DNA of 64,000 bases, taken from NCBI GenBank assembly GCA_963702845.1, contig OY969763.1, positions 4,288,001-4,352,000 of the forward strand. Direction: 5' to 3'. Source of the DNA: an uncultured Verrucomicrobiae bacterium (GTDB lineage Bacteria; Verrucomicrobiota; Verrucomicrobiia; Limisphaerales; Palsa-1400). Under the pieces are notes generated by a model that did no database searches, was not told the origin of the DNA, and saw nothing but the letters and a program-made list of their open reading frames with translations. The translations under genes and the position numbers were made by a program. How positions within the stretch are numbered: position 1 is the stretch's first letter; each line of letters starts with the position of its first letter. Shown here one piece after another: positions 1-64,000 of this stretch.

Positions 1-79
1 ATCCACGAAACGCTCCTACGCCGCAGCCGTCCGCTCTCGGCGATTGCGACGATAGGCGGGTTGGTGATATACAACCCGC

Positions 80-102
80 TGTTCGTTGATTAATTGTTAG
101 CT
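80..102 (+). repeat. Partial attI-like site (family B)
   Basis: ...gttgat-taattG|TTAGCT directly before the Imm53 ORF. Confidence 0.5.
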
Positions 103-103
103 G

Positions 104-415
104 ATGGAAGCGCTAAATAGATTGCAGCAATGGTATCGCTCCCAATGCGACGGCGTCTGGGAGCATTCATGGAGCGTTAGGATCGCCACCCTCGACAACC
201 CTGGTTGGAGCGTCGATGTTAATCTTTGCGATACACCACTTGAGGGCAAGTCATTTAAGGAACACAGCTATGGGGTTGGCAGCGCCGCGACGACTAGCGG
301 AGATGAGTGGATCGTATGCAAAGTCGAACAGAACGTATTCAAGGGTCGCGGCGGCCCTTTCAAGTTGCAGGAGTTGATTGAGGTGTTTCTTGATTGGGCG
401 GAAAAGAACGGCTAA
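104..415 (+). CDS. Immunity protein 53 (Imm53) family, cassette-borne
   Basis: LQQWYRSQCDGVWEH...IATLDNPGW signature; stop codon overlaps the GGCTAAC core. Confidence 0.85.
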   Translation: MEALNRLQQWYRSQCDGVWEHSWSVRIATLDNPGWSVDVNLCDTPLEGKSFKEHSYGVGSAATTSGDEWIVCKVEQNVFKGRGGPFKLQELIEVFLDWAEKNG

Positions 416-445
416 CCACCTATTAAGCCCGCGCGGTCGTTAGGC
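410..445 (+). repeat. Internally deleted attC-like site
   Basis: GGCTAAC...GTTAGGC cores, only 36 bp long. Confidence 0.6.
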
Positions 446-550
446 GCATTCCCGCTTTGCGCCTTGAAGTTTAACCCATCCGGTTTCACCTTCGCGCCAT
501 CGGCGGCACCGACCCACGGTTTGCCTTCAATCATTGCCCCGTTAAATCCC

Positions 551-602
551 TTGTTCGCGTCTTAAAACTATGCGAACAGTTGTCGCATATTAATCGTTAG
601 TC
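551..602 (+). repeat. attI-like site (family B)
   Basis: ttgttcgc-N13-gcgaacagttgtcgcatat-taatcG|TTAGTC; GTTAGTC is complementary to GACTAAC at the cassette end (912). Confidence 0.7.
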
Positions 603-611
603 GCGCACCAC

Positions 612-917
612 ATGAGAGCCAAAATGCCAGAGTCTCCGTTAGAGTTTTGGATATGGTTCGCCGTTATTGCCATTGTTTGTGTCGGAGCCTGTCGGTTTTC
701 TCGTCGTTGCTATTGGCTCGCTGCCCCTTTCGCAAGTTTTCTGCTTTATCAGGGGTGGAGCCTTCTTTATGCAAACGTTAGCTTCAGCGGCGAATTACTG
801 TCGCAACTAGGATTTAGCTACTGGCTTCAGTTCGCCCTATCGTATGCGCTCCCATTGATTAGCATTGCAGTTTACGCCATCTACGATTTCAGGTATCGAA
901 AGAAACATGCGGACTAA
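612..917 (+). CDS. Small membrane protein (cassette)
   Basis: About 3 hydrophobic segments; bounded by core sites. Confidence 0.75.
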   Translation: MRAKMPESPLEFWIWFAVIAIVCVGACRFSRRCYWLAAPFASFLLYQGWSLLYANVSFSGELLSQLGFSYWLQFALSYALPLISIAVYAIYDFRYRKKHAD

Positions 918-1004
918 CCAAAGCGTTCCAGCGGCCGGCGGGACGACGCTGTATTTTCAATCCTTGAGTCAGTGGCCCGCCACCGCTGAGTTTGTGTGTT
1001 AGGC
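912..1004 (+). repeat. attC site
   Basis: GACTAAC...cagcgg..ggcggg...cccgcc.ccgctg...GTTAGGC, a 93-bp imperfect palindrome. Confidence 0.85.
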
Positions 1005-1014
1005 GACTCAATTT

Positions 1015-1305
1015 ATGTCTCGAAGCGTTCACACCTCACGTCCGAAGTTCCGGAAAGCAGCGAAATATGATTATTCGTCCGAGGGCGAGCGTATTCGCGT
1101 GCTCGGGAAGATCGCCGATGAGATTATGCTTAAACGAACGATGAAGGCAAACGCTCGAATCGAGAAACAGGGCCAGAAGGCTGGCCTCAAGCGATCGCGC
1201 ATTTATGTGGAGCACCGCGCCGCCGCGTCGAAAAAGAGTCCGCCAACACCGGAAGCACAGGAGTTGGTGAAGAAGAATTACCTCGGGAGTAAGAGTTATG
1301 GTTGA
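1015..1305 (+). CDS. Hypothetical basic protein (cassette)
   Basis: ATG lies 10 bp after the attC right core. Confidence 0.65.
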   Translation: MSRSVHTSRPKFRKAAKYDYSSEGERIRVLGKIADEIMLKRTMKANARIEKQGQKAGLKRSRIYVEHRAAASKKSPPTPEAQELVKKNYLGSKSYG

Positions 1306-1376
1306 GTGGAACGAGCGTAGGCCAAACCAGGCTGGTTCTGAGTGCCACTGACAAGCATTGTTAGGGCATCATTCAT

Positions 1377-1661
1377 ATGGCCAGAACCTTGAAGGTCGAA
1401 CTCGCGGTGCCGAATGCGCTCTCCGTTCAAGACTTGGTTCCCCAATTCCAGAATTTCGGTGAGGATGTTTATCGCGCTTTGCGAAATCAGTGTGAAATCT
1501 CTATTGAAGAGATTGACCATTTCGCTGGCGCGTTCCATTTGCGGGGCATTGACAAGCGTGATGTTCGGACCATCGCTGCAGACGTGCGCAAGATCCTTGA
1601 GAAGCATCATGGGCTCACAGATGTTAAGATTTACGAAGTTCTAGATGACCCAGATGCCTAA
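1377..1661 (+). CDS. Hypothetical protein (cassette)
   Basis: Lies between GTTAGGG (1360) and GCCTAAC (1656). Confidence 0.7.
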   Translation: MARTLKVELAVPNALSVQDLVPQFQNFGEDVYRALRNQCEISIEEIDHFAGAFHLRGIDKRDVRTIAADVRKILEKHHGLTDVKIYEVLDDPDA

Positions 1662-1746
1662 CTTTTGCTCTAGCCAACCCGCCGATTGTCATCATGCGTT
1701 CATCCGGGCACTTCGTGCGGCGCGTGGCTGAACCGATTCGTTCGGG
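1656..1746 (+). repeat. attC site (degenerate)
   Basis: GCCTAAC...agcca.cccgccg...cggcgcgtggctg...GTTCGGG. Confidence 0.65.
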
Positions 1747-2025
1747 TCCGCTCTCGGTAATTCGAACGCTGATTACATAACAAAGTCAGTTGCGCGCCTG
1801 TCATCTGCGCTGCGTTGTTTTAATCATCGCTGTCGTGAGCAGCGCAGCCGCCAGTCGCTCAAGTTGGTACGAACCTTCGGCATCAGTTAGCCGCCAATAA
1901 AACCCAACGTCACAGGTTATCCAACGTCCCACGCTTCGCACGCACGACACCAATCGTGCTTCTTAATACCTCAACTTGTCGAACGCCCACCCGGCACGCG
2001 CTGTGCAGCCGGGCAGCAGATGCGC

Positions 2026-2072
2026 CAGGGCACTGAGATAATTGATTTTTAAATTAGTCAGTCAGTGCCCTG
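2026..2072. repeat. 11-bp inverted repeat with AT-rich 25-bp spacer
   Basis: CAGGGCACTGA / TCAGTGCCCTG. Confidence 0.7.
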
Positions 2073-2633
2073 TCACATTTGCTGCTAATCCGTCTGCACA
2101 CCGCTTAGCCTCCGCTGCTTGGAAGTCAGAGGTCCAAAAGATTGTTTTGATGCTCGCGATTGGAGCGCTGGGTTGTCTGACGTTGGTTTCCGCGATCTAC
2201 CGCACCAGTTTTATTTTTTGATTTTTTTCAAAGTCAATGTGATGAAAAAAATACAAAAAATAAAACAGGCGCTAGTCGGGTTTCGTGGTTCGGTGTTGCG
2301 GTTTTATAATGATGGTGTTCATAAGCCAGTTCAGTTCTGGATGTCGTGCGGGTCGCCTCAGTGGTGCCTGCCGCGTTTGCCGTGGTGGGCGCAGTATTTG
2401 TGGGTGTTCATCGTGGTTATGGGTTGGTCCCGGTATTTTCCCCGTTCGCGTCAGCCGTGGCGGTATCGTTCGCGGCGGCGTTAGTCGCCCACGCGCAACC
2501 GTATTCCAACCACCCTCTTTGCCGCCTCGATGCTCGGCAGCAGTGCTCCACACGATTTCAGTTAGTGCGCAACAATCGCTCTGCGGGGATCCGGCTGGGC
2601 GGGGGTGAGCTAATCAGGCACGAAATATTTCAC

Positions 2634-3092
2634 TCATTTTTTATAAACCTGACGCTGCTCCAAGCTGGCGCGACTATCTAGAATATAGACGCCAGCGTGA
2701 CAGGTCTGACCGTGAAAAATAGCGCCCTCTTTAGCAATACACATGCTCAATTCAAAGTCGACGAAGCCGCCGGTCCAGCCCACTTCGATGTTGTTCGTAT
2801 TAAGCCATACGTTACCAGGCCTTAACGGCACCAAGAGCGCCGGCCACTGATTTGACTCGACGTTAGAAACATTAGTCGGTTGCAACGCTGAAATCAGGCT
2901 CATGCTTTGACTGTAAAGGTTGCTCCAGTCTTGTTGTGTATAAGTGGCAATACCCTGTGTGGCTTCTTTGATCTGTTTTTCGTAGGCGGCATTGCCAGCG
3001 GACATCGCCGCAAAATAGCCAATAACGTGAAGCACAGGGATTAATACGACTGTCGCAAGAACGACAATGATGCCTATTTTTAGAACTTTCAC
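2634..3092 (-). CDS. Hypothetical membrane-anchored protein
   Basis: N-terminal hydrophobic helix; 152 aa ORF. Confidence 0.7.
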   Translation of the reverse strand: MKVLKIGIIVVLATVVLIPVLHVIGYFAAMSAGNAAYEKQIKEATQGIATYTQQDWSNLYSQSMSLISALQPTNVSNVESNQWPALLVPLRPGNVWLNTNNIEVGWTGGFVDFELSMCIAKEGAIFHGQTCHAGVYILDSRASLEQRQVYKK

Positions 3093-3623
3093 GTGCGGCT
3101 GTTAGTTGCTCCTACAAGCAAAGTATCGTTACGGGGCGCGGTTATAAAGACAACATTTGTTCGCTTTGCTCAGAATATTGAGCGTCTCACGCCGCCTTGA
3201 TTTCCCCGCCGCACGCCGGCGGCACCCGCCCATTTTCCCCCTCGCGCACCAGCGCATTGCCCCCCTCGCGCGCTCCCCGCTCCCGCCCCCGCGCCCCCTC
3301 CCCCAGACCACGTTTACAGTTCCGCATTCGCGGTCGACGCGCGCCGCTGGGGGAGGGGGCAGGCGCGCTCGGAATAGCTAGCAACACTTCGCCCCCTCCC
3401 CCGCTAGGGAACGCGCGCCAACGCGAGCCCGTAAAGACAACCACCTCGCCTCCCGGCTCGCCCCGAAGACAAAGACAAAGACAGCCCAAAGACACCCGCT
3501 ACGCCCGGCGCAGGGTTGCTCTGGCACGCAGTTGAATCGCCAAGGCGATTCGCTGCTTAGCCGTTTTCAATCTCAGACGGCAGTCCAGCTTGAACTCTCC
3601 CTTCTTTCTGCCAACCTCCGTTC

Positions 3624-4181
3624 ATGCGGCAAAAAGCGAAGGTTGCGACCGTGATCCTTTTTGTCCTGGTATTGGTAATTGCCGCAGTTTGGTCGATGAC
3701 TCGTTCTGCACCGGTTACGGTCATGATCCCAAACGGTCCAACACTCACGTTGGTCGACACGACATTCAACGAACCACGTCATGCCGCTCCAAAAAGCAAC
3801 CCAGTAGCACGTGTATTGCAAAAGCTTTTCCTTCGCGTTCCAGAATCTTACCGCCCTCGTTTTTTGCAAAGGCAGTTCAAAATGGGTTTCCTCCACGCCG
3901 TAGACGATACAGCAGTATTTTGGTTCACCGAAAACCCAAGTAAAACCAACGGCGCCCTTCGCACGTGGTGCCCTGTTCAAGGCCGCATATGGGAGCTGGA
4001 TTTCAGATTCCCGAACACTCCAGGAATAGTCGGCATCGTATGCCACCATTGCCCAACAAACGAACCAACGTTGACCATATCATTTTACCGCGCGAACGAA
4101 GGCGTTGTACTGAGGAGCGACATGATCGAATCGAACCTATTGGCCCAAATTTCAGTTAAAAATCCAGCGTATCAGAAATGA
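3624..4181 (+). CDS. Hypothetical exported protein
   Basis: N-terminal signal or anchor; 185 aa. Confidence 0.7.
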   Translation: MRQKAKVATVILFVLVLVIAAVWSMTRSAPVTVMIPNGPTLTLVDTTFNEPRHAAPKSNPVARVLQKLFLRVPESYRPRFLQRQFKMGFLHAVDDTAVFWFTENPSKTNGALRTWCPVQGRIWELDFRFPNTPGIVGIVCHHCPTNEPTLTISFYRANEGVVLRSDMIESNLLAQISVKNPAYQK

Positions 4182-5280
4182 CAACCCCCGCCGCGCAAGC
4201 GTGAGTCCATCGACTCGCTCGTCGCTTGCTTCGCCTCTCCGGCGTGCCAAGGCACCGTCGATGTCCTCACCCTTGCGCAGCCCCACAGAGCCAGACTCCG
4301 GCAGTTGATCCGCTACACTCCGCTAACGTTGCGCGAGCGCCAATCGAACCGCTCCGATTGGCTTGCTCGCTTCACTACCGCTCCGTTTCGCTTCTCAGCC
4401 TCCGGAGACTGGCCATTTCCCCAAGGCCAGCACATCACTGCAACTAGCTCCAGAAACGCTCGCAAGCTTGCTGACTTCCGCTGCGTCGCAGTCATGTGCA
4501 GGCCTCCCGAATCTAGTCTGACCTCTGCGCAAAAGCCTGCGGTATCGCCGAACACTGGCCACGTCTCCCACTCCAGCACGGCGACATCCTCAGCTTCCGC
4601 GCACACGTCAGAGAGCCGCGACCACCGCGAGCCCGTTACGAAGCGACCCCGCGAGAAATTGCTAAGCTCCGTTCAGAACGTGGCCGTGTGCAAACACTCA
4701 TGAAGGATGCTTCCGATCTACAGACACAAGTGACGTTATATTACGTGCCGCCCCACGGTGGCAGCGTGCAAACGCCCGGTATCCGCTGCGCAGAACCTCC
4801 GGCCGTGGGTCCCCGCCGTTTCACTGAGTCGCGTGAACGCTCCCACTCAACGGCCCGGTTCACTAAGATATAACATCGTCTTGTGTCCATAGACCTGGCT
4901 CGCTTGGCACGCTCACATGCTTAAACGCTGATCTTCCCCGCCATCAGCGTTGCAGTGCGCGCGCCAATCGAGCCTCGCATCCTTCACGCCACGCCTCCAC
5001 TCCGCAGCTGAAGCAGGCAGGCGGGGTCGCTTTGTTTGACTAAACGCGCTCAGTCGGCGCTCGCCATTCCCCTGAGCCCTAAAGGTGAGTCCAGACACCG
5101 TCTGGTTCCTTTTCACCCTCTGCTGGCCACTCGACCATCGCCCTCACCGGGCCGCTTTCCGTCAGGGGACAACGTGGCGCCTTCTGAAGACTACTTCCAC
5201 TGTCCGCCTGCCAACGCGGCCTTTCTCGGATGAAGGGCGACAGTCCGAGAGCGCACAGCAGAGCAGTCAAAAAAAAGAAC

Positions 5281-5628
5281 ATGAAAACAAATAAGAAAAA
5301 TAAAAAATCAGAAACGCCAGGGCTCGAGAACCGGATCGCACAACCGAGCAATCAAACAAACACCACTGCGCAGCAGGCGCAGGCCTCCTCCACGTGGCGT
5401 GCAGTGTTTTTCCGTGGCCCGGAGCAAACCAAAGACAAGACAGGTGCAGACGTTCAACGTTGGTCAGTCTACGTCGGAGACGACCAAGGCGAGCCCGTCA
5501 AAACCGTTTACGGTGTCTATGACTTCCGCCGCGCTTCATCGCTCGCGCGTGTCATGTCTGCCGAGCGAAAGCTTGAGCTCATTAATGAGGCACATCCGCC
5601 CATCGAAGTAGAAGCCGCAGCAGCATAG
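5281..5628 (+). CDS. Hypothetical protein
   Basis: ATG follows an A-rich leader downstream of a structured region. Confidence 0.6.
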   Translation: MKTNKKNKKSETPGLENRIAQPSNQTNTTAQQAQASSTWRAVFFRGPEQTKDKTGADVQRWSVYVGDDQGEPVKTVYGVYDFRRASSLARVMSAERKLELINEAHPPIEVEAAAA

Positions 5629-6105
5629 TCCCACCTGGCTCGCGTCCGCCCAGGGCGCGAGCCATTCACCTATGAAAAATCCATTACTCGACAACTCTCC
5701 GCGCTGGCGGCAGTGCCTCTTTCAGCTCACCCGCATTGTTACCATCGAGACCCGACGCCGTTGCATGTGCATTCCCACGCGGGAAGAAGCCAAGGACGAA
5801 GCAATCGCCTCCGTCGCCAACATGGCGCGGCGCTCGTTGCCGTCAGAATCTCGAAAAACGGCACCGGCAAGACGGCGACCTACACGTGCGCATACACCTT
5901 GCGCGAGACCCGCTCCGAGGAATTATTCTGACCTACAAACGCGGCTGGCCCTACAGGCCTGCCACTTTTTTGGAGACTCACGTCGCCTCCAAACCTCCAC
6001 GCCAGAGATTTGCAACCTCTGGACTCCGCTCTCGCGGCCTTCCCCTTTGTGAGAACTTCCGTTGCGCTAAATCCTACAACATGCAACGCTCTGTCGTTGC
6101 ACCTT

Positions 6106-6489
6106 ATGACGCACATACAATTCTTGCGCGAATACTTCCAAGCCCGTACAGATCAAATCAAGGCAGAGATCGAACGCCGCTCGCCGTTCCGGCAGAAATA
6201 TTTTGCAGCAGACTGCCTATACGATAGTCGTCGGGGCATTGTTGAGAGTAGCCAAGCAGAGAATATTCTCGACGTTTCCGAGGTAGACGGTGAGGTGCTG
6301 GTGAATACGACAGGCACTTCCGCAAATAAAATGGCCTTCCCACTACGCTACCATTTACGTCGTAACGGTGAGAGTTGGCTGATTCACCAAATAGAGTTTC
6401 GTTGCTCCGCTTGCAACGGCACGGGCAAGTCGCCGTATGCGGAGTCCGGTACCGCCTGCCAATTTTGCGATGGCAAAGGCTGGAGGTAG
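6106..6489 (+). CDS. Hypothetical protein with C-terminal DnaJ-type Zn-finger motifs
   Basis: CSACNGTG...CQFCDGKG. Confidence 0.7.
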   Translation: MTHIQFLREYFQARTDQIKAEIERRSPFRQKYFAADCLYDSRRGIVESSQAENILDVSEVDGEVLVNTTGTSANKMAFPLRYHLRRNGESWLIHQIEFRCSACNGTGKSPYAESGTACQFCDGKGWR

Positions 6490-6502
6490 CGCAGCTGCTT
6501 AG

Positions 6503-6595
6503 TCACAAACCCCTCAACTTCCGTTGAACCACCACACGCGACTTCGTCGCGACCAAATACCGCGACGCATCCGCTACATCATCTTCGCCGCCTCC
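6503..6595 (-). pseudogene. Orphan 3' tip of a terminase large subunit gene
   Basis: Translates GGGEDDVADASRYLVATKSRVVVQRKLRGL*; the last 19 aa are identical to TerL at 7520. Confidence 0.85.
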
Positions 6596-6671
6596 AGGGG
6601 CCAGTGCGGCTCGCACCCTCCACGCCAGAGATTTGCAACCTCTGGACTCCGCTCCTTTGCCACTAGACAGA

Positions 6672-6704
6672 ATGCGAACCGTTGTCGCATATTAACCGTT
6701 AGTT
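6672..6704 (+). repeat. attI-like site (family B, short)
   Basis: atgcgaaccgttgtcgcatat-taaccG|TTAGTT. Confidence 0.6.
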
Positions 6705-6747
6705 GCTGATTGTGACGTTAGGGCGGCTGCGCTGACCAAGGAAAACC

Positions 6748-7479
6748 ATGAGAACAGCCAATTTCAAATACGCCGTTGTATTTTTCCTATTGCTCGGCCT
6801 GCTGGTCTTCATTGCTTGTCAACACTTCCGGGCAGCTGATTTGGCCGATGAAAATGCCCGGCTTAAGAATGAAATGGCGCAGCACAAAGAGGCGGAAGAA
6901 ACCAACAACATATCTGAATCGCAACTTGCCCAAGCACAATCCGTGAATCGTGCTCAGCTAAAGGAATTACTCCGCCTGCGCACGCAGGTGACCTCGCTAA
7001 GAGCACAGTTGCCGCAACCGACGAGGCAGCCATTGAAGGCGCCGCCGTCGTCCCCGGTTCAAAAGGCGGACCCAGATGTGTCCAGTGAGGAACGTTACGC
7101 GGAGGACATCATCCCTCGGGCCACCTTCGCGCACCAGTGGATGGCCGCACTCAATGAATATGCAACCAAGAATCAGGGACGTTTTCCCACGAATTTCGAT
7201 CAAGCGGCACCATTTCTGTCGGCTGACGCCCAGGGGCAGACTAATGTCGCCACCAACGAATTCGAAATCGTTTTCCAAGGCTCCCAGAACGCTCTTACCA
7301 ACCAGGGTGACGATGAGGTGATCGTCCTGCGAGAGCGCCAGCTACGCCATAGATACGACGGCAAATGGGGGAGAGTTTACGGTCTTGCCGACGGCTCATC
7401 CCTTCAACGTTTCTTCGAAACCCAAGACGCCCTAACGCAGTGGGAGCAGGATCATCTACGAAACACCGCCTCGCCGTAG
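6748..7479 (+). CDS. Hypothetical membrane-anchored coiled-coil protein
   Basis: N-terminal TM, coiled coil, C-terminal ...VYGLADGS domain; aagga RBS. Confidence 0.75.
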   Translation: MRTANFKYAVVFFLLLGLLVFIACQHFRAADLADENARLKNEMAQHKEAEETNNISESQLAQAQSVNRAQLKELLRLRTQVTSLRAQLPQPTRQPLKAPPSSPVQKADPDVSSEERYAEDIIPRATFAHQWMAALNEYATKNQGRFPTNFDQAAPFLSADAQGQTNVATNEFEIVFQGSQNALTNQGDDEVIVLRERQLRHRYDGKWGRVYGLADGSSLQRFFETQDALTQWEQDHLRNTASP

Positions 7480-7519
7480 CGCTGCGACATGCACAACCGG
7501 AAGGGACAAGCCCTTTTGT

Positions 7520-8914
7520 TTACAACCCGCGCAGCTTCCGTTGAACCACAACGCGCGACTTCGTCGCAACCAGATACCGCAACGCGTCGGCGGTGTCATC
7601 GCCTCCGACCCCTTCATCCGCATCCACCTTCATCACATCCTCGGGCCGATTCGGATCACGTTGCAGCGCCGGCAGACAATCAATCAGCCGCGCGCAACGC
7701 CGATGAATAAACAGCGTCGGTTTGATGCAGGCCTCCACATCACCAAACCTGTGCAAAATCTCCGCCCATCCATTCACGCGATCGGTGTTCGCACACCGCA
7801 GCGTGATTCCTTCGCGCGCATACTGCGCCGCGACCGTGGTGCCGTCGCTCTGTCGACCGAACACATCCGCGCCGGCCACGAACCGTTTCAAATCCGAAAT
7901 CTCCAATTTGCGATTTCCGATCGTCCGCCGATTCACCATCGCCTTGATCGCAAGCGCATGCCGTTGCGGCAACCAAAGCCGATCCGCATGCTCATCCACA
8001 ACGAACATATTCCCGTCGCCATCCGTGCAGCCGAGATAAACGACCGTGTAATGGTTAAAACCATAATCCAGCGCGCAGAACCACTCTCGCGCCCGCTTAT
8101 CATCGAAATCATCGATGACATGCACGTCGCGCCGGAACGTCGTGAAGAATTGCCCCGCCGCAACATCCCAATCACCATCCAGCCAAAGCCGCCGCTGCCA
8201 TGCTGGCAGCCCTTCCAAAACCCGCACATACTCCGGATTGTTGTAACGGTTATCAGTCACGCGCGCCGCGATAAAGCGCGTGTCCGTTTCCTTTCCGTCG
8301 CGGAAAGGAACAATGTATTTCGACTTATACCACTGATGCCCGATGCCGCCCGGATTCGTCGTCGAATAAATCCTCGGTCTCCAATTCGGCTTGCTCGTGC
8401 GGCAACATGTCGAAATGTCCTGATACTTGCGCGACGACAACGTCGTCGCTTCTTCAATCCCAATCACGTCGTATTCAAGCCCGAGATACGCGTCGATGTC
8501 CTTCTCGTTCTGGAAATGCCCCGCGATGATGCGCGACCCGTTCGCAAACGTCAGGATCCCGCGATAGGCCGAGAACTCATGCTTGAGTTTCCCAAACAAA
8601 CGCCGACGCAAATCCTCAAAGTGTTCCGTGTTCGCCTTGCCAACTTTGCGCAACAGCAAACACTTCAACCCAGGCACGCGCTGACAATCATCAGCGCCCA
8701 TTTGCGCGAGCAGCCAATGCGACTTACCACCACCGCGAGCGCCGCCGTAGCCGATCGCCGTTGGCCCATCGCGCCGATCACAAAGCCGCGCGGCCGCTGA
8801 CGCGGCCAGCTGCCGCTCCTGCAGGTAAATTTCTCCACGGAGGAAATTTTCCATCTGCTCGCGCGGACATCCAGCCTTGCGCCCATCGGTCAAATACGCC
8901 TTAACCGAATTCAC
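7520..8914 (-). CDS. terL: Phage terminase large subunit
   Basis: YGGARGGGKS Walker A, IGIEEA Walker B, TTNPGG, LDYG nuclease motif and DDTADALRY. Confidence 0.92.
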   Translation of the reverse strand: MNSVKAYLTDGRKAGCPREQMENFLRGEIYLQERQLAASAAARLCDRRDGPTAIGYGGARGGGKSHWLLAQMGADDCQRVPGLKCLLLRKVGKANTEHFEDLRRRLFGKLKHEFSAYRGILTFANGSRIIAGHFQNEKDIDAYLGLEYDVIGIEEATTLSSRKYQDISTCCRTSKPNWRPRIYSTTNPGGIGHQWYKSKYIVPFRDGKETDTRFIAARVTDNRYNNPEYVRVLEGLPAWQRRLWLDGDWDVAAGQFFTTFRRDVHVIDDFDDKRAREWFCALDYGFNHYTVVYLGCTDGDGNMFVVDEHADRLWLPQRHALAIKAMVNRRTIGNRKLEISDLKRFVAGADVFGRQSDGTTVAAQYAREGITLRCANTDRVNGWAEILHRFGDVEACIKPTLFIHRRCARLIDCLPALQRDPNRPEDVMKVDADEGVGGDDTADALRYLVATKSRVVVQRKLRGL

Positions 8915-9483
8915 AGCTTCCCTCCCGGCAACGCTTTCGGTTCCGCAACAATCTCCGCTTCGATCGGTTTGCCATAGACATCGTCAAGCGCCTGGACGAA
9001 TTCGACACGCAGCGTCGCGGCAACTTCCCCGGTCACTTCCGTTTTGTCCGTCGCCATACCCGACGACAACCGCCCGAGCCTGCTCGCCAGATCCAGCAAC
9101 CGCGCAATCCCTTCCAACGATCCGCACCGTTGTGGCGCCTTCTTCCACCGCGCAATCGCCTCCCGCGCCAGCTCGATCAACTCCCCGCGCGTCCGCCACT
9201 CCTCCTCGCGATGCTCCTCTTGCCGGCTGACCCATTGCGCCGCCTTGCCGCGCGTCAAAGCTTCAGTCGCTTCCCGCTCAACAATCGCAAGATGCGCCGC
9301 ATGCGCCTGCACCCGCGCCGGCCAATCAAACTTCGCCGACCACCTTCCCAACATCGTCACACTCTTGTGTAACTTCTGTGCAACCGTAGCCAGCGACCGC
9401 TCAGCACCGAGGTTCAGATACAAACTGAACGCCGCAAACGCTTTGTCCGATTCACGTGGTTGTTGTTCAAAAGGGAGAGGCAT
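8911..9483 (-). CDS. Probable terminase small subunit (HTH)
   Basis: Overlaps the terL start; RES.KAFAAF..YL...RSL..VA..L...RWS..W pattern. Confidence 0.7.
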   Translation of the reverse strand: MPLPFEQQPRESDKAFAAFSLYLNLGAERSLATVAQKLHKSVTMLGRWSAKFDWPARVQAHAAHLAIVEREATEALTRGKAAQWVSRQEEHREEEWRTRGELIELAREAIARWKKAPQRCGSLEGIARLLDLASRLGRLSSGMATDKTEVTGEVAATLRVEFVQALDDVYGKPIEAEIVAEPKALPGGKL

Positions 9484-9673
9484 TGTTTTTCTTTCAGTAA
9501 TCGAAGGTGGCCGTGCGCAAGCACCTTTCTCGAATTTCGGCGATGGTTTCGTCCACTGACAGCCGCTGCCCTGTCTTCCACCAGTGATAGCGTTCTGGCG
9601 AATCAGTCGGGATCACCAGCGTCCCATCAGCCTTCAAATACGGCAGGTTGTCGGTGGCCGTGTGCAAACACTC

Positions 9674-9885
9674 TCGGACGCTTCGGACGGGGGGACGAAA
9701 CTCCTTTAGCGTGTACGTATTAATATTCTCTTTTTTTGTGCCCCGTACAATGAGTTTTGAATACCCGTCCGAAGCGTCCGAGAATCTTCAACAGTTTCGT
9801 CGTTGGACTTTGAAACAGGCGTCCGAGGCGTCCGAACTTTCTCAAAGCTCATTTCGACTTGCGAAGAGGCGTCCGAAGCGTCCGA
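9674..9885. repeat. Iteron-like repeats, putative replication origin
   Basis: cgtccga(a/g)gcgtccga at 9766, 9820 and 9870, plus an inverted copy at 9674, around an AT-rich stretch downstream of the primase. Confidence 0.7.
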
Positions 9886-10194
9886 ACCAAATAACGGCCC
9901 TAATCGGCTGAAGATCGTGGTTGCCACCCGCTGTTGGTTCGTCGGACTCGCTACTTTGACAGCAATCTCGCGCCGAGGCACCGGTCCTGACCGCTCCCCA
10001 GCCAGCGCAAACACCCTTTTGCGATGCTCCTTGTCCTTCGGATGCACACAGCAACCGAACCGCCCGTCTGGATACACGCGAAGATGCACACCCGTTTTGT
10101 CGTTGCCACTTTCGGCGCACGCCGGGCAGCGCGCGCGCTTCATCCCGTTGCTTAGATCGACAACCTTTTCCAACTTCGACAAATCAAGGCTCAT
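9706..10194 (-). CDS. Zn-binding hypothetical protein (primase Zn-ribbon-like)
   Basis: RCPAC...GCC; coupled to the primase stop. Confidence 0.65.
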   Translation of the reverse strand: MSLDLSKLEKVVDLSNGMKRARCPACAESGNDKTGVHLRVYPDGRFGCCVHPKDKEHRKRVFALAGERSGPVPRREIAVKVASPTNQQRVATTIFSRLGPLFGSDASDASSQVEMSFEKVRTPRTPVSKSNDETVEDSRTLRTGIQNSLYGAQKKRILIRTR

Positions 10195-12152
10195 GCGCGA
10201 ACCTCGCCTTCATCGATGCGAAACTTCACCCCGTTGAAACCGCGTTGATTCTTATCCTCGCGTTTGATGTCATGCCGTTTGGTCACGCCAAACATTTCCA
10301 GCATCAACCCCTCCAGCTTGCCTTGCACCTCAGTGATCGGCAGCGGTTGCCACCGACGCTCTGGACAGAAGGCGGCATACGCCTCAACAAGCTCGCTCGT
10401 TGTCACATCGCCAAAACTGTCCGCAATAACGCGCTCCTCCAGGAAGCACCGCAAGCTATCGCTCTCAGCCAGCAACGAGTCCACAATCCCGCGCTGTCGC
10501 GCTGTTAAAACCAAATCGCCACCTTCGTCCGGGATCTCCGTCAGAACTTTGCGCGCACCCTCCAGCGCCCAATTCAAAATGCCGCTGCCTTCCGTGCGAA
10601 TGAGATAGCCGCCAAAGTCAGGAATCTTCTTCGCAGGAGGCGGCGATTCGTAGCGCACGATGTTGAGCCGCCGGCGCCATGCGCCAACGTCGCCCTGCAA
10701 TCGAACACGCAAACGCGCGTTCGACGTGATCAACACGTTGAACGTCCCTTGCACCTGGAATGAACCCGTGCCGCCTTTTTGTTCGGCATCGAACCAGTCA
10801 CCACCAACCAACCCTTTCAAAACCGCCGCACCTTTGGTGCTCAGAAAATCTGCTTCCACGTCGACGCCGACGAGCAGCGTCTTTTTCAAGTAGCGAAACA
10901 ACTCAAACCGCTCCGCCAACTGCTTCGTGCGCAGTTGAGTGACGTTGGTCATGCCGATAAGACCCTGCATGACATTGGCGAACTGCGTTTTGCCGCGACC
11001 GGCTTCACCGTCCAAAATCAAAAACCGCTGCGCTCGGTTCTGACCGAGCAACATCATGCCGGCAAACCGTTGCAGAAGACTGACGTCCTCGGGATCCACC
11101 GCCGGCATGACCAGCTCATTCAGGAATCGCTCGCACTTTGCGTTCTCATCGAACGCAATCGGCGAGCGGTTGCGCGATCGGAACTCAGGCGAGAACGGCT
11201 GCAGCTCTGCTTCGCTGCCGTTGAAGACAACGACGCCGTTGGCCAGGTGAATCGTTTTGCGCTTCTCCTTAAACGCGTCGCGCTTTTCGGTGAGTCCGCG
11301 CAAATGCGCGATCACCGAATTGAGCGTCTTTGCCGTGCGCCGCTTCTCGAGGTCGAACACCTTCGCTTGCCGCGACGCTTCAAGCATGCGGCTCGAAATC
11401 TTATTGCGGATCGCATCGCTGGACTGAACTTCGTAAAGCCCGGTGCTCGCTTGATACGCGTAAAACTCCAGCTCCTCGGGCTCGAAAAGAATCTCGTTCT
11501 CCGCGGCGTGCAAGCCCGCCCAATACTCTTCGTTGATGCCGGTGACCGCTCCTTTGTCAGTCGTGTAGAAGGGCTCACCGTGCCGCTCGCGCAACTTTTC
11601 ATCGCTCGCGGTGAGCCATGGCAATTCCCATTCCTTCGGCCAAACGATCTCCGCAAAGGGCAAAGACACTGGCGCGACATCGACGACAAGCTGGTAATCC
11701 ATGCCTGCCGGATGCCGGCCGTAAATTGTTGAAAGCCGTCCATCCGCCCGCCATTCGAAATGCTTGTGCTCCGGATTGCAGCTCTTCGGAAAATCAGCTT
11801 GAATGCGCACCCACAACATCGCGCCGCGACTGCCGCGCGAGCGCGTCGTCGCTTCCAGTTTCGGATTGAGCGCGAGAAACGTCGCAAGGTCTTCATCCGA
11901 ATCAAAATCAATCGCGCACAACCCGCCCGAAATCTTGCCGAGGTAAATGGCAATGTTCGTTTCTCGTGCGGCAAAGATTGCACGATACGCTTCGGTTTTC
12001 GTGCCCTCAAACGGCCGCGCCACATACGTGACCAGCGGTCTCTTTGTCCCGAATTCACACGGAACAAAGAAAACATCCTCCCCGAAAAGCTCAACGAACC
12101 TTTGCAGGCCATTACTTCGGGAAACGGGTTGCAACGACTCAGGAGCGCTCAT
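10191..12152 (-). CDS. Primase-polymerase / D5-P4 family helicase fusion
   Basis: N-terminal AIDFD prim-pol motif, LANGV, GEAGRGKT Walker A. Confidence 0.85.
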   Translation of the reverse strand: MSAPESLQPVSRSNGLQRFVELFGEDVFFVPCEFGTKRPLVTYVARPFEGTKTEAYRAIFAARETNIAIYLGKISGGLCAIDFDSDEDLATFLALNPKLEATTRSRGSRGAMLWVRIQADFPKSCNPEHKHFEWRADGRLSTIYGRHPAGMDYQLVVDVAPVSLPFAEIVWPKEWELPWLTASDEKLRERHGEPFYTTDKGAVTGINEEYWAGLHAAENEILFEPEELEFYAYQASTGLYEVQSSDAIRNKISSRMLEASRQAKVFDLEKRRTAKTLNSVIAHLRGLTEKRDAFKEKRKTIHLANGVVVFNGSEAELQPFSPEFRSRNRSPIAFDENAKCERFLNELVMPAVDPEDVSLLQRFAGMMLLGQNRAQRFLILDGEAGRGKTQFANVMQGLIGMTNVTQLRTKQLAERFELFRYLKKTLLVGVDVEADFLSTKGAAVLKGLVGGDWFDAEQKGGTGSFQVQGTFNVLITSNARLRVRLQGDVGAWRRRLNIVRYESPPPAKKIPDFGGYLIRTEGSGILNWALEGARKVLTEIPDEGGDLVLTARQRGIVDSLLAESDSLRCFLEERVIADSFGDVTTSELVEAYAAFCPERRWQPLPITEVQGKLEGLMLEMFGVTKRHDIKREDKNQRGFNGVKFRIDEGEVRA

Positions 12153-12163
12153 ACGCTTCCTCC

Positions 12164-12568
12164 ATGGCGACACCCAACCACAAACATGGCAACAGCTACC
12201 CGTTCGAGCAGATTCGCGAGGCATACGGAGCCGACGCGCCGAATGCGGCGAAATCGCCTTATCTTCTGTTCAATGGCGACGAGATCGTAGCGCTGTGCCT
12301 GCAACACAGGTTCAATCCGGAACCTGGCGAAATTTGGGTTGGTGACGATGCGCCCCTCGCAGAATCGGGCAAGCAACTCGCAGCGCTTAAAGACAAGAAA
12401 ACGCTTCCGCTTTATTTCCGAGCGCGCGGCCGCAAGTTTTTTGAGTTTAAGGGCCACCATTTCATCACAGGCGACACCGCAGACCCGCAGGAACTCGCCA
12501 AGCGCAAAGGCCCGGTTCCTCTCTCGCGAATCGTCTTTATCAGGCCGGTTCCTCACAAAGCTGTTTAG
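12164..12568 (+). CDS. Hypothetical protein inserted opposite to the replication operon (moron-like)
   Basis: Fills the gap between two minus-strand genes. Confidence 0.65.
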   Translation: MATPNHKHGNSYPFEQIREAYGADAPNAAKSPYLLFNGDEIVALCLQHRFNPEPGEIWVGDDAPLAESGKQLAALKDKKTLPLYFRARGRKFFEFKGHHFITGDTADPQELAKRKGPVPLSRIVFIRPVPHKAV

Positions 12569-12618
12569 TGCCGCCGGCGGCGCAGCAAGTCCGGAAGTTG
12601 TTTCGTGCGCTTCCATTC

Positions 12619-13035
12619 TCACTCCGCTTCGCTCCGGTCAGAGTCAAACTCCGCGCTCAACTGCGGCCAGTGGTAGCTAAACCCCGGCTCCTCATCCCAT
12701 TGGCCATGCGCATTTCTTGCAAATCTCTCTGGCCTCAGCACCCCCCTCATCATCACAACGAAAGCTTTGATTTCCTCTCGGACGTGTTCCGCAGTCGTCA
12801 ATTCCGCCGCCTCGACCAGATTTATGAAAAGGTTGTTAATATCGATTAGAAACACTGGCCGAGGATGCTCCTCCGCGCGGAGCCAGACATCATCTTCGAT
12901 AAAAGGAACGTCTCGCGGCGACACCCAAAACTCGCCAGCGGGACCAACGCCAGCCCAAACGAGCTTTGCCTGACGGTTCTCATCAAGCTGTAGTGACCGA
13001 AACCATTTTATGTCTTTTCTGTTCGCAGTATTCAT
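12619..13035 (-). CDS. Hypothetical protein
   Basis: Translationally coupled to the helicase. Confidence 0.65.
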   Translation of the reverse strand: MNTANRKDIKWFRSLQLDENRQAKLVWAGVGPAGEFWVSPRDVPFIEDDVWLRAEEHPRPVFLIDINNLFINLVEAAELTTAEHVREEIKAFVVMMRGVLRPERFARNAHGQWDEEPGFSYHWPQLSAEFDSDRSEAE

Positions 13036-14327
13036 AAACTCTCCTTGTAGAATTGAATCGCTTCCGGCGACACGTGGACACCCTTGAACCAATCCTTGAA
13101 ATGCAAGCCGGCCAGTGATCGCACCCGCGACACCGCCACGTAAGCCTGCCCAGGATCACGCGCCGCGCGGATGTCCAGATAAGCGGCGTCCAACGTGAGC
13201 CCTTGTGATTTGTGAATTGTCATCGCCCAGGCGAGACGTAGCGGAAATTGCGTGAACGTTCCTGACTCGGGATCATCTTGCGCATAGCGCCAAGTGAACG
13301 GTTCGACATTCACTTCGTCGCCATTCGGCGCGCGCACCACAACAAGGCCGGGATCAATCTTCTCAACGGTACCAACCTGCCCATTTACAAACAGCGGCGT
13401 CATTCGCCCGGGCTCATTCCGGTTGATGGTAAACATCACCATTGCGCCGAGCTTCAACCGCAGCGTTTCCGGTGTGAGCAAATTCTTTTTCAAGAATTCG
13501 CGTTGCTGCTCAGGACCGCTTTGTTCCGCAACCAAGACCGTTTCAACGCCGGGCAATTCGGACAGCTGAAACTCGTTCCACTTGTCCACTTGCACGTTGT
13601 GCGTGTAGAGCCGCGTCAAATTCGCGGGCGGAAAATTGCGAATGCGCGATTGCAGAATCCGCGCCGTCTCTACCCAAACATTTCCGACGCGGAAATTTCC
13701 CAACGCGCGAACAAAGGACGGCTCATCTTGCCGCCGCACCTTTTCGAGAATGATCGTTTTGAACTCAGCGCGTTCCCACGTTTGCGATTGAAACGCCCAA
13801 TCGTAAGGGAGCTCTTCGCCATGTGGCCCACACGCTAGTGTGCGCACGGGTGGCAGTTGGAGAAAGTCACCAATCACGATGACCTGCACGCCGCCGAACG
13901 GCTCATCGCTTCCGCGCAATCGCCGAAAGAGATATTCGATAAAATCCAATTGCCGACCCGGCAGCATCGAGATTTCGTCAATGACGAGGATCTCGCATCG
14001 CTTCACCCGATTAAACCCGGCGAGGATCGACTTGCGCGGATCGCGACGAAGCACGCCGTAGTAATCTTCGTTCGATTGCCCAAGTTGCGGCCCGAGCATC
14101 ATCCCGCAAAACCGGTGAATCGTCATCCCTGACACGTTCAGCGCCGCGACACCCGTTGGCGCGGTGACATCGACTTTGCGCGCGCACTCTCCAATGAAAG
14201 TGCGCAGCAACGTACTTTTGCCCGTGCCGGCCATGCCGGTAAGGAACACGTTGCGCCCGCCGTGCGCCGCACCGAGGAAACGATTTTCCTCGGTAACGAC
14301 CAAATCAATTTCTTCGCTGAACGTCAT
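13032..14327 (-). CDS. Pif1/RecD-like SF1B helicase
   Basis: GMAGTGKS, IDEISM, GDFLQLPPV, TIHKSQG and QAYVAVSR motifs. Confidence 0.92.
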   Translation of the reverse strand: MTFSEEIDLVVTEENRFLGAAHGGRNVFLTGMAGTGKSTLLRTFIGECARKVDVTAPTGVAALNVSGMTIHRFCGMMLGPQLGQSNEDYYGVLRRDPRKSILAGFNRVKRCEILVIDEISMLPGRQLDFIEYLFRRLRGSDEPFGGVQVIVIGDFLQLPPVRTLACGPHGEELPYDWAFQSQTWERAEFKTIILEKVRRQDEPSFVRALGNFRVGNVWVETARILQSRIRNFPPANLTRLYTHNVQVDKWNEFQLSELPGVETVLVAEQSGPEQQREFLKKNLLTPETLRLKLGAMVMFTINRNEPGRMTPLFVNGQVGTVEKIDPGLVVVRAPNGDEVNVEPFTWRYAQDDPESGTFTQFPLRLAWAMTIHKSQGLTLDAAYLDIRAARDPGQAYVAVSRVRSLAGLHFKDWFKGVHVSPEAIQFYKESL

Positions 14328-14343
14328 GCGTCTCCTTTGCGAT

Positions 14344-15195
14344 TCAGTTGAGATCAGGACGCATCGAGTTCAACGCCGTCTCGTTCGGCGAGTAACACTT
14401 GATGTATTTCCAAGCGAGATATGCCGCGCCGAAGATTTTCGGATAATCAATATTCTGCGGCCACTCCTTCACATGGACCGGACCAGGCTCAACGCTGTCG
14501 ACAACAACCGAAACCAAGCCGACAACGTTTTTGCCCGTCGACGCATTGATTGCTTCGCGATATGCCGCGAGCTGTAGCGGCCACGTTTCATAGAACGCCG
14601 CTTTCGCTTCACCTTTCGCCGATCGCTTCACCTTCTGCGTTTTGAAATCCACGACGCACCATTGAGAGCCAGTGGCGCTGCCACCTTTGAGCTTTGCGAC
14701 CATGTCGACGCGACCGGCATAAGCGGCCGTTGGATGCACAACCACTTGCTCAATGCAATCAATACGCTCCACGTTCTCGTCGAACCAGCGCACCCAATCC
14801 TGAATGAACGCGAGTAACTTTGGATCGGTGGGAAGTTCTTTGTTGATTGCGTAAGCCTCGCACGCCGCATGAATCGCCGTGCCGAAGTCGGCCGCCTTTT
14901 CAACTTGCTCGCTCATGTCGGTGACAACGCGCCGAGCAAACGTGTCGAGCGGTTCGTCCGCTCTAGGCGGCAATGTCAGCGCCGCCATGATGCCCTGCTC
15001 AATTTTCCAAGCATCCAGCCCAGGTTTGGCGAGCACACCCAAAATGTTCGTGACGCTCGGAAGCGCGAGCACCTTGCGTGCATCGGCCAGCGTGACGGCG
15101 CGGTTGCCGCTGCCGTCCTTCTTCGCGATTTGATGAAATGGCCGACCATCTTGCAGGTACCAATGACTCGGCGCTTGTCGTTCAATCAGTGTCAT
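14344..15195 (-). CDS. PD-(D/E)XK exonuclease
   Basis: PSVT, GTAIH, YAGRVD, VDFKT and QLAAY motifs. Confidence 0.85.
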   Translation of the reverse strand: MTLIERQAPSHWYLQDGRPFHQIAKKDGSGNRAVTLADARKVLALPSVTNILGVLAKPGLDAWKIEQGIMAALTLPPRADEPLDTFARRVVTDMSEQVEKAADFGTAIHAACEAYAINKELPTDPKLLAFIQDWVRWFDENVERIDCIEQVVVHPTAAYAGRVDMVAKLKGGSATGSQWCVVDFKTQKVKRSAKGEAKAAFYETWPLQLAAYREAINASTGKNVVGLVSVVVDSVEPGPVHVKEWPQNIDYPKIFGAAYLAWKYIKCYSPNETALNSMRPDLN

Positions 15196-15262
15196 AAAAA
15201 TTCCTTTCCAAGAACGCGGGACCAGCCGTTCGACTGGCCCCGCATGACCTTGGCGTCATGGG

Positions 15263-16003
15263 TTAAAACTGGAGATCATCCTTCTTTTCTTGGCCGACGA
15301 ACCACTCGAGCGCAGCAATCAGCCGCTTATCATCGGCTGTCTGCTTTGCCGCTGACTTCGCACCTGGCAGCCATTTTTCCACCAGCGCGTTGACTTGTTC
15401 TTCGCTCAGGTCGCGCAGTTCCAAACCGGCGCAACGACCGACGTGGATTTTCACAGCGCCATGCTCAGTCGCGCCGGCGCCGGCAGGCTGTTGCGAACGG
15501 CGATAGCCGCCGCCATTGCTCGCGCCAGCGGGCGCAGCTTCGGCTTGTTCGCCGGCGTCGCTATCAGTGCGGTCCTTCCTGCGGACGAATGTCCCCGATG
15601 GTTGCAACGGATTGCCGCTCTTATCAGGAGTGCAGGCGATGAGGTTCGAGTAAACCTTGCCATCCTTGTGCTCATGCAGGACGACGAGGTTCGCGGTCTT
15701 GCCGATCAGCGTTTCCGTATCGAAATCGCTCAACTCAGCTTGCGTGAGATCGCGACCAAACCAGCCGCGCAGGAATTTGCGGAAGTTCGCCTTCTCGTTC
15801 AGCGTCGGCGTGAAATTCTTGGACCAGACCGCGAAACGCGTTTTGTCCTCGCGCTCCTTGTCGACCTCGAAAACGACTTTGAACACGTTGCGTTCGCCGA
15901 ATTCGCTTTGCTGCTTGCGCAGCGGGGTTACATCTACACAAACCGCGCGGCCCGTAAATTCGGGACATGGTTCGAAGTTTCCATTGCTAGCATTGATTTT
16001 CAT
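15263..16003 (-). CDS. Phage ssDNA-binding/recombination-type protein
   Basis: TL.EKANFRKFL..W.GR...FD...LIGK motif, acidic DDLQF tail, next to the exonuclease. Confidence 0.6.
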   Translation of the reverse strand: MKINASNGNFEPCPEFTGRAVCVDVTPLRKQQSEFGERNVFKVVFEVDKEREDKTRFAVWSKNFTPTLNEKANFRKFLRGWFGRDLTQAELSDFDTETLIGKTANLVVLHEHKDGKVYSNLIACTPDKSGNPLQPSGTFVRRKDRTDSDAGEQAEAAPAGASNGGGYRRSQQPAGAGATEHGAVKIHVGRCAGLELRDLSEEQVNALVEKWLPGAKSAAKQTADDKRLIAALEWFVGQEKKDDLQF

Positions 16004-16604
16004 TACTGTCTTCTTTCCTTTCAGGTTCAGGGGTTTCGTTAGTGACTGGCGGCAACGTGCCGCGCAGAAATTTGAAAAATGTTTCAGCGGTGAGCGTGAC
16101 GAGCCAGCGGCCCTCGGGGCGGCGGTGAGCGATGACAGCCACCATCGCACCCGCTTCTCGCTCCGCACTTCCCAACGTTTCACGGATATTCAGATGCTTC
16201 CGCTCCCACGCCTCCAAAAACATCCAGGGAAACTTGTCGTGCACAAAATCCAGCAATGCTGCTGCAATCGGGTCTGCCCATTTGCCAGTCACATCTATGC
16301 TGAGAAACCGATAGAATTGCTCGGCCTCCATCGTCACCAGCCAAGGGCAGAAATTCCGTTTGTGCGCAACGATCGGAGCCTTCCCCAATCCGCAATCGCG
16401 TCTCGCCTGCTCCATCGCAGCCTCGATGTTCAGTTGCTGAACGCACTTCACTTCGAAATGGATCCAACTCAGTTCGTCACACACGACGTCTGGTGAATCC
16501 GGCGAGCCGCTGAACTGCTGCCCGCGCCGCGCGATGAACCCTTGCGCACGCAGCTCATCACGCCACAATCGCTCTCCGCGTTTGCCTTTGTTCCTGGAAT
16601 TCAT
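15987..16604 (-). CDS. Holliday-junction-resolvase-like PD-(D/E)XK endonuclease
   Basis: SRNKGKRGER...PDV...FEVK. Confidence 0.75.
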   Translation of the reverse strand: MNSRNKGKRGERLWRDELRAQGFIARRGQQFSGSPDSPDVVCDELSWIHFEVKCVQQLNIEAAMEQARRDCGLGKAPIVAHKRNFCPWLVTMEAEQFYRFLSIDVTGKWADPIAAALLDFVHDKFPWMFLEAWERKHLNIRETLGSAEREAGAMVAVIAHRRPEGRWLVTLTAETFFKFLRGTLPPVTNETPEPERKEDSNENQC

Positions 16605-16631
16605 TCGCGTCCTTTGCGTCCTTCGCGAGAC

Positions 16632-16859
16632 TCAGTTCCGCCACCCGTGCCGGCACGTTTGTTTCAAGTGCGTATCCACATCGCTCCACTTGAAGAGCAC
16701 AGAATGACCGATCTTGTAGTAAGGAATCATTCCGCGCCGCATCCAGTTATCCACCGTGCGCAGCTTTTTGTTCATTCGTTTGGCGAGTTCCTGCTTGTTG
16801 ATATAAGGCTCAGCAGGAGCGGTCCCGTTATCCAGTTGTGTTTGACTTTCCGTTTTCAT
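16632..16859 (-). CDS. Excisionase-like HTH protein
   Basis: ELAKRM..LRTVDNW..RG.IPYYKIG.SVLF. Confidence 0.85.
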   Translation of the reverse strand: MKTESQTQLDNGTAPAEPYINKQELAKRMNKKLRTVDNWMRRGMIPYYKIGHSVLFKWSDVDTHLKQTCRHGWRN

Positions 16860-17154
16860 AATTAAATTGCTTCACCTATTGCGCTACTGTTTTCGCGAAC
16901 GAGCCAGTTATAGCGCACGTTTTGAATTTTCTTTTTTGATGCTGAAAACCCCTTGCGAAGATTCGCGCAAAGACGCGCCAGTACGCGACAGGCGCTACAC
17001 TTTTCGCGCATGAAAAAGGTTTTGAAAAAATGTTGACGCGAATTTTTTGTGATTTGCGGCTCGTTGCTTCCGTTCGCGCGCAAATTGTTGTCAGCCCAAG
17101 CGTTGCAATCGCGTAGCAGGCGCATAAACTGCGCACGCAAAGGTAAAAAATTTT

Positions 17155-17607
17155 ATGAGCTTTCTCGGAACCGCCCTGCAACGCATCAGCGACGAACGCG
17201 GACTGACCCACGCCGAAATTGCCCGCCAATCCGGCGTCTCCCGCAGCTTCATCAGCCGCGTGTGCGCCGGCGAATCCCGCGACTTCAGTGATCAACATTT
17301 CGTCGCGATACTCAAAGTCTTCGCTGCCGATCCCAAGTCCCAGGCTGAGATCATCGCAGCACGTTGCACCGATGCCCGGCATCCAGCAGAAGCCGCCGAC
17401 GTCGCCGGTGCTGCTTTGGTTGAAATCACAATCAAACCCACCGGAAAGGCCGAGAAGGGCGAAATCGATCTGACGAACAGGAGCGAAAAATTTCATCTTA
17501 CAAAGGAAGTTGAGGACGCGATTGATTGGTTACGCAGTCAATGTCCAGTTAACCCCGAGCTCCAGCGCCACCTTGTTGGTTACGCCCGTTTGTTGCGCGG
17601 AAAGTAG
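17155..17607 (+). CDS. XRE-family repressor
   Basis: GLTHAEIARQSGVSRSFISRV HTH; divergent from the Xis-like gene. Confidence 0.85.
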   Translation: MSFLGTALQRISDERGLTHAEIARQSGVSRSFISRVCAGESRDFSDQHFVAILKVFAADPKSQAEIIAARCTDARHPAEAADVAGAALVEITIKPTGKAEKGEIDLTNRSEKFHLTKEVEDAIDWLRSQCPVNPELQRHLVGYARLLRGK

Positions 17608-18079
17608 CGTCTGACCGGCTCGAGAAGCGGACTTTCCGCCGGTTGATTAAGCGTGTCCTGATAAAGCAGCAAATACTTACGTCCCATTTTTGAGCCTCGT
17701 CAGCTATTTGCCGCGACCGGCTTTTCTTCAACGTGCGAATTGCGTTGATAACATTTCGGATGACCGTTTTTTCTGTTTCGGGCAGTGCCGCCCACCACTC
17801 TGGTAACTGTGAGACATTTGTTTTCATGCCGTCCATTTTACAGAGGGGGGTTGGACAGTTACGGGGTGTCACCCCATGAAAGTTATTCACAATTCTGCCT
17901 CGGGTTACGGAAACCACTGATAGTTAACCGGTAATCGTAACAAAAACACTACGCGAACCCTTCCTGATGCTTAGTTCGAATTTCAGGAGGGATGACCTGC
18001 CGCATAACGTCTGCTCATTCTACAAAACCTTTCTTAGCCTTGCGGTCGAGTCCCGGCGCTGTCAAAAGTGCCCAGCATT

Positions 18080-18571
18080 TCACCGCTTGAACTTCCACTT
18101 ACGATTATGGACATCGACAGCCTCAATTTTTCGTTCATCCGTGACGGCCATCATCGTTCCATTAAGAATTGGGACTGAAATGTACCGACCTCCTGGCATT
18201 CTGTATCGGCGATAGCGATTAGGATAATAAAGATATCCAGCGTCATCGCCTGCCGTCGACCAGTCTATTTTGAACGGCCCGAAAGCAACGAATGTCGCGT
18301 TAGACACACGCCCGCTGCTAACACCGGAATCATTTGTGTTGAACGTCGACTTTCCATCAGCGCGCAGGAACCAAGTATAATCTATGACCTCGGGAGACAC
18401 GCTCTGTCTGGTCAGTAAAAATGCGCCATTTGTTCCACCCATCCGCAGCAAGATAACATTGTTGCACGCAATAAGCTCTGGGCCAGTGTTGCTCGGCCGG
18501 CATTTCATCACTGAAAACCAGACCGCCGCCCAGGAGGCAACGAAAAACAATAATATCCACCGTTTCCTCAC
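18080..18571 (-). CDS. Hypothetical exported protein
   Basis: Signal-like N-terminus; an attC-like right core (GTTAGAC) lies at about 18596. Confidence 0.65.
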   Translation of the reverse strand: MRKRWILLFFVASWAAVWFSVMKCRPSNTGPELIACNNVILLRMGGTNGAFLLTRQSVSPEVIDYTWFLRADGKSTFNTNDSGVSSGRVSNATFVAFGPFKIDWSTAGDDAGYLYYPNRYRRYRMPGGRYISVPILNGTMMAVTDERKIEAVDVHNRKWKFKR

Positions 18572-18663
18572 GTGGGCGAAGCCTCGCAGCTCAGCGTTAG
18601 ACGTTCAAGGATCAATGGTCGCTTGCATTTGTCTGCACCAGAGCCATCATTTGGAAATTCAGG

Positions 18664-18726
18664 TATGAACCGGCCGTTCGTATATCAAAATTACCGCGAC
18701 ACCTCGTCGCATAATCATTGTTAGGC
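18664..18726 (+). repeat. attI-like site (family C, partial)
   Basis: tatgaac-N5-gttcgtatatcaaaat..cgcgac..gtcgcataa-tcattG|TTAGGC; complementary to GCCTAAC (19031). Confidence 0.7.
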
Positions 18727-18736
18727 AGCTTGCTCT

Positions 18737-19036
18737 ATGCTCGCACTAGGAAACATCAACCCAATCGTACTAGTCGGTGCTGTTTTCCTTATGTTCAATA
18801 TCGCGGCTATCGTAACGCTAATCAGAAGTTTCACCGGCAAGCGTGCAAGCCTTACTCTTTGGATATGGGCAGCGACTGCGTTCGTATTCGGATTAGGTAT
18901 TTCAGTTTTATTTCTCACAGACGGAACAGATTTTTCTGATGACTGGCCGGATTGGCTTCTTGCAATTGTGCCATTGGTTTGCGGTGGTGTTACGTGTTTA
19001 AGAATGCTATTCCTGCGACATGAAAAGGCGGCCTAA
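18737..19036 (+). CDS. Small membrane protein (cassette)
   Basis: 3 TM segments; bounded by complementary cores. Confidence 0.75.
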   Translation: MLALGNINPIVLVGAVFLMFNIAAIVTLIRSFTGKRASLTLWIWAATAFVFGLGISVLFLTDGTDFSDDWPDWLLAIVPLVCGGVTCLRMLFLRHEKAA

Positions 19037-19264
19037 CGATGGCGCTCCAGCGCCTATGAGGTTTGTCAATACGTAGTGTGCGTCGATGATAGTTTTTTTG
19101 GGGTTGATCGCGCGGAGCGCAGTGGAACGAAGCGCAGTCGCGCGCGGCAGGCGGTTGGACATTGGTTCAATCCGCACCTGTTGTTCTTCTCGAGTCTCCG
19201 CTTATCTGTTCCTCTTCAAAGTTCCTTTCTTATTTCTCTCAAAGCAGGTTGCGTGAAGTTTGCT

Positions 19265-19450
19265 GCATCGGTGTCGCCGCGTTTTGTGTGTCGGGAGTTT
19301 GTCCCGCACCAGCTCCTATCCGGACAGTTGAGATAAGACTCAACGCCCACTGTGTCTTACTTGCCTGACTGCGGCGACCGGGGAGTCCGCCCCTTCTAAC
19401 GGACGGATGAACGCAAGGTTCACCAGCTGAAGCTACGGACTGGACTCGCC
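19265..19450 (-). ncRNA. Putative bridge/seek RNA
   Basis: Two stem-internal-loop-stem units whose loops match the attC target and the IS circle junction. Confidence 0.7.
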
Positions 19451-19514
19451 CGATCGCAAATTGTTTCACGCTCTTAACTCTGGAGGTTCTACTCACGAAA
19501 AAATTAAATGTGGT

Positions 19515-20666
19515 TCACACGCCGACCCAGCCGAGGTCTGCCATGGTGCAACGGCCGGTTCGCCAGCGCCAGAGGTCCACGGCCAGTTGCCGGGCAAGGG
19601 CAATGACAGTTTTCTTCTTCATGGCCGTGCCGGCGGCAAGTTTGGTTTTCATTTTAAGTGCGGCCTTCCACCCCGGTTGCCACATCAGAAAACGCCAGAC
19701 CGCTTCCACCAGGATCGCTCTGACTCGTCCGTTGCCCATGCGATCGATGCTGCCGACGCGCCGTTTGCCTCCTGAACTGTGTTCGCCCGGGCAACATCCG
19801 GTGTAGCTGCCAATCTGTTTGCGATTGTGGAAGCGCTGCCAGTCGCACACTTCGCCTTCCAGTGTCACAAGAGTGATCTCGCCAAGGCCCTTGGGCCGTG
19901 GTTGTTCTTTGACCCGCGCAATCAGTTCCTCTTCCAGTTCCTGCCGTTGTGTCTCCATGGCGACGAGGACCTCGCGGAGCTTTTCGAGAACACCGAGCAG
20001 CCACGGATCGAGGGTGGAAAGTTTTTTCCAGTTGCGCGCTCCCCACCAGCGATGGGGCAGTTTGACGTGGCTGTATTCGGCGGCTTGGCCGTGACCGCGA
20101 TTGGCGAGCATGCGAATGGCTTTGTTGAGGAACTGTCTTCGTCGCGTGCCTTCGCGCTGGCGCTGCTCTTTGTCCGAAGGAATGCGGATGGGTGCAAGTT
20201 CGTTGATGTTGCCATCAACCCAGCGAGAGAGGCGCAGGCAAAGAGCGCGCGCGTCCAGCTTGTCGGTCTTGCGCTGGCCGTTGAGGGCAATCGGCGTGAT
20301 CAGAAAACTTTGCGCACCGGCGGCGACTAGTTCGCGATGGAGCACGAAGCCGAACCCACAGCTTTCCTGCACGCAGAAAACTTGCAGGCCTTCGCTGGTC
20401 CACTTCTGAACCTGGGCGATGAGTTGCTCACGGCTGAATTTGCGTGGCGCTTGGGGTGAAGCGTGATCACGTTGGGCTACCGCCATGATGAACTCCAGAT
20501 GCACGTCCAGGCCAAGCTTGAGAGCCGGTTTGCCGGCAAGCAGCACAGGACGTGGCAAAGGCTGGCGCGGCGGCACGTTTGCCAGCTTGCCCGCGGCAGG
20601 CACGCTGGTTAGGGTTGGGACTGTCATGTGGGGTTTGAGTAAATATGTTTTCATTTTCAAAAACAT
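19515..20666 (-). CDS. IS110-family transposase/recombinase
   Basis: GLDVH, QESCG and KTDKLDA (DEDD); GCCPGEHSSG catalytic Ser region. Start codon uncertain. Confidence 0.95.
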   Translation of the reverse strand: MFLKMKTYLLKPHMTVPTLTSVPAAGKLANVPPRQPLPRPVLLAGKPALKLGLDVHLEFIMAVAQRDHASPQAPRKFSREQLIAQVQKWTSEGLQVFCVQESCGFGFVLHRELVAAGAQSFLITPIALNGQRKTDKLDARALCLRLSRWVDGNINELAPIRIPSDKEQRQREGTRRRQFLNKAIRMLANRGHGQAAEYSHVKLPHRWWGARNWKKLSTLDPWLLGVLEKLREVLVAMETQRQELEEELIARVKEQPRPKGLGEITLVTLEGEVCDWQRFHNRKQIGSYTGCCPGEHSSGGKRRVGSIDRMGNGRVRAILVEAVWRFLMWQPGWKAALKMKTKLAAGTAMKKKTVIALARQLAVDLWRWRTGRCTMADLGWVGV

Positions 20667-20792
20667 CGTGACCCCGTGTGGGGCTGCGACTCAACCCTTC
20701 ATGACATCTGACGGCGGGACGCCGCTGGATTTGCAATTCTCGTGTCAGTGGCCCGCCGCCGCTGAGCTGAAACGTTATGCTCTGAGCACCTT

Positions 20793-21341
20793 GTGAAAAC
20801 AGCGACGAAATACTTTCTTCTCGCGGTTGGCGCAGTGACCGTGGTGCTTGTCGGCCTCGCCATTTGGCCGTCGGAGTTGGTCGCCTCGCCACGCACAACA
20901 CTTCGGATCATTGACCAAGATGCAAAACCGCTGGTCGGCGTCCGAGTCACGCGGCACTGGGATACATCCGAGCGGCAGAAGGGCGAAGATCAGCAGGTTA
21001 CCGACAACAGCGGTCAGGTCGCGTTCGCGCGAGTTGCTTTTGCCATCAGCCACCTCCAGCGCATCACCAGACCGTTGCTCATTTTTGTGCCGGTATCCTG
21101 TGGTCCCGGTTGGGAAATCTATGGCCATGCGGAGTTCGACATCTACTGGCCGGATGGTTACACGCTCAAATTCGACGACGGAGCATGGCGAAAAGCCAAT
21201 GCAACCTATGAGAACGACGACGGCATTCACATCTACGACCCGTTGCAGGCCCCGGACAAGAGTTACGTCGGGCTTTATACGTGGAACAAGAAAAGTGATT
21301 TTGCATACACACTTATGCTGTACAAGAGTGGACAGAAATGA
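20793..21341 (+). CDS. Exported protein with carboxypeptidase-regulatory-like domain (cassette)
   Basis: IIDQDAKPLVGVRV...TDNSGQV; bounded by GTTATGC and GCATAAC. Confidence 0.75.
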   Translation: MKTATKYFLLAVGAVTVVLVGLAIWPSELVASPRTTLRIIDQDAKPLVGVRVTRHWDTSERQKGEDQQVTDNSGQVAFARVAFAISHLQRITRPLLIFVPVSCGPGWEIYGHAEFDIYWPDGYTLKFDDGAWRKANATYENDDGIHIYDPLQAPDKSYVGLYTWNKKSDFAYTLMLYKSGQK

Positions 21342-21342
21342 A

Positions 21343-21376
21343 GCATAACCCGCCGCCGCTGAGCTGTGTGTTAGGC
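21343..21376 (+). repeat. Internally deleted attC
   Basis: GCATAAC-ccgccgccgctgagctgtgt-GTTAGGC. Confidence 0.7.
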
Positions 21377-21397
21377 AGCAAACAAACCGGAGCACGT

Positions 21398-21607
21398 ATG
21401 AACATGAAAAGCATCATTTCGAGAACCGAGTCTCTGCAGATTCTCAAGAATCAGCTTCGGAAGGATGCGCTGGAAAAGCGGGCGGCTGAGCTGAAGGACG
21501 CCAACGCGGAAAAGCGCGAGGCGATACTCGCTGAGATTGAGCGCAATATTCAGAGGGAAGTTAAGGAACGCGCATGGACCCCCGGCTTCGGCAGAGTGAT
21601 CCACTGA
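21398..21607 (+). CDS. Small hypothetical protein (cassette)
   Basis: ggag RBS; 5' part is duplicated at 28818. Confidence 0.7.
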   Translation: MNMKSIISRTESLQILKNQLRKDALEKRAAELKDANAEKREAILAEIERNIQREVKERAWTPGFGRVIH

Positions 21608-21621
21608 AGTATGCAAACCGA

Positions 21622-21673
21622 GCCCAACAATCGTGCTGGAGCGGCCGCCGGGACAACGCTGCGTTTTGAATCC
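21622..21673 (+). repeat. Left half of an attC, truncated
   Basis: GCCCAAC...ggagcggccgccgggacaacgctg, then fused to the family-B upstream sequence. Confidence 0.7.
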
Positions 21674-21703
21674 TGCCTTCAATCATTGCCCCGTTAAAAC
21701 CCC

Positions 21704-21755
21704 TTGTTTGCCTATTAAAAACATGCGAACAGTTGTTGTATATTAATTGTTAAGC
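21704..21755 (+). repeat. attI-like site (family B)
   Basis: Ends in G|TTAAGC, complementary to GCTTAAC (22047). Confidence 0.7.
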
Positions 21756-21767
21756 TTTTGTAGGGAA

Positions 21768-22052
21768 ATGCGATTTCATCAATCCAATTCACGATGGGGC
21801 ACGGGGCGACAAATTGCGGCAAGCATCATGGGCCTCTTGCTCGGCTTATGGCTCGACCTTCGCTACTTCCACCTCGGGCGTGTGCGAGGCTATCTACTTC
21901 TCATCTTCTGCATGCTTGGCAGCTACCTTGTGTTAACGCTGTTCTCCTTGGCATGGACCGGAATCGTAAGATTGTGGCGCAGCATCTTTCCCGCACGTCA
22001 GACCAAGGTCCATTTACCAGAATCAAAAAGGCATGACAGCACCTCGGCTTAA
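21768..22052 (+). CDS. Small membrane protein (cassette)
   Basis: 2 TM segments; complementary cores. Confidence 0.7.
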   Translation: MRFHQSNSRWGTGRQIAASIMGLLLGLWLDLRYFHLGRVRGYLLLIFCMLGSYLVLTLFSLAWTGIVRLWRSIFPARQTKVHLPESKRHDSTSA

Positions 22053-22133
22053 CATGCGCTGAGCTTGGTCGTTAAACATTCTTCACCCGCACGCTGCTCT
22101 CGATGATGCCCGCGCTGATGGCGTTTTAAACCC

Positions 22134-22185
22134 TTGTTCGCGGATTAAAAACATGCAAACTGTTGTCGCAGATAAATTGGTAGGC
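22134..22185 (+). repeat. attI-like site (family B)
   Basis: ttgttcgcggattaaaaacatgcaaactgttgtcgcagat-aaattG|GTAGGC. Confidence 0.65.
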
Positions 22186-22195
22186 CAAAGTCTCC

Positions 22196-22684
22196 GTGAA
22201 AAACATCGTAAAAATTCCACTCGGCATTTTTCTCGGACTTTGTGTGGTCCTGACAGGTATTCTCACAGTAAGCGGGCTCTGGTATTCCCTGCCCAAGCAG
22301 TGGCACTTCCACAAGGTTCTGAGAACCGTGGACTGCGCGGAAATCATCCGCAGTGCGAGTGGCGTGATTAGCCGGTCGCCGACAAATGAAATTTATTACA
22401 GGGGGAATGGTCTAACAAACTTGCCGCTATCTATTGTCGAATTAAAACCGGTTGGCGTGTATGTGCATTCCAACCACATGGTAATTGAGTTTCATGGCGG
22501 GGCTGAAGATTTTGGTTTATGGGTGGACGATTTGAAGGATGCGTGGGGTATCCATTCATATCCAATCCGTCCAACCGACAAATATTATGTTTCTCTTGTC
22601 GTCAAAAAAGATCCGAAGACGGGCGAACCAAGCGGTCCAGCGTACGGAAGCCAACCGTTCCGCCTAGACGCAAATCGAAAGTAA
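22196..22684 (+). CDS. Hypothetical membrane-anchored protein (cassette)
   Basis: N-terminal TM; 3' end runs into a truncated attC-like sequence. Confidence 0.7.
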   Translation: MKNIVKIPLGIFLGLCVVLTGILTVSGLWYSLPKQWHFHKVLRTVDCAEIIRSASGVISRSPTNEIYYRGNGLTNLPLSIVELKPVGVYVHSNHMVIEFHGGAEDFGLWVDDLKDAWGIHSYPIRPTDKYYVSLVVKKDPKTGEPSGPAYGSQPFRLDANRK

Positions 22685-22710
22685 GGACCGATTAATTCCC
22701 TCGTTACGCA

Positions 22711-22878
22711 CTCCATTTCCAATCGCGGATTTCCGGCATGTCGTCGCCGTGCTCGCGAGCGCGTTGTGTTGCGCTTGCTTCGCAGCGCCAGCATAACAAT
22801 AATCTCCTCAACCAATATGAACCAACCGTTCGTATATCAAAATCACCGCGACAGCGTGTCGCATAATCATAGTTGGCC
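22711..22878 (+). repeat. attI-like repeat (family C, 168 bp)
   Basis: Near-identical to 23484-23651; ends in G|TTGGCC, complementary to GGCCAAC (23369). Confidence 0.8.
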
Positions 22879-22887
22879 TGTGAGCGC

Positions 22888-23358
22888 ATGGTGACATTTC
22901 ACACAGCCCTAAAGTTCGTCGTGGGACACGTTCTCGCGGGCGCGGTTGTGATTCTTGGGACGCTGCTTGTGGCGTTGGCTTGCTACGTTATTGGGCTTGC
23001 CACCGCACCTCATGGCATTGACACCCCGGCGGCGGTGATCCCCGAGTTCCTCACGTTGATGTTCATGGTTGGAGTTTTTGCTTTGGTTGCTTCTACCGCT
23101 TCATTCCTGATCTCCGTGCTGCTGACATGGCTTCGCACGAAGCGGCACTTTCCGGCCTGGCTTCCAGTGGTCACCATTCCGCTCCTCACTTTCGTTGTCG
23201 TTCTGGTGATTTTTGGACGGACGCGCGACATGAGTTTTGTGGCGGTCGTGACGGGCATGGCATTTGTCTACTTTGGGATTTACTGGGTGCTTCTTACATC
23301 CTCGGGGGCCGTGCTGGACTTCCTCCGCAGGAAGTTATTTCGCCAAAAAGCAACATGA
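22888..23358 (+). CDS. 4-TM membrane protein (cassette)
   Basis: Hydrophobic; bounded by cores. Confidence 0.75.
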   Translation: MVTFHTALKFVVGHVLAGAVVILGTLLVALACYVIGLATAPHGIDTPAAVIPEFLTLMFMVGVFALVASTASFLISVLLTWLRTKRHFPAWLPVVTIPLLTFVVVLVIFGRTRDMSFVAVVTGMAFVYFGIYWVLLTSSGAVLDFLRRKLFRQKAT

Positions 23359-23368
23359 GAATCGTGGA

Positions 23369-23461
23369 GGCCAACAAGCGTGCTGGAGGCACGGGCCGGA
23401 TTGCCTCTTCGTTCCATGTTTTACATCCTCGGCTGGCCCTGCCTCAGCACCATCGTTAGAC
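23369..23461 (+). repeat. attC site
   Basis: GGCCAAC...gtgctg.gaggca.gggcc...ggccctgcctcagcac...GTTAGAC. Confidence 0.85.
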
Positions 23462-23483
23462 TGCTTCGCCCTTTCCCTACGAA

Positions 23484-23651
23484 CTCCATTTCCAATCGCG
23501 GATCTCCGGCATGTCGTCGCCGTGCTCGCGAGCGCGTTCTGTTGCGCTTGATTTGCAGCGGCAGCAGAACAATAGTCTCCTCAACCAATATGAACCAACC
23601 GTTCGTATATCAAAATCACCGCGATACCCCGTCGCATAATTATAGTTAGAA
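23484..23651 (+). repeat. attI-like repeat (family C)
   Basis: Ends in G|TTAGAA, complementary to TTCTAAC (23881). Confidence 0.8.
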
Positions 23652-23652
23652 G

Positions 23653-23871
23653 ATGGGACACGCGATGGCGAACCAAGAGGATGATCCAGATGCCGCAGCA
23701 CTCGCCGAGCGCTACCCGAGCTTGCGCCGAATCGGCGAGCGGATGAAGATTGAGTCCGGCCCACTGGCTGGAGAGCCGGTTGTGATTCGCAGGCGGCTCA
23801 CCGAGCGCGGAGTATTATTCACATTCAGATATGATGACGGAAAGGTTCGAGAGTGGGAGTGGTGGGATTGA
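23653..23871 (+). CDS. Small hypothetical protein (cassette)
   Basis: Bounded by complementary cores. Confidence 0.65.
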   Translation: MGHAMANQEDDPDAAALAERYPSLRRIGERMKIESGPLAGEPVVIRRRLTERGVLFTFRYDDGKVREWEWWD

Positions 23872-23880
23872 GACCGCTTG

Positions 23881-23973
23881 TTCTAACTATCGTGCTACAC
23901 TCGACGCGGCGATGACGCTTCTGTTTCAGTTCGAACATCGCGGACGCCGCGCGAGTGAGCGCCGGCGTTAGAC
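23881..23973 (+). repeat. attC site
   Basis: TTCTAAC...cactcg.cgcggcg...cgccgcgcgagtg...GTTAGAC. Confidence 0.85.
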
Positions 23974-23990
23974 CACTTCGGGAGGCACCA

Positions 23991-24641
23991 ATGCTTTTCG
24001 CAATTCTGGACTACATAAACTACAGACGCAGACGGGGACATTACAGCGATGAGAGTATCCGCAAAGAAGGTGGGCGTTTGGCCGCACCGGAGAACTTTCC
24101 CATGCTTCTAGATCTGGGTCCTCGGCACAGGTTTGTCTATCACACGCGGGACTCGTTTTTGAGTTGGCTGGTCATGTATTATACGGCGAGCGTTTGGAGT
24201 CACGTAGGAAACTTCACCGAGCGGGGACATATTATCGATGCAACGACGGCAGGTGTCATTGAGCATCCACTCTCAGACTACTTCGACGGAAAGAGCTACA
24301 TTATCATACTAGCGGCTAAAAAGGGCCTGGTTTCCGACGAGCAGCTTGCCAAATCTCTTGAGTGGGGACGTAGACAGATTGGCTGCGGATTCAATTGGCC
24401 GGGATTGCGGCGCTTCTTCTGGAGCATTGTCTTCGGTGCGCATGCTAATTATCGATTCCGTGTTTCTGGCGATATACTCATTTTGCTGTTGGTGCTATGT
24501 CCCCTGGCATATCTCAGTCACACCTTTGGCGTATTGCTTTTGCTCGTCTCAAGCCTATACGTTTTTATTGTTGTGATGAATACAACAAAGAGAAGGGCCA
24601 TGCGTCGGATGCTCACGGAGTCGGGCGTCAATTTGCGATGA
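23991..24641 (+). CDS. Permuted papain-like (YiiX/YaeF-like) domain plus C-terminal TMs (cassette)
   Basis: SVWSHVG...IDAT..GV..PL motif; the downstream catalytic Cys is not evident. Confidence 0.55.
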   Translation: MLFAILDYINYRRRRGHYSDESIRKEGGRLAAPENFPMLLDLGPRHRFVYHTRDSFLSWLVMYYTASVWSHVGNFTERGHIIDATTAGVIEHPLSDYFDGKSYIIILAAKKGLVSDEQLAKSLEWGRRQIGCGFNWPGLRRFFWSIVFGAHANYRFRVSGDILILLLVLCPLAYLSHTFGVLLLLVSSLYVFIVVMNTTKRRAMRRMLTESGVNLR

Positions 24642-24645
24642 CTGG

Positions 24646-24740
24646 GTCTAACAAAATCACTGCAGCCAACGCCGGATGGTGCAGTCAGTTCCGCTTTCGC
24701 GGTTCACGTCATCGGCCCGGCGCGGTTGAGTTCTATCGGC
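24646..24740 (+). repeat. attC site (right core degenerate)
   Basis: GTCTAAC is complementary to GTTAGAC (23967); cagcc.acgccgg...ccggcgcggttg. Confidence 0.7.
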
Positions 24741-24758
24741 CCTACACTTGATACGTAT

Positions 24759-25220
24759 ATGAAACGAGCTTTCTATTTGCTGTTGCTGATTTCGGGTATC
24801 TGCACCGCTCAAACGAAGTTTACCTTTTATCCCACGCAACACATTTTCACATTAGAAGGCAAAAGATACGCCACATCCATTGATGAAGCTGCACTTGAGG
24901 CAAGTCCGACATGGGACATGAGCAAACCTCCGCCGATCAGTTTCAAACAAGTAGTTGAGGTCGCTCGCAATGAGTTTGGAAAACGGCTGCGGGCCAAACC
25001 CGAATGGAGGGTTCGTTCGATCGAGCTTTACCCGGCGAACTCGCCGCACGAGGGAAAATGGTACTACGTAGTTTTGCTGGAACCTCAACCAAACGGAGGC
25101 CATACCGGAGAAAGTTTTACCACGCTGGTCGATTTTTCTGGCAAGCCGGGAAAGATAATATTGGACAGCGGCGACTCGTGGACGCAGCGCGAAAGCAAAG
25201 CGAACGGCAAAAGTCCCTAA
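24759..25220 (+). CDS. Hypothetical secreted protein (cassette)
   Basis: Signal peptide; ends at CCCTAAC. Confidence 0.7.
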   Translation: MKRAFYLLLLISGICTAQTKFTFYPTQHIFTLEGKRYATSIDEAALEASPTWDMSKPPPISFKQVVEVARNEFGKRLRAKPEWRVRSIELYPANSPHEGKWYYVVLLEPQPNGGHTGESFTTLVDFSGKPGKIILDSGDSWTQRESKANGKSP

Positions 25221-25249
25221 CGTAGTTCGTTAGGAGCATCCCAGCCATC

Positions 25250-25534
25250 ATGACAAATTCGGAGTGGAAGAACTGCATGAGGATCCTTCTTGCTGAACTC
25301 GAAGACGAGTTACCTTCCACCGTGTCCGCCGAAACCAAAACAGTGTTGCGGACATTTCGGAGTCGCCTTGACCTCAGGCATATGTCACCCGCAAACGTAA
25401 GCGGTTTGAGCGATCGTTGGAGGCGTGCATTCAGAGCAGCGCATCACTGCGAGGATCTGCGGAGCGATATATCAGCAAAGTTTTGCCGCAGACACTTGAG
25501 AGAGCGACGACCGCAGTCAATAGCGCTAGGTTAG
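25250..25534 (+). CDS. Hypothetical protein (cassette, possibly degraded)
   Basis: Follows GTTAGGA and aggag. Confidence 0.45.
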   Translation: MTNSEWKNCMRILLAELEDELPSTVSAETKTVLRTFRSRLDLRHMSPANVSGLSDRWRRAFRAAHHCEDLRSDISAKFCRRHLRERRPQSIALG

Positions 25535-25653
25535 CGCTTGCGGGCTGTCGCTCTTGAGCTGCGTTATGATTCCTCCGAAACATATCGCCTCCCCAAACTG
25601 ATTCACCGTCGCCCCAATCCACTCAATCGCATTCACCGCAGTGGCACGGGAGT

Positions 25654-26637
25654 TTACTCAACGGGCGTAAATTCGGTATCCAAACTGAATTCTGAACCGC
25701 CGGCGGCAACGGGTTCGCGAATATTCTTCAATGCGGCTTCCGCTCTCTGGAAAAGAACAACATTTTCGCGGGCCGTTATCAAAACTGCCTCGGCGTCCGA
25801 AGCCAGGGATCCAAACGCGCCCACAGCGACGATTGCTTTTTTCTGAACGACTAAGGGCGGTTGTTGAATTGCAAGAATCAGTGCTGGAACGGCGATCTCT
25901 GGATGTCGCTGAATCCGGCCAAGCGTTTCGGCAGCCGCACCTGCGACGTTTGAATCCATGTCTTGCAAGCAAACGACCACGTTGCTGACAACGCCGCTTG
26001 CCGGGGAGCCTATGGTGCCCAAGGCATTGAGAATTTCAACGCGACGGACTGAATTGTTGTTTTTGCGCAGCGCATTCGCAAGTGAAGGAACGGCGGCGGG
26101 CCCAATGGACATAAGCAGATGCGTCGCATCGTCATCTGCCGTCGAGCGTGAAGCCATTTCTTCCAGTTGCGGAATGGCGGGCACGGCCAAAGGCCCCAAC
26201 GTCTTCAATACATTAAATGCGATCAGGTTCTTCAGGTGACCGTGATTATAAACGCTACCGGCGAGCTGGCTTCGCCATGAACGAGGCACATACTTCGAGC
26301 TTCCAAAACAACGAAGTGCAAGTTTTTCGAAGGGATTTGGTCTGGCGGTGAGCCACTGCATCAACATCGGAACGGCATTCGTTCCGATGTTGATCAGGGC
26401 GTCTTCCGCTTCATGTTCGCGCGGCTTCAATGCCTGCCCAGGCTGCCCGGGAAACATAGGCAGGCCATACGTGTGGGTGATGTGCACATGGTAAAGCTGG
26501 AGCCATTCCGAAAGACGGATGTCTTTGTAGACCGGATCGGGAGCTTTGGGACGGCAGAAAGCGAACGCGAGCGCAGACGCAATACCGACAACGAGTAGAA
26601 GCAGCCATTTGGATTTGCGCGCCCAACTCATCTGCAC
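25654..26637 (-). CDS. HEAT-repeat protein with N-terminal anchor
   Basis: Repeated LGP.A.PAIP.L / AA..LG.I...PEIAVPAL motifs. Confidence 0.85.
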   Translation of the reverse strand: MQMSWARKSKWLLLLVVGIASALAFAFCRPKAPDPVYKDIRLSEWLQLYHVHITHTYGLPMFPGQPGQALKPREHEAEDALINIGTNAVPMLMQWLTARPNPFEKLALRCFGSSKYVPRSWRSQLAGSVYNHGHLKNLIAFNVLKTLGPLAVPAIPQLEEMASRSTADDDATHLLMSIGPAAVPSLANALRKNNNSVRRVEILNALGTIGSPASGVVSNVVVCLQDMDSNVAGAAAETLGRIQRHPEIAVPALILAIQQPPLVVQKKAIVAVGAFGSLASDAEAVLITARENVVLFQRAEAALKNIREPVAAGGSEFSLDTEFTPVE

Positions 26638-26691
26638 AGGAGCCTAGCGAAGTCATATGAAAATGAAAGAGTGATCAAAACAACCGGCCGT

Positions 26692-27867
26692 TCATTGCGG
26701 AGCGATCGCGTTGGGGGCACGATACCGGAGCAACAGTTGTTCGGCGGTGTCTGCGATTCGCGTTCGCAACGCTTCCGGTGCAACCACCGTCGCACGCGTC
26801 CCCCAACTCAACACCCATCGCTCGACTTCTTCCAACCCACTCAACCGCATCCGCATTCGTGATGCACCGCCCGGCATTTCCGTAATCTCCTGACTTGAAT
26901 GCCATTTCCGGCCGCGCAGTTGGTCCGTTGCAAAGGCGTCGAAGTCAATCACCACCTCATAATCACCGTCACCCTTCATCATCCCGAGGCTGTCGCGAAA
27001 ATAGTTTGCGGCATCGAATCTATTCGGTCGCGTGAACCGCTCAGCTAAAACCTGCGCCTTCCCCATGCGCGCCAGCGCGAAAGTCCGAATATCCGCACGC
27101 AACTCATCATGTCCCAGGAAATACCACCGATTATCAGAACACATCACATGATACGGATGCACCCGCCGCACGATCGCATCCTTCTCGCCTGCGTTCCGAT
27201 AAACAAACTCCATCACCTTCCGTTCCCGACGCGCCCGCGTCACCATCTCGAACAATTCCAGATCCGCGTCCTCCGGCGCAAACGGCCGAAACGACAACGC
27301 CTCTGCAAAATCCTCAACTGAAAACCGCTCCTTGCTATCCAACTGCGCTAACATCTTCTTGAACGCAGTCGCCAACAGCGGATGGAACGGCGTGCCGCGA
27401 TACTGCTCAATCGCTTTGTTCGCAACCAACCATGCAAACATCTCCTTCTCCGTAAGAGCCGACGCACCGGGAAATCCATTCACCTGCTTCGAATAATAAT
27501 ACCCGTGCCGCACCGCATCATATTCGATCGGCAGCGCGTAATGATCGCGCATGTAATCAATGTCCCGACAAATTGTTTTGTGCCCGATCTCAAGCTCTGC
27601 CGCCAACTGCATCGCGTTAACGCATCTGCCATCGGCAATCACCTGGTGAATCTTGAACATCCGTTCCAGCGGCCCGCGCCGCACCCGCTCCGGCTCCAAC
27701 TCCGCATCCTGTTTGCGTACACGCCGCAGCAACGCCTTTTCAGCCCTGCCGACATCCAGCCGCACCGTTTGTTTTGTTTCGTTTGTTTGACTCCCCTCGC
27801 CCATGTCCGAGAACAGTGAATCTGCGCGTTGAACCGAACCAATCTGTAGCTTTTTTATCATTTTCAT
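26692..27867 (-). CDS. HTH-WYL-WCX transcriptional regulator
   Basis: LAAELE...KTI.RDI, RRVHPY..WYFLG.D..R..RTF.L.R and WVLSWG motifs. Start may lie further downstream. Confidence 0.92.
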   Translation of the reverse strand: MKMIKKLQIGSVQRADSLFSDMGEGSQTNETKQTVRLDVGRAEKALLRRVRKQDAELEPERVRRGPLERMFKIHQVIADGRCVNAMQLAAELEIGHKTICRDIDYMRDHYALPIEYDAVRHGYYYSKQVNGFPGASALTEKEMFAWLVANKAIEQYRGTPFHPLLATAFKKMLAQLDSKERFSVEDFAEALSFRPFAPEDADLELFEMVTRARRERKVMEFVYRNAGEKDAIVRRVHPYHVMCSDNRWYFLGHDELRADIRTFALARMGKAQVLAERFTRPNRFDAANYFRDSLGMMKGDGDYEVVIDFDAFATDQLRGRKWHSSQEITEMPGGASRMRMRLSGLEEVERWVLSWGTRATVVAPEALRTRIADTAEQLLLRYRAPNAIAPQ

Positions 27868-27886
27868 CCCCGAATCCTACCAACCT

Positions 27887-27911
27887 CACTTGGACAAAGG
27901 CTGTCCAAGTG
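27887..27911. promoter_or_regulatory. Perfect palindromic operator upstream of the WYL gene
   Basis: CACTTGGACA-N5-TGTCCAAGTG. Confidence 0.7.
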
Positions 27912-28097
27912 AAAATCTTTTTTTGGGGGCACCAGCGCGTGGCGACAGACGTAAAAGAACGTTACCCGACTATTGGCTCAAGGGCTGCAATGGCTGGCCA
28001 CTCCCAGTTGACTGTCCACACTCAGAGGCGCAGCATACACCACGTAAATCAACCCGATGTGAGGTAATATGTTGTTGGTTAGACTGCGAGTATTTCT

Positions 28098-28286
28098 ATG
28101 AACAACAAAACGTCCGCGCAAAGTGCCCGAAGGTGGGGATGGCCGATTCTCGGTATCATCGCTTTCGGAGTTTTGATGGGCGCACGAAAGCAGTTTCACT
28201 CTATTTGGTTGCGTTCGTTGGTCGCAGCGTGCGCGTTCGCAGTTCTCGCAGTTTCGTTACCGTTATTTCGGAGGACCAGAAATTGA
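28098..28286 (+). CDS. Small 2-TM protein
   Basis: Hydrophobic ORF coupled to the next gene. Confidence 0.55.
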   Translation: MNNKTSAQSARRWGWPILGIIAFGVLMGARKQFHSIWLRSLVAACAFAVLAVSLPLFRRTRN

Positions 28287-28693
28287 AAACGCTGTCTAAC
28301 AAAAGCGCCCCAACTTCGCTCAAAGTTCTATGCGCCGTCGTCATAATTTTGCTTCTCGCTTGCGTTGGCTTTTTGGCGAACGCCGTTTGGACGAATTTCT
28401 GGTGGAAGCAGCAGGTTTACGGGCTCGCACGATATCAAGGTGCCACCCGAGCGCTGCACGATTTTCAGTCTGGCAGGCTGCGACTCTTTGTCGTTGCGGG
28501 CGAGCGCGACACCGATAAATTTTCCGGCACAAATGAGGGTCCGTTTGATATTCGGTTTCCGCAGTATTATCAGAAGTCATTCCCTATGCGTTATTCGGTC
28601 GAGCAGATGGTTGACATGTATAACGAAAAAATGCGCTATATGCGTGAGCGTCCAGACAAGTTCCTGAGCACGACAAACAGCCCGAAAAAATGA
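28283..28693 (+). CDS. Hypothetical membrane-anchored protein (cassette)
   Basis: ggagga RBS with TTG start; followed by attC. Confidence 0.65.
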   Translation: MKTLSNKSAPTSLKVLCAVVIILLLACVGFLANAVWTNFWWKQQVYGLARYQGATRALHDFQSGRLRLFVVAGERDTDKFSGTNEGPFDIRFPQYYQKSFPMRYSVEQMVDMYNEKMRYMRERPDKFLSTTNSPKK

Positions 28694-28703
28694 CACGTCC
28701 CCA

Positions 28704-28796
28704 CCCTAACTTTCGCGCTCCATCGAACGGCTGGTTGACGCTACGTTTGCAATCCATGAGTCAGTGGCCCGCCGCCGCTAATCTGAATTGTTGGGC
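28704..28796 (+). repeat. attC site
   Basis: CCCTAAC...caatccatgagtcagtggcccgccgccgct...GTTGGGC; same family as 912-1004. Confidence 0.8.
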
Positions 28797-28807
28797 AGGA
28801 AAAAAGT

Positions 28808-28922
28808 CGGAGCACGTATGAACATGAAAAGCATCATTTCGAGAACCGAGTCTCTGCAGATTCTCAAGAATCAGCTTCGGAAGGATGCGCTGGAAAAGCG
28901 GGCGGCTGAGCTGAAGGACGCC
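28808..28922 (+). pseudogene. Truncated identical copy of the cassette ORF at 21398
   Basis: 115 bp identical to 21388-21502. Confidence 0.9.
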
Positions 28923-28982
28923 TGTTTAACCCAACCAATTTCGCCTTTGCGCCGACCAATTCACCACCGTCGTTTCGCGCCT

Positions 28983-30021
28983 CTATCCTTTCTTACTGGT
29001 TGTTTTTTGAAGTTTTAGGTATAGCGCCGCTGCCCCGAGACTTAGCACTGTAAACAAAATATAAACACCCAACCGATCCGATTTCGGTGTTTGACCGTGC
29101 ATCGCAACGTGGGCTGGTTGTCGCGGTTTAACCAAAACCCCATTTGTATTGCGGACGAAGAGCACGTTATTGCTATAGAAATTGGTAAGCTGGATGTTCG
29201 TTGTTGCGAGCCGTGCAACAGAAAAAAAGTCGTTCGGCAACCCAGCAGGGGCAGTTTTTACTTCAAGAAGTGCCAATTCCAAAATGGCCTTCATTTCACC
29301 TTCCACTGGTGACGAGATAGTCATGCGTTCAGGGAACCCACCGAGCTGGGTAGCAAGAACGGGAAATACATACGAAATTATCCTGAACGGCTTCACTCTT
29401 CCCTTTAATCGCAGGGAAAGTTTAACAGGCACATCGTTCGATAAGCTAAGCTCGCCCAGAACCTCGTTTCCACTCGGCGCAATAGCAGTTAATTCAGTGC
29501 CATGCCACTCGATTTTCTGAAGGTCGAAATCGGGAACTCCCATGTTCAAAAACTGACCAACATAAGCGGCAAATACACCCCCTGAAGAATCTACCGCGTT
29601 TTCCGAGTTAGAAACGCCAACAGATACCAACTTGCCAGCAACCTGATAGGTTTTTCCTTCATTCCGACCAACTAATTGAGTCCGATCTTCCCAACGAGGA
29701 CCATTTGAATCGCTCGCAACTATCGAGAAAAAAAAGTCGTTCCCTTGTCGACCGCCCTCGCAAAAGAATGTGATCGGCATCTCTACCTTCGGTGCTTTTG
29801 GCCCAACACTGAATGTAGGTACTCTTGCCGCGAAACCGTTCTACCGGAACAGGAGAGGTAAGCGCTCGCTTGAAAAAGGAAACTAAATCCAGGTCTCCGG
29901 ATTGGATTGTAGCAGCGCCAGCACTATGTGTAATGCCCAGAGAAGCAACGATAAAAACAAAGATTAGGGTAACATGCCGCCAAAGAGGGAACCTAATACC
30001 AGACAACGAGTCAAATATCAT
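28983..30021 (-). pseudogene. Frameshifted secreted protein with C-terminal TM
   Basis: Two overlapping ORFs (29659-30021 and 28983-29780). Confidence 0.55.
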
Positions 30022-30191
30022 ACGCCAATTGCCGCAATTTTCGACAAAAAAACAATGTATTGCTCAAGACCTAATCGTGTCAAAACAACGGTCACGCGTA
30101 TATCACTCAATTGGGGTATTCTTACGATGCAAGATCCACGGCCACCTTGTCTATCCACCCGAAGCGTCAGGAGTTTGAACCTCAAAAACCC

Positions 30192-30241
30192 TTGTTCGCG
30201 GATTAAAATTATGCGAACAGTTGTCGCATTAATTGTTATGC
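30192..30241 (+). repeat. attI-like site (family B)
   Basis: Ends in G|TTATGC; the cassette ends with GCATAAT (30625). Confidence 0.7.
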
Positions 30242-30630
30242 CTAAGCGTCACAAAATCCCTTTTGCCAATCGGAACCACTCCGGATGGTGGATTTTTCGT
30301 GAGGTGGAGCAGTGGGTATCGAAGAACAAGAAGCCATCGCCCCGAAGTCGTTATCCGATCTGGGAGAACACCCGATTGCTCCGCGCGAAGAACCGGAAGG
30401 AAGCATACCGCAAAGCATTGAAGCTGGGCCGCGAAGGGCATCCGTCTAAAACCAAGGAGGGCGAGTGGCGCTTCGCAGGCATTTCCATGCTCCTGCCGGT
30501 CTATGAAGACATCGAAGACGGAGCAGAGATTCTCTGGGTGGATCGTGGCTCTCTGCGACTCAGCAGCATCCGGAAGCTGGTCAAATCTAAGCGCCAGCTC
30601 CCCATTTTCGATGACAACGAAGAAGCATAA
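30238..30630 (+). CDS. DUF4288-like protein (cassette)
   Basis: WENT.LL.A....EAY.KA..LG...WRFAGI..L....DGAE. Confidence 0.7.
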   Translation: MPKRHKIPFANRNHSGWWIFREVEQWVSKNKKPSPRSRYPIWENTRLLRAKNRKEAYRKALKLGREGHPSKTKEGEWRFAGISMLLPVYEDIEDGAEILWVDRGSLRLSSIRKLVKSKRQLPIFDDNEEA

Positions 30631-30692
30631 TTATCGCGCTGCATTTCACGCGGGGACTCCGCCAGCAACGAAGGCGTTCTCAGTAGATGCAG

Positions 30693-31146
30693 GTTTCGGC
30701 ACCACCACCGTCTTCGCAACCTCCATCGCGCCAAACCTGCGCGCCACCTCCAAACACTTGTTCGCGGATTAAAAATGTGCGAACTATTGGCGTATGGCCA
30801 CATTGATTTACTGACTGGGGAGGCAGTGCTTGAAGGAGATGTCGTAAAACTCCACACTTGGTCATGTGTTGTCGTTACGGTCGTTCAGCCAGGTAGCCCG
30901 GACTGGGATGATTACGGAGGCATTTCACTGAAATGTTTGGAAGGCGGGCCGATTCGACTTGAGCGCGTCAATGAGGATCTCATTTTAGTCAGTCGGAAGG
31001 CTTCGCGATGAATTGCCTAACGAGACTATAGTTTCGGCACCACACCGTCTTCGCAACCTCCATCGCGCCAAACCTGCGCGCCACCTTTAAAACATTGTTC
31101 GCCGATAAAAACTATGCGAACAGTTGTCGCAGATTAATGGTTAAGC
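30693..31146 (+). repeat. Two tandem leader plus family-B units (30693-30790 and 31031-31146)
   Basis: About 57-bp near-identical leader, each followed by ttgttcgc...gcgaac; the second ends in G|TTAAGC. Confidence 0.8.
30775..31011 (+). CDS. Small hypothetical protein
   Basis: 78-aa ORF between the repeats; start uncertain. Confidence 0.5.
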   Translation: MCELLAYGHIDLLTGEAVLEGDVVKLHTWSCVVVTVVQPGSPDWDDYGGISLKCLEGGPIRLERVNEDLILVSRKASR

Positions 31147-31290
31147 CGGCACTCCATATGTCCCCGAAACGCTTATTCAAATTTGCGCTTTTCACCATAG
31201 CTATCGTCGGGTTTGTCGTTTACCGCACGTTCGCAAACAACCGTTACTGCATCTCGGGAAAATGCGGGTTGCAGAAATCTTGAACGATCG

Positions 31291-32013
31291 ATGCGCACCT
31301 TCCTCACAGCCAACTGGCGGTATTTGTTGATGCTTAACTACGCTGTCGATCCAGAACTACTCCGCCCCAACATTCCACCTGGCGTCGAACTGGATACTTG
31401 GAACGGCGAGAACTATCTGAGCGTTGTTGGCTTTCTTTTCCTGAGCACCAAAGTGTTCGGTGTTTCCCTGCCGCTACACTCCGATTTCGAAGAGGTGAAT
31501 CTCCGTTTCTATGTGCGACGCCGCGCTCCGGACGGCTGGCGACGTGGCGTTGTTTTTATCAAAGAAATCGTACCTCGACGTCTAATCGCGACCGTCGCTC
31601 GAACCTGCTACAACGAACCTTACGCCGTAATGCCAATGACCCACGCCATTGAGACGGTGAACGACAAATTACGCAACGGCGGGTCGGTAGAATACGCATG
31701 GCGTTATCAAGGTAAGTGGAACTCAATCTCCGCCAAGACCGTTGGCCCTCTGCAGCCGGTGATTGAAGGTTCAAAAGAAGATTTCATCACCAAGCACCAC
31801 TGGGGCTACACAGCCCAACCGAATGGCACGTGTAAAGAATACCACGTCGCGCACGAACCTTGGAATATTTGGCAGGTTGAAAAAGCCGTTTTGAATTGCG
31901 ACATTGCGCCAATTTACGGCGCGCAGTTCGTAAAACCATTAAGCGCACTTCCGGATTCAGCGTTTGTGGCGGACGGTTCACCCATAACCGTTAGTGCCGG
32001 AGTGACCATTTGA
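31291..32013 (+). CDS. DUF2071 (YqjF) family protein
   Basis: FLTANWR.L.MLNY.VDP..L...F.EVNLRFYV...HYWG-like motifs. Confidence 0.85.
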   Translation: MRTFLTANWRYLLMLNYAVDPELLRPNIPPGVELDTWNGENYLSVVGFLFLSTKVFGVSLPLHSDFEEVNLRFYVRRRAPDGWRRGVVFIKEIVPRRLIATVARTCYNEPYAVMPMTHAIETVNDKLRNGGSVEYAWRYQGKWNSISAKTVGPLQPVIEGSKEDFITKHHWGYTAQPNGTCKEYHVAHEPWNIWQVEKAVLNCDIAPIYGAQFVKPLSALPDSAFVADGSPITVSAGVTI

Positions 32014-32055
32014 AGACAAATAAAAGCGCATCGAGGGTATTACCTTTTCGTGCAT

Positions 32056-33177
32056 CTAGCCTTTAGCGCCGGCAGCGCAATCACAGCAAATACTTGGCAT
32101 CTACCATAACCGCAGTGTTTAGTTGTCACCCTTTTGAGCGACTGCCACCCGAACAAAATGTTGGTAAAGTTCCTAAACAGATGAAAACCAAGGCACTTAA
32201 GATACTAGGGACTGATCACGGTGACCTGGATTGCGGCAACAAACCGCACTTTACGACGACGCGCGCATTCACACTGATCGAACTGCTGGTGGTCATCGCG
32301 ATCATTGGCATTCTCGCGGCACTACTGTTGCCGATGCTCGCCAAGGCAAAACAAAAGGCGTTGGCCGCGCAGTGCGTTTCCAACTTGCATCAGTGGGGGC
32401 TGATTTGGACGTATTACACCGACGATTTCCGGGGATCGTACTCCGATGGCAACACCACAGCTTTCCCGACACGTGCTCTCTGGATGGCAAGCTTGAGCAA
32501 CTACTTCGGAAAAAAGCCCTATCTGTTACTTTGCCCGTCCGCGGGCGCGATGCAGAACGGAGCCCAGTTTGGCCAAAAAGAGGTGCGAGTGCCGTGGGGA
32601 TATCCCAGTGCCCAATGGTTTGGAGGGCCAACGACAAGCTTCATGATCGGAACGGACAAAAAGCCTTACTACGATCCGCAAGACACGCAAAACCCGAAAA
32701 GGCAGGCGCTGGCCAGTTATGGAGCGAACGATTGGACACTCAATTTCCCGCAAAAGTCCGGAGCTATCTCAAAATGGAATTGGCCAGCGGAAAATTTTTG
32801 GCGCACCACCGCAAACTTGACGCGGCCGACGATGATTCCCCTTATGGCCGATTCCATATGGAAAGGCAACCTGCCTACCTGGGACACTCCCGAAGGCACT
32901 CGTCCGCCGAGGTTCAATGGTGACTATCAAGGAGTGGAGTGTGAAATGATGAACTTTGCCATCGCCAGGCACGGAAATGGTCTCAACGTATGTTTTACCG
33001 ACGGGTCGACCCGCCATTATCGTCCACGAGAGCTGTGGGGGCTGAAATGGCATCAAAACTTTGACACCGAAAAAATCAATACGCTGCCAACAGATTGGTT
33101 CCCGGCTTGGATGAAGTAGTAGTTAGCAGCGGCGCCATTACGTTTGCCCGCACCTAGCCTTTAGCGCCGGCAGCGCA
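32056..33177 (+). repeat. 24-bp direct repeat (32056-32079 and 33154-33177)
   Basis: ctagcctttagcgccggcagcgca flanks the prepilin-type gene. Confidence 0.9.
32181..33119 (+). CDS. Prepilin-type N-terminal cleavage/methylation and H-X9-DG domain protein
   Basis: [27 protein letters not shown]. Confidence 0.9.
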
Positions 33178-33181
33178 TCTA

Positions 33182-34093
33182 CTATTTCCAGTTTTTCACT
33201 CGGTCGATATGTTCAAGTTCCGTCAAAAGATCATCGGAAATTTGACGTCCGTCTTTCCAATATTGGCGAAAATCTGCGCCCGGGGAAGGGATAGCCGCAG
33301 CGAGACGTTTTAGTTGTTTTGACATTCGATCGACGGTGGCGCGGTGGTGCTCCGACAACCGAGTATCGCGATGGAGAAACTTGTCTAGCGAGTCCGCAAC
33401 AGAATCATACACGTGCGACCCGTTTCGGTAAAATTTGATGGTTTGAGGACCGTCGATGGCATCAAACGCGTCCATTCGTTCTTTGAATCCGCGCACTATG
33501 TCCTTCAACGTCAAACCGAAGTCGATTGGCTTTTCCAGAACCGCGCCAGCGGATGCTGCCTGATTCGCAGCCACCGGCGGCGCAGGGATGGGAAGGTGCC
33601 CTGAAACGAGCTGCTTCATTACCAAATCGAGATGAGTGTACAATTGGCTGTCGAAATCTTCAATGGTGTCGAATTCGCAATAAAGCCCGCGTGTTTTCAT
33701 CGCTTGCTTGAATTGGCGCACTTTTTGAAGCTGGTCCAAATCGACGTCATGCGGAAAGTCGCCGGTACAGAAGTAAAGCATTACCCGTCCGGGGCCTTTT
33801 CTCTTCACAAATTCTTCAATCTCTTCAACGGTTCCTGAATCGGAATTAGGCGTTGACGTCCCAAGACGAGACCAGAAGATAGCAATCAAAAGTTCGCTTT
33901 CGGCAAGAATCTGTTCGTTGAGGATCTTTTGAGGATGAGCGCCAAGCGACGGCGGAACGTCCTCCCACATGTTCGGCAATAGCGTCGCATGCTCATTAGC
34001 GTTATTCCAACGATGAAACACTTCTTTGACGCGCTCCCGATGCGGTGTGACATCACCTGGCGATGCAATTGCAACCTTGATTCGGTCGGCCAT
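33182..34093 (-). CDS. DUF4062 (TIR/NDT-like) domain protein
   Basis: IASPGDV..R...PQ..N..I...LLIAIFW.RLGT.T...SGT.EE. Confidence 0.8.
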   Translation of the reverse strand: MADRIKVAIASPGDVTPHRERVKEVFHRWNNANEHATLLPNMWEDVPPSLGAHPQKILNEQILAESELLIAIFWSRLGTSTPNSDSGTVEEIEEFVKRKGPGRVMLYFCTGDFPHDVDLDQLQKVRQFKQAMKTRGLYCEFDTIEDFDSQLYTHLDLVMKQLVSGHLPIPAPPVAANQAASAGAVLEKPIDFGLTLKDIVRGFKERMDAFDAIDGPQTIKFYRNGSHVYDSVADSLDKFLHRDTRLSEHHRATVDRMSKQLKRLAAAIPSPGADFRQYWKDGRQISDDLLTELEHIDRVKNWK

Positions 34094-34187
34094 TCCAGCA
34101 GTGTGCCCAGCGAATCGAGATTTGCAGCCCAAAACTCATGGTTCGGGATTACGGTTTTGCATATAACTTGAGCGCGCCTTCGAACCA

Positions 34188-34847
34188 ATGTTTACCGACA
34201 GCCAGATTCTAGCACTCACTAGGGAGCTCAATCATCTTTTGTGGACACCTGACACGCCGCAACCCGGTCTGGCCGACGGTTTCGATCGCGTGGACCTGGT
34301 CGGCGGAAACATGCATTGCGTAGACCATGCGTTGGTCTGCGCAGCGCTTTTGGCGCGGAAGGGAGCAACCGTGACCACGCGCGCCGGGAGAGCGTTAATC
34401 GCGTATCCTGAATTGCGTGCAAATTATCGGCCTCATTTAGTCGCAAAGCACTGGTGGCTCACGACGACCGAGGGACTTTGCGACTTGAGCCTGAATTTGA
34501 GTCCGATCTCTGCGCACAAACCAATCATATACCGCAATACCAACTTAGCCGCGCCAAATTGGGCCATTGAATTCAAGCACGACTACAGTCAGGCAATCAA
34601 AGCCGCTGACAAACTCCAGAACGATCGGCTTTGCGGGGTGGTTTACCAGACGGCGAACAAAATGCTGCTTACGTTGTCGCAAATCGAAGCGGAACTCGAC
34701 AAGCCGTCCAGCGCCACACAGAAAGAGGGAATTTCAGTTTCCTATCGCGAGTTCGTAACTCACTGCGAACGCGTTTTGGAAGGCGGGCCAAGCCTACGAG
34801 GCAAGCCTCAGGTCGAAGCATGGCGGCGATTGCGAACCGCGTTCTGA
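34188..34847 (+). CDS. Hypothetical protein with a putative Cys-His-Asp (transglutaminase-like) triad
   Basis: CVDHA...LL..KG, HWWL, CDLS. Confidence 0.6.
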   Translation: MFTDSQILALTRELNHLLWTPDTPQPGLADGFDRVDLVGGNMHCVDHALVCAALLARKGATVTTRAGRALIAYPELRANYRPHLVAKHWWLTTTEGLCDLSLNLSPISAHKPIIYRNTNLAAPNWAIEFKHDYSQAIKAADKLQNDRLCGVVYQTANKMLLTLSQIEAELDKPSSATQKEGISVSYREFVTHCERVLEGGPSLRGKPQVEAWRRLRTAF

Positions 34848-34853
34848 ATCAGT

Positions 34854-36209
34854 TTACGCCGCCAGCGCCACCGGATGCGCGACAATCTTCGCTGCCCGCT
34901 CACGTTCCGCTTTGGCTTTGAATCCGCCAATGCTCTCTGGAGTGATCGTAAACCAGTTCTTCGCATCTTTTTCGGTCACCAATTCGCGGTAATGCTCAAA
35001 AATCATTTGCGGGCTGTTCCCGGCCTCCAGCGCCACTTGCGCCGCGCTTTTAACATCAGCCAGCCGATAGCTGCAGAACGAATGACGCAGCGCGTTGTGT
35101 TTCCATTCCGCTTGTGGCGCGAGAAACTTTTCCGGATTGTGCGGATCAACCGGCCGCGTGCTCGCAATCAATCGCTGAATTGCGTTCGGCACATTGTCCA
35201 GGTCCACCACAGGTCCGCGCACCTTCGCATGATTCGTGAGCCATTCCTTGAGATTCGGAACAATCGGCACCAGCCGACGCGAATTCGTTTTTGCGATGCT
35301 CGCATCAACCGTTATGTAACCAGTCTCCAAATTTATCTTCGCCCAGTCCAGCCGCTCGATCTCTGCGCTACGCAAACCAGCAAACGCGCCGATGGCTAAA
35401 AAAGGAATCAAATTATCGGGCGCAAACCCGAGCAGAAGTGAAAACTCTGCCGTCGTGAAAATCTCTACCTCATCATTCTTGGTTTTCCAGAGCGGCACCG
35501 CCTCCATTCCATTCCAGTCCGCGGGCAAATACTTCTGCGCTTTGGCGAATGAAAATAGCGTCTGAATCCCAAGCCGGAAATTATTCCGCGTGCGATTCGA
35601 CACGGAAACCTTTGGCGCCTTCTTATCCACCTTTGAAGTTTCGCGCGTGAGCCCCTGCAACCACACCTTGATTTCTAATCCGTCGACAGCGCTGATCTGT
35701 TTCGGAAACTCCCGGGCAAACTTTCCAACACGCGAGGTCAAATCATCGATATATCGATCGCTTAGCCCCTCATCGCGCTTGGCCTTGATCATTTCATTGA
35801 ATGCCTCCGTGACCGTCTTGGATGGCAGATCCATCAGATTTTGCGCGGCATAATATCGCGCAACCTCGACCAGCGACTTTCCGCGCACCAGCCTCTTAGC
35901 ATCGCGGTATTCGGCAGCGACCGTATCCAGCGAAAGCCCAAATTCTTTGACCCACTCATTGGCGCGAACATAAGCGAGACTTTCCGTTCCTGACAACCGG
36001 ACCGCCTTGGCTTCGCCCTGGGAAAGCATATTAACCTTCGTTTGCGCGTGCAGTTCCGCTGCGGGGAGGTCAGCGAACGCTTTCCGTTTCCTGACAGCTC
36101 CTTCATACCAGGCAACCGTGAATGCATCGCACCCGTGTGAGGGGGTTTTGTAGATGGTGGCGCGCGTCTGGCCAATGCGGATTACCTTGGGAAAATCGGC
36201 TTTTTTCAT
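34854..36209 (-). CDS. Tyrosine recombinase/integrase
   Basis: GLRSAE, AKT, HNALRHS, GNS and HY catalytic residues. Confidence 0.95.
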   Translation of the reverse strand: MKKADFPKVIRIGQTRATIYKTPSHGCDAFTVAWYEGAVRKRKAFADLPAAELHAQTKVNMLSQGEAKAVRLSGTESLAYVRANEWVKEFGLSLDTVAAEYRDAKRLVRGKSLVEVARYYAAQNLMDLPSKTVTEAFNEMIKAKRDEGLSDRYIDDLTSRVGKFAREFPKQISAVDGLEIKVWLQGLTRETSKVDKKAPKVSVSNRTRNNFRLGIQTLFSFAKAQKYLPADWNGMEAVPLWKTKNDEVEIFTTAEFSLLLGFAPDNLIPFLAIGAFAGLRSAEIERLDWAKINLETGYITVDASIAKTNSRRLVPIVPNLKEWLTNHAKVRGPVVDLDNVPNAIQRLIASTRPVDPHNPEKFLAPQAEWKHNALRHSFCSYRLADVKSAAQVALEAGNSPQMIFEHYRELVTEKDAKNWFTITPESIGGFKAKAERERAAKIVAHPVALAA

Positions 36210-36241
36210 CTGCGCCGAGTTTGTCAGGAAACTGTCAGGAA
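35987..36241. repeat. Putative integrase arm-type binding sites
   Basis: TGTCAGGAA at 36222 and 36233; inverted TTCCTGACA at 35987 and 36088. Confidence 0.55.
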
Positions 36242-36275
36242 GCCAAGCAAAAACCGCGTTTTCCTAAGGAAAACA

Positions 36276-36352
36276 TGGCGGGAGTGGCGGGGCTCGAACC
36301 CGTAACCTCTGCCGTGACAGGGCAGCGCTCTAACCAATTGAGCTACACCCCC
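36276..36352 (-). tRNA. tRNA-Asp(GTC)
   Basis: Full cloverleaf GGGGGTG...CTGCC-CTGTCAC-GGCAG...TTCGAGC...CACTCCCGCCA. Confidence 0.97.
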
Positions 36353-36677
36353 GAAGGGGACGCATAACTTAGAGAATGTTGCCGCCCGCGTCAATATTCT
36401 ATTCCTGTTCCTCGCTCCGCGTTTGTTTGGTCTGATGAAACATGGAACCCGTTCCATCGTGCTGCGTTCAAATCGGTCGGGTCAAAAAGTCTAGTGGTCG
36501 TCAGGATATTCCTCAATCGTCACGCCGATTATTCCCGTCGCGGGGCAGTCGGAAGTATGCCCTACGAAAAAGGAGACTTCACCCGATTGTTCGCAGATGC
36601 GGCATCGGTGAGTATGACAGTCGCCTTACACGAAGGAGTTTTACTCCTCCAAGGAAATCGCGGAAGGCAAACGCACT

Positions 36678-36980
36678 ATGAAAGTTGAAATGACAGGAGA
36701 GACGTTGCAGGTAAGTGGTTTGAAGGAGTTGGGTGAAAACAACGCAAGCATCTTTCGGCAAGAGGTGTTGTCCGCACTCAAGAAACATCAGAAGCATATC
36801 GACGTCGATCTGTCTGAGATGACGTTCGTCGACAGCCGCGGACTGGGCGCGCTGCTGGAATTGAAACAAACGTTCGACGAGCAAAGCGGCGCGATTCGTT
36901 TGCGCAATCCTTCACCGGCAGTCCAGCAGATCCTGGAATTCACGCGGATGAACAGTGTGTTCGAAATCGTGAAGGAGTGA
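36678..36980 (+). CDS. STAS-domain anti-sigma factor antagonist
   Basis: VDLSEMTFVDSRGLGAL. Confidence 0.9.
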   Translation: MKVEMTGETLQVSGLKELGENNASIFRQEVLSALKKHQKHIDVDLSEMTFVDSRGLGALLELKQTFDEQSGAIRLRNPSPAVQQILEFTRMNSVFEIVKE

Positions 36981-37047
36981 AGGTATACGGTGCCGGTTTT
37001 GGCTGGCGGGTGATTTGGTTTTAACCAAGGAAATTAAAAACGGTGAC

Positions 37048-38259
37048 ATGAAAGACGTCCTGGCAATTTCAATTTTGATCGACGCCGCGGGTTGGGAAAT
37101 CGTGAAGGACACGCCGTTTCTCAAAAATATCGCGCCGCATCGTAAACGACTGGACTCAGTGTTCGGCTATAGCTCGGCGTGCATCCCGTCGATTGTGTCG
37201 GGTCGCTGGCCGGAGTCACATCGCAACTGGTGCTATTTCGTTTATGACCCGGTGAAATCGCCGTTTCGCTCGTTGAGCGGTTTTCGGTGGTTTCCACGCG
37301 CGTTGACGGGACGGCGTCGCGTTCGTCGGTTGCTGACCGCTATGGTTCGTCGACGGATTGGATTCGAAGGGTATTTCGACCTATATAATATTCCGTTCGA
37401 CCAGATTCATCTCTACGACTTCAGCGAAAAGAAGAGTCCGTTGCGCCCGGGTGGAATGAATTGCGGGCCGAATATTTTTGACCATTTTAAAGCTAAGAAG
37501 CTGAATTATTACGCTAGCGATCCGGACAAGGACGAGGCGGCGAATTATGCGGACTTGTTGAAGGTGATCGACCAGGGCGAGATCGATTTTGCGTTTTCGT
37601 ATTGGCCGAAGCTCGATGGGTTGTTGCACATGGTCGGGAATAAATCACCAAAGGTGCCGGAGAAACTGGAAGCGTATCAGAAGTGGATCAATAACGTCGT
37701 TTCCATGGCACGTCGTAGTTACAAGGAAGTCTGGCTCGATGTGTTCAGCGATCATGGTATGGCGAATTGCGATGAGTTGCTGGATCTGAAGTCCAAAATC
37801 GAATCGCTCAGTGTTCGCGCACCGAATGATTTCGCGGTCGTCTACGATTCGACGATGGCCCGGTTTTGGTTCTTCAACGATCGCTCCCGACAGCAGGTAA
37901 TCGATTGCCTCAAGCAAATCCCGCAAGGGCGCATCTTGCCGGATGAGGAACTTAAGGAGCTTGGCACATATTTTCCAGACCACGCGTTTGGCGAAGTGAT
38001 TTTCCTGGTCAATGAAGGCGTGCTGATTGTGCCCAGTCACATGGGCGAGCGCCCGATCCGCGCAATGCACGGATATCATCCGTCCGACAAGCACAGCTTT
38101 GCGACGATTTGTTCGACGCAGGAAATTCCACGGGAGCTGACGGCGATCCCACATATTTGCGGATTGATGAAGGAGCGAGCGCATCAGGCGCAGTCGCTCA
38201 ATGAAGGAGAAAAAAGCACGGGTCGCCCCGACACGTTGGTCGAGGCTTTGGCAAAATGA
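37048..38259 (+). CDS. Alkaline-phosphatase-superfamily phosphodiesterase/nucleotide pyrophosphatase
   Basis: LIDAAG, YSS..IPSI.SG, LD..LH, SDHG and MHGY motifs. Confidence 0.85.
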   Translation: MKDVLAISILIDAAGWEIVKDTPFLKNIAPHRKRLDSVFGYSSACIPSIVSGRWPESHRNWCYFVYDPVKSPFRSLSGFRWFPRALTGRRRVRRLLTAMVRRRIGFEGYFDLYNIPFDQIHLYDFSEKKSPLRPGGMNCGPNIFDHFKAKKLNYYASDPDKDEAANYADLLKVIDQGEIDFAFSYWPKLDGLLHMVGNKSPKVPEKLEAYQKWINNVVSMARRSYKEVWLDVFSDHGMANCDELLDLKSKIESLSVRAPNDFAVVYDSTMARFWFFNDRSRQQVIDCLKQIPQGRILPDEELKELGTYFPDHAFGEVIFLVNEGVLIVPSHMGERPIRAMHGYHPSDKHSFATICSTQEIPRELTAIPHICGLMKERAHQAQSLNEGEKSTGRPDTLVEALAK

Positions 38260-40993
38260 GAGAGTCACATGTTACGAGTGAGTTGAGTCCGGAAACGGAA
38301 CGCTGGCAGGAGAATGAGGTCACGGAGTGCGTCGCGCTTCAACGGTTCGTTGAAGACCAGGCCGAACGCATTCCACACGCGATGGCGGTGATCGATTCGC
38401 GCAATGGAGGCGGTTCGTTGACGTATAGCGAGTTGAACAAGCAAGCCAACCAGCTTGCGAGTTACTTGCAGTTATGCGGCGCGGGGGCGGACGAATTGGT
38501 CGGAATCTGCATGGAGCGTTCGATCGCGATGGTCGTGGCGGTGGTGGCGGTGATCAAGGCCGGCGCGGCTTACGTGCCATTTGACCCGGCGTATCCAGCC
38601 TTGCGTCTCGAGTTCATGCTCGAAGACACGCGGGCTCCGATCATTCTCACGTCGGAAAAGCTACAAAACAAACTGCCGAACGAGAAAACTAAAATCATCA
38701 GTGTTGATGCCGATGCGTCATTGATCGCATGTCAACCGTCCGACAATCCGCCGATCAGTTCGACCGGAGAAAATCTCGGTTACGTTATTTATACATCCGG
38801 TTCGACAGGCAGACCGAAAGGCGTCGCGATGCGGCAAGGGGCATTGGTCAACCTGATGCAATGGCAGTTGGAGAATTTCAGCTTCAGTGAACCTGCGCGC
38901 ACGTTGCAATTTGCTTCGCTGAATTTCGACGTGTCGTTTCAGGAAATTTTTTCGACGTTTTCGTCTGGCGGGACGCTCGTGTTGATTGACGACGTGCTGC
39001 GTCGCGATGCGCGCGGTTTGTTGCAACACATCGTGAGCAACAAGGTGCAGCGGATCTTTTTGCCATTTGTTGCGCTCAAGCACCTAGCCGAAGCGTCGGA
39101 ATACATGAACGTGACGCCGACCGATTTGCGTGAGGTGATCACAGCGGGTGAGCAACTGCAGATCACACCAGCATTAGTTTCATTTTTCGAACGACTGCCC
39201 AACTGCACTTTGGAAAACCAGTACGGGCCATCCGAATCGCACGTGGTAACGGCGTATCGATTGCAAGGTCCGCCGCGCGAATGGCCGCGATTGCCGCCGA
39301 TTGGTAAAGCGATCGCAAATTCGAAATGTCTCCTGCTGGACGAACAAAAACGCATGGTGCCAGATGGCGACGCTGGCGAGTTGTATTTGGGTGGCGATTG
39401 CCTCGCTCGCGGTTACTTGTATCGCCAGGATTTAACGGCGGCGAAATTTGTTGATGATCCATTTGGCCCGGCGGGATCGCGCCTTTACAAAACAGGCGAC
39501 ATCGCACGGCTGTTGCCGGATGGAAATATCCAGTTTCTGGGACGGATCGATCACCAGGTCAAAGTTGGCGGGTTTCGGATTGAGCTGGGCGAAATTGAAT
39601 CTGTTCTCCACCAGCATCCGGCCATCAAGGAGACTGCAGTTATCGCACGCGCTGTCGAGGGTGGTGATAATCAACTGATCGGATACATCGTTCCGCATCC
39701 AGACCAGAACGTTGGTGCGGCGGACCTGCGGCAATTCCTTAAGGCCAAGCTACCCATTTATATGGTGCCGGCGCGGTTCGTGCGATTGGACGCGTTGCCG
39801 TTGAATCCGAACGGCAAAGTGGATCGCAAAGCATTGCCGGAAGGCGAGGCGATGGCTGAGGAGATCGTGGTGGAGTTTAAGCCGCCGCAAACGCCGCTGC
39901 AGATGCAATTGCAATTGGTGTTCGAGCGCTTTCTCAAGAAACGACCGATCGGCATCGACGCGAGTTTCTTCGAATTGGGCGGCGACTCGTTGCAGGCGTT
40001 GAACCTGATCATCGAGTTAGAGCGCGTTACCGGAAGAACGTTGCCGCTGGGAATCCTTTACGAAGCTCCAACGATCGAAGCGCTTTCAAAATCGATGGAG
40101 CGCCACGCGGAAACGAAGTGGTCGTCGCTGGTCCCTTTGCAACCGCTGGGAAAACGCACGCCGTTGTTTTTTGTACACACCACTCCCGGTGATGTATTGG
40201 GATACGGAAGTCTGGTTTATCACCTCGGCACTGAGCAGCCATGTTACGGGTTCCAATCGCTCGGTTTTAATGACCCGAAACAAGTCGCATCAACATCTCG
40301 AGGAAATGGCAGCGATATTACGTGCGAGCTGTTGCGCGAATTCCAGCCAACGGGGCCATACTATTTAAGCGGCTGGTGTTACGGCGGGATTATTGCAGTT
40401 GAAATGGCGCACCAACTCCGCGCTGCCGGACAGGAAGTTGCTTTTCTTGGTCTGGTTGAAACACCCGCACCGCGACCGGAAAAAGATGTCGCGCGGTTTT
40501 ATCTTCGCCGCATCGACTGTTTGCTGAAGATGAACCCGATTCATTGGTTCAGATATTTGCGATCGAAGATCAAGTATTACAGCGGGGTTAAAGAGGCTAA
40601 TGAGCAACGTTTCCGCCGCGTGGAGAAAACGGATCCCAAACATGGGTCGGTTGAAGAAATGAATCGGCATCTCGAACGGCTGGAACTCGTGTATGGCGTC
40701 AATGATCGCGCGATGAAATTCTATCGATCGAAACGTTATCCCGGCAAAGTCACATTATTCAATGCCGCTCAACAAGATCCAGCGCTTATTCGTGATCCGA
40801 TCTATGGCTGGCGAGGATTAGCCGACAAAATCGAAACGTATGTAATCCCGGCGATCACGACACGATTCTGGCCGAGCCACAAGTGCGACAACTCGCGCAA
40901 AAAATGACCGAGTGCATCGCTCGCGCCGGCAAACGGAAACAGCAAACCTGCAAGCACGACGACCAGACGCATAAACATCAACACACCCCATGA
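38256..40993 (+). CDS. NRPS-like A-PCP-TE protein (apparent frameshifts in TE)
   Basis: YTSGSTGRPKG, YGPSE, YKTGD, NGKVDR, FFELGGDSL and GWCYG; GDHDTIL continues in another frame. Confidence 0.9.
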
Positions 40994-42567
40994 CGAACGA
41001 GGAAGTTCATAAAAACCTTTGGCGCAATTCGATTTCCAATTACGTGACAATGGCGTTTGAAGATCGTGTTCGGTTTGCTGATGTTCCGCATGCTGTTTCA
41101 GAATCTGAGCAAGGAAGAGTTCGGATTCTGGTCGTTGCTTTGGAGTGTTTTTGGATACGGAATTCTGCTGGATTTCGGTTTTGGTTTCACGGCTGAAAAA
41201 CGCGTAGCGGAATTTTCTGTGCACCAAGAATGGGAGAAACTCAGTCGTGTATTGAGCACAATTCTCTACACGTATGTGATGCTGGGTGCGGTCATTATTA
41301 TAGGCGTTCTTTGTTTTTCGGATCCGCTGGTGCGCGCGTTCCACATCACTGGCCAGAACCACGACACTTTTCGCGCCATGCTGATTATTTTCTTCATTGG
41401 CATGGGTATCACGTTTCCCTTGGGTATTTTTCCAGAAATTCTCATCGGCCAACAACGAATCGCACTCGTGAATGTCATTTTCGCCTGCTCGATAATCACG
41501 AACTATCTAGGTCTGCTTGCTGCCGTTCACTTTCACCTCGGCATGAAGACGATGTTGATGGTCGGTTTAACGTGCAGCGTTGGGCCTGCGGCAGCCTGCG
41601 GCGATTTTTGCTCTGCACCGCCTGCCACAAGTGAAGATTCGTCCAAAATATTTTTCGATTGGCATGATTCGCGAGACCACGCAGTTCTCGCTTTTCGCCT
41701 ACGTCATCACCGTCAGCAACATGCTCTTGGCAAAGAGCGATCAGCTCGTCATCGGCACTGCGCTAACGGTTTCGGCGATCGCCATATATCAGGCCGGAGC
41801 GAAAATCGCGGAAATGTTCGGCGTGTTCGCGCAACAACTGCCGAGCGTTTTCTCCCCGGTCGCCGCGCACATGCATGCCAAAGGTGATAAAGATTTTCTC
41901 CGCTCACTGCTGATCAATGGAACACGCGTCGCAGTCATGATCGCCACGCCGGCTTATTTGTATTTGCGCGTTTTACATGGAAGGCCTTGTTGCGCGTGCT
42001 GACCGGCTCCAAGACAGTGAATGTCGAAACCTTTTGGATCGGCCAAGTGCTGTTGCTTGTGGTGCTACATGTCGGTGGTTACGCAAAGCGTGACGCGACG
42101 GATTTTCGTGATGTGCGGACACGAGCGACGACTGATGTGGGTCACAGTTGCTGAAGCGGCGTTCAACCTTGGCGCTCAGCATCGGTCTGGTTCTCTACTA
42201 CAAAAACGTTTTCTGCGTTGCGCTCGGTTCGTTGATGTCCGGATTCATCATCGGTTGGTGCGTGCTGTGGCCGTGGGGCGCGCGCGAGGCGAAGATGACC
42301 GGCTGGCAATTCGCCAAAACCGTTCTTATTCCCATCTGGTTCGCGTGCTGCCGCTGCTCGCATTTCTATTCATGGGCCGTTATTTCGCATGGCTCGATTT
42401 CCGCAGCAGCATGTTGCGCTTTTTCACGGATATCGCCGATTGCCGGCCTTGTCGCCGCGTTTGGACTTTGGAAATACGCACTGAGCCAGCCGGAACGTGA
42501 GCTCGTTCTGATGCGGCTCGGCAAAGTGTTTGGAAGAGCATTCGTGATTAGAACTCCTGCGTTATGA
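40990..42567 (+). CDS. Wzx/MATE-like oligosaccharide flippase (frameshifted)
   Basis: LSKEEFGFW...LLDFGFG and D.LVIG...Y fragments across several frames. Confidence 0.8.
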
Positions 42568-43455
42568 CAGACCAGAAAGTCAGCATCATACTGCGTTCAT
42601 ACAACGAAGGCTGGGCACTGAAGGAAACTCTGCCCGCGCTAGCCGCACAAAATTATAGCAATTGGGAATTGATCGTTGTCGATTCTGGTTCAACCGACGG
42701 TTCGGTCGACATGATTCGCAAAGCCAATCCGGCGCACTTCGAACAAATCGCCGCACGCGATTACAATCCCAGCCGCGTGATGAATCGCGGCATGACTTTA
42801 TCGCAGTCGAACTATTGCCTGTTCCTCAACGCCGATGCCACGCCGCAAGGGCCGAACTGGATACGCGAGCTTTCCAAAGCGCTGCACGATCCGAAAGTGG
42901 CGGCGTGTTTCGGCCGACAAATTCCGCGTCCGGGTTGCCAAGCCGTTTTCGCATGTGATTACGACCGGTGCTTCGGACCGAACCGCGCGTCAAAAAATTG
43001 GCGACATTTTTTCAGCATGGTTAGCAGCGGGGTGCGGAAAGACATTTGGGAAAAGCGCGGTTTCCTGGAAAAACTCCAATACGCCGAAGATCACGAATAT
43101 ACGTGGTGGGCAAAGAGCCATGGCTACAAGGTCGTCTATGTAGCAGGACGCGGTGGTGATGCATTCGCACAACTACACGCCTGAGCAGACTTACAAACGC
43201 AGCTTCGGTGACGCACGCGCACTGGCTGCTTCATGGGATAAAAGCCCGCTCCGTTTCAATCCGGTGCAAACTATTCTTGGTTGGGCGAACGATACGCGGC
43301 GCGATTTTGCGTTTTGTTTGAAAACCAATCGGCTGGCCGAGTTACCGCATGCTGCCAAAATTCGCTGGCAACAGCGTCGAGGCATTCTGGACGGTTTCAA
43401 GGAAGGCTGGCGCCATTATCGGATTCTGCAAAATGAAAATCCTGGTCATAAATAA
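42564..43455 (+). CDS. Glycosyltransferase family 2 (frameshifted)
   Basis: VVDSGSTDG, NADA, AED, V.HSH. Confidence 0.85.
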
Positions 43456-44671
43456 TCTTTACCCGCCGCATTACGTTGGGGGCTACGAATTGCATTGCGA
43501 GCAAGTCACCGAAGGCTTACGCGCGCGAGGCCATGAAATCCAGGTGCTGACATCCGACTACACGAGCAACCGACCGGAGGCGCCGCAACCGCACGTGCAC
43601 CGCGCGCTGCGTATTCACGGCATGTTCGGAAATCCGTGGTTGCCGATTCATAAATTGGAACACCTGGAGAAACACAATAACCAACAGCTTCGGGTGTTGT
43701 TGAGATCGTTTAAGCCAGACCTGGTGTATGGCTGGAATTTTAGCGGCATGTCCAAATCGATGCTGTTCACGCTTCAGAATGTGGGCGTGCCGACGGTGTT
43801 TGCGATTTGCGACCACTGGCTGGCGCGTAGTCCAGAAAGTGACGTGTGGTTGCGTTGGTGGAATCGCAACTCGCAATCGACCAAAAATCGCGTTTTGCGC
43901 GCGGTCTGGACGGCGATCGGACACCGCCGACGAATTCAATCTATCGCGCCGACGAACCCTGTAGAACAGTTGCGATTTCCGCGATTGTATTTTTGCAGCA
44001 GCTCACTTCGCGATTTCACCGTCGCGGCGGGCGCCGACGTGAAACATGGCGCGGTTATCTATTGCCCGATTAATACGTCGCGATTTCAAAGTGCGCCGAA
44101 GTCTGCCGAAGCGCCGGTCCGTCGCCTTCTTTATGTCGGGCGGTTGCACGAGGACAAAGGCGTGATGACGGCGTTGCGCGCAATGTATGAGGTAAAACAA
44201 CAATTTGACGGCGCACTCAGCGTCTACGGCAGCGGCAGTCCTGATTACGAACGCAAGCTGCACGAGTTCGTTCGTCACCATGATTTGCCAGTGCAGTTTT
44301 TCAGCGCGCTGCCGCCATCAGCAATGCCGGCGGTGTATGCCGCGCATGACGCACTGCTTTTCACGTCGGAATGGCCGGAGCCATTCGCGTTGACGCCTCT
44401 CGAAGCGATGGCGAGCGGTTTGCCGGTGATTGGCACGACGACCGGCGGCAGCATCGAATTATTCCGCGACCATAAAAATTGTCTCACGTACAAAGCCGGC
44501 GATTTCGAGGATCTCGCCGAACGGATTTTGGAATTGGCTGGTGATCGTTCGATGCGCGTGAAACTCGCGACGCTCGGCCAGCAGGAAGTGCGCGCGCGTT
44601 ACGCCGAGCAGGTCATCATCGACCAGGTCGAACAATATATTAAACAGACGCTGCAAAAATCCCATGCTTGA
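43433..44671 (+). CDS. Glycosyltransferase family 4
   Basis: YPP..GG.E; EPFALTPLEAMASG. Confidence 0.9.
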   Translation: MKILVINNLYPPHYVGGYELHCEQVTEGLRARGHEIQVLTSDYTSNRPEAPQPHVHRALRIHGMFGNPWLPIHKLEHLEKHNNQQLRVLLRSFKPDLVYGWNFSGMSKSMLFTLQNVGVPTVFAICDHWLARSPESDVWLRWWNRNSQSTKNRVLRAVWTAIGHRRRIQSIAPTNPVEQLRFPRLYFCSSSLRDFTVAAGADVKHGAVIYCPINTSRFQSAPKSAEAPVRRLLYVGRLHEDKGVMTALRAMYEVKQQFDGALSVYGSGSPDYERKLHEFVRHHDLPVQFFSALPPSAMPAVYAAHDALLFTSEWPEPFALTPLEAMASGLPVIGTTTGGSIELFRDHKNCLTYKAGDFEDLAERILELAGDRSMRVKLATLGQQEVRARYAEQVIIDQVEQYIKQTLQKSHA

Positions 44672-45818
44672 GACAACGCGATTTACTTTAGACGGCAGCG
44701 ACGAGCTCGAAACGCATCTGGCACACTGTTGCGATCGGGTGCTGGCCGGCGTCTGTTCGGTTATCCCGACTTCTCGTCTCGAAGGTGTTCTCCTTGGCGG
44801 CGGTTACGGTCGCGGTGAAGGCGGGGTTTTGGAAACGGCCGACGGCGATCGTCCTTACAATGATCTCGAATTTTACGTGTTGATGCGCGGCTCAAGCTGG
44901 CTCAACGAACGAAAGTTCCGCCCTGCCCTTCACCATCTCGCCGAGAAGCTCATTCCTGAAGCCAGCATCGAGGTGGAATTCAAGATTATCTCGGTCCAAA
45001 AACTCGAGAGCAGCCGGATCACGATGCATTACTATGATCTGATCGCAGGCCATCGCCGGTTATGGGGCGGAAAAGATTTGTTGCGACGTTGTCGTCATCA
45101 TCGCGCGGCAAACACGTTGCCGTTGTCAGAAGCGACTCGCCTGCTGATGAATCGCTCGTCTGGTTTGCTGTTTTCTAATTCGTTGCTGGAACGGGAGAAT
45201 TTCAGTTCGGCTGATGCGGATTTTGTCGGGCGCAACCAGGCGAAAGCGCAGTTGGCATTTGGCGATGTGTTTTTAACGGCGCACGGCCTGTATCATGCCA
45301 GTTGCCGTGAACGGAACCGTCGATTGCGTGCGTTCACGCCGACTCAAAACATCCCGTGGTTCGAAAAAGTCCGGCGTTATCATAATTATGGAGTCGATTT
45401 CAAACTGCACCCGCGCACGACGACACCCGACCGCGACGCGTTGATGGCGTGCCAACACGAACTGGTTTCGATGGCTCTGCAATTGTGGCTTTGGTTGGAA
45501 GCGCGTCGATTACGTCAGCGATTCTCGTCGGCAGTGGAATACGCGCTTTGTCCAATTAACAAATGCCCTGAGACAACGTTTGCCCGCAACGCGCTAGTGA
45601 ACGCCACGACATTCGGCGCGCCGGCATTGTGGCAGGAGAAAAGGTTTCGCTATCCACGCGAGCGTTTGTTCAACGCATTATCACTGCTGCTTTGGGAACC
45701 GACCACGATGCGCGAACCTCAATTGCTCCATGATGTCCAGACTGCGTTGGTGACGCACGCGAAGGATTTCGGGCAGATCATCGGCGCTTACCAGGCGCTG
45801 TGGCAGCGATTCAGTTAA
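44664..45818 (+). CDS. Pol-beta-like nucleotidyltransferase-domain protein
   Basis: LGGGYGRGEG...NDLEFYV. Confidence 0.6.
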   Translation: MLETTRFTLDGSDELETHLAHCCDRVLAGVCSVIPTSRLEGVLLGGGYGRGEGGVLETADGDRPYNDLEFYVLMRGSSWLNERKFRPALHHLAEKLIPEASIEVEFKIISVQKLESSRITMHYYDLIAGHRRLWGGKDLLRRCRHHRAANTLPLSEATRLLMNRSSGLLFSNSLLERENFSSADADFVGRNQAKAQLAFGDVFLTAHGLYHASCRERNRRLRAFTPTQNIPWFEKVRRYHNYGVDFKLHPRTTTPDRDALMACQHELVSMALQLWLWLEARRLRQRFSSAVEYALCPINKCPETTFARNALVNATTFGAPALWQEKRFRYPRERLFNALSLLLWEPTTMREPQLLHDVQTALVTHAKDFGQIIGAYQALWQRFS

Positions 45819-45819
45819 C

Positions 45820-47022
45820 GTGAAGATACTCGTCGTCTATCCTTACATTCCGTATCCGCTGGACCGCGGCACGTATCAGCGCACGTTTAACCTGTTGCGC
45901 GAACTGGGGCGCGCGCACGCCATCACGCTTGTCGCGCTGGCTGAGAACGGCCAAGGGCTCGAGCACAAGCCGCTCTTTGAACAATTCTGCGAACGTGTTG
46001 AGTTCGTTCCGTTCGTTCATCCGCCGTGGCCGAAATTTTTTCCGGACCGCCTGCTCAATTCAGTCCCGGTTAGTATTCAACATTGGAAATCCGACGCGCT
46101 CGATCGAAAGATTGATGAACTCCTGGCCGAGCAGAAATTTGACGTCATTCACGCGTGCGATCTGGTGATGGGCCATTATTTCTTGAAAGGGGCTCGCGCG
46201 AAATTGCGATTGGTTGTCGATCGCAGCCGGGTCGATCTGCAATATCAATTAGCCGAACATTCGCACATGAAATTCCCGCTGCGCACGCGACTGATGCGTT
46301 ACGAAGGCTACGCGAAGATGTGGCGCTACGAACGCAAAATGGCGAAACGCGCGAAGCTGGAAATCGTTTGCGGCCCCGACGACGAGATTTTTTTGCGCAA
46401 ATGGGTCAACCAACGGATGGGCATTCAAGTGCTCGTCAACGGCGTAGACCTGGACTTTTTCTGCACCGACGAAGACGAAGTGTCGTGGGCTACAGAGCCA
46501 ACTATAATCTTCTGCGGTGCGATGGATTATAATCCGAACATTGATGCGTTGCGCTGGTATTTCAGCGAAATGCATGAATCGTTGCGTCGTCGAATTCCAG
46601 ACCTGCGCGTTCTGGTCGTGGGCAAAGATCCGGTCCCGGAGGTAAAAGCCTACAGCAGCAAGCCCAACGTGACCGTCACCGGCAGTGTGCGCGACGTGCG
46701 CCCATATTATCGGCGAGCGTGGATGCAAATCGTTCCACTCCGAATCGGCGGCGGGACGCGGCTCAAGATTGTTGAGTCACTGGCGATTCGAACACCTGTC
46801 ATCTCCACCACCGTTGGTGCGCAAGGTCTCGGCCTTCAACACGACCGCGACATTTTACTCGCCGATACCGCCGAAGATTTTGTTAGCCAAACGGCTCGCG
46901 CATTGCAGGACGCGAAGTTGCGCAAGCATCTGGAACTCGCCGGCCTGCAAACGGCGCGTGCGAATTTTTCGTGGAAGATGATTGGCGCGCAACTCGCAAA
47001 CATGTATTCGAACCTCCTCTAG
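45820..47022 (+). CDS. Glycosyltransferase family 4
   Basis: GAMDY.PN.DA; PLRIGGGTRLKIVE. Confidence 0.9.
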   Translation: MKILVVYPYIPYPLDRGTYQRTFNLLRELGRAHAITLVALAENGQGLEHKPLFEQFCERVEFVPFVHPPWPKFFPDRLLNSVPVSIQHWKSDALDRKIDELLAEQKFDVIHACDLVMGHYFLKGARAKLRLVVDRSRVDLQYQLAEHSHMKFPLRTRLMRYEGYAKMWRYERKMAKRAKLEIVCGPDDEIFLRKWVNQRMGIQVLVNGVDLDFFCTDEDEVSWATEPTIIFCGAMDYNPNIDALRWYFSEMHESLRRRIPDLRVLVVGKDPVPEVKAYSSKPNVTVTGSVRDVRPYYRRAWMQIVPLRIGGGTRLKIVESLAIRTPVISTTVGAQGLGLQHDRDILLADTAEDFVSQTARALQDAKLRKHLELAGLQTARANFSWKMIGAQLANMYSNLL

Positions 47023-47055
47023 TGGCTCTTGCCACCTCGGCTTAATTGTCCCAAC

Positions 47056-47550
47056 ATGGCGGAGATGGATTTCGGTCGCAAAATTCTTTCTGACGCAACT
47101 CTGCCTTCGTGGCGCGAAGGATTGCGAAAGGCCGGCAAAAAGCTAGTTGTGACGAATGGTTGTTTCGACATTTTGCATTTGGGCCACGTCACATACCTGC
47201 AGCACGCGAAAGATCAGGGCGATGCCTTGCTCGTCGGTGTGACCGGTGATGCCAACGTGCAAAAGCTTAAAGGTCCGAACCGCCCTATTAATAATGAGCA
47301 AGATCGCGCCGCGGTGTTGGCTGCCTTGGAATCTGTCGACGGCGTTCTCATTTTTCCCGAACTGGACGCGCGCAACTTTCTACAAAAGGTCCAGCCCGAT
47401 ATTTATGTCAAAGGCGGCGACTACACCATCGACACCATCAACCAGGACGAACGCCGGTTGCTGGAGAAATCAGGTGTGAAGATTGTTATCCTGCCAGTAG
47501 TGCCCGGAAAATCGACGACGGCGATTCTGGAAAAAATTTCAAAGCTCTAG
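47056..47550 (+). CDS. rfaE2: RfaE-II-type (heptose 1-phosphate) adenylyltransferase
   Basis: TNGCFDILHLGH, KGGDY, STT. Confidence 0.9.
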   Translation: MAEMDFGRKILSDATLPSWREGLRKAGKKLVVTNGCFDILHLGHVTYLQHAKDQGDALLVGVTGDANVQKLKGPNRPINNEQDRAAVLAALESVDGVLIFPELDARNFLQKVQPDIYVKGGDYTIDTINQDERRLLEKSGVKIVILPVVPGKSTTAILEKISKL

Positions 47551-47708
47551 TGCGTTAGCGGCGGTGCGTTTCGATTCAGCTTGAACAGGAGTCGCTTGCG
47601 CGCTCGTTTGGGCCTCCCGCGAATTCGAAGTCAACGGGGTGGTTCTTGCGCTGCACACCGTGAAAATTCGTTTGGTTTCGACCCGCAAATTGACGATTAT
47701 ATGTTCCA

Positions 47709-49130
47709 GTGGAGTTTCGGACTAAATTTTACAAACCCATGTTGTTGGCGCTGGCTGCGCTCCTGTTCGCAGGCGTGTTCCAGATTCAAAAAGCCATCAA
47801 CTCAGATCGTGAACGCCTTGGATTGACCAAAGTCGCGCCGCTCGAAAACGCGCCGCCCGTGCTTGCCTTTACCACCGTGGCTCTCGGCGGTTTTCGCGGC
47901 CTGATCGCAAACGCGCTCTGGATCCGCCTCAACGATTTGCAAGAGGACGAAAAATTCTTCGAAATGGTCCAACTCTCGGATTGGATTACCAAGCTCGAAC
48001 CGCACTTCGTTCAGGTCTGGATTATGCAGGGCTGGAACATGGCATATAATATCTCCGTTAAATTCAAACACCCCGAAGATCGCTGGCGCTGGGTGGAACG
48101 CGGCATCGCCATGCTTCGCGACGAAGGCCTGAAATATAATCCTGACGAAACACTGATCTATCGTGAACTCTCGTGGTTTTATCAGCACAAAATGGGTCAG
48201 AACCTGGACGACGCCCATCGTCTTTACAAAATCCGCTGGGCCGAGGAAATGCAACAGGTCCTGGGCGATAAGCCAAACTTCGCTGAACTAGCGAACCCAA
48301 CCACCGACGACACTCGTCGCCGCGCCAAAATTCTGCGAGAAAAATACAAACTCGACCCGGCCATCATGGAATATATCGATAAAGAGTACGGTCCGCTCGA
48401 ATGGCGCTTGCCCGACGCGCACGCGATTTATTGGGCCGAACTCGGCCGACGCAAAGCCAAGCCCAGCGATCAGGAAACCCTGCGCCGCTCGATTTATCAA
48501 ACCATGCAGCAGGCGTGCATCCGCGGTGCATTACCCAAATCGCCTACCGGTGAATTTATACTCGGGCCGAATCTCGATCTGGTTCCAAAGGTCAACGCCG
48601 CGTATGAGCGTATGATCGTCGAAGAACCCGCGATCAAAGACAATATGCGCACAGCGCACAGGAATTTCCTCCGAACCGCCATTTACCTACTCTATGCCGA
48701 TGGTCGTGAAAAGCAGGCGCAATATTGGTTCGACTACATGAAAAAGCAGTATCCGAACGCCGTGCCGCCCACAGTTGACCTTGCGGATTTCGCGCTGGCG
48801 GACATCACCGAGGAAGCCACGGACACAGACGTGAACAAAGTGACGGTAATTGTTGAAGGGCTGCTGCGTCAGAGCTTCATGCGCTTGATGAATGACGAAG
48901 ATGACAGCGCACAAAACCTGGAGCGACTGGCCAAAAGACTTTACGATCGTCATCAGGCCAAAACACCCGGAACAAAAGACCGCATCACGCTGCCGTCGTT
49001 CGCGAGCATGAAGAAAATTGTCTTGGACGAACTGCTGCAATTTCCCCAATACTCCCCGATCCTGCGGACGAAGCTGAACCTCCCCGCAGCATCAACTACG
49101 AACGCGCCCGCTGCGGTGCCCCGTCCTTAG
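47709..49130 (+). CDS. Conserved hypothetical helical-repeat protein of PVC type
   Basis: LGGFRG..AN.LW, WNMAYNIS motif; 473 aa. Confidence 0.75.
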   Translation: MEFRTKFYKPMLLALAALLFAGVFQIQKAINSDRERLGLTKVAPLENAPPVLAFTTVALGGFRGLIANALWIRLNDLQEDEKFFEMVQLSDWITKLEPHFVQVWIMQGWNMAYNISVKFKHPEDRWRWVERGIAMLRDEGLKYNPDETLIYRELSWFYQHKMGQNLDDAHRLYKIRWAEEMQQVLGDKPNFAELANPTTDDTRRRAKILREKYKLDPAIMEYIDKEYGPLEWRLPDAHAIYWAELGRRKAKPSDQETLRRSIYQTMQQACIRGALPKSPTGEFILGPNLDLVPKVNAAYERMIVEEPAIKDNMRTAHRNFLRTAIYLLYADGREKQAQYWFDYMKKQYPNAVPPTVDLADFALADITEEATDTDVNKVTVIVEGLLRQSFMRLMNDEDDSAQNLERLAKRLYDRHQAKTPGTKDRITLPSFASMKKIVLDELLQFPQYSPILRTKLNLPAASTTNAPAAVPRP

Positions 49131-49239
49131 CTCAGGGATTCCCGTAATTCCTGCTCGCAAATAGCCTTAAAAGTTTTTGCGAAATTTTGCTTCTCAATTA
49201 CAGTTGGGCGACTGGGAATCAACACAACGGTTGGAAACT

Positions 49240-49703
49240 ATGATTGGCCATCATTTGAACATTTTGCTCGTGGAAGACGAACCCAATGACGTGTTTCTCA
49301 TCGAACGCGCTTTTCGAAAATGCAATTTTCAACATTGGCTCCACGCAGTCAATGACGGCGAGCAAGCGGTCGCTTACTTTAGGCGGCATCCAAAGAATAC
49401 GCAGACCGCCAGCAGTACCCGATTCCGTGCCTGATGTTGCTTGATCTAAAACTTCCGCGCCGTACGGGTCTTGAGGTGCTCGCATGGTTGCGCAGTCGGC
49501 AAGATGGCCTGAAAAGATTGCCTGTGGTAGTCCTCAGTTCGTCCAAGCAGTCATCGGACGTCAACCGCGCGTATGACTTGGGCGCAAACTCTTACCTCGT
49601 CAAACCGGTCGCATTCGATGGCTTGTTGGAATTGGTAAAAGCTTTCAGCGCCTATTGGACTCGGTTCAACGAAAAACCAGACTTAAGCACAATTGCCGTT
49701 TAA
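49240..49703 (+). CDS. Single-domain response regulator (frameshifted)
   Basis: LLVEDE...LLDLKLP...GANSYLVKP. Confidence 0.85.
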
Positions 49704-49929
49704 ACGACGGGCTGTCAACTGGTCAGGGCGACCGAGGCTGGCATTGCCCTACTCTCTTTAAGCGCTTCATCTCTATTGCTTTACAGCTTTAGGCAAAGCT
49801 CACCCACGTTAATCCAAGCTGGCCCGCACTTTGCTCTTGTAGTCCGCTTCTTAAGTTGTCAATAACTGCGTCCACAGTAGAAAAACCAAAATGTCGTCGC
49901 CTGTACAATTCAGTCGGGATCAGCTTCTT

Positions 49930-51966
49930 ATGAAGCGATCCCCTGTTTTGTTTCGGCGTAACGCCTTGTACGCTATTCTCGCCGTTTGCTGCGCGATGCT
50001 CGCGGCGAATGCGACAGTTCGCGGCGATGAAACAAATAGCGTCGCCACGGCCAAATCCGATCTTTTCGACAAGCCACTGCAAGAGTTGATGCAGTACATC
50101 ACAATCGCAAAACGCACACCCGAACCGCTCGAAAAAACCGCAGCCGCCGTTTCCCTTTTGACCCAGGAGGACATCCGCCGCTCCGGCGCAACCTGCATTC
50201 CCGAGGCTTTACGTCTGGTTCCCGGACTTGATGTGGCGCGCGTCGACGCCCATACCTGGGCCATCAGCTCTCGCGGGTTCAACGACGTTTACGCAAATAA
50301 GCTTCTGGTCATGATCGATGGTCGGACGGTTTACTCGCCTCTGTTTTCCGGCGTGTTCTGGGATGAGGAAGACACGATCATGGAAGAAATCGATCGTATC
50401 GAAGTCGTGCGCGGCCCTGGCGCGACCTTATGGGGAGCCAACGCTGTCAACGGTGTCATCAATGTCGTGACGAAATCGGCGAAAGACAGCCAAGGTCTGT
50501 TTGTTTCCGGGGGCGGCGGCAGTGAGGAACTGGGATTCGGCAGCGTTCGTTACGGATTCAAACTCGACGACGGCATCTTCATGAAAGTCTACACGAAATA
50601 TTTCGATCGCGGCTCCAGCGTGTTTGAGAACGGTAGCGACGCTTTTGACGCATGGAGCATGTATCGCGGTGGATTCCGCATCGATGTCGATAAAACCAAT
50701 AACAACCTCTTCACGTTCCAGGGCGACGCCTATAGCGGCCAGGAAAACGAAGTTTATATGGTGCCGACCGCCATTCCCCCGGGGTTCGTCGGTAGCGCAA
50801 TATCAATCGACAACGTGGCTGGCGTAGATGTGTTGGGCCGTTGGACCCACGATTTCAGCAAGGATTCCCAATTGATTCTCCAGTCTTACTACGACCACAC
50901 GGTTCGCAATAATCCGGTCCTATCTCAGACGCGCGACACAGGCGACGTGGATTTCCAACACGTTTTTAAAGCCGGTGAACGCAATGAATTTACTTGGGGC
51001 ACCGGTTTTCGGACCACCCATCGCGACGTCAAAAACAGCCTGAACGTGTCACTCATTCCTCCAACCGACACGCACAACCTTTACAGTGCATTTCTTCAGG
51101 ACGAAATCACCATCGTGCCTGATCGGTTGAAAACGATCCTGGGCACAAAATTCGAGCACAACGATTTTACCGGATTTGAAGTTCAACCCAGCATCCGCGC
51201 CGTGTTCACGCCGCATACCGATCACACCGTTTGGGCATCCATCTCGCGCGCCGTCCGCACCCCCTCTGAAGCAGAGACTGATATTCGCCTCAACACCCCG
51301 GTAGTCGGCGTGCCTCCGGGTGCCATTACTACCTTCGGCAATCCGGACATGCTTTCGGAGTCATTGATTGCGTATGAAATCGGTTATCGGTTTCAAGCCA
51401 ATCACCGGTTGAGTGTGGATCTCACCGCGTTCTACAACGATTACTCCCGCTTGCGCAGCCTCGAACCGTTACCTCCGATATCGCCGTTTTTTCCGCCGCA
51501 GGTTCATCCCTCAATCGTGGGCAACGCTTTGACGGCAGAAAGTTATGGCGGTGAACATCAGTCACATTGCAAGCTGTTCAGGACCTGCTGACATTCAAAG
51601 GCGGATATAGCTTTCTCAAGGTAAATGCCCATCGTAATAGCAGCGGCGATCAAACTACAGAATTAATGGACGAAGGCTCCAGCCCGCAAAATCAGTTTTC
51701 CCTGCTCTCGTCCTTCGAACTGCCGTTTCACCTCGAATTCGACACCACTATTCGTTATGTCGATCGCCTGACCGACCCAACCGTCGCCAGTTATGCCGAA
51801 TTGGACGCGCGTTTCGCATGGCATGCCAAAACCAATCTCGAATTCGCGGTCGTTGGCCAAAATCTTTTGCACGAACATCATCGGAGAGTTCGCGCCCACA
51901 TTTATCGCAATTCAGAATACCGAAGTAGAACGAGGAGTTTACGGCAAAGTAACATTCCGTTACTGA
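49930..51966 (+). CDS. TonB-dependent receptor (frameshifted near the 3' end)
   Basis: Plug motif IDRIEVVRGPGATLWGANAVNGVIN; GQNLL...R..YGKVTFRY end. Confidence 0.9.
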
Positions 51967-52006
51967 GCCTCGAACCAATTTAAATTGAACAGATTGTTAA
52001 TCAGAC

Positions 52007-52620
52007 TTGAATCCCATTAGGGGGTTCGGGCCCAAAGGCTCGTCAGCGCACACGACGTATCCACGTCGCGGTAGTGCTTTTGTTCGTCGGTGCCTTTCTT
52101 ACAAGCCTTTCACTTCAGGCGCAGGAGGCTGCCGCTGCCAGAGTATGAGATCAAATCCATCTTCCTTTATAATTTCGCCAAATTTATCAAATGGCCTTCT
52201 AGGTCGTTTTGAAACTCCGGCGGCTCCGCTCGTAATAGTGGTATTTATGGCAAAAATCCATTCCACGATTTCGTAAAGGACCTCGAAGAAAATCCGATCG
52301 GAAAACATAAGATCGACATCGAGCAAATATCCTCTGCGTAGCCGCGGCGCGTCATTGCCACGTCCTTTTTATCAGCGAAACTCCCAAACGAGCGTCTAAA
52401 CTTGTCGCCCAATTAAAATATGTGGATGTGTTAACCGTTACGGACGAAATCGAAGATAGCTTTCAATCGGTCGGCGCTGTGATTAATCTGGTTACCGCCG
52501 CAAATAGAACGGTCCATTTCGAGATAAATGTAGACGCCGCGCGACGAGCTGAGCTCAAAATAAATTCGTCATTGCTGAATCTCGCAAAGATCGTTCGCGA
52601 TGGAAAGTTCTTAAATGCGA
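52007..52620 (+). CDS. YfiR (DUF4154) family protein (multiple frameshifts)
   Basis: EYEIK..FLYNFAKFIKWP and FEIN..AA.RA.LKI.S.LL.LA fragments. Confidence 0.7.
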
Positions 52621-55539
52621 CTTTTCGATTTTGGCAGCCGCTCCATCAAGCAGAAGCAGATTCTGATTTTGATGCTGACCAGCTCCATGGCGCTTTTTCT
52701 GGCGTCAGCGGGGTTCGTCGTCTTTGAGTTGCTGTCTGTCCGCCAGGACATGGAACAAAAGCTGTCGACGCTGGCGAATTATATCGGCTCCGGGGCTTCT
52801 TCTGCTTTCGAATTCACCGACCACGAGGCCGCTCAAAAACAACTGATGTCGGTGGTTAACGAAGAGCAGAACCACATCGTGTCGTGCCTGTATCTATACC
52901 AAGGACGGCAGTAATTTTCGCCGTGTTTCCCGACACCGCCCGCAATTCGGTGCCAAAGATCCCAAGCCCGGCAAAGTTTTTCCACGAATTCACTCTACAT
53001 TCGCTGCGAGTTTTCAAAAAGGGTCGAGCCTAACCTGCTGGGTTCTACTCAAGTAGTTCCGATATTCATCGAAGAAAATCTCAACCCGATCTATGAACGG
53101 CTCAGCCTGTCCGGCGGCATCGTTCTCGCCGTGTTCTGTTTCTCGTTCCTCGCCTCATTGCTCCTCGCCTCCCAACTGCAACGCGTTATTTCCAAACCAA
53201 TCCTGCAGTTGCTCGACACCGCTAAAGCAATTACCGAAAAACAGAACTATTCCGCGCGCGCCCAGAAGACCAGCGACGACGAACTCGGCGTGTTGATCGA
53301 TGGCTTCAACGCCATGCTCGACCAAATTCAGGAACGCGATTCGGCACTCCAAAAAATCCAAAACGAATTGGAACGACGCGTCGAGCAACGCACCGAAGCG
53401 CTCAAGCTCGAAGTCGCCGATCGGCGCAAAGCGGAAATGGCCCTGCGCGAGAGCGACGAACGTTTCAAGCTGGTCGCTCGCGCTACAAATGACGCCGTTT
53501 GGGATTGGAATCTCAAGACCGACTCGCTGTGGTGGAATGAAGGCTTTCAGGCCTTGTTCGGATACAAAGGCAGTGAAGTCGAAGCGAGCATCGTTTCCTG
53601 GACATCGCGCCTGCACCCTGAAGACGCCGATCGCGTCCTTGCGCATCGCCGTCAAGTCATCCATTCCGACGATAATTTCTGGTCTGACGAATATCGCTTC
53701 CGTCGCGCCAACGGCACCTACGCTTACATTTTCGATCGTGGCAATGTCATTCGTAACGACGACGGCCAGCCCGTTCGTATGTTGGGCGCGATGGTTGACA
53801 TCACCGCGCGTAAGGAAGCCGAAAAAGTTCAGCAGCAGCAACTCGCCCGTATCAGTTTGCTCAATCAGATCACACGCGCGATTTCCGAACGTCAAGACCT
53901 GCAAAGCGTCATGCAGACTGTGCTCCAACAATTGGAACGGCATTTACCCGTCAGCTTTGGCGCAATTCTCCTCTACGATTCCAAGACCGACCTTCTTACC
54001 AGCGCAGCCGCTCGCGCGAGAGATGCGGTCAGCGGCGCGCTCAAATTCATCGAAACCGGCACGCGTTTCAGCCCGGACCGTTTTGGTCTGCGCCAATGTC
54101 TCAAAGGTCAAACGCTCTATGTCAGCGGCAGTGCCATGCACGCGCCGGTGCTCGAACAACTCGCGCAAGCCGGCCTCCAATCAATCGCCGCCTGTCCGTT
54201 GCTCGTTGAAGGCAACGCGTTTGGGGTGATGGTTTGTGCCCGCACCAACGACGAATTCAGCAGCGGTGAATGCGAGTTTCTCCGCATGTTGAGCGAACAA
54301 GTTGCGCTCGCCGCCAATCAAGCCCAGCTCTATACCCAACTTCAGACCGCCTATAACGAACTGCGCATGACGCAACAAAGCGTCATTGAACAGGAACGAC
54401 TTCGCGCATTGGGCAAGATGGCAAGCGGTATCGCGCATGACATCAACAACGCCCTCTCGCCGGTTGTCGTCTATTCGGAAATGCTCCAACGCGGCGGCCA
54501 CCCGCCCGATGCCGTTCAGCGCTACCTGCACAGCATCCGCACTGCTGGCGAAGACATCGCTCACATCGTTACGCGCATGCGCGAGTTCTATCGCAAACGC
54601 GAAGCCGACGACGTCCTGTTCCCGATCAAACTCAATCACCTGGCTCAGGAAGTCATCGATTTGACGCGTCCGCGCTGGCGCGACATCCCTCAGGAACGCG
54701 GCATTGTCATCGAAGTTGAAACCGACTTCAGCCCCGAGCTTCCGGAACTTCTTGGCAACGCCAGCGAACTGCGCGAAGCCGTCACCAACCTCGTCCTCAA
54801 CGCCGTCGACGCCATGCCGGATGGCGGCAGAATCGCATTGCGCACGAGCGCACGTTGGTGGCAGGACCAGGGCGTCCGTAAAGCGAGCCAGGTCTGGATC
54901 GAAGTTTCCGACACTGGCATCGGCATGGATGAGGAGACGCGCAGCCGATGTCTCGAACCGTTCTTCACGACAAAAGGCACCCGCGGTACGGGTCTCGGAC
55001 TGGCGATGGTCTACGGCGTCGCCGAACGTCACGAAGCGAAAATTGAAATCGAGAGCGGCGTTGGCAAGGGCAGCACGTTACGGCTCGTCTTCCCCGTTCG
55101 CGAAATTACTCACACCACCGCGTTCGTTAAGAAGCCCGAGCCCGAGCAATCCCGTCCACTGCACATCCTTTGCGTCGACGACGAACCGTTGCTGCGGGAG
55201 TTGCTCAAGGAACTTCTCGAACTCGAAGGTCACCAGGTCGAAACCGCCGATGGCGGCGAATCCGGAATCCATAAATTTTCAGAGGCCCAGCAACGTCACC
55301 GCTTCGATGTAGTCATTACCGACCTCGGTATGCCGCGCGTCGATGGTCGACAGGTCGCGCGCAACATCAAACAACAAGCGCCCCAAGTCCCGATCATTCT
55401 GCTCACCGGTTGGGGCAACATGATGAAGGCCGACGGCGAAATTCCCACGCAAGTCGATGCTGTCATCAGCAAGCCCCCGCGCGTAAACGAGCTTCGTGAA
55501 ACCCTGAAACGCATCACGGAAAAACCCAAGCAACCTTAG
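52615..55539 (+). CDS. Hybrid sensor kinase (periplasmic-HAMP-PAS-GAF-HisKA-HATPase-REC), 5' part frameshifted
   Basis: DELG.L..FN.ML, AHDINN, DTG.G, GTGLGL and TDLGMP motifs. Confidence 0.9.
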
Positions 55540-55645
55540 CCCTGCCGCATCTTCAAATCCGTATATAAGGATTTAAGATACGACACCCCCGCAAGGTATT
55601 AGTAGACCGTAACCACCCTCACGTGATACAGGTCTTACACGTTCG

Positions 55646-55804
55646 ATGAAAAACTGCATGAACATTTCAATTTGGCCGACAATGCGAGTCGCGAAAGCGG
55701 CGCACCATAGTCGGAACAATGGCTGTGTGTTCACTTCCGAGCTATCCGTCTCGTATTGGCAAAAGACCGCCACCGTAACGATTAGCCAGGAGGTAAGCAG
55801 GTAA
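55646..55804 (+). CDS. Putative 52-aa leader peptide
   Basis: MKNCMNIS...QEVSR*; the last codons overlap the anti-terminator sequence. Confidence 0.5.
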   Translation: MKNCMNISIWPTMRVAKAAHHSRNNGCVFTSELSVSYWQKTATVTISQEVSR

Positions 55805-55825
55805 AGATCGAAACAGATTTTTGAC

Positions 55826-55857
55826 ACCCTGCTTACCGAAAGTAAGCAGGGTTTTTT
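55826..55857 (+). terminator. Intrinsic terminator / attenuator
   Basis: ACCCTGCTTAC-cgaaa-GTAAGCAGGGT followed by a T-tract. Confidence 0.85.
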
Positions 55858-56337
55858 ATTGCTCTAATCACAGTCGAAAGGAACTAGCGGGTGATTAACA
55901 GTTTAGCTGCGACATGTTAAGCGCAGTCGCCAAACCGGAAATGCAGAGACAGAGCTTTATCGCTCAACCGGTGTGGTCTGCCCACGTCGCGCCGAATCCG
56001 CTGGCAAAAAGATTTTTTAATTACAGTCCAAAGGGCTTTCCAGGAGGTGTGCCCCTAAACACCGAAACAACCGCCGTGAAACCGCGGGTTGGTATCGCAA
56101 GATAGCAAGAGGTGTTTGTTCTTTACTCGAATCCCGGCACTGCTTGCAAGTGGTGACCGGGAACATTTTTCTGGTAAGGCGTTCCGCTTCTTTCATCCAA
56201 TTCCTTTTTTGCGGTCGGACGCCATACCTCTTTCAGCTGTGCTCCACGATGGAACGACTCGACGCGAGCGAGCGCCTCCAGGCACATCAGCAACTTTGCG
56301 ACGCACCAACGCGACGCGACAAAACCAAAGGAGTCCT

Positions 56338-56511
56338 ATGACAACCGTCCGTTTCCTCATGCGCTGGTTCTATGACAAATCCGCGCAAGCAAAACTACGC
56401 ATCCAGCCTGCGCGTGCAGCAGACCCAAAAACTGAGGCTGCGTCCGTTTCGAACTCCGAATCGCCTGTGCCGAAACGGAAGTTTGGAAATCCAATCCGCT
56501 GGCACATATAG
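56338..56511 (+). CDS. Small hypothetical protein
   Basis: aaggag RBS. Confidence 0.45.
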   Translation: MTTVRFLMRWFYDKSAQAKLRIQPARAADPKTEAASVSNSESPVPKRKFGNPIRWHI

Positions 56512-56548
56512 AACGTTTTTTAATTCACCATCAACGAAAGGAAATCAC

Positions 56549-56692
56549 ATGAAACCTGTTCTCCGTTATCAAAGCCAATTGCTCTATCGCCGCAGCTACA
56601 AACCCGTCCGCACCATTCGCATTCGTCCGTTCGGCAAAGTGAGCTTCACGTTCCGCCCATTCAAATTCGCCCCGAAACGGAGGATACCGTGA
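56549..56692 (+). CDS. Small Arg/Lys-rich protein
   Basis: gaaagga RBS. Confidence 0.5.
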   Translation: MKPVLRYQSQLLYRRSYKPVRTIRIRPFGKVSFTFRPFKFAPKRRIP

Positions 56693-56850
56693 ACACGGAG
56701 GAAATCATCGCGAACGAGTCTTCGAAGAAATTCGAAGAGATTCGTGTACCTGAATTAGAAGCGTGCGATGCCTTTTCTCCACTGGAGCCGCCCAAGGGCC
56801 GCTTTGGTGAGTTGCTGAAGGCGATCGAAATCTGGGTTCAGACTAGATGA
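56689..56850 (+). CDS. Small acidic protein
   Basis: ggagg RBS; GTGA overlap with the previous ORF. Confidence 0.45.
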   Translation: MNTEEIIANESSKKFEEIRVPELEACDAFSPLEPPKGRFGELLKAIEIWVQTR

Positions 56851-56906
56851 ATTCTGCGTTCTAAATTCTGAATTCAAAACTCTCAACTACCAACTATCAA
56901 CTGCCC

Positions 56907-58025
56907 ATGACCATACTAACCAAATCAACCGTCCGCCTCTTCGCCACCGGCAAAAGCTGGATCGAAGGCGAAGCCGTTCGCCAACTCAACGCGACCGCCC
57001 AACTCGAAGGCATGACCCTCGCCGTCGGCTTCCCGGATCTGCATCCAGGCAAATACACCGCCAACGGCGCAGCCTTCGTCTCTGAAGGCATCATCTATCC
57101 GCACCTCATCGGCAACGACATCGGCTGCGGCATGGCGCTGTTCGCCACTGACCTGCCCCGTCGCAAAGCAAAACCTGATACATGGTCAAAACTGCAGTTC
57201 CAACTGGAGCACGCGTGGGACGGCGATACCGCTGGCGCGCTCGAAGCGGCCGAGTTGGATTCGACTGAATTCGACAATTCATTTGGAACACTCGGCGGCG
57301 GAAATCACTTCGCCGAAGTTCAAGCCGTCGAAGAAATCTTCGACCTTAAGGAATTCCAGCGGGTCGGCGTGGAGAAGGATGCACTCTTGGTGCTCGTTCA
57401 CAGTGGCTCGCGCGGTCTCGGTGAAGCGACCCTGCGCAGTTACGTGGACGAGCATCACGGGTCGGGAGTGAATCCCGCTTCGTTCGTCGGCACGGAATAC
57501 CTCCGTCAGCACGACTTCGCCGTCCGTTGGGCCAAAGGCAATCGTCAATTGCTCGCGCAACGTTTTGTGCAAACGCTCGGCGCGGATGGCGAATGTGTCT
57601 GGGACAATTGCCATAACAGCATCACGCATTGCGGCGAAGCGTGGATTCATCGCAAAGGCGCAGTCACCAGCGAAGGCGAATTCGTCGTCATTCCCGGTTC
57701 GCGCGGTTCGTTCACCTACGTCGTCAAACCCATCGGCGACGGAGCAAGTCACGCCTGGTCGCTCGCGCACGGCGCTGGCCGCAAATGGACGCGCTCCGCA
57801 TCCCGCGCCCGCATGCGCGAACGCTTCAGTGTCCAGGAGCTGGTGCAAACGCCCTTGGGCGGCCGCGTCATCTGCGAACAACGCGAGTTGCTCTACGAAG
57901 AAGCACCCGCCGCCTACAAAAATATCGAAGTCGTTATCAACGACCTGGTTGAGGCTGGACTGATTTCGGTCATCGCGACATTTCGACCGCTCCTCACCTA
58001 CAAGACTCGCGTCCAACGACGCTAG
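56907..58025 (+). CDS. rtcB: RtcB-family RNA ligase (short RtcB2 / PrfH-coupled type)
   Basis: WIEGEA..QL, PDLHPG, DIGCG, GGNHF, HSGSRG, HRKGA and AHGAGR motifs. Confidence 0.92.
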   Translation: MTILTKSTVRLFATGKSWIEGEAVRQLNATAQLEGMTLAVGFPDLHPGKYTANGAAFVSEGIIYPHLIGNDIGCGMALFATDLPRRKAKPDTWSKLQFQLEHAWDGDTAGALEAAELDSTEFDNSFGTLGGGNHFAEVQAVEEIFDLKEFQRVGVEKDALLVLVHSGSRGLGEATLRSYVDEHHGSGVNPASFVGTEYLRQHDFAVRWAKGNRQLLAQRFVQTLGADGECVWDNCHNSITHCGEAWIHRKGAVTSEGEFVVIPGSRGSFTYVVKPIGDGASHAWSLAHGAGRKWTRSASRARMRERFSVQELVQTPLGGRVICEQRELLYEEAPAAYKNIEVVINDLVEAGLISVIATFRPLLTYKTRVQRR

Positions 58026-58111
58026 CCCCTGCCGCCGACGCGCCGTCGCGTGCGCGTCGGCTCCTTTTTGCGCCCGCACGTTCCTTAAACAAACAAAACA
58101 AACGAAAACAT

Positions 58112-58375
58112 ATGGCAGAAAAATCATTACGTTTACCACAGAATACATTTGGCCGTTTCTACATCGATTCCACGTGCATTGATTGCGACATGTGTCGCGA
58201 TACAGCTCCGGAATTCTTCCAACGCAACAATGACATCGCCATGTCCGTGGTGGTGCGGCAGCCAGAAACGCCTTTCGAAGTCGCGCGCGCCAAAGCTGCA
58301 CTCGAAGATTGCCCATCTGAATCCATCGGCGACGATGGGTTGCCAAAGCCACGGGCCACCACTGTGCCGAGTTAA
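58112..58375 (+). CDS. Ferredoxin (single 4Fe-4S cluster)
   Basis: CIDCDMC...CP. Confidence 0.9.
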   Translation: MAEKSLRLPQNTFGRFYIDSTCIDCDMCRDTAPEFFQRNNDIAMSVVVRQPETPFEVARAKAALEDCPSESIGDDGLPKPRATTVPS

Positions 58376-58486
58376 GCGCGACCAGCGTCGGTTGTGGATT
58401 GATTTCCAGAACCCTCGCCCGTTTATACCGAACCTCACCGAATATTTCCGCATTACAGCACATCCGAAGCAGGCCTAGCGTCCGGT

Positions 58487-58720
58487 ATGGCCGAACGCGA
58501 AACCCCAATTGCGTGGGTAACACTAACCACCTGCCGCACGCTTGCTGACGCCGACCTTCTTGCCACCCAACTGCGCGCCGCGCAGATTCCCGTGTTGATT
58601 CCCGACGAATCACTAATGACCAATATCGGATGGAATGTGAACACGTACGGATATGTTCGCGTGCAGGTGCAATCTCAGGATTACGACGCCGCCCGCGAGT
58701 TCCTACAAGTGGAGGAGTAA
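58487..58720 (+). CDS. DUF2007-like small protein
   Basis: ADLL...L.AA.IP...DE...VRVQV...D...ARE. Confidence 0.75.
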   Translation: MAERETPIAWVTLTTCRTLADADLLATQLRAAQIPVLIPDESLMTNIGWNVNTYGYVRVQVQSQDYDAAREFLQVEE

Positions 58721-58722
58721 AG

Positions 58723-58763
58723 TGGTGCATCCGGAGGGACTTGAACCTGTAACCTTCTGATCC
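58723..58763 (-). other. 3' fragment of a tRNA (Arg-like); att site relic
   Basis: GGATCAGAAGGTTACAGGTTCAAGTCCCTCCGGATGCACCA; no 5' half. Confidence 0.75.
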
Positions 58764-59421
58764 ACTCCCGTTCGATGGTGTTGAATTGTTCGACACTGGT
58801 TCGATGAAATACGTTTCCAAGCTCGACGTTCACGCACTCATCGCCTCCGCCCGCAACGAGCTAAAACTGAACCAGCCGGAAGTCTATAAGGTTTTTCTGC
58901 TCGGATTGTTTGCCGGGATGCGACGCGGCGAGATCGACCTGGCCGAGTGGCGGATGCTGGACTGGAAAAACAATATCATCCGTCTGGAAGAAACCAATTG
59001 GTTGCACCTCAAGACGCAAGACAGCGCAGGCGAGATTGCGATTGATGAACAAGTTCTTCGCGACCTGCGCGAATTTAAGTCCAGTAGCAAATCCCCGTTT
59101 ATCGTCAGCAGCGATCGGCCACCGCGCAACGACTCAGCACGGCCTTATTATCGTTGTGAGCAACTCTTCGACCGTCTGAACCAATGGCTGCGATCGAAAG
59201 GCCTTAGCAGCAACAAGCCTTTACACGAATTGCGAAAAGAAACGGGCGCACTGATTGCCACAGAACACGGAATTTATGCGGCCAGCCGTTTTTTGCGACA
59301 TAGCGACATCACTACGACCGCTCGTCATTACGCCGATCAGAAGAAACGTATCACCGCAGGACTCGGTAAGTTGTTAGACAACACAATCAAAGCAAATACC
59401 CAGACGAGTGCTGCCGCATGA
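58762..59421 (+). pseudogene. N-terminally truncated tyrosine integrase
   Basis: GMRRGE, LKT, HELR, RHS and HY are present; catalytic domain only. Confidence 0.8.
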
Positions 59422-59879
59422 ACAAAAAGTCAAACAGTGGGTGTGAGGTTCAATATGAAACCGCCGAATTGCAAAAGCAGTATCCGGTCATCGCCGGATC
59501 AAAATGGGAGCCGCTGCAAAAAATCAGGAGCATTGGGTATTTTCGTGCGACAGGCTTGACTCTGGAAAGCCCGCCACAGCTGTGGAATTACGTCCTCAGC
59601 CAAAGCGAGCCATTTTCACATGCGAAGGTATACAAAGGCCGGCGAGAGAAACTAGGAAAGCCGACATTCAACTCAACTGTCCGCTCTCTTGCCGATCGTT
59701 ATCGAGACCCGGTTGTGCTTCAAAAACATCTTACGACAATGATCAAACTGCAAAAACGTGGCCCCTTGAAACATAGCGATTACGAATTAGCGTGCGCCGA
59801 GGGCGATTCAACAACTCGAATCATAATTGAAGGTTGGATCCAAGACCCACCTGGACGTTTGCGCGACTTTGCCACTTAG
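59418..59879 (+). CDS. Hypothetical protein
   Basis: ATGA-coupled to the integrase fragment. Confidence 0.55.
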   Translation: MNKKSNSGCEVQYETAELQKQYPVIAGSKWEPLQKIRSIGYFRATGLTLESPPQLWNYVLSQSEPFSHAKVYKGRREKLGKPTFNSTVRSLADRYRDPVVLQKHLTTMIKLQKRGPLKHSDYELACAEGDSTTRIIIEGWIQDPPGRLRDFAT

Positions 59880-60642
59880 GACGAAATTTTTGCGGCATGG
59901 CGAAAAATTCCGCGTGGCAACTTAATGCATGGGAGCCTCTGCTTTTTTTTGGGGAATGCCGAGCATACAGTTTAATGGAACATATCTACGCTACAAATTC
60001 TTGTCAACGACCATTATTTCGCATTACTCCGACGAGAATAAGAGCTAATCGGTATTACCAAAACGAATTTATGCTCCCATAATGCGGGTTTTAAAAGGTA
60101 GTTGAAGGCAACTGACGAACCAAAAGGCCAGCACGGCCATATCACATTGGGGCTCTCCAAACAGGCCCAGAACATCTACGCCGCTACGCTTGAGCCGTGG
60201 GGGATTTGATTCGGGCAGAGTTCATCTTCAAGCGAACCACCTAGCCCCCCGCCGCATGCCGGATTTGCGACCGCAATGCTGACGCCAACTGCATTACAAG
60301 TCTGCTTGTCGCACAACGGGGGAGCTGCCGGCATCTAACCAGCGGCGGTTCGCTGTTTACATCCTCACACGTTCTGTTGTCACGGTATGAAAAAGTGAAT
60401 GGTGCCCTCGTAAACAAAGGGGTGTCACGCTGTCACGGTTCGAAAGTCCCGTCACATTATAAGGATCTCACCAGACAACTACGCCCAGAGTAACACGCGC
60501 GGAGGCCAGGCCAGACCGGTTACGGGGGGACCCTTTTTTCCAAAATTCTTTGAGGCCAGCAGACACCTATACGAGCATTTTCGGGCTCTCTACCCCCCGC
60601 TTCCCCGGGAGGAGGTAGCTTCGCCATTCCTGCCATAAGGTT

Positions 60643-61656
60643 TTATGCGCCGTTTAATTGCTCGGGAGTTAATTCATTCAACAAAGATTCGCCGCGGGTG
60701 ATACGACCGAGGTTGATCGTGAAAATCTCCCAAAGCCGCTGTTTGAAATTTGGGCTTAGGCTCGAACCGGAAATGTGCGGCGTGAAAATCACATTGGGAA
60801 ATCTCCAGAGTGGATGCTCCGGCGGCATTGGATACTGGTAATGAGTATCGAGGGCCGCGCCGGCGATCCATTTTTCGCGCAAAGCGCGCAATAGCGCTTC
60901 CTGTTGTATGATCGGTCCGCGCGCGGGATTGAGCAGAAAAGCGTGTCGTGGCAATGCCTGCAATTCGCGTTCACCAATCAAACCCTCGGTGACTTTAGTC
61001 AGTGACAGCGCAAGAATCAAAAAATCCAGATCGCGCAGGAACTCTAATTCTTCACCGGCTTTAAAAATACGGTCGGGCAGAATCCCTTCGGGATCGCCGG
61101 TGCCAGGCACGGTGTAGATATTGCGAATCGGCGCGACACCATTCCGGGCCAAAACGTGAACGCGCAATCCCATCTGTTTGGCGAGACGGGCAGTTTCGCG
61201 TCCGATGCCGCCATAACCCCACAGGCCGACCGTCGCGCCTCGCAATTCACGCTGAAAAACAGCGGAGCGATCCCAGACGGCGGCGTCCTGATGGCGAATC
61301 ATTTGGCGGATATCACGGACGAGGTTCACCATCATGGCGATATTCCATTCAGCGATCGGAACATCAAAGCAACCTCGCGCGTTTGTGGCGCGAACGCCGC
61401 GTGCAGGCAAATCGAGCGCGCACAATTGCGTGTAACCAACGGATGCGATCTGAATCCATTTCAAATTGCCCATGACGGCGTGATTGGTTGGAGGCAGTGT
61501 ACAAAAAAGTATGGAGGCGTCTTGAATGCGTTTGGGGTCCAGATCGCGCGCCCGTTCTTCGGGCGGATCGATGACTTCGATTTTGCAATCCGTTCTCTGT
61601 TGCAAAGCAGCCAGCGCTGGAGCGTGCGCAGGAACGTCGATGACAATTTTCATCAT
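60643..61656 (-). CDS. D-2-hydroxyacid dehydrogenase
   Basis: GYGGIG, NPARG, GAALD, TPHISG. Confidence 0.92.
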   Translation of the reverse strand: MMKIVIDVPAHAPALAALQQRTDCKIEVIDPPEERARDLDPKRIQDASILFCTLPPTNHAVMGNLKWIQIASVGYTQLCALDLPARGVRATNARGCFDVPIAEWNIAMMVNLVRDIRQMIRHQDAAVWDRSAVFQRELRGATVGLWGYGGIGRETARLAKQMGLRVHVLARNGVAPIRNIYTVPGTGDPEGILPDRIFKAGEELEFLRDLDFLILALSLTKVTEGLIGERELQALPRHAFLLNPARGPIIQQEALLRALREKWIAGAALDTHYQYPMPPEHPLWRFPNVIFTPHISGSSLSPNFKQRLWEIFTINLGRITRGESLLNELTPEQLNGA

Positions 61657-61663
61657 TGGCGAG

Positions 61664-62875
61664 TTAATCTTTCAGGATTTTTCCGGGCACGCTGTTGAAT
61701 TCGCCGCTACCGGGTTTGAACGGATAGCGACGCTTGGTTTCTTCTGTCAGCACGATGCCGAGGCCGGGTCGGTCTGGCCGCAGAACGTAGCCGTCTTTGA
61801 TCACCAATCCGCCGTCGATGATTTCGGAGTGCAGACCGGCGTAATCCGGAGGGATTTCAAGAATGGCGGTGTTCGAGGCGACGAACCCGCAATGCACATT
61901 CTGCATCAGTGAACCGCCGGCGCCCCAGGCGTGTGTCGCAATTTTGCGCCCGCGCTTTTCCAGCAATTGTGCCACGACAAGAAATTCGCCGAGGCCTCCG
62001 GTAAAAGATGCGTCAGGTTGGCCGATGTCGAAGCTATCCTGCTCGGCAAAGACGCGCCATTCGTAGGCAGCGGTCAGGCATTCGCCGCCCGCTATTGGAG
62101 TTGTGGTGGCTTTGCAAAGTTCGGCGTATCCCCACGGATCCGTATAGTGCAACGGCTCTTCGAGGAAGAATGGATCGAAAGGTTCTATCGCGCGCGCGAC
62201 CGTCGTTGCGATATCCAATGTCCAGGTGGTTACATGATTGTTGCCCATGTGCGCGTCCATCGCCAACCAGGCATCTTTGCCGGCGTGAGAGCGCATGAAC
62301 GCGAACTTCTCCGATTCAAAGTCCGCGGCTTCCTTCGCTTCTTTCGGCATATACCAACCATCTTTCGAAACACTTCCCGCGCCGACTTTCAATCCGCGGA
62401 AGCCGAGTGAAAAGTAATGATCGATTTTTTGCGCGAGACGATCTTTTGGGTAATTGCTCGGACCACCTGTGGCGTAACAAGGCAAGCGATCATGTTTGCT
62501 TCCACCGAGCAAGGCATGAACGGGCTGTCCCAGTAACTTTCCTCTCAGATCCCAAAGTGCGGCTTCGATGCCATTGAGCACAATTATGCCAAGACCGACG
62601 CGGCACCAGAAATTGCCGCAGTGATACATGCGCCGCCACAATTCAGGGATATCATCGACGGTCTGGCCGATGAGAATCAGTTTAAAAAAATCGACGATGG
62701 CAGGAACGGCTTCCGGGCAGAAATAGCCGGCGTAGGTTTCACCGATTCCAACGGTTCCAACATCTGTAAATATTTCGATGAACGCCGCGCTACGTAGTTT
62801 GCGGGCTTCGCGCAGGAACGGGTCATCGGTGCAAGGCCCCGTCAATAAGGTGGTGCGGACGTCAGTGATAATCAT
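61664..62875 (-). CDS. Mandelate racemase / muconate lactonizing enzyme family
   Basis: ALWDL.GK..G.PV..LLGG, EEP, GGE, QPD. Confidence 0.92.
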   Translation of the reverse strand: MIITDVRTTLLTGPCTDDPFLREARKLRSAAFIEIFTDVGTVGIGETYAGYFCPEAVPAIVDFFKLILIGQTVDDIPELWRRMYHCGNFWCRVGLGIIVLNGIEAALWDLRGKLLGQPVHALLGGSKHDRLPCYATGGPSNYPKDRLAQKIDHYFSLGFRGLKVGAGSVSKDGWYMPKEAKEAADFESEKFAFMRSHAGKDAWLAMDAHMGNNHVTTWTLDIATTVARAIEPFDPFFLEEPLHYTDPWGYAELCKATTTPIAGGECLTAAYEWRVFAEQDSFDIGQPDASFTGGLGEFLVVAQLLEKRGRKIATHAWGAGGSLMQNVHCGFVASNTAILEIPPDYAGLHSEIIDGGLVIKDGYVLRPDRPGLGIVLTEETKRRYPFKPGSGEFNSVPGKILKD

Positions 62876-64000
62876 TTCGTGGCGACCTCCACAAAGCGTC
62901 CCCAGATGTCGCGGTTCATGCCTTTGCTCCAGCCGCCCAGGTCGTAAGCTACGAAGATTTTATTATCCGTCGGCGTCTCTTCCACCGCCATGTAGTGCGT
63001 GGTGAGCACGCCGGAAGTCATGCGCACTACGTTGCTCCAGGTTTGGCCGTGGTCGGTACTGAATGCGATGTAATTGCCGTTCCAGGAATGTTCGGGATGC
63101 GCCCAGCAGGCTTTTTGTGGAATACGAACACCAAACGCCGCCACGAGAATTCCGCTACGCAACTCGATCAAATCGGGGTCAACCACTGCGCCGCGAAGTT
63201 CGTCCGGATTGTTCTCATCCAAAAGATTTTTTCCTTTCGAGCCTTTGAAATTTCGAAAGTGATCCACCCAAAGTTCCGTCCGATAGATATCCAGATTTGC
63301 AAAGACCAATGGATGATGTGGGCTCCATGTAACGCCATCGTCGTCCGAGGTGGCTTCGCGCAGTTCGCGTCCGGTGCGCATCAAGCAGATGAGTCGGCCA
63401 ATGTTTGGCCCCTTCGACAGTCGCGCGATGACTGGCTCACAAAATCCTTCGGTGCCAATTTCCGAGCCGACCGCCACAGTCGAAACCAGCTTCCAATGTT
63501 GCCCACGATCGCTCGACCGCACGAGCAAGGTGCGAGCCTTCATCATCGTTGGCATGTAAGTCGACGGCGTGTTGTCGCCGTTGAGTTGGCCGTAGAATGT
63601 TGCGGTCAAATCGCCGTTCGGTAGTTCGAGAATGCGCCGATGCAACCGTTGCGCGTCGTGAGGATGACCACCGTCGTCTTTGGACGCATAAAAATTGACG
63701 TTCGGCAAATCAAAGGGGACGTCTTCGGGGCCTTCCAAAGTCTTCCAGTCGTCAGTGGATGTGTAGAGCTGTCCGACTCCGTCGCCAGGCTTTTTGCCCG
63801 GCACGATGTAAGTGTCGAGGGCGAGAATGGTACCGTCGCGCAATTGCACGATTCCACCCTCCGCGTTCAATCCGTTCTCGCCGGGTTTGCGCGGGATCTT
63901 CGTCCAAGTTTGGGTGTTATCGCGCGAAATCCACGTCTCGAGGGCAGATGGATAAGCCATGCGCGAGGAGAGCAATGATTTTTCGGGCACTTGTGCCTGA
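62872..64000 (-). CDS. Sialidase/BNR-repeat protein (5' end probably outside the window)
   Basis: Multiple S.D.G.TW Asp-box repeats. Confidence 0.85.
   Translation of the reverse strand, partial: QAQVPEKSLLSSRMAYPSALETWISRDNTQTWTKIPRKPGENGLNAEGGIVQLRDGTILALDTYIVPGKKPGDGVGQLYTSTDDWKTLEGPEDVPFDLPNVNFYASKDDGGHPHDAQRLHRRILELPNGDLTATFYGQLNGDNTPSTYMPTMMKARTLLVRSSDRGQHWKLVSTVAVGSEIGTEGFCEPVIARLSKGPNIGRLICLMRTGRELREATSDDDGVTWSPHHPLVFANLDIYRTELWVDHFRNFKGSKGKNLLDENNPDELRGAVVDPDLIELRSGILVAAFGVRIPQKACWAHPEHSWNGNYIAFSTDHGQTWSNVVRMTSGVLTTHYMAVEETPTDNKIFVAYDLGGWSKGMNRDIWGRFVEVATK

What the first reader, a model, noticed from the sequence alone, without database searches (positions are those of the whole stretch)
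80..31146. Many attI-like landing sites with no integron integrase, inside a terminase-bearing integrative element
Seen: about 8 family-B repeats (80, 551, 6672, 21704, 22134, 30192, 30758, 31095) and 3 family-C repeats (18664, 22711, 23484). Most intact copies end in GCGA-N7-TCGCA-N8-G|TTRRRY directly in front of a cassette ORF. The GTT core opening a cassette is often the exact complement of the AAC core closing it (596/912, 18720/19031, 21749/22047, 22872/23369, 23645/23881). Established: this is the footprint of a circular cassette integrated by IntI, and a canonical integron has a single attI beside intI. Inference: the element carries a poly-attI platform, either an array of landing pads served in trans by a host IntI or a collection of harvested attI-plus-first-cassette blocks. 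This matches neither a standard integron nor a standard CALIN.
Basis: partly seen in the sequence, partly recalled or inferred. Interest (0 to 1): 0.9.

Follow-up and report, generated by a model that had tools for sequence, protein, structure and literature searches.

The report
Multiplied integron docking sites, no integrase
A short DNA site that in related bacteria lies beside the integron integrase gene, as the docking point for gene cassettes, occurs about 70 times in this genome, which has no integron integrase; eleven copies lie in this stretch, inside a phage-like island.

Summary
All 11 listed repeat copies exist. Eight carry GCGA-N7-TCGCA-N8-GTTRRRY (0.93 expected by chance). All five listed opening and closing cores are exact 7-nt complements.

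The attI reading is supported by a new test. In five related genomes the stretch directly beside the integron-integrase start codon aligns with family B over about 55 nt and ends in the same G|TTAGGC, and in the two read downstream ordinary cassettes follow. Families B and C do not fold like attC; four neighbouring attC sites do.

The "platform of this element" reading is not supported. The genome holds 69 copies in 29 clusters, and only 15 lie in this 46.9-kb tRNA-Asp island. No IntI gene or remnant was found in the genome.

At least the long family-C unit behaves like a cassette. It starts at a crossover (G|TTAGAC), carries a scrap of the phosphoketolase gene that abuts the presumed ancestral C site, and ends in the C site.

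Best reading (0.6): attI-derived sites were copied as cassette-like units into cassette arrays lacking an integrase (CALINs), which are now decaying. Recombination activity is untested.

This scan noted the same thing earlier in other windows of this genome.

The parts
61..102 (+). Family B copy with an internal deletion; crossover at G96|T97, in front of the Imm53 cassette.
   Evidence: It shares its upstream hairpin module with the genome copy at 1826859.
104..415 (+). Cassette ORF, Imm53 immunity-protein family.
   Evidence: Pfam PF15580, E 4e-31. The closing core GGCTAAC at 409-415 matches the opening GTTAGCT at 6 of 7 positions.
409..445 (+). Shortened attC remnant: R'' box, 22 nt, then GTTAGGC.
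   Evidence: Read. It is too short for a full attC. Similar short sites lie at 21343-21366, 22047-22077 and 25214-25237.
440..602 (+). Spacer unit that starts at G|TTAGGC and ends in family B (545-602); crossover at G596|T597.
912..1004 (+). Canonical attC of cassette 597-998.
   Evidence: The bottom strand folds with its two end boxes paired. GACTAAC is the exact complement of the opening GTTAGTC.
6505..6595 (+). Duplicated stub of the terminase large-subunit 3' end (78% identical to 7522-7612), upstream of family B.
   Evidence: (D7). The same stub-plus-hairpin module precedes B copies elsewhere.
6647..6704 (+). Family B copy in front of ORF 6748-7479; no attC follows.
7520..9483 (-). Terminase large (7520-8914) and small (8911-9483) subunit genes of the island.
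   Evidence: PHROGs: terminase large subunit E 1.4e-25, small subunit E 1.2e-20.
18595..18726 (+). Unit that starts at G|TTAGAC (18594) and ends in the family C core (18664-18726); crossover at G18720.
19042..20715 (-). IS110-family insertion sequence inserted in the attC of cassette 18721-19041.
   Evidence: Pfam PF02371, E 4.7e-16. Six copies at 95-100% identity in the genome.
21698..21755 (+). Family B copy joined to the left arm of an attC (21619-21672).
22128..22185 (+). Family B copy with a degenerate core (GGTAGGC). The 200 nt behind its end are 99.5% identical to those behind the B copy at genome 0.179 Mb (end at 178994).
22705..22878 (+). Long family C unit: reverse phosphoketolase 3' scrap plus the C core at 22816-22878.
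   Evidence: (D2).
23369..23462 (+). Canonical attC of cassette 22873-23456.
   Evidence: Fold (the stretch folded was 23363-23462). GGCCAAC is the exact complement of GTTGGCC.
23457..23651 (+). Long family C unit bounded by crossovers on both sides: TTAGAC, flank, reverse phosphoketolase scrap, then the C core ending at G23645.
23881..23975 (+). Canonical attC of cassette 23646-23969.
   Evidence: Best attC-like fold: -25.5 kcal/mol, z -3.1.
24645..24733 (+). attC of the family shared with the integrons of a related genome.
   Evidence: An nhmmer profile of three attC sites from G005 hits 24648-24712, E 1.7e-7. The fold did not pair its ends.
28704..28796 (+). Canonical attC, same family as 912-1004.
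   Evidence: (D3).
30186..30241 (+). Family B copy with a 2-nt deletion, in front of a DUF4288 gene.
30743..30795 (+). Family B copy that lacks its 3' third and the GTT core.
31089..31146 (+). Family B copy preceded by GCCTAAC and a shared upstream module; a small ORF and then a DUF2071 gene follow.
34854..36209 (-). Tyrosine integrase of the island; not an integron integrase.
   Evidence: PHROG 1 integrase, E 2.1e-20. TIGR02249 gives no match here.
36270..36352 (-). tRNA-Asp (36276-36352). Its 3' end is repeated (28 of 29 nt) 10.6 kb before the window start, so the island spans 46.9 kb.

Best explanation
Families B and C are two subfamilies of an attI-type site, the double-stranded docking site of the integron found in this bacterial family. 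In this genus they have been multiplied.

Inferred mechanism. A small circle carrying an intact attI plus adjacent array-flank DNA was integrated through its attI into attC sites of existing cassette arrays. Each insertion places an attI core directly in front of the next cassette. This preserves that cassette's own TTRRRY, which is why the opening core mirrors the closing core. The units then spread by further site-specific or homologous recombination, including into the cargo region of a family of phage-like islands.

The integron integrase has since been lost or was never resident. The sites and arrays are now inert relics that are decaying, unless an IntI arrives in trans.

Shown: the repeats, the crossover junctions, the homology to sites beside intI, the absence of intI, and the origin of the phosphoketolase scrap.

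Inferred: the circular intermediate, the action of IntI, and the present inactivity.
For: 1. Homology to real attI. IntI scores over the cut-off in 4 of 31 genomes of the family. In G005, G012, G018 and G025 the best weak family-B match lies directly beside the intI start codon, in the attI orientation (4 of 6 loci). The read sequences confirm this, as does a fifth genome, G006. The alignment covers about 55 nt and ends in the same ATTAATTG|TTAGGC. In G005 and G018 cassettes with 99-nt attC sites follow. That attC family has 12 hits in this genome, one of them in the window.

2. Specificity. None of 30 intI loci from other families of the order matches B or C (best E 0.57 and 0.071).

3. Not attC. 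In B and C the R box stays unpaired, whereas attC sites at 912, 23369, 23881 and 28704 fold end to end.

4. Cassette-like unit. Seven long C copies start at an attC-borne G|TTA(G/A)AC followed by the same flank (one of the seven is a degenerate TCTAGAC). The arm is the reverse 3' end of a phosphoketolase gene (XFP_C, E 1.8e-11). The only full-length phosphoketolase gene has, abutting its 3' end, a C site followed by one cassette and then an attC ending in G|TTAGAC.

5. Junction behaviour. B sites at matching positions next to the portal gene in sister islands have 96% and 90% identical upstream DNA and unrelated DNA downstream.

6. No IntI. There is no TIGR02249 match over the cut-off in this one-contig genome. 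tblastn with a relative's IntI finds only 28%-identical Xer-like genes.

7. Low-copy precedent in relatives. Genomes with intI hold 1 to 3 attI-like sites each, against 0 for the control pattern. Of the four extra copies read (of five), all keep an intI 5' stub; three head a cassette and the fourth (G006) is followed by no cassette.
Against: - No recombination was observed or can be tested here.
- The left boundaries of B units are heterogeneous. Only 2 of 8 B copies in the window start at an R' box. Others are joined to an attC left arm, a terminase stub or other modules, so many junctions need deletions or homologous exchange.
- The block behind 22185 shares B's right part with its copy at 0.179 Mb, but B's left part differs. 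This fits homologous exchange inside B.
- For 3 of the 11 window copies I found no cassette closing core behind the following ORF, and for a fourth only a 6-of-7 match without AAC.
- C copies are 82-96% alike in a genome without IntI. This calls for recent activity or another copying process.
- Base-pair covariation in the inverted repeats is weak.
- The two same-genus genomes are only 67-73% complete, so the absence of intI from the genus is not shown.
Confidence: 0.6

Rival explanations
1. Live landing pads. The many attI-type sites are kept because an integron integrase supplied in trans (by an incoming plasmid, phage or integron) inserts cassettes at each of them. Together they form a distributed integron.
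For: - Different cassettes sit behind B sites at matching positions in sister islands.
- Opening and closing cores are exact complements for 5 of 5 listed cassettes.
- Copies within a cluster are co-oriented in 28 of 29 clusters.
- B and C are well conserved, while several attC sites are shortened.
Against: - No IntI in the genome, and none found in the two same-genus genomes.
- Truncated or deleted copies at 61-102 and 30743-30795, and a degenerate core at 22179.
- The complementarity is equally explained by an attI unit inserting into a pre-existing attC junction.
Confidence: 0.15
2. Expression modules. B and C persist and spread because they act as promoters or operators, or as 5' leader elements, for the otherwise promoterless ORF that starts shortly downstream.
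For: - In most copies an ATG follows the site within about 30 nt (judged by eye, not counted).
- There are AT-rich TATTAAT or CATAAT boxes and inverted repeats that could bind a regulator.
- On the opposite strand the C hairpin scores as terminator-like at all three window copies.
Against: - The sigma-70 scan flags only 1 of the 6 copies in the two scanned stretches (21715, 9 of 12 matches), and promoter-like hits overall do not exceed shuffles.
- This reading does not explain why conservation ends exactly at G|TT, nor the homology to sites beside intI.
Confidence: 0.1
3. Boundary modules for another exchange process. Either homologous recombination between related phage-like islands swaps cargo, using B, C and the gene-end stubs as portable homology, or a different tyrosine recombinase (host Xer-like, or the island integrase) acts on the sites, as with pdif modules (recalled).
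For: - Half of the copies (35 of 69) lie in six phage-like island intervals.
- Terminase-end stubs flank cargo.
- There is a breakpoint inside B for the duplicated block at 22128.
- Two Xer-like genes are present.
Against: - 34 of 69 copies lie outside the islands.
- Real attC sites with matching cores lie in the same arrays.
- The sites are homologous to attI beside intI.
- The island integrase's own 29-nt attachment repeat at tRNA-Asp was located; I did not compare it with B or C.
- No dif-like 11-6-11 site was found for comparison.
Confidence: 0.15

Closest known systems
   Same: - About 55 nt of sequence homology.
- The same layout: an inverted repeat, a 9-nt AT-rich spacer, then G|TTAGGC.
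- A cassette ORF follows directly.
- Arrays with the same attC family.
   Different: In the relatives there are 1 to 3 copies, one of them beside an intact intI. Here there are 69 copies, none beside intI, and they are interspersed within arrays and joined to scraps of other genes.
[quoted passage not shown]
   Same: Cassette arrays without an integrase inside phage or prophage DNA. An attI copy heads an array that has no intI of its own.
   Different: That case has two attI sites and an intact integrase in the same prophage. Here there are dozens of sites, two subfamilies, and no integrase anywhere in the genome.
Complex class 1 integrons with a second attI1, such as those on SGI1-type islands (PMC7056807 and PMC2297512; search listing only)
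   Same: The attI is duplicated within one cassette-bearing structure.
   Different: Those are duplications of large conserved segments that keep intI1. They are not short attI units scattered among cassettes.
Species-specific attC repeat families of sedentary chromosomal integrons, such as the Vibrio VCR (recalled)
   Same: A highly similar repeat recurs at cassette boundaries throughout long arrays.
   Different: VCRs are attC sites that fold as imperfect hairpins with paired end boxes. B and C do not.

Membership tests
integron attI site | Lies directly beside intI, at the head of the array. | tested here: not met
   No intI in this genome. The homologous site does lie beside intI in five related genomes.
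integron attI site | Ends in the crossover G|TTRRRY, with cassettes joined exactly there. | tested here: met
   8 motif matches against 0.93 expected. Genome-wide conservation stops at G|TT. 5 of 5 listed opening cores mirror the closing core.
integron attI site | Sequence homology to an attI of a related integron. | tested here: met
   Alignment A2 covers about 55 nt with 14 invariant columns across 4 attI, 5 B and 2 C sequences. No such similarity in 30 intI loci from other families.
integron attI site | Bound and recombined by the cognate IntI. | not testable with these tools
   Needs an attI x attC assay with an IntI from a relative.
integron attC site | Imperfect palindrome in which R'' pairs with R' and L'' with L' on the folded bottom strand. 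| tested here: not met
   In 6 folded B and C stretches the R box is unpaired, apart from two bases in one weak fold (21698-21755, -2.1 kcal/mol); otherwise only small internal hairpins form. 4 of 6 neighbouring attC candidates pair end to end.
CALIN (cluster of attC sites lacking an integron integrase; definition recalled from Cury et al. 2016, PMC4889954, search listing only) | At least two attC sites close together. | tested here: met
   attC sites at 912-1004, 23369-23462, 23881-23975 and 28704-28796 by fold, and 24648-24712 by profile. IntegronFinder itself was not run.
CALIN | No integron integrase nearby. | tested here: met
   none in the whole genome.
complete integron | An intI gene with the integron-specific domain. 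| tested here: not met
   The best TIGR02249 match is 86 bits against a cut-off of 265.
sigma-70 promoter (Pc-like) | -35 and -10 hexamers with 16-18 nt spacing. | tested here: not met
   One weak hit among the 6 copies in the two scanned stretches. Totals are at or below shuffle expectation.
Xer/dif-type module boundary (pdif-like; recalled) | Two 11-nt arms around a 6-nt centre that resemble the host dif site. | tested here: inconclusive
   No dif candidate was found by two simple scans, so no comparison was possible.

The most novel reading that the evidence does not exclude
attI sites can themselves be mobilised as cassettes. A circle holding an attI plus whatever DNA flanks the array integrates into attC sites. 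This seeds new array heads across a chromosome and inside phage-like capsid islands, and it packages ordinary chromosomal DNA (here a phosphoketolase gene end) into cassette form. That would be a natural route by which non-cassette DNA enters integron arrays. It would also give a distributed integron whose many heads wait for an integrase supplied in trans.
Probability: 0.3. Interest if true: 0.8.

Novelty: new variant of a known kind. Interest (0 to 1): 0.66.

Why it matters
Textbook integrons have one attI beside intI, and attI is treated as a fixed platform feature. This genome holds about 70 attI-derived sites and no integrase. One subfamily still carries a scrap of the gene that abutted its original locus.

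If IntI made these units, three things follow:
- attI can be copied like cargo.
- DNA flanking an array can be turned into a cassette-like unit. This bears on the open question of how cassettes arise.
- Phage-like islands can carry ready-made array heads between cells.

There is also a practical point. As I recall, integron-finding programs annotate attI only for the clinical integron classes. They would therefore report such arrays as plain CALINs and miss the sites.

Tried and rejected
- Home-made attC finders. One used the minimum-energy fold and two used arm complementarity. They found almost none of the attC sites visible by eye and were dropped. attC sites were instead delimited by reading and checked by folding. 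In that check, 24645-24733 and 1656-1747 did not pair their ends.
- Covariation in the two B inverted repeats. Cells are 90-92% paired, but there are too few double changes to show structure.
- A possible intI remnant beside a weak B copy at 4.979 Mb. It is noise: 33 residues at E 8 genome-wide.
- Host dif search. No candidate was found.
- Sequencing runs. No RNA holder is listed.
- Phosphoketolase search. The region at 0.18 Mb and a regex scan found no full gene. A Pfam search of the genome did find it.
- B and C profiles against 30 intI loci from other families of the order. No match.
- Same-genus copies. They are divergent, and none of their downstream flanks matched the genome. Upstream flanks gave only short matches (65-223 nt) away from listed B or C copies, so they gave no test of cassette turnover.
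- Literature. Searches for 'multiple attI sites', 'attI-like', 'attI x attI' and 'second attI' found no report of many attI copies. I did not look for that paper or see it, so I do not rely on it.
- Not used: structure prediction, complex prediction, the large protein searches and the read-laying tool.

Full report
**The observation.** Both repeat families are real. The repeat finder returned six family-B copies and three family-C copies in 1-33000, and a 170-nt long form of C present twice at 92% identity. Alignment and profile search add the damaged copies at 61-102 and 30743-30795. Chance expectation is 0.93, and none of 100 shuffles reaches eight. The five listed pairs of opening GTT core and closing AAC core are all exact 7-nt complements (read). 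A sixth pair matches at six of seven positions. For three copies (6698, 22179, 31140) I found no matching closing core behind the following ORF, and after 30235 only GCATAAT, a 6-of-7 match without AAC.

**Scale.** A profile of the window copies run on the whole one-contig genome finds 39 B and 30 C copies at E<1e-5. A second model built from 26 B copies finds 46 at E<=0.001. The 69 copies lie in 29 clusters, and all but one cluster are co-oriented. In nearly all copies conservation ends at G|TTRRRY and the downstream sequence differs. An ATG usually lies within about 30 nt (judged by eye). B and C align with each other and share one layout: GTTCG, an AT-rich stretch, a short inverted repeat, nine AT-rich bases, then G|TTAGGC.

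**What the sites are.**
- No IntI here. The integron integrase model TIGR02249 finds no match over its cut-off in this genome; the best is 86 bits against 265. tblastn with a relative's IntI finds only 28%-identical Xer-like genes.
- IntI in relatives. Four of 31 genomes of the same family have IntI over the cut-off, as do 84 of 251 sampled genomes of the order.
- Homology beside intI. In four of the six family loci the best weak B match sits directly beside the intI start codon, pointing away from it. The sequence there, CATTTGGCCATTGTAATACACGAACAACCTGTTGTATATTAATTG|TTAGGC, aligns with B over about 55 nt. A fifth genome shows the same.
- Real integrons. In two of these relatives ordinary cassettes with a conserved 99-nt attC follow. 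That attC family has 12 hits in this genome, one at window 24648-24712.
- Specificity. The similarity is specific to this bacterial family: none of 30 intI loci from other families matches B or C.
- Fold. Folded as single strands, the attC sites at 912, 23369, 23881 and 28704 pair their two end boxes. B and C leave the R box unpaired, apart from two bases in one weak fold.

B and C are therefore attI-type, not attC-type.

**How they were copied.** The long C unit at 23457-23651 begins at the crossover of the preceding attC (G|TTAGAC) and ends at its own crossover. Seven long C copies across the genome start in the same way, one with a degenerate box, and the same flank follows. The arm between flank and core is the reverse complement of the last 50 codons of a phosphoketolase gene (XFP_C, E 1.8e-11).

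The genome has one full phosphoketolase gene. Abutting its 3' end are a C site, one cassette, and an attC that ends in G|TTAGAC followed by the same flank. The unit is therefore a circular permutation of that locus, opened at the attI crossover. This is what integration of an attI-bearing circle into an attC would leave. The circle and the enzyme are inferred.

B units are less tidy. Two of the eight in the window start at an R' box. Others are joined to an attC left arm, to a duplicated terminase 3' stub (6505-6595 against 7522-7612) or to other shared modules.

Relatives that do have intI hold one to three attI-like sites each. I read four of the five extra copies. All keep a stub of the intI 5' end; three head a cassette and the fourth, in G006, is followed by no cassette. 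Low-level copying of attI therefore occurs where the enzyme is present.

**Context.** tRNA-Asp lies at 36276-36352 and a tyrosine integrase beside it. A 28-of-29 repeat of the tRNA 3' end lies 10.6 kb before the window start, which delimits a 46.9-kb island. The island has terminase, primase, helicase and exonuclease genes in the window, and portal, scaffold, major head and adaptor genes just upstream. Cassette arrays fill the gap between the portal and terminase genes and a second region at 18.6-31.1 kb.

At least four sister islands with the same layout exist. Six island intervals hold 35 of the 69 copies, 15 of them in this island. B sites at matching positions next to the portal gene in sister islands have 96% and 90% identical DNA upstream and unrelated DNA downstream. 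Conversely, the 200 nt behind 22185 recur at 99.5% identity behind the B copy at 0.179 Mb, where the upstream module and B's left half differ. This points to homologous exchange as well.

**Decay.** Several attC sites are shortened to an R'' box plus a right arm (409-445, 21343-21366, 22047-22077, 25214-25237). One attC is split by an IS110-family element that has six copies in the genome. Three window copies of B are damaged. This fits arrays that no integrase maintains any longer.

**Rivals.** A sigma-70 scan gives no support for a promoter in B or C, and no RNA run was listed. A Xer-type or island-integrase mechanism could not be tested, because no dif site was found. Live landing pads served in trans remain possible, but they need an integrase that the genome does not encode.

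**Known work.** CALINs in phages, and a prophage with a complete integron plus a CALIN that each have their own attI, are described in PMC9892861 (passages read). Four searches found no report of many attI copies. Earlier agents of this scan reached a similar reading on other windows of this genome. I re-tested their main claims here.

**Verdict.** The attI identity is supported. The idea of a platform belonging to this element is not supported, and the mechanism is inferred.

Noticed in passing
window 19042-20715: A 1.67-kb IS110-family insertion sequence lies inside an attC site. Six copies at 95-100% identity exist in the genome. At least two others also abut attC-like sequence. This resembles the attC-targeting IS1111 group (recalled).
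   Followed up: partly
window 5984-6031, 6505-6654 and 7522-7612: The last 91 nt of the terminase large-subunit gene are duplicated 1 kb away. A 48-nt hairpin module (CCAGAGATTTGCAACCTCTGG) recurs upstream of many family-B copies genome-wide.
   Followed up: partly
window 9663-9885: Between the small terminase gene and the next ORF lie a long inverted repeat and three roughly 50-nt-spaced copies of GCGTCCGAAGCGTCCGA. This could be a packaging or replication site of the island.
   Followed up: no
window 21369-21502 and 28789-28922: A 134-nt piece of a cassette, including the start of its ORF, is duplicated at 96% identity 7.4 kb away. The second copy is cut off.
   Followed up: no
L063 (genome 4276001-4288000), just before the window: The island's head module (adaptor, major head, scaffold, portal) lies here, with six more B and C copies between the portal gene and the window start. 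No tail gene was recognised among the ORFs scanned.
   Followed up: partly
window 37015-45818: Outside the island lie a phosphodiesterase-family gene, an 883-residue gene with adenylation, carrier and thioesterase domains, a MatE-like gene and glycosyltransferase genes.
   Followed up: no
L010 (G023), beside intI: In this relative the stretch beside intI is not B-like. It looks like the right arm of the family's attC joined to the intI start, and it contains two N.
   Followed up: no

Follow-up and report, generated by a model that had tools for sequence, protein, structure and literature searches.

The element and its surroundings

The window, the whole stretch of 64,000 nucleotides that was analysed, contains an insertion sequence (IS) on the minus strand which lies between two cassette ORFs and splits an attC site. 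The boxes of this site (R'', L'', L' and R') are named according to what we take to be the usual attC anatomy.

18737..19036, plus strand: upstream cassette ORF, 99 aa, without Pfam match; its stop lies within R''
19031..19052, plus strand: first half of the split attC, with R'' at 19031-19037, L'' at 19044-19051 and the target core CG at 19051-19052
19053..20709, minus strand: whole IS, 1,657 bp, with the same ends in all six full genome copies
19053..19069, minus strand: right end, with TTGACA at 19069-19064, the right inverted repeat at 19065-19056 and a 3-nt extension
19515..20666, minus strand: DEDD/IS110 recombinase, 383 aa (NCBIfam NF033542, Pfam PF02371, conserved motifs)
20692..20702, minus strand: left subterminal inverted repeat, imperfect (9/11 with one gap), read from sequence
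20703..20709, minus strand: left extension, 7 nt, starting with the donor core AG
20710..20780, plus strand: second half of the split attC, with L' at 20761-20767 and R' at 20774-20780
20793..21341, plus strand: downstream cassette ORF, 182 aa, with DUF6795 below the cut-off

The boundaries 19053-20709 had already been proposed in an earlier reading of the letters alone (the sequence-only reading), and they are borne out, with the 383-aa ORF (20666-19515) inside and the three strings quoted in that reading present where it placed them. Its claim that the attC was split without duplication also stands, because empty sites in the same genome hold no extra bases between ...CAGCG and GACGG, for example C1:4836674, where nothing separates the two. 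When the flanks are joined after removal of the IS, they give a hairpin-forming attC-like site; the element sits on the attC bottom strand without duplication, as described for IS1111-attC elements. The left end starts with AG in 57/58 relatives and in 6/6 genome copies. The inverted repeats are set in from the left end by 7 nt and from the right end by 3 nt, the spacing of IS1111 elements, whose repeats are 11-13 bp long and near perfect; the repeat is 9/11 with a gap here and 10/11 in most relatives.

Joining of the ends to a circle would bring together a -35 box (TTGACA) and a weak -10 box (CATGAA) over a 17-nt gap, from which we infer that the circle junction may act as a promoter; a promoter scan of the linear copy gave one site versus 0.6 expected. 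Joined IS ends were absent from patchy contigs that cover only pieces, from 4 of the 20 listed runs, a result which is neutral on circles, and one contig end (X3) is an empty attC variant that runs on into GACGG.

The recombinase scores 171 bits against NF033542 (IS110 family RNA-guided transposase; cut-off 140), and it matches PF02371, with PF01548 not reaching E 0.001. Most relatives start near M5 (20654) of the ORF. The residues D54, E101, D135 and D138 and the C-terminal S298 in GCCPGEHSSG were located and are conserved, giving the DEDD RuvC-like and serine domains of the IS110 family in its broad sense; the role of S298 as catalytic serine is based on the G--P----SG motif (PMC11187229). 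The family is large: of 8,000 clusters scored, 2,692 reached E 1e-50 or better. The transposase stop is followed by ca. 460 bp of non-coding sequence.

The cassette array that holds the IS is enclosed by an integrated element (ca. 10191-36209) with genes for a primase/polymerase with DUF5906, a PIF1 helicase, a PD-(D/E)XK nuclease, two HTH proteins, a WYL/WCX protein and a tyrosine integrase (34854-36209). No integron integrase scored over the cut-off in the genome, which is 89.8% complete. A non-coding module of ca. 200 bp, found at ca. 23380-23640 and 22705-22870 and partially at 18665-18735, has 29 BLAST matches in the genome, located at cassette arrays, and ends in GTTAG at the cassette start. 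It contains the reverse complement of a short C-terminus, presumably phosphoketolase-like, and may be an attI- or promoter-like unit.

Six full copies of the IS are present in the genome. Comparison of their flanks, a check proposed with the sequence-only reading, places five of the six in the same attC motif (YAAC-N-GCGCTYCAGCG^GACSG), and in relatives the guides described below vary with the flanks. These five copies have at most three internal differences, and the second attC arm is truncated in two of them, in both cases beside the ca. 200-bp module.

A predicted two-loop RNA and its guides

The non-coding region 3' of the transposase is predicted to encode a bridge/seek RNA with the following parts, all on the minus strand.

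19376..19455: target-binding domain of the predicted RNA; outer helix paired in 99.6% of cells
19425..19433: guide 1, GCUUCAG + CU, pairing with the right flank on its IS-sense (attC bottom) strand; its CU is turned towards the core
19396..19402: guide 2, CCGUU + AG, pairing with the left flank on its attC top strand; its AG is turned towards the core
19276..19375: donor-binding domain, closed by the helix GCCGC/GCGGC and enclosing an inner hairpin (19349-19321)
19353..19356: GACA, a tentative second guide for the donor, weak and perhaps structural
19311..19319: donor guide AUAGG + AG (19319-19313) with candidate handshake CU (19312-19311)

From 84 collected loci, 41 distinct non-coding regions were aligned, namely the one from the window and those of 40 loci out of 42 that were unique and parsed; the two others are L014, omitted for its long insert, and L055, which is the locus of the window. 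In the two-loop fold 96.3% of cells are paired and 19 of 40 pairs are changed on both sides, versus at most 49.4% pairing in slid controls, the structure being mostly obtained from RNAalifold on the same alignment, so that the scoring favours it. The outer helix of the target domain shows compensatory change in 9/17 pairs over the 41 sequences. Folded singly, the non-coding region has no unusual stability (z -1.37), so covariation is the one source of support for the fold. An Rfam scan of 17500-32000 gave one chance-level match and no family. A structured non-coding end with target-matching guides, as expected of the IS110 family in the broad sense, is thus found by covariation. The stems drawn in the sequence-only reading fared differently: the alignment upholds its inner hairpin in the target loop (83.6% of cells paired) as well as GCCGC/GCGGC, the core of its second stem, but only 61% of cells are paired in its outer stem (AGUCCG/CGGACU), whose covariation (0.027) is below that of shuffles (0.042) and which gives way to an alternative register with the upstream GAGUCC/GGACUC, which lies within the helix paired in 99.6% of cells.

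The guides proposed from the letters also separate. The string GCUUCAGC pairs at 7/8 positions plus a G:U at the window copy and at 8/8 at two others, and it covaries in relatives. The string CCGUCCG (19400-19406), which was to match across the junction, does so at 7/7 positions in only 2/40 loci, both of this genome, and at 3/7 in 24/40; the CCGU within it is invariant scaffold in the alignment, and the covarying register of guide 2 is the 5 nt preceding the conserved AG. The proposed identity of AUAGGAG with the circle junction ATAGG-AG holds well, as distant relatives (the 35-42% clade) with CATAGC right ends carry AUAGCAG, and L070, with a CATAGG end, retains AUAGGAG.

Counted over the loci, minus two duplicates and two with unparsed guides, guide 1 fits the right flank with 264/308 Watson-Crick and 15 wobble pairs (44 loci, 35 complete), and guide 2 fits the left flank with 206/240 and 8 wobble pairs (48 loci, 24 complete, the others mostly with a loose outermost base). 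Permutation of the distinct guide classes gave 41 versus 30.8 for guide 1 (5 of 20,000) and 40 versus 25.9 for guide 2 (7 of 20,000), p-values that are overstated because the loci are related and some repeat one IS. Guide and flank have changed together in L010 and L040 (ACUGGAG/ACUUU) as well as in L056, L063, L020 and L065, and these joint changes make natural retargeting visible. Exceptions are L064, where guide 1 fits at 1/7, and L065, where it fits after a one-base shift only; in L026 and L064 the common guide 2 is a better fit than their own.

The sixth genome copy (C1:441906-443569), 95% identical and 98.4% at the protein level, splits a non-attC ORF of 320 aa, which we take to be zinc peptidase-like. 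Its guide 1 has G for U, the state of most relatives. Counted at its insertion site, the main guides leave one mismatch and its own guides two. Since the site fits the main guides better, this copy is a near-cognate off-target insertion that may have been mobilised in trans.

The base after AG agrees with the partner base +3 in 45/47 loci for guide 2 and in 41/44 for the donor guide, positions which barely vary. By analogy with IS621 these are candidate handshake bases, including A19395 next to guide 2. In L065 and L009 the insertion register is one base off relative to guide 1, and in L065 the handshake base of the donor loop is now U, along with flank base +3. GACA (19353..19356) is conserved, yet it does not track the GACA/GGCA variation of the left end, and RNAalifold pairs it internally. 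In L003 the non-coding region ends, just 3' of the transposase, at a DNA copy of guide 2 (CGGTT-AG-ATG) followed by a target-like string, possibly the outcome of a self-targeted deletion.

Core dinucleotide and target choice

The last two bases are CU in guide 1 and AG in both guide 2 and the donor guide. The right flanks of the distant clade carry AG in 10/10 cases, a true duplicated core, and none has the attC GTT. Of the relatives' right flanks of sufficient length, 36/42 have the attC GTT. In the attC clade the 44 right flanks start with CG (30), GG (10) or AG (4), the second base G being kept in 44/44; in two of the ten GG junctions the GG consists of two extra bases, after which an ordinary site follows. 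Among empty sites of the most frequent type, G occupies this position of the top strand in 176 cases, from 73/301 genomes, and T in 0, so the mismatch belongs to the target and does not stem from a misplaced boundary. The core dinucleotide is not identical in target and donor, in contrast to IS621-type elements, where it is. Comparison of these loci shows a CT/AG core kept in RNA and donor, with CG or CC in the attC target. Every core remains on the left arm that it came with, so that the product follows the top strand, and the junctions of the attC clade fit top-strand exchange alone, i.e. a top-strand-dominated integration.

Top strands are cut 3' of CT in IS621 (PMC11208158), and integration of CazIS110-1 is top-strand-dominant (10.1101/2025.10.25.684509). 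The donor base A at 3/20 junctions of the common site type versus 0/176 empty sites suggests occasional exchange of the other strand and could also be assembly error; the difference between right (3/44) and left (0/58) core conversion falls short of significance (p 0.077). Arm symmetry lends weak support to core conversion, as disagreement with the other arm is seen at 2/2 AG junctions and also at 2/16 CG junctions. In L011 and L032, from unrelated data sets, two extra G's follow the IS end before an attC that is normal in other respects, a repair signature or an assembly error. L019 is an in-frame insertion at a near-cognate site with a GG core in an ORF which is presumably carB-like. The strict-AG relatives L075, L076 and L078 are flanked by short palindromic, REP-like repeats and no attC. 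Within transposase residues 99-103, after the catalytic E, the attC clade has ESC, the strict-core relatives EAG and the tight IS1111 clade EAC, a difference that might determine core tolerance.

For IS621 a strong preference for CT in the target is described, with reprogramming at the first base only (PMC11208160), although 15/117 of its off-targets lack CT; IS1111 elements are described as adding no extra bases at insertion (PMC11187229). Since, in addition, the left end of ISPa21 has GG versus TG in its right flank, a relaxed core may be common in the IS1111 group and merely undescribed as such. Our literature search, for which most subscription papers were outside the scope, returned no natural target-side core mismatch and no paper on this lineage.

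In a strict attC census (nine empty sites, known to miss some), the main guide is unable to pair with the G variant present in six of the nine, which is consistent with an occupancy limited by the guides. A loose genome-wide census (at least 306 matches, mostly noise) was dropped. Pairing may be necessary and the attC hairpin be read as well, with a folded or locally open target permitting the core mismatch. This would complement the reading of a core kept in RNA and donor, and we give it a serious chance, if somewhat below even. The genome holds 29 unoccupied zero-mismatch sites (wobble allowed), of which by eye ca. 1-2 are attC; among the 29 are C1:3701116, which matches an occupied 14-mer, and C1:5906930, whose core is AG. 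A one-mismatch attC, on the other hand, is occupied; a gate formed by the target stem-loop is reported for ISPpu10 (10.64898/2026.03.19.712850). Purging of insertions in genes would, however, give the same pattern, NG cores also occur at the ORF off-targets (the sixth copy and L019), and one matching attC (C1:1727925) is empty.

A less probable alternative does without a functional core: CU and AG would be conserved as scaffold or protein contacts, and joining would occur by cutting at a point. The 'no additional bases' description of IS1111 implies such point joining, CU and AG are able to pair together, the target A is missing in 40/44 junctions, and L065 behaves as if one core base were missing. 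Nevertheless, in 10/10 distant relatives these positions of the RNA stand opposite a perfect AG, the second base is G in all 44 right flanks, the donor guide itself contains AG, and donor A is found at a minority of common-type junctions and never at empty sites, as if the core were sometimes exchanged. These points make a coreless mechanism improbable.

Lineage, mechanism and relation to known systems

The nearest named relatives of the element are from Verrucomicrobiota, in agreement with the earlier assignment to this phylum, and the best plasmid matches, among the 40 matches listed, are below 33% identity. ISPa21, located in NZ_CP041734 by its smr-qacEdelta1 context (the record is labelled only IS110), shares 21.6% identity with the transposase, versus at least 46% among the tested members of the IS1111-attC group. 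In trees, ISPa21 groups with IS4321, IS5708 and IS884, from which the window IS stands apart on a separate branch (18-22% identity), nested among strict-AG relatives of the same order; strict-AG, non-attC relatives (35-41% identity) lie between it and ISPa21, ISSso6/ISEc45 form the sister group (support 95 and 100), and a tree constrained to unite the attC elements is worse by 125 log units (AU p 4e-36), values from quick searches with few references and a long-branch warning, ISPa21 being the one IS1111-attC representative and ISKpn4, ISPst6 and ISPa25 being absent. The transposase is also longer than those of the tight IS1111 clade (383 versus 330-350 aa) and does not cluster with IS4321, IS5708, IS884 or ISPa21. 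In common with the IS1111 group as a whole, the non-coding region lies downstream of tnp and the top-strand match precedes the bottom-strand match.

The insertion point differs as well. It lies 14-15 nt from the attC GTTAG in the window clade and 6 nt in ISPa21, i.e. 8-9 nt apart, and a review table gives 6 nt for ISKpn4, ISPst6 and ISPa25. The filing with established IS1111-attC elements implied by the sequence-only reading is thus not supported, given 21.6% identity to ISPa21, no grouping and a different insertion point. That the window IS is an ordinary described member (ISKpn4/ISPst6/ISPa21/ISPa25) with guides as first drawn is largely refuted and very improbable: the attC strand, the 3' non-coding region, the 7/3-nt extensions, the top-strand match 5' of the bottom-strand match (as in PMC11187229) and a likewise mismatched ISPa21 (left end GG, right flank TG) agree with it, but the sequence distance with strict-AG non-attC relatives in between (AU p 4e-36), the insertion point 8-9 nt away and the failure of the earlier guide register in 38/40 loci do not.

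The separate clade (21.6%, AU test), together with insertion 8-9 nt further into the attC, makes attC targeting look convergent. Convergence is the simplest reading of transposase tree and insertion point, and attC targeting was probably acquired independently of ISKpn4/ISPa21, by a lineage that arose among relatives whose targets are not attC and whose core is strictly AG.

We consider it highly probable that the window holds an intact IS110-family element of a diverged 3'-RNA (IS1111-like) branch that is guided into attC by a bridge RNA. The earlier description of an apparently intact, RNA-guided and attC-targeting IS110-family element with a 3' non-coding RNA is to this extent supported by the comparisons. 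In the proposed mechanism, the ends would join to a circle (CATAGG-AG-ATG) and thereby form a promoter, whose transcript would be processed to the two-loop RNA. Guide 1 would open the attC bottom strand over the L'' box, guide 2 would pair with the top strand just inside this box, and the donor loop would hold the circle junction. On the attC top strand the geometry is that of IS621, with 7 nt plus core, then 5 nt, and a cut that would fall 3' of the core. Wobble U's at both variable guide positions would make both Y variants of the host sites readable.

We lean, by a modest margin over even chances, towards the wider view that a large Verrucomicrobial lineage represents a second attC origin, has dropped the need for the core T on the target side but kept it in RNA and donor, and records top-strand-templated integration in its junctions. 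If so, it would be a natural bridge system that needs just one fixed base in the target core, and the shift from strict AG to NG would explain the core-less look of IS1111 versus the duplicated core of IS621. Bridge-editing designs match CT or GT cores between sites (10.1101/2025.05.14.653916), so a natural enzyme with variation at the T position of its targets could widen the target space of bridge editing. Exchange of the bottom strand is disputed between structural papers and two preprints, and the strict-core and relaxed-core clades form a ready pair for asking about it. A second attC origin at a different position would mean that cassette arrays repeatedly attract guide-programmed elements, and the large family is a source of natural retargeting events.

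ISfinder places ISSso6 and ISEc45, the nearest named transposases found, under IS1111. They share the GLDVH motif with the window IS. In ISSso6 the left end is likewise AG, and a 3' string, ATATC-AG, is identical to the junction of this element. Unlike the window clade with its ESC, these elements have YEAG, their identity is 25-27%, and no attC target was seen for them. The genome also contains three copies of a second IS110 transposase (C1 near 98283, 1599938 and 2836108), ca. 27% identical, which groups with ISSso6/ISEc45.

A top-strand-dominant integration and a hairpin-bearing target are likenesses to CazIS110-1 and ISPpu10, for which preprints give experimental evidence; for the window IS they are deduced from sequence.

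The window IS works like a bridge/seek-RNA IS1111 element, and by its transposase and insertion point it is outside the described IS1111-attC group. RNA-guided attC insertion is established for ISKpn4 and ISPst6, so the headline of the sequence-only reading is not new. With ISKpn4, ISPst6, ISPa21 and ISPa25 (PMC11187229) the element has in common the attC target, insertion on the bottom strand without duplication, the 3' non-coding RNA, the order of the target matches and the 7/3-nt extensions. Unlike these elements, it has imperfect repeats and an N-terminal extension of ca. 50 aa in the transposase. The apparent guide of ISPa21 carries CG at the core, whereas the RNA of the window carries the donor's AG; ISPa21 itself pairs a left end of GG with a right flank of TG. 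The available text of PMC5034289 contains nothing on attC-targeting IS.

In contrast to IS621, the RNA of the window lies in the right end, the sequence match is weak (E 0.31), and the target core is unmatched at the T position. As in IS621 (PMC11208160, PMC11208158), the RNA has two loops, with the target loop 5' of the donor loop, a 7+2 and 5+2 guide geometry, a CT core on the other strand and candidate handshake bases.
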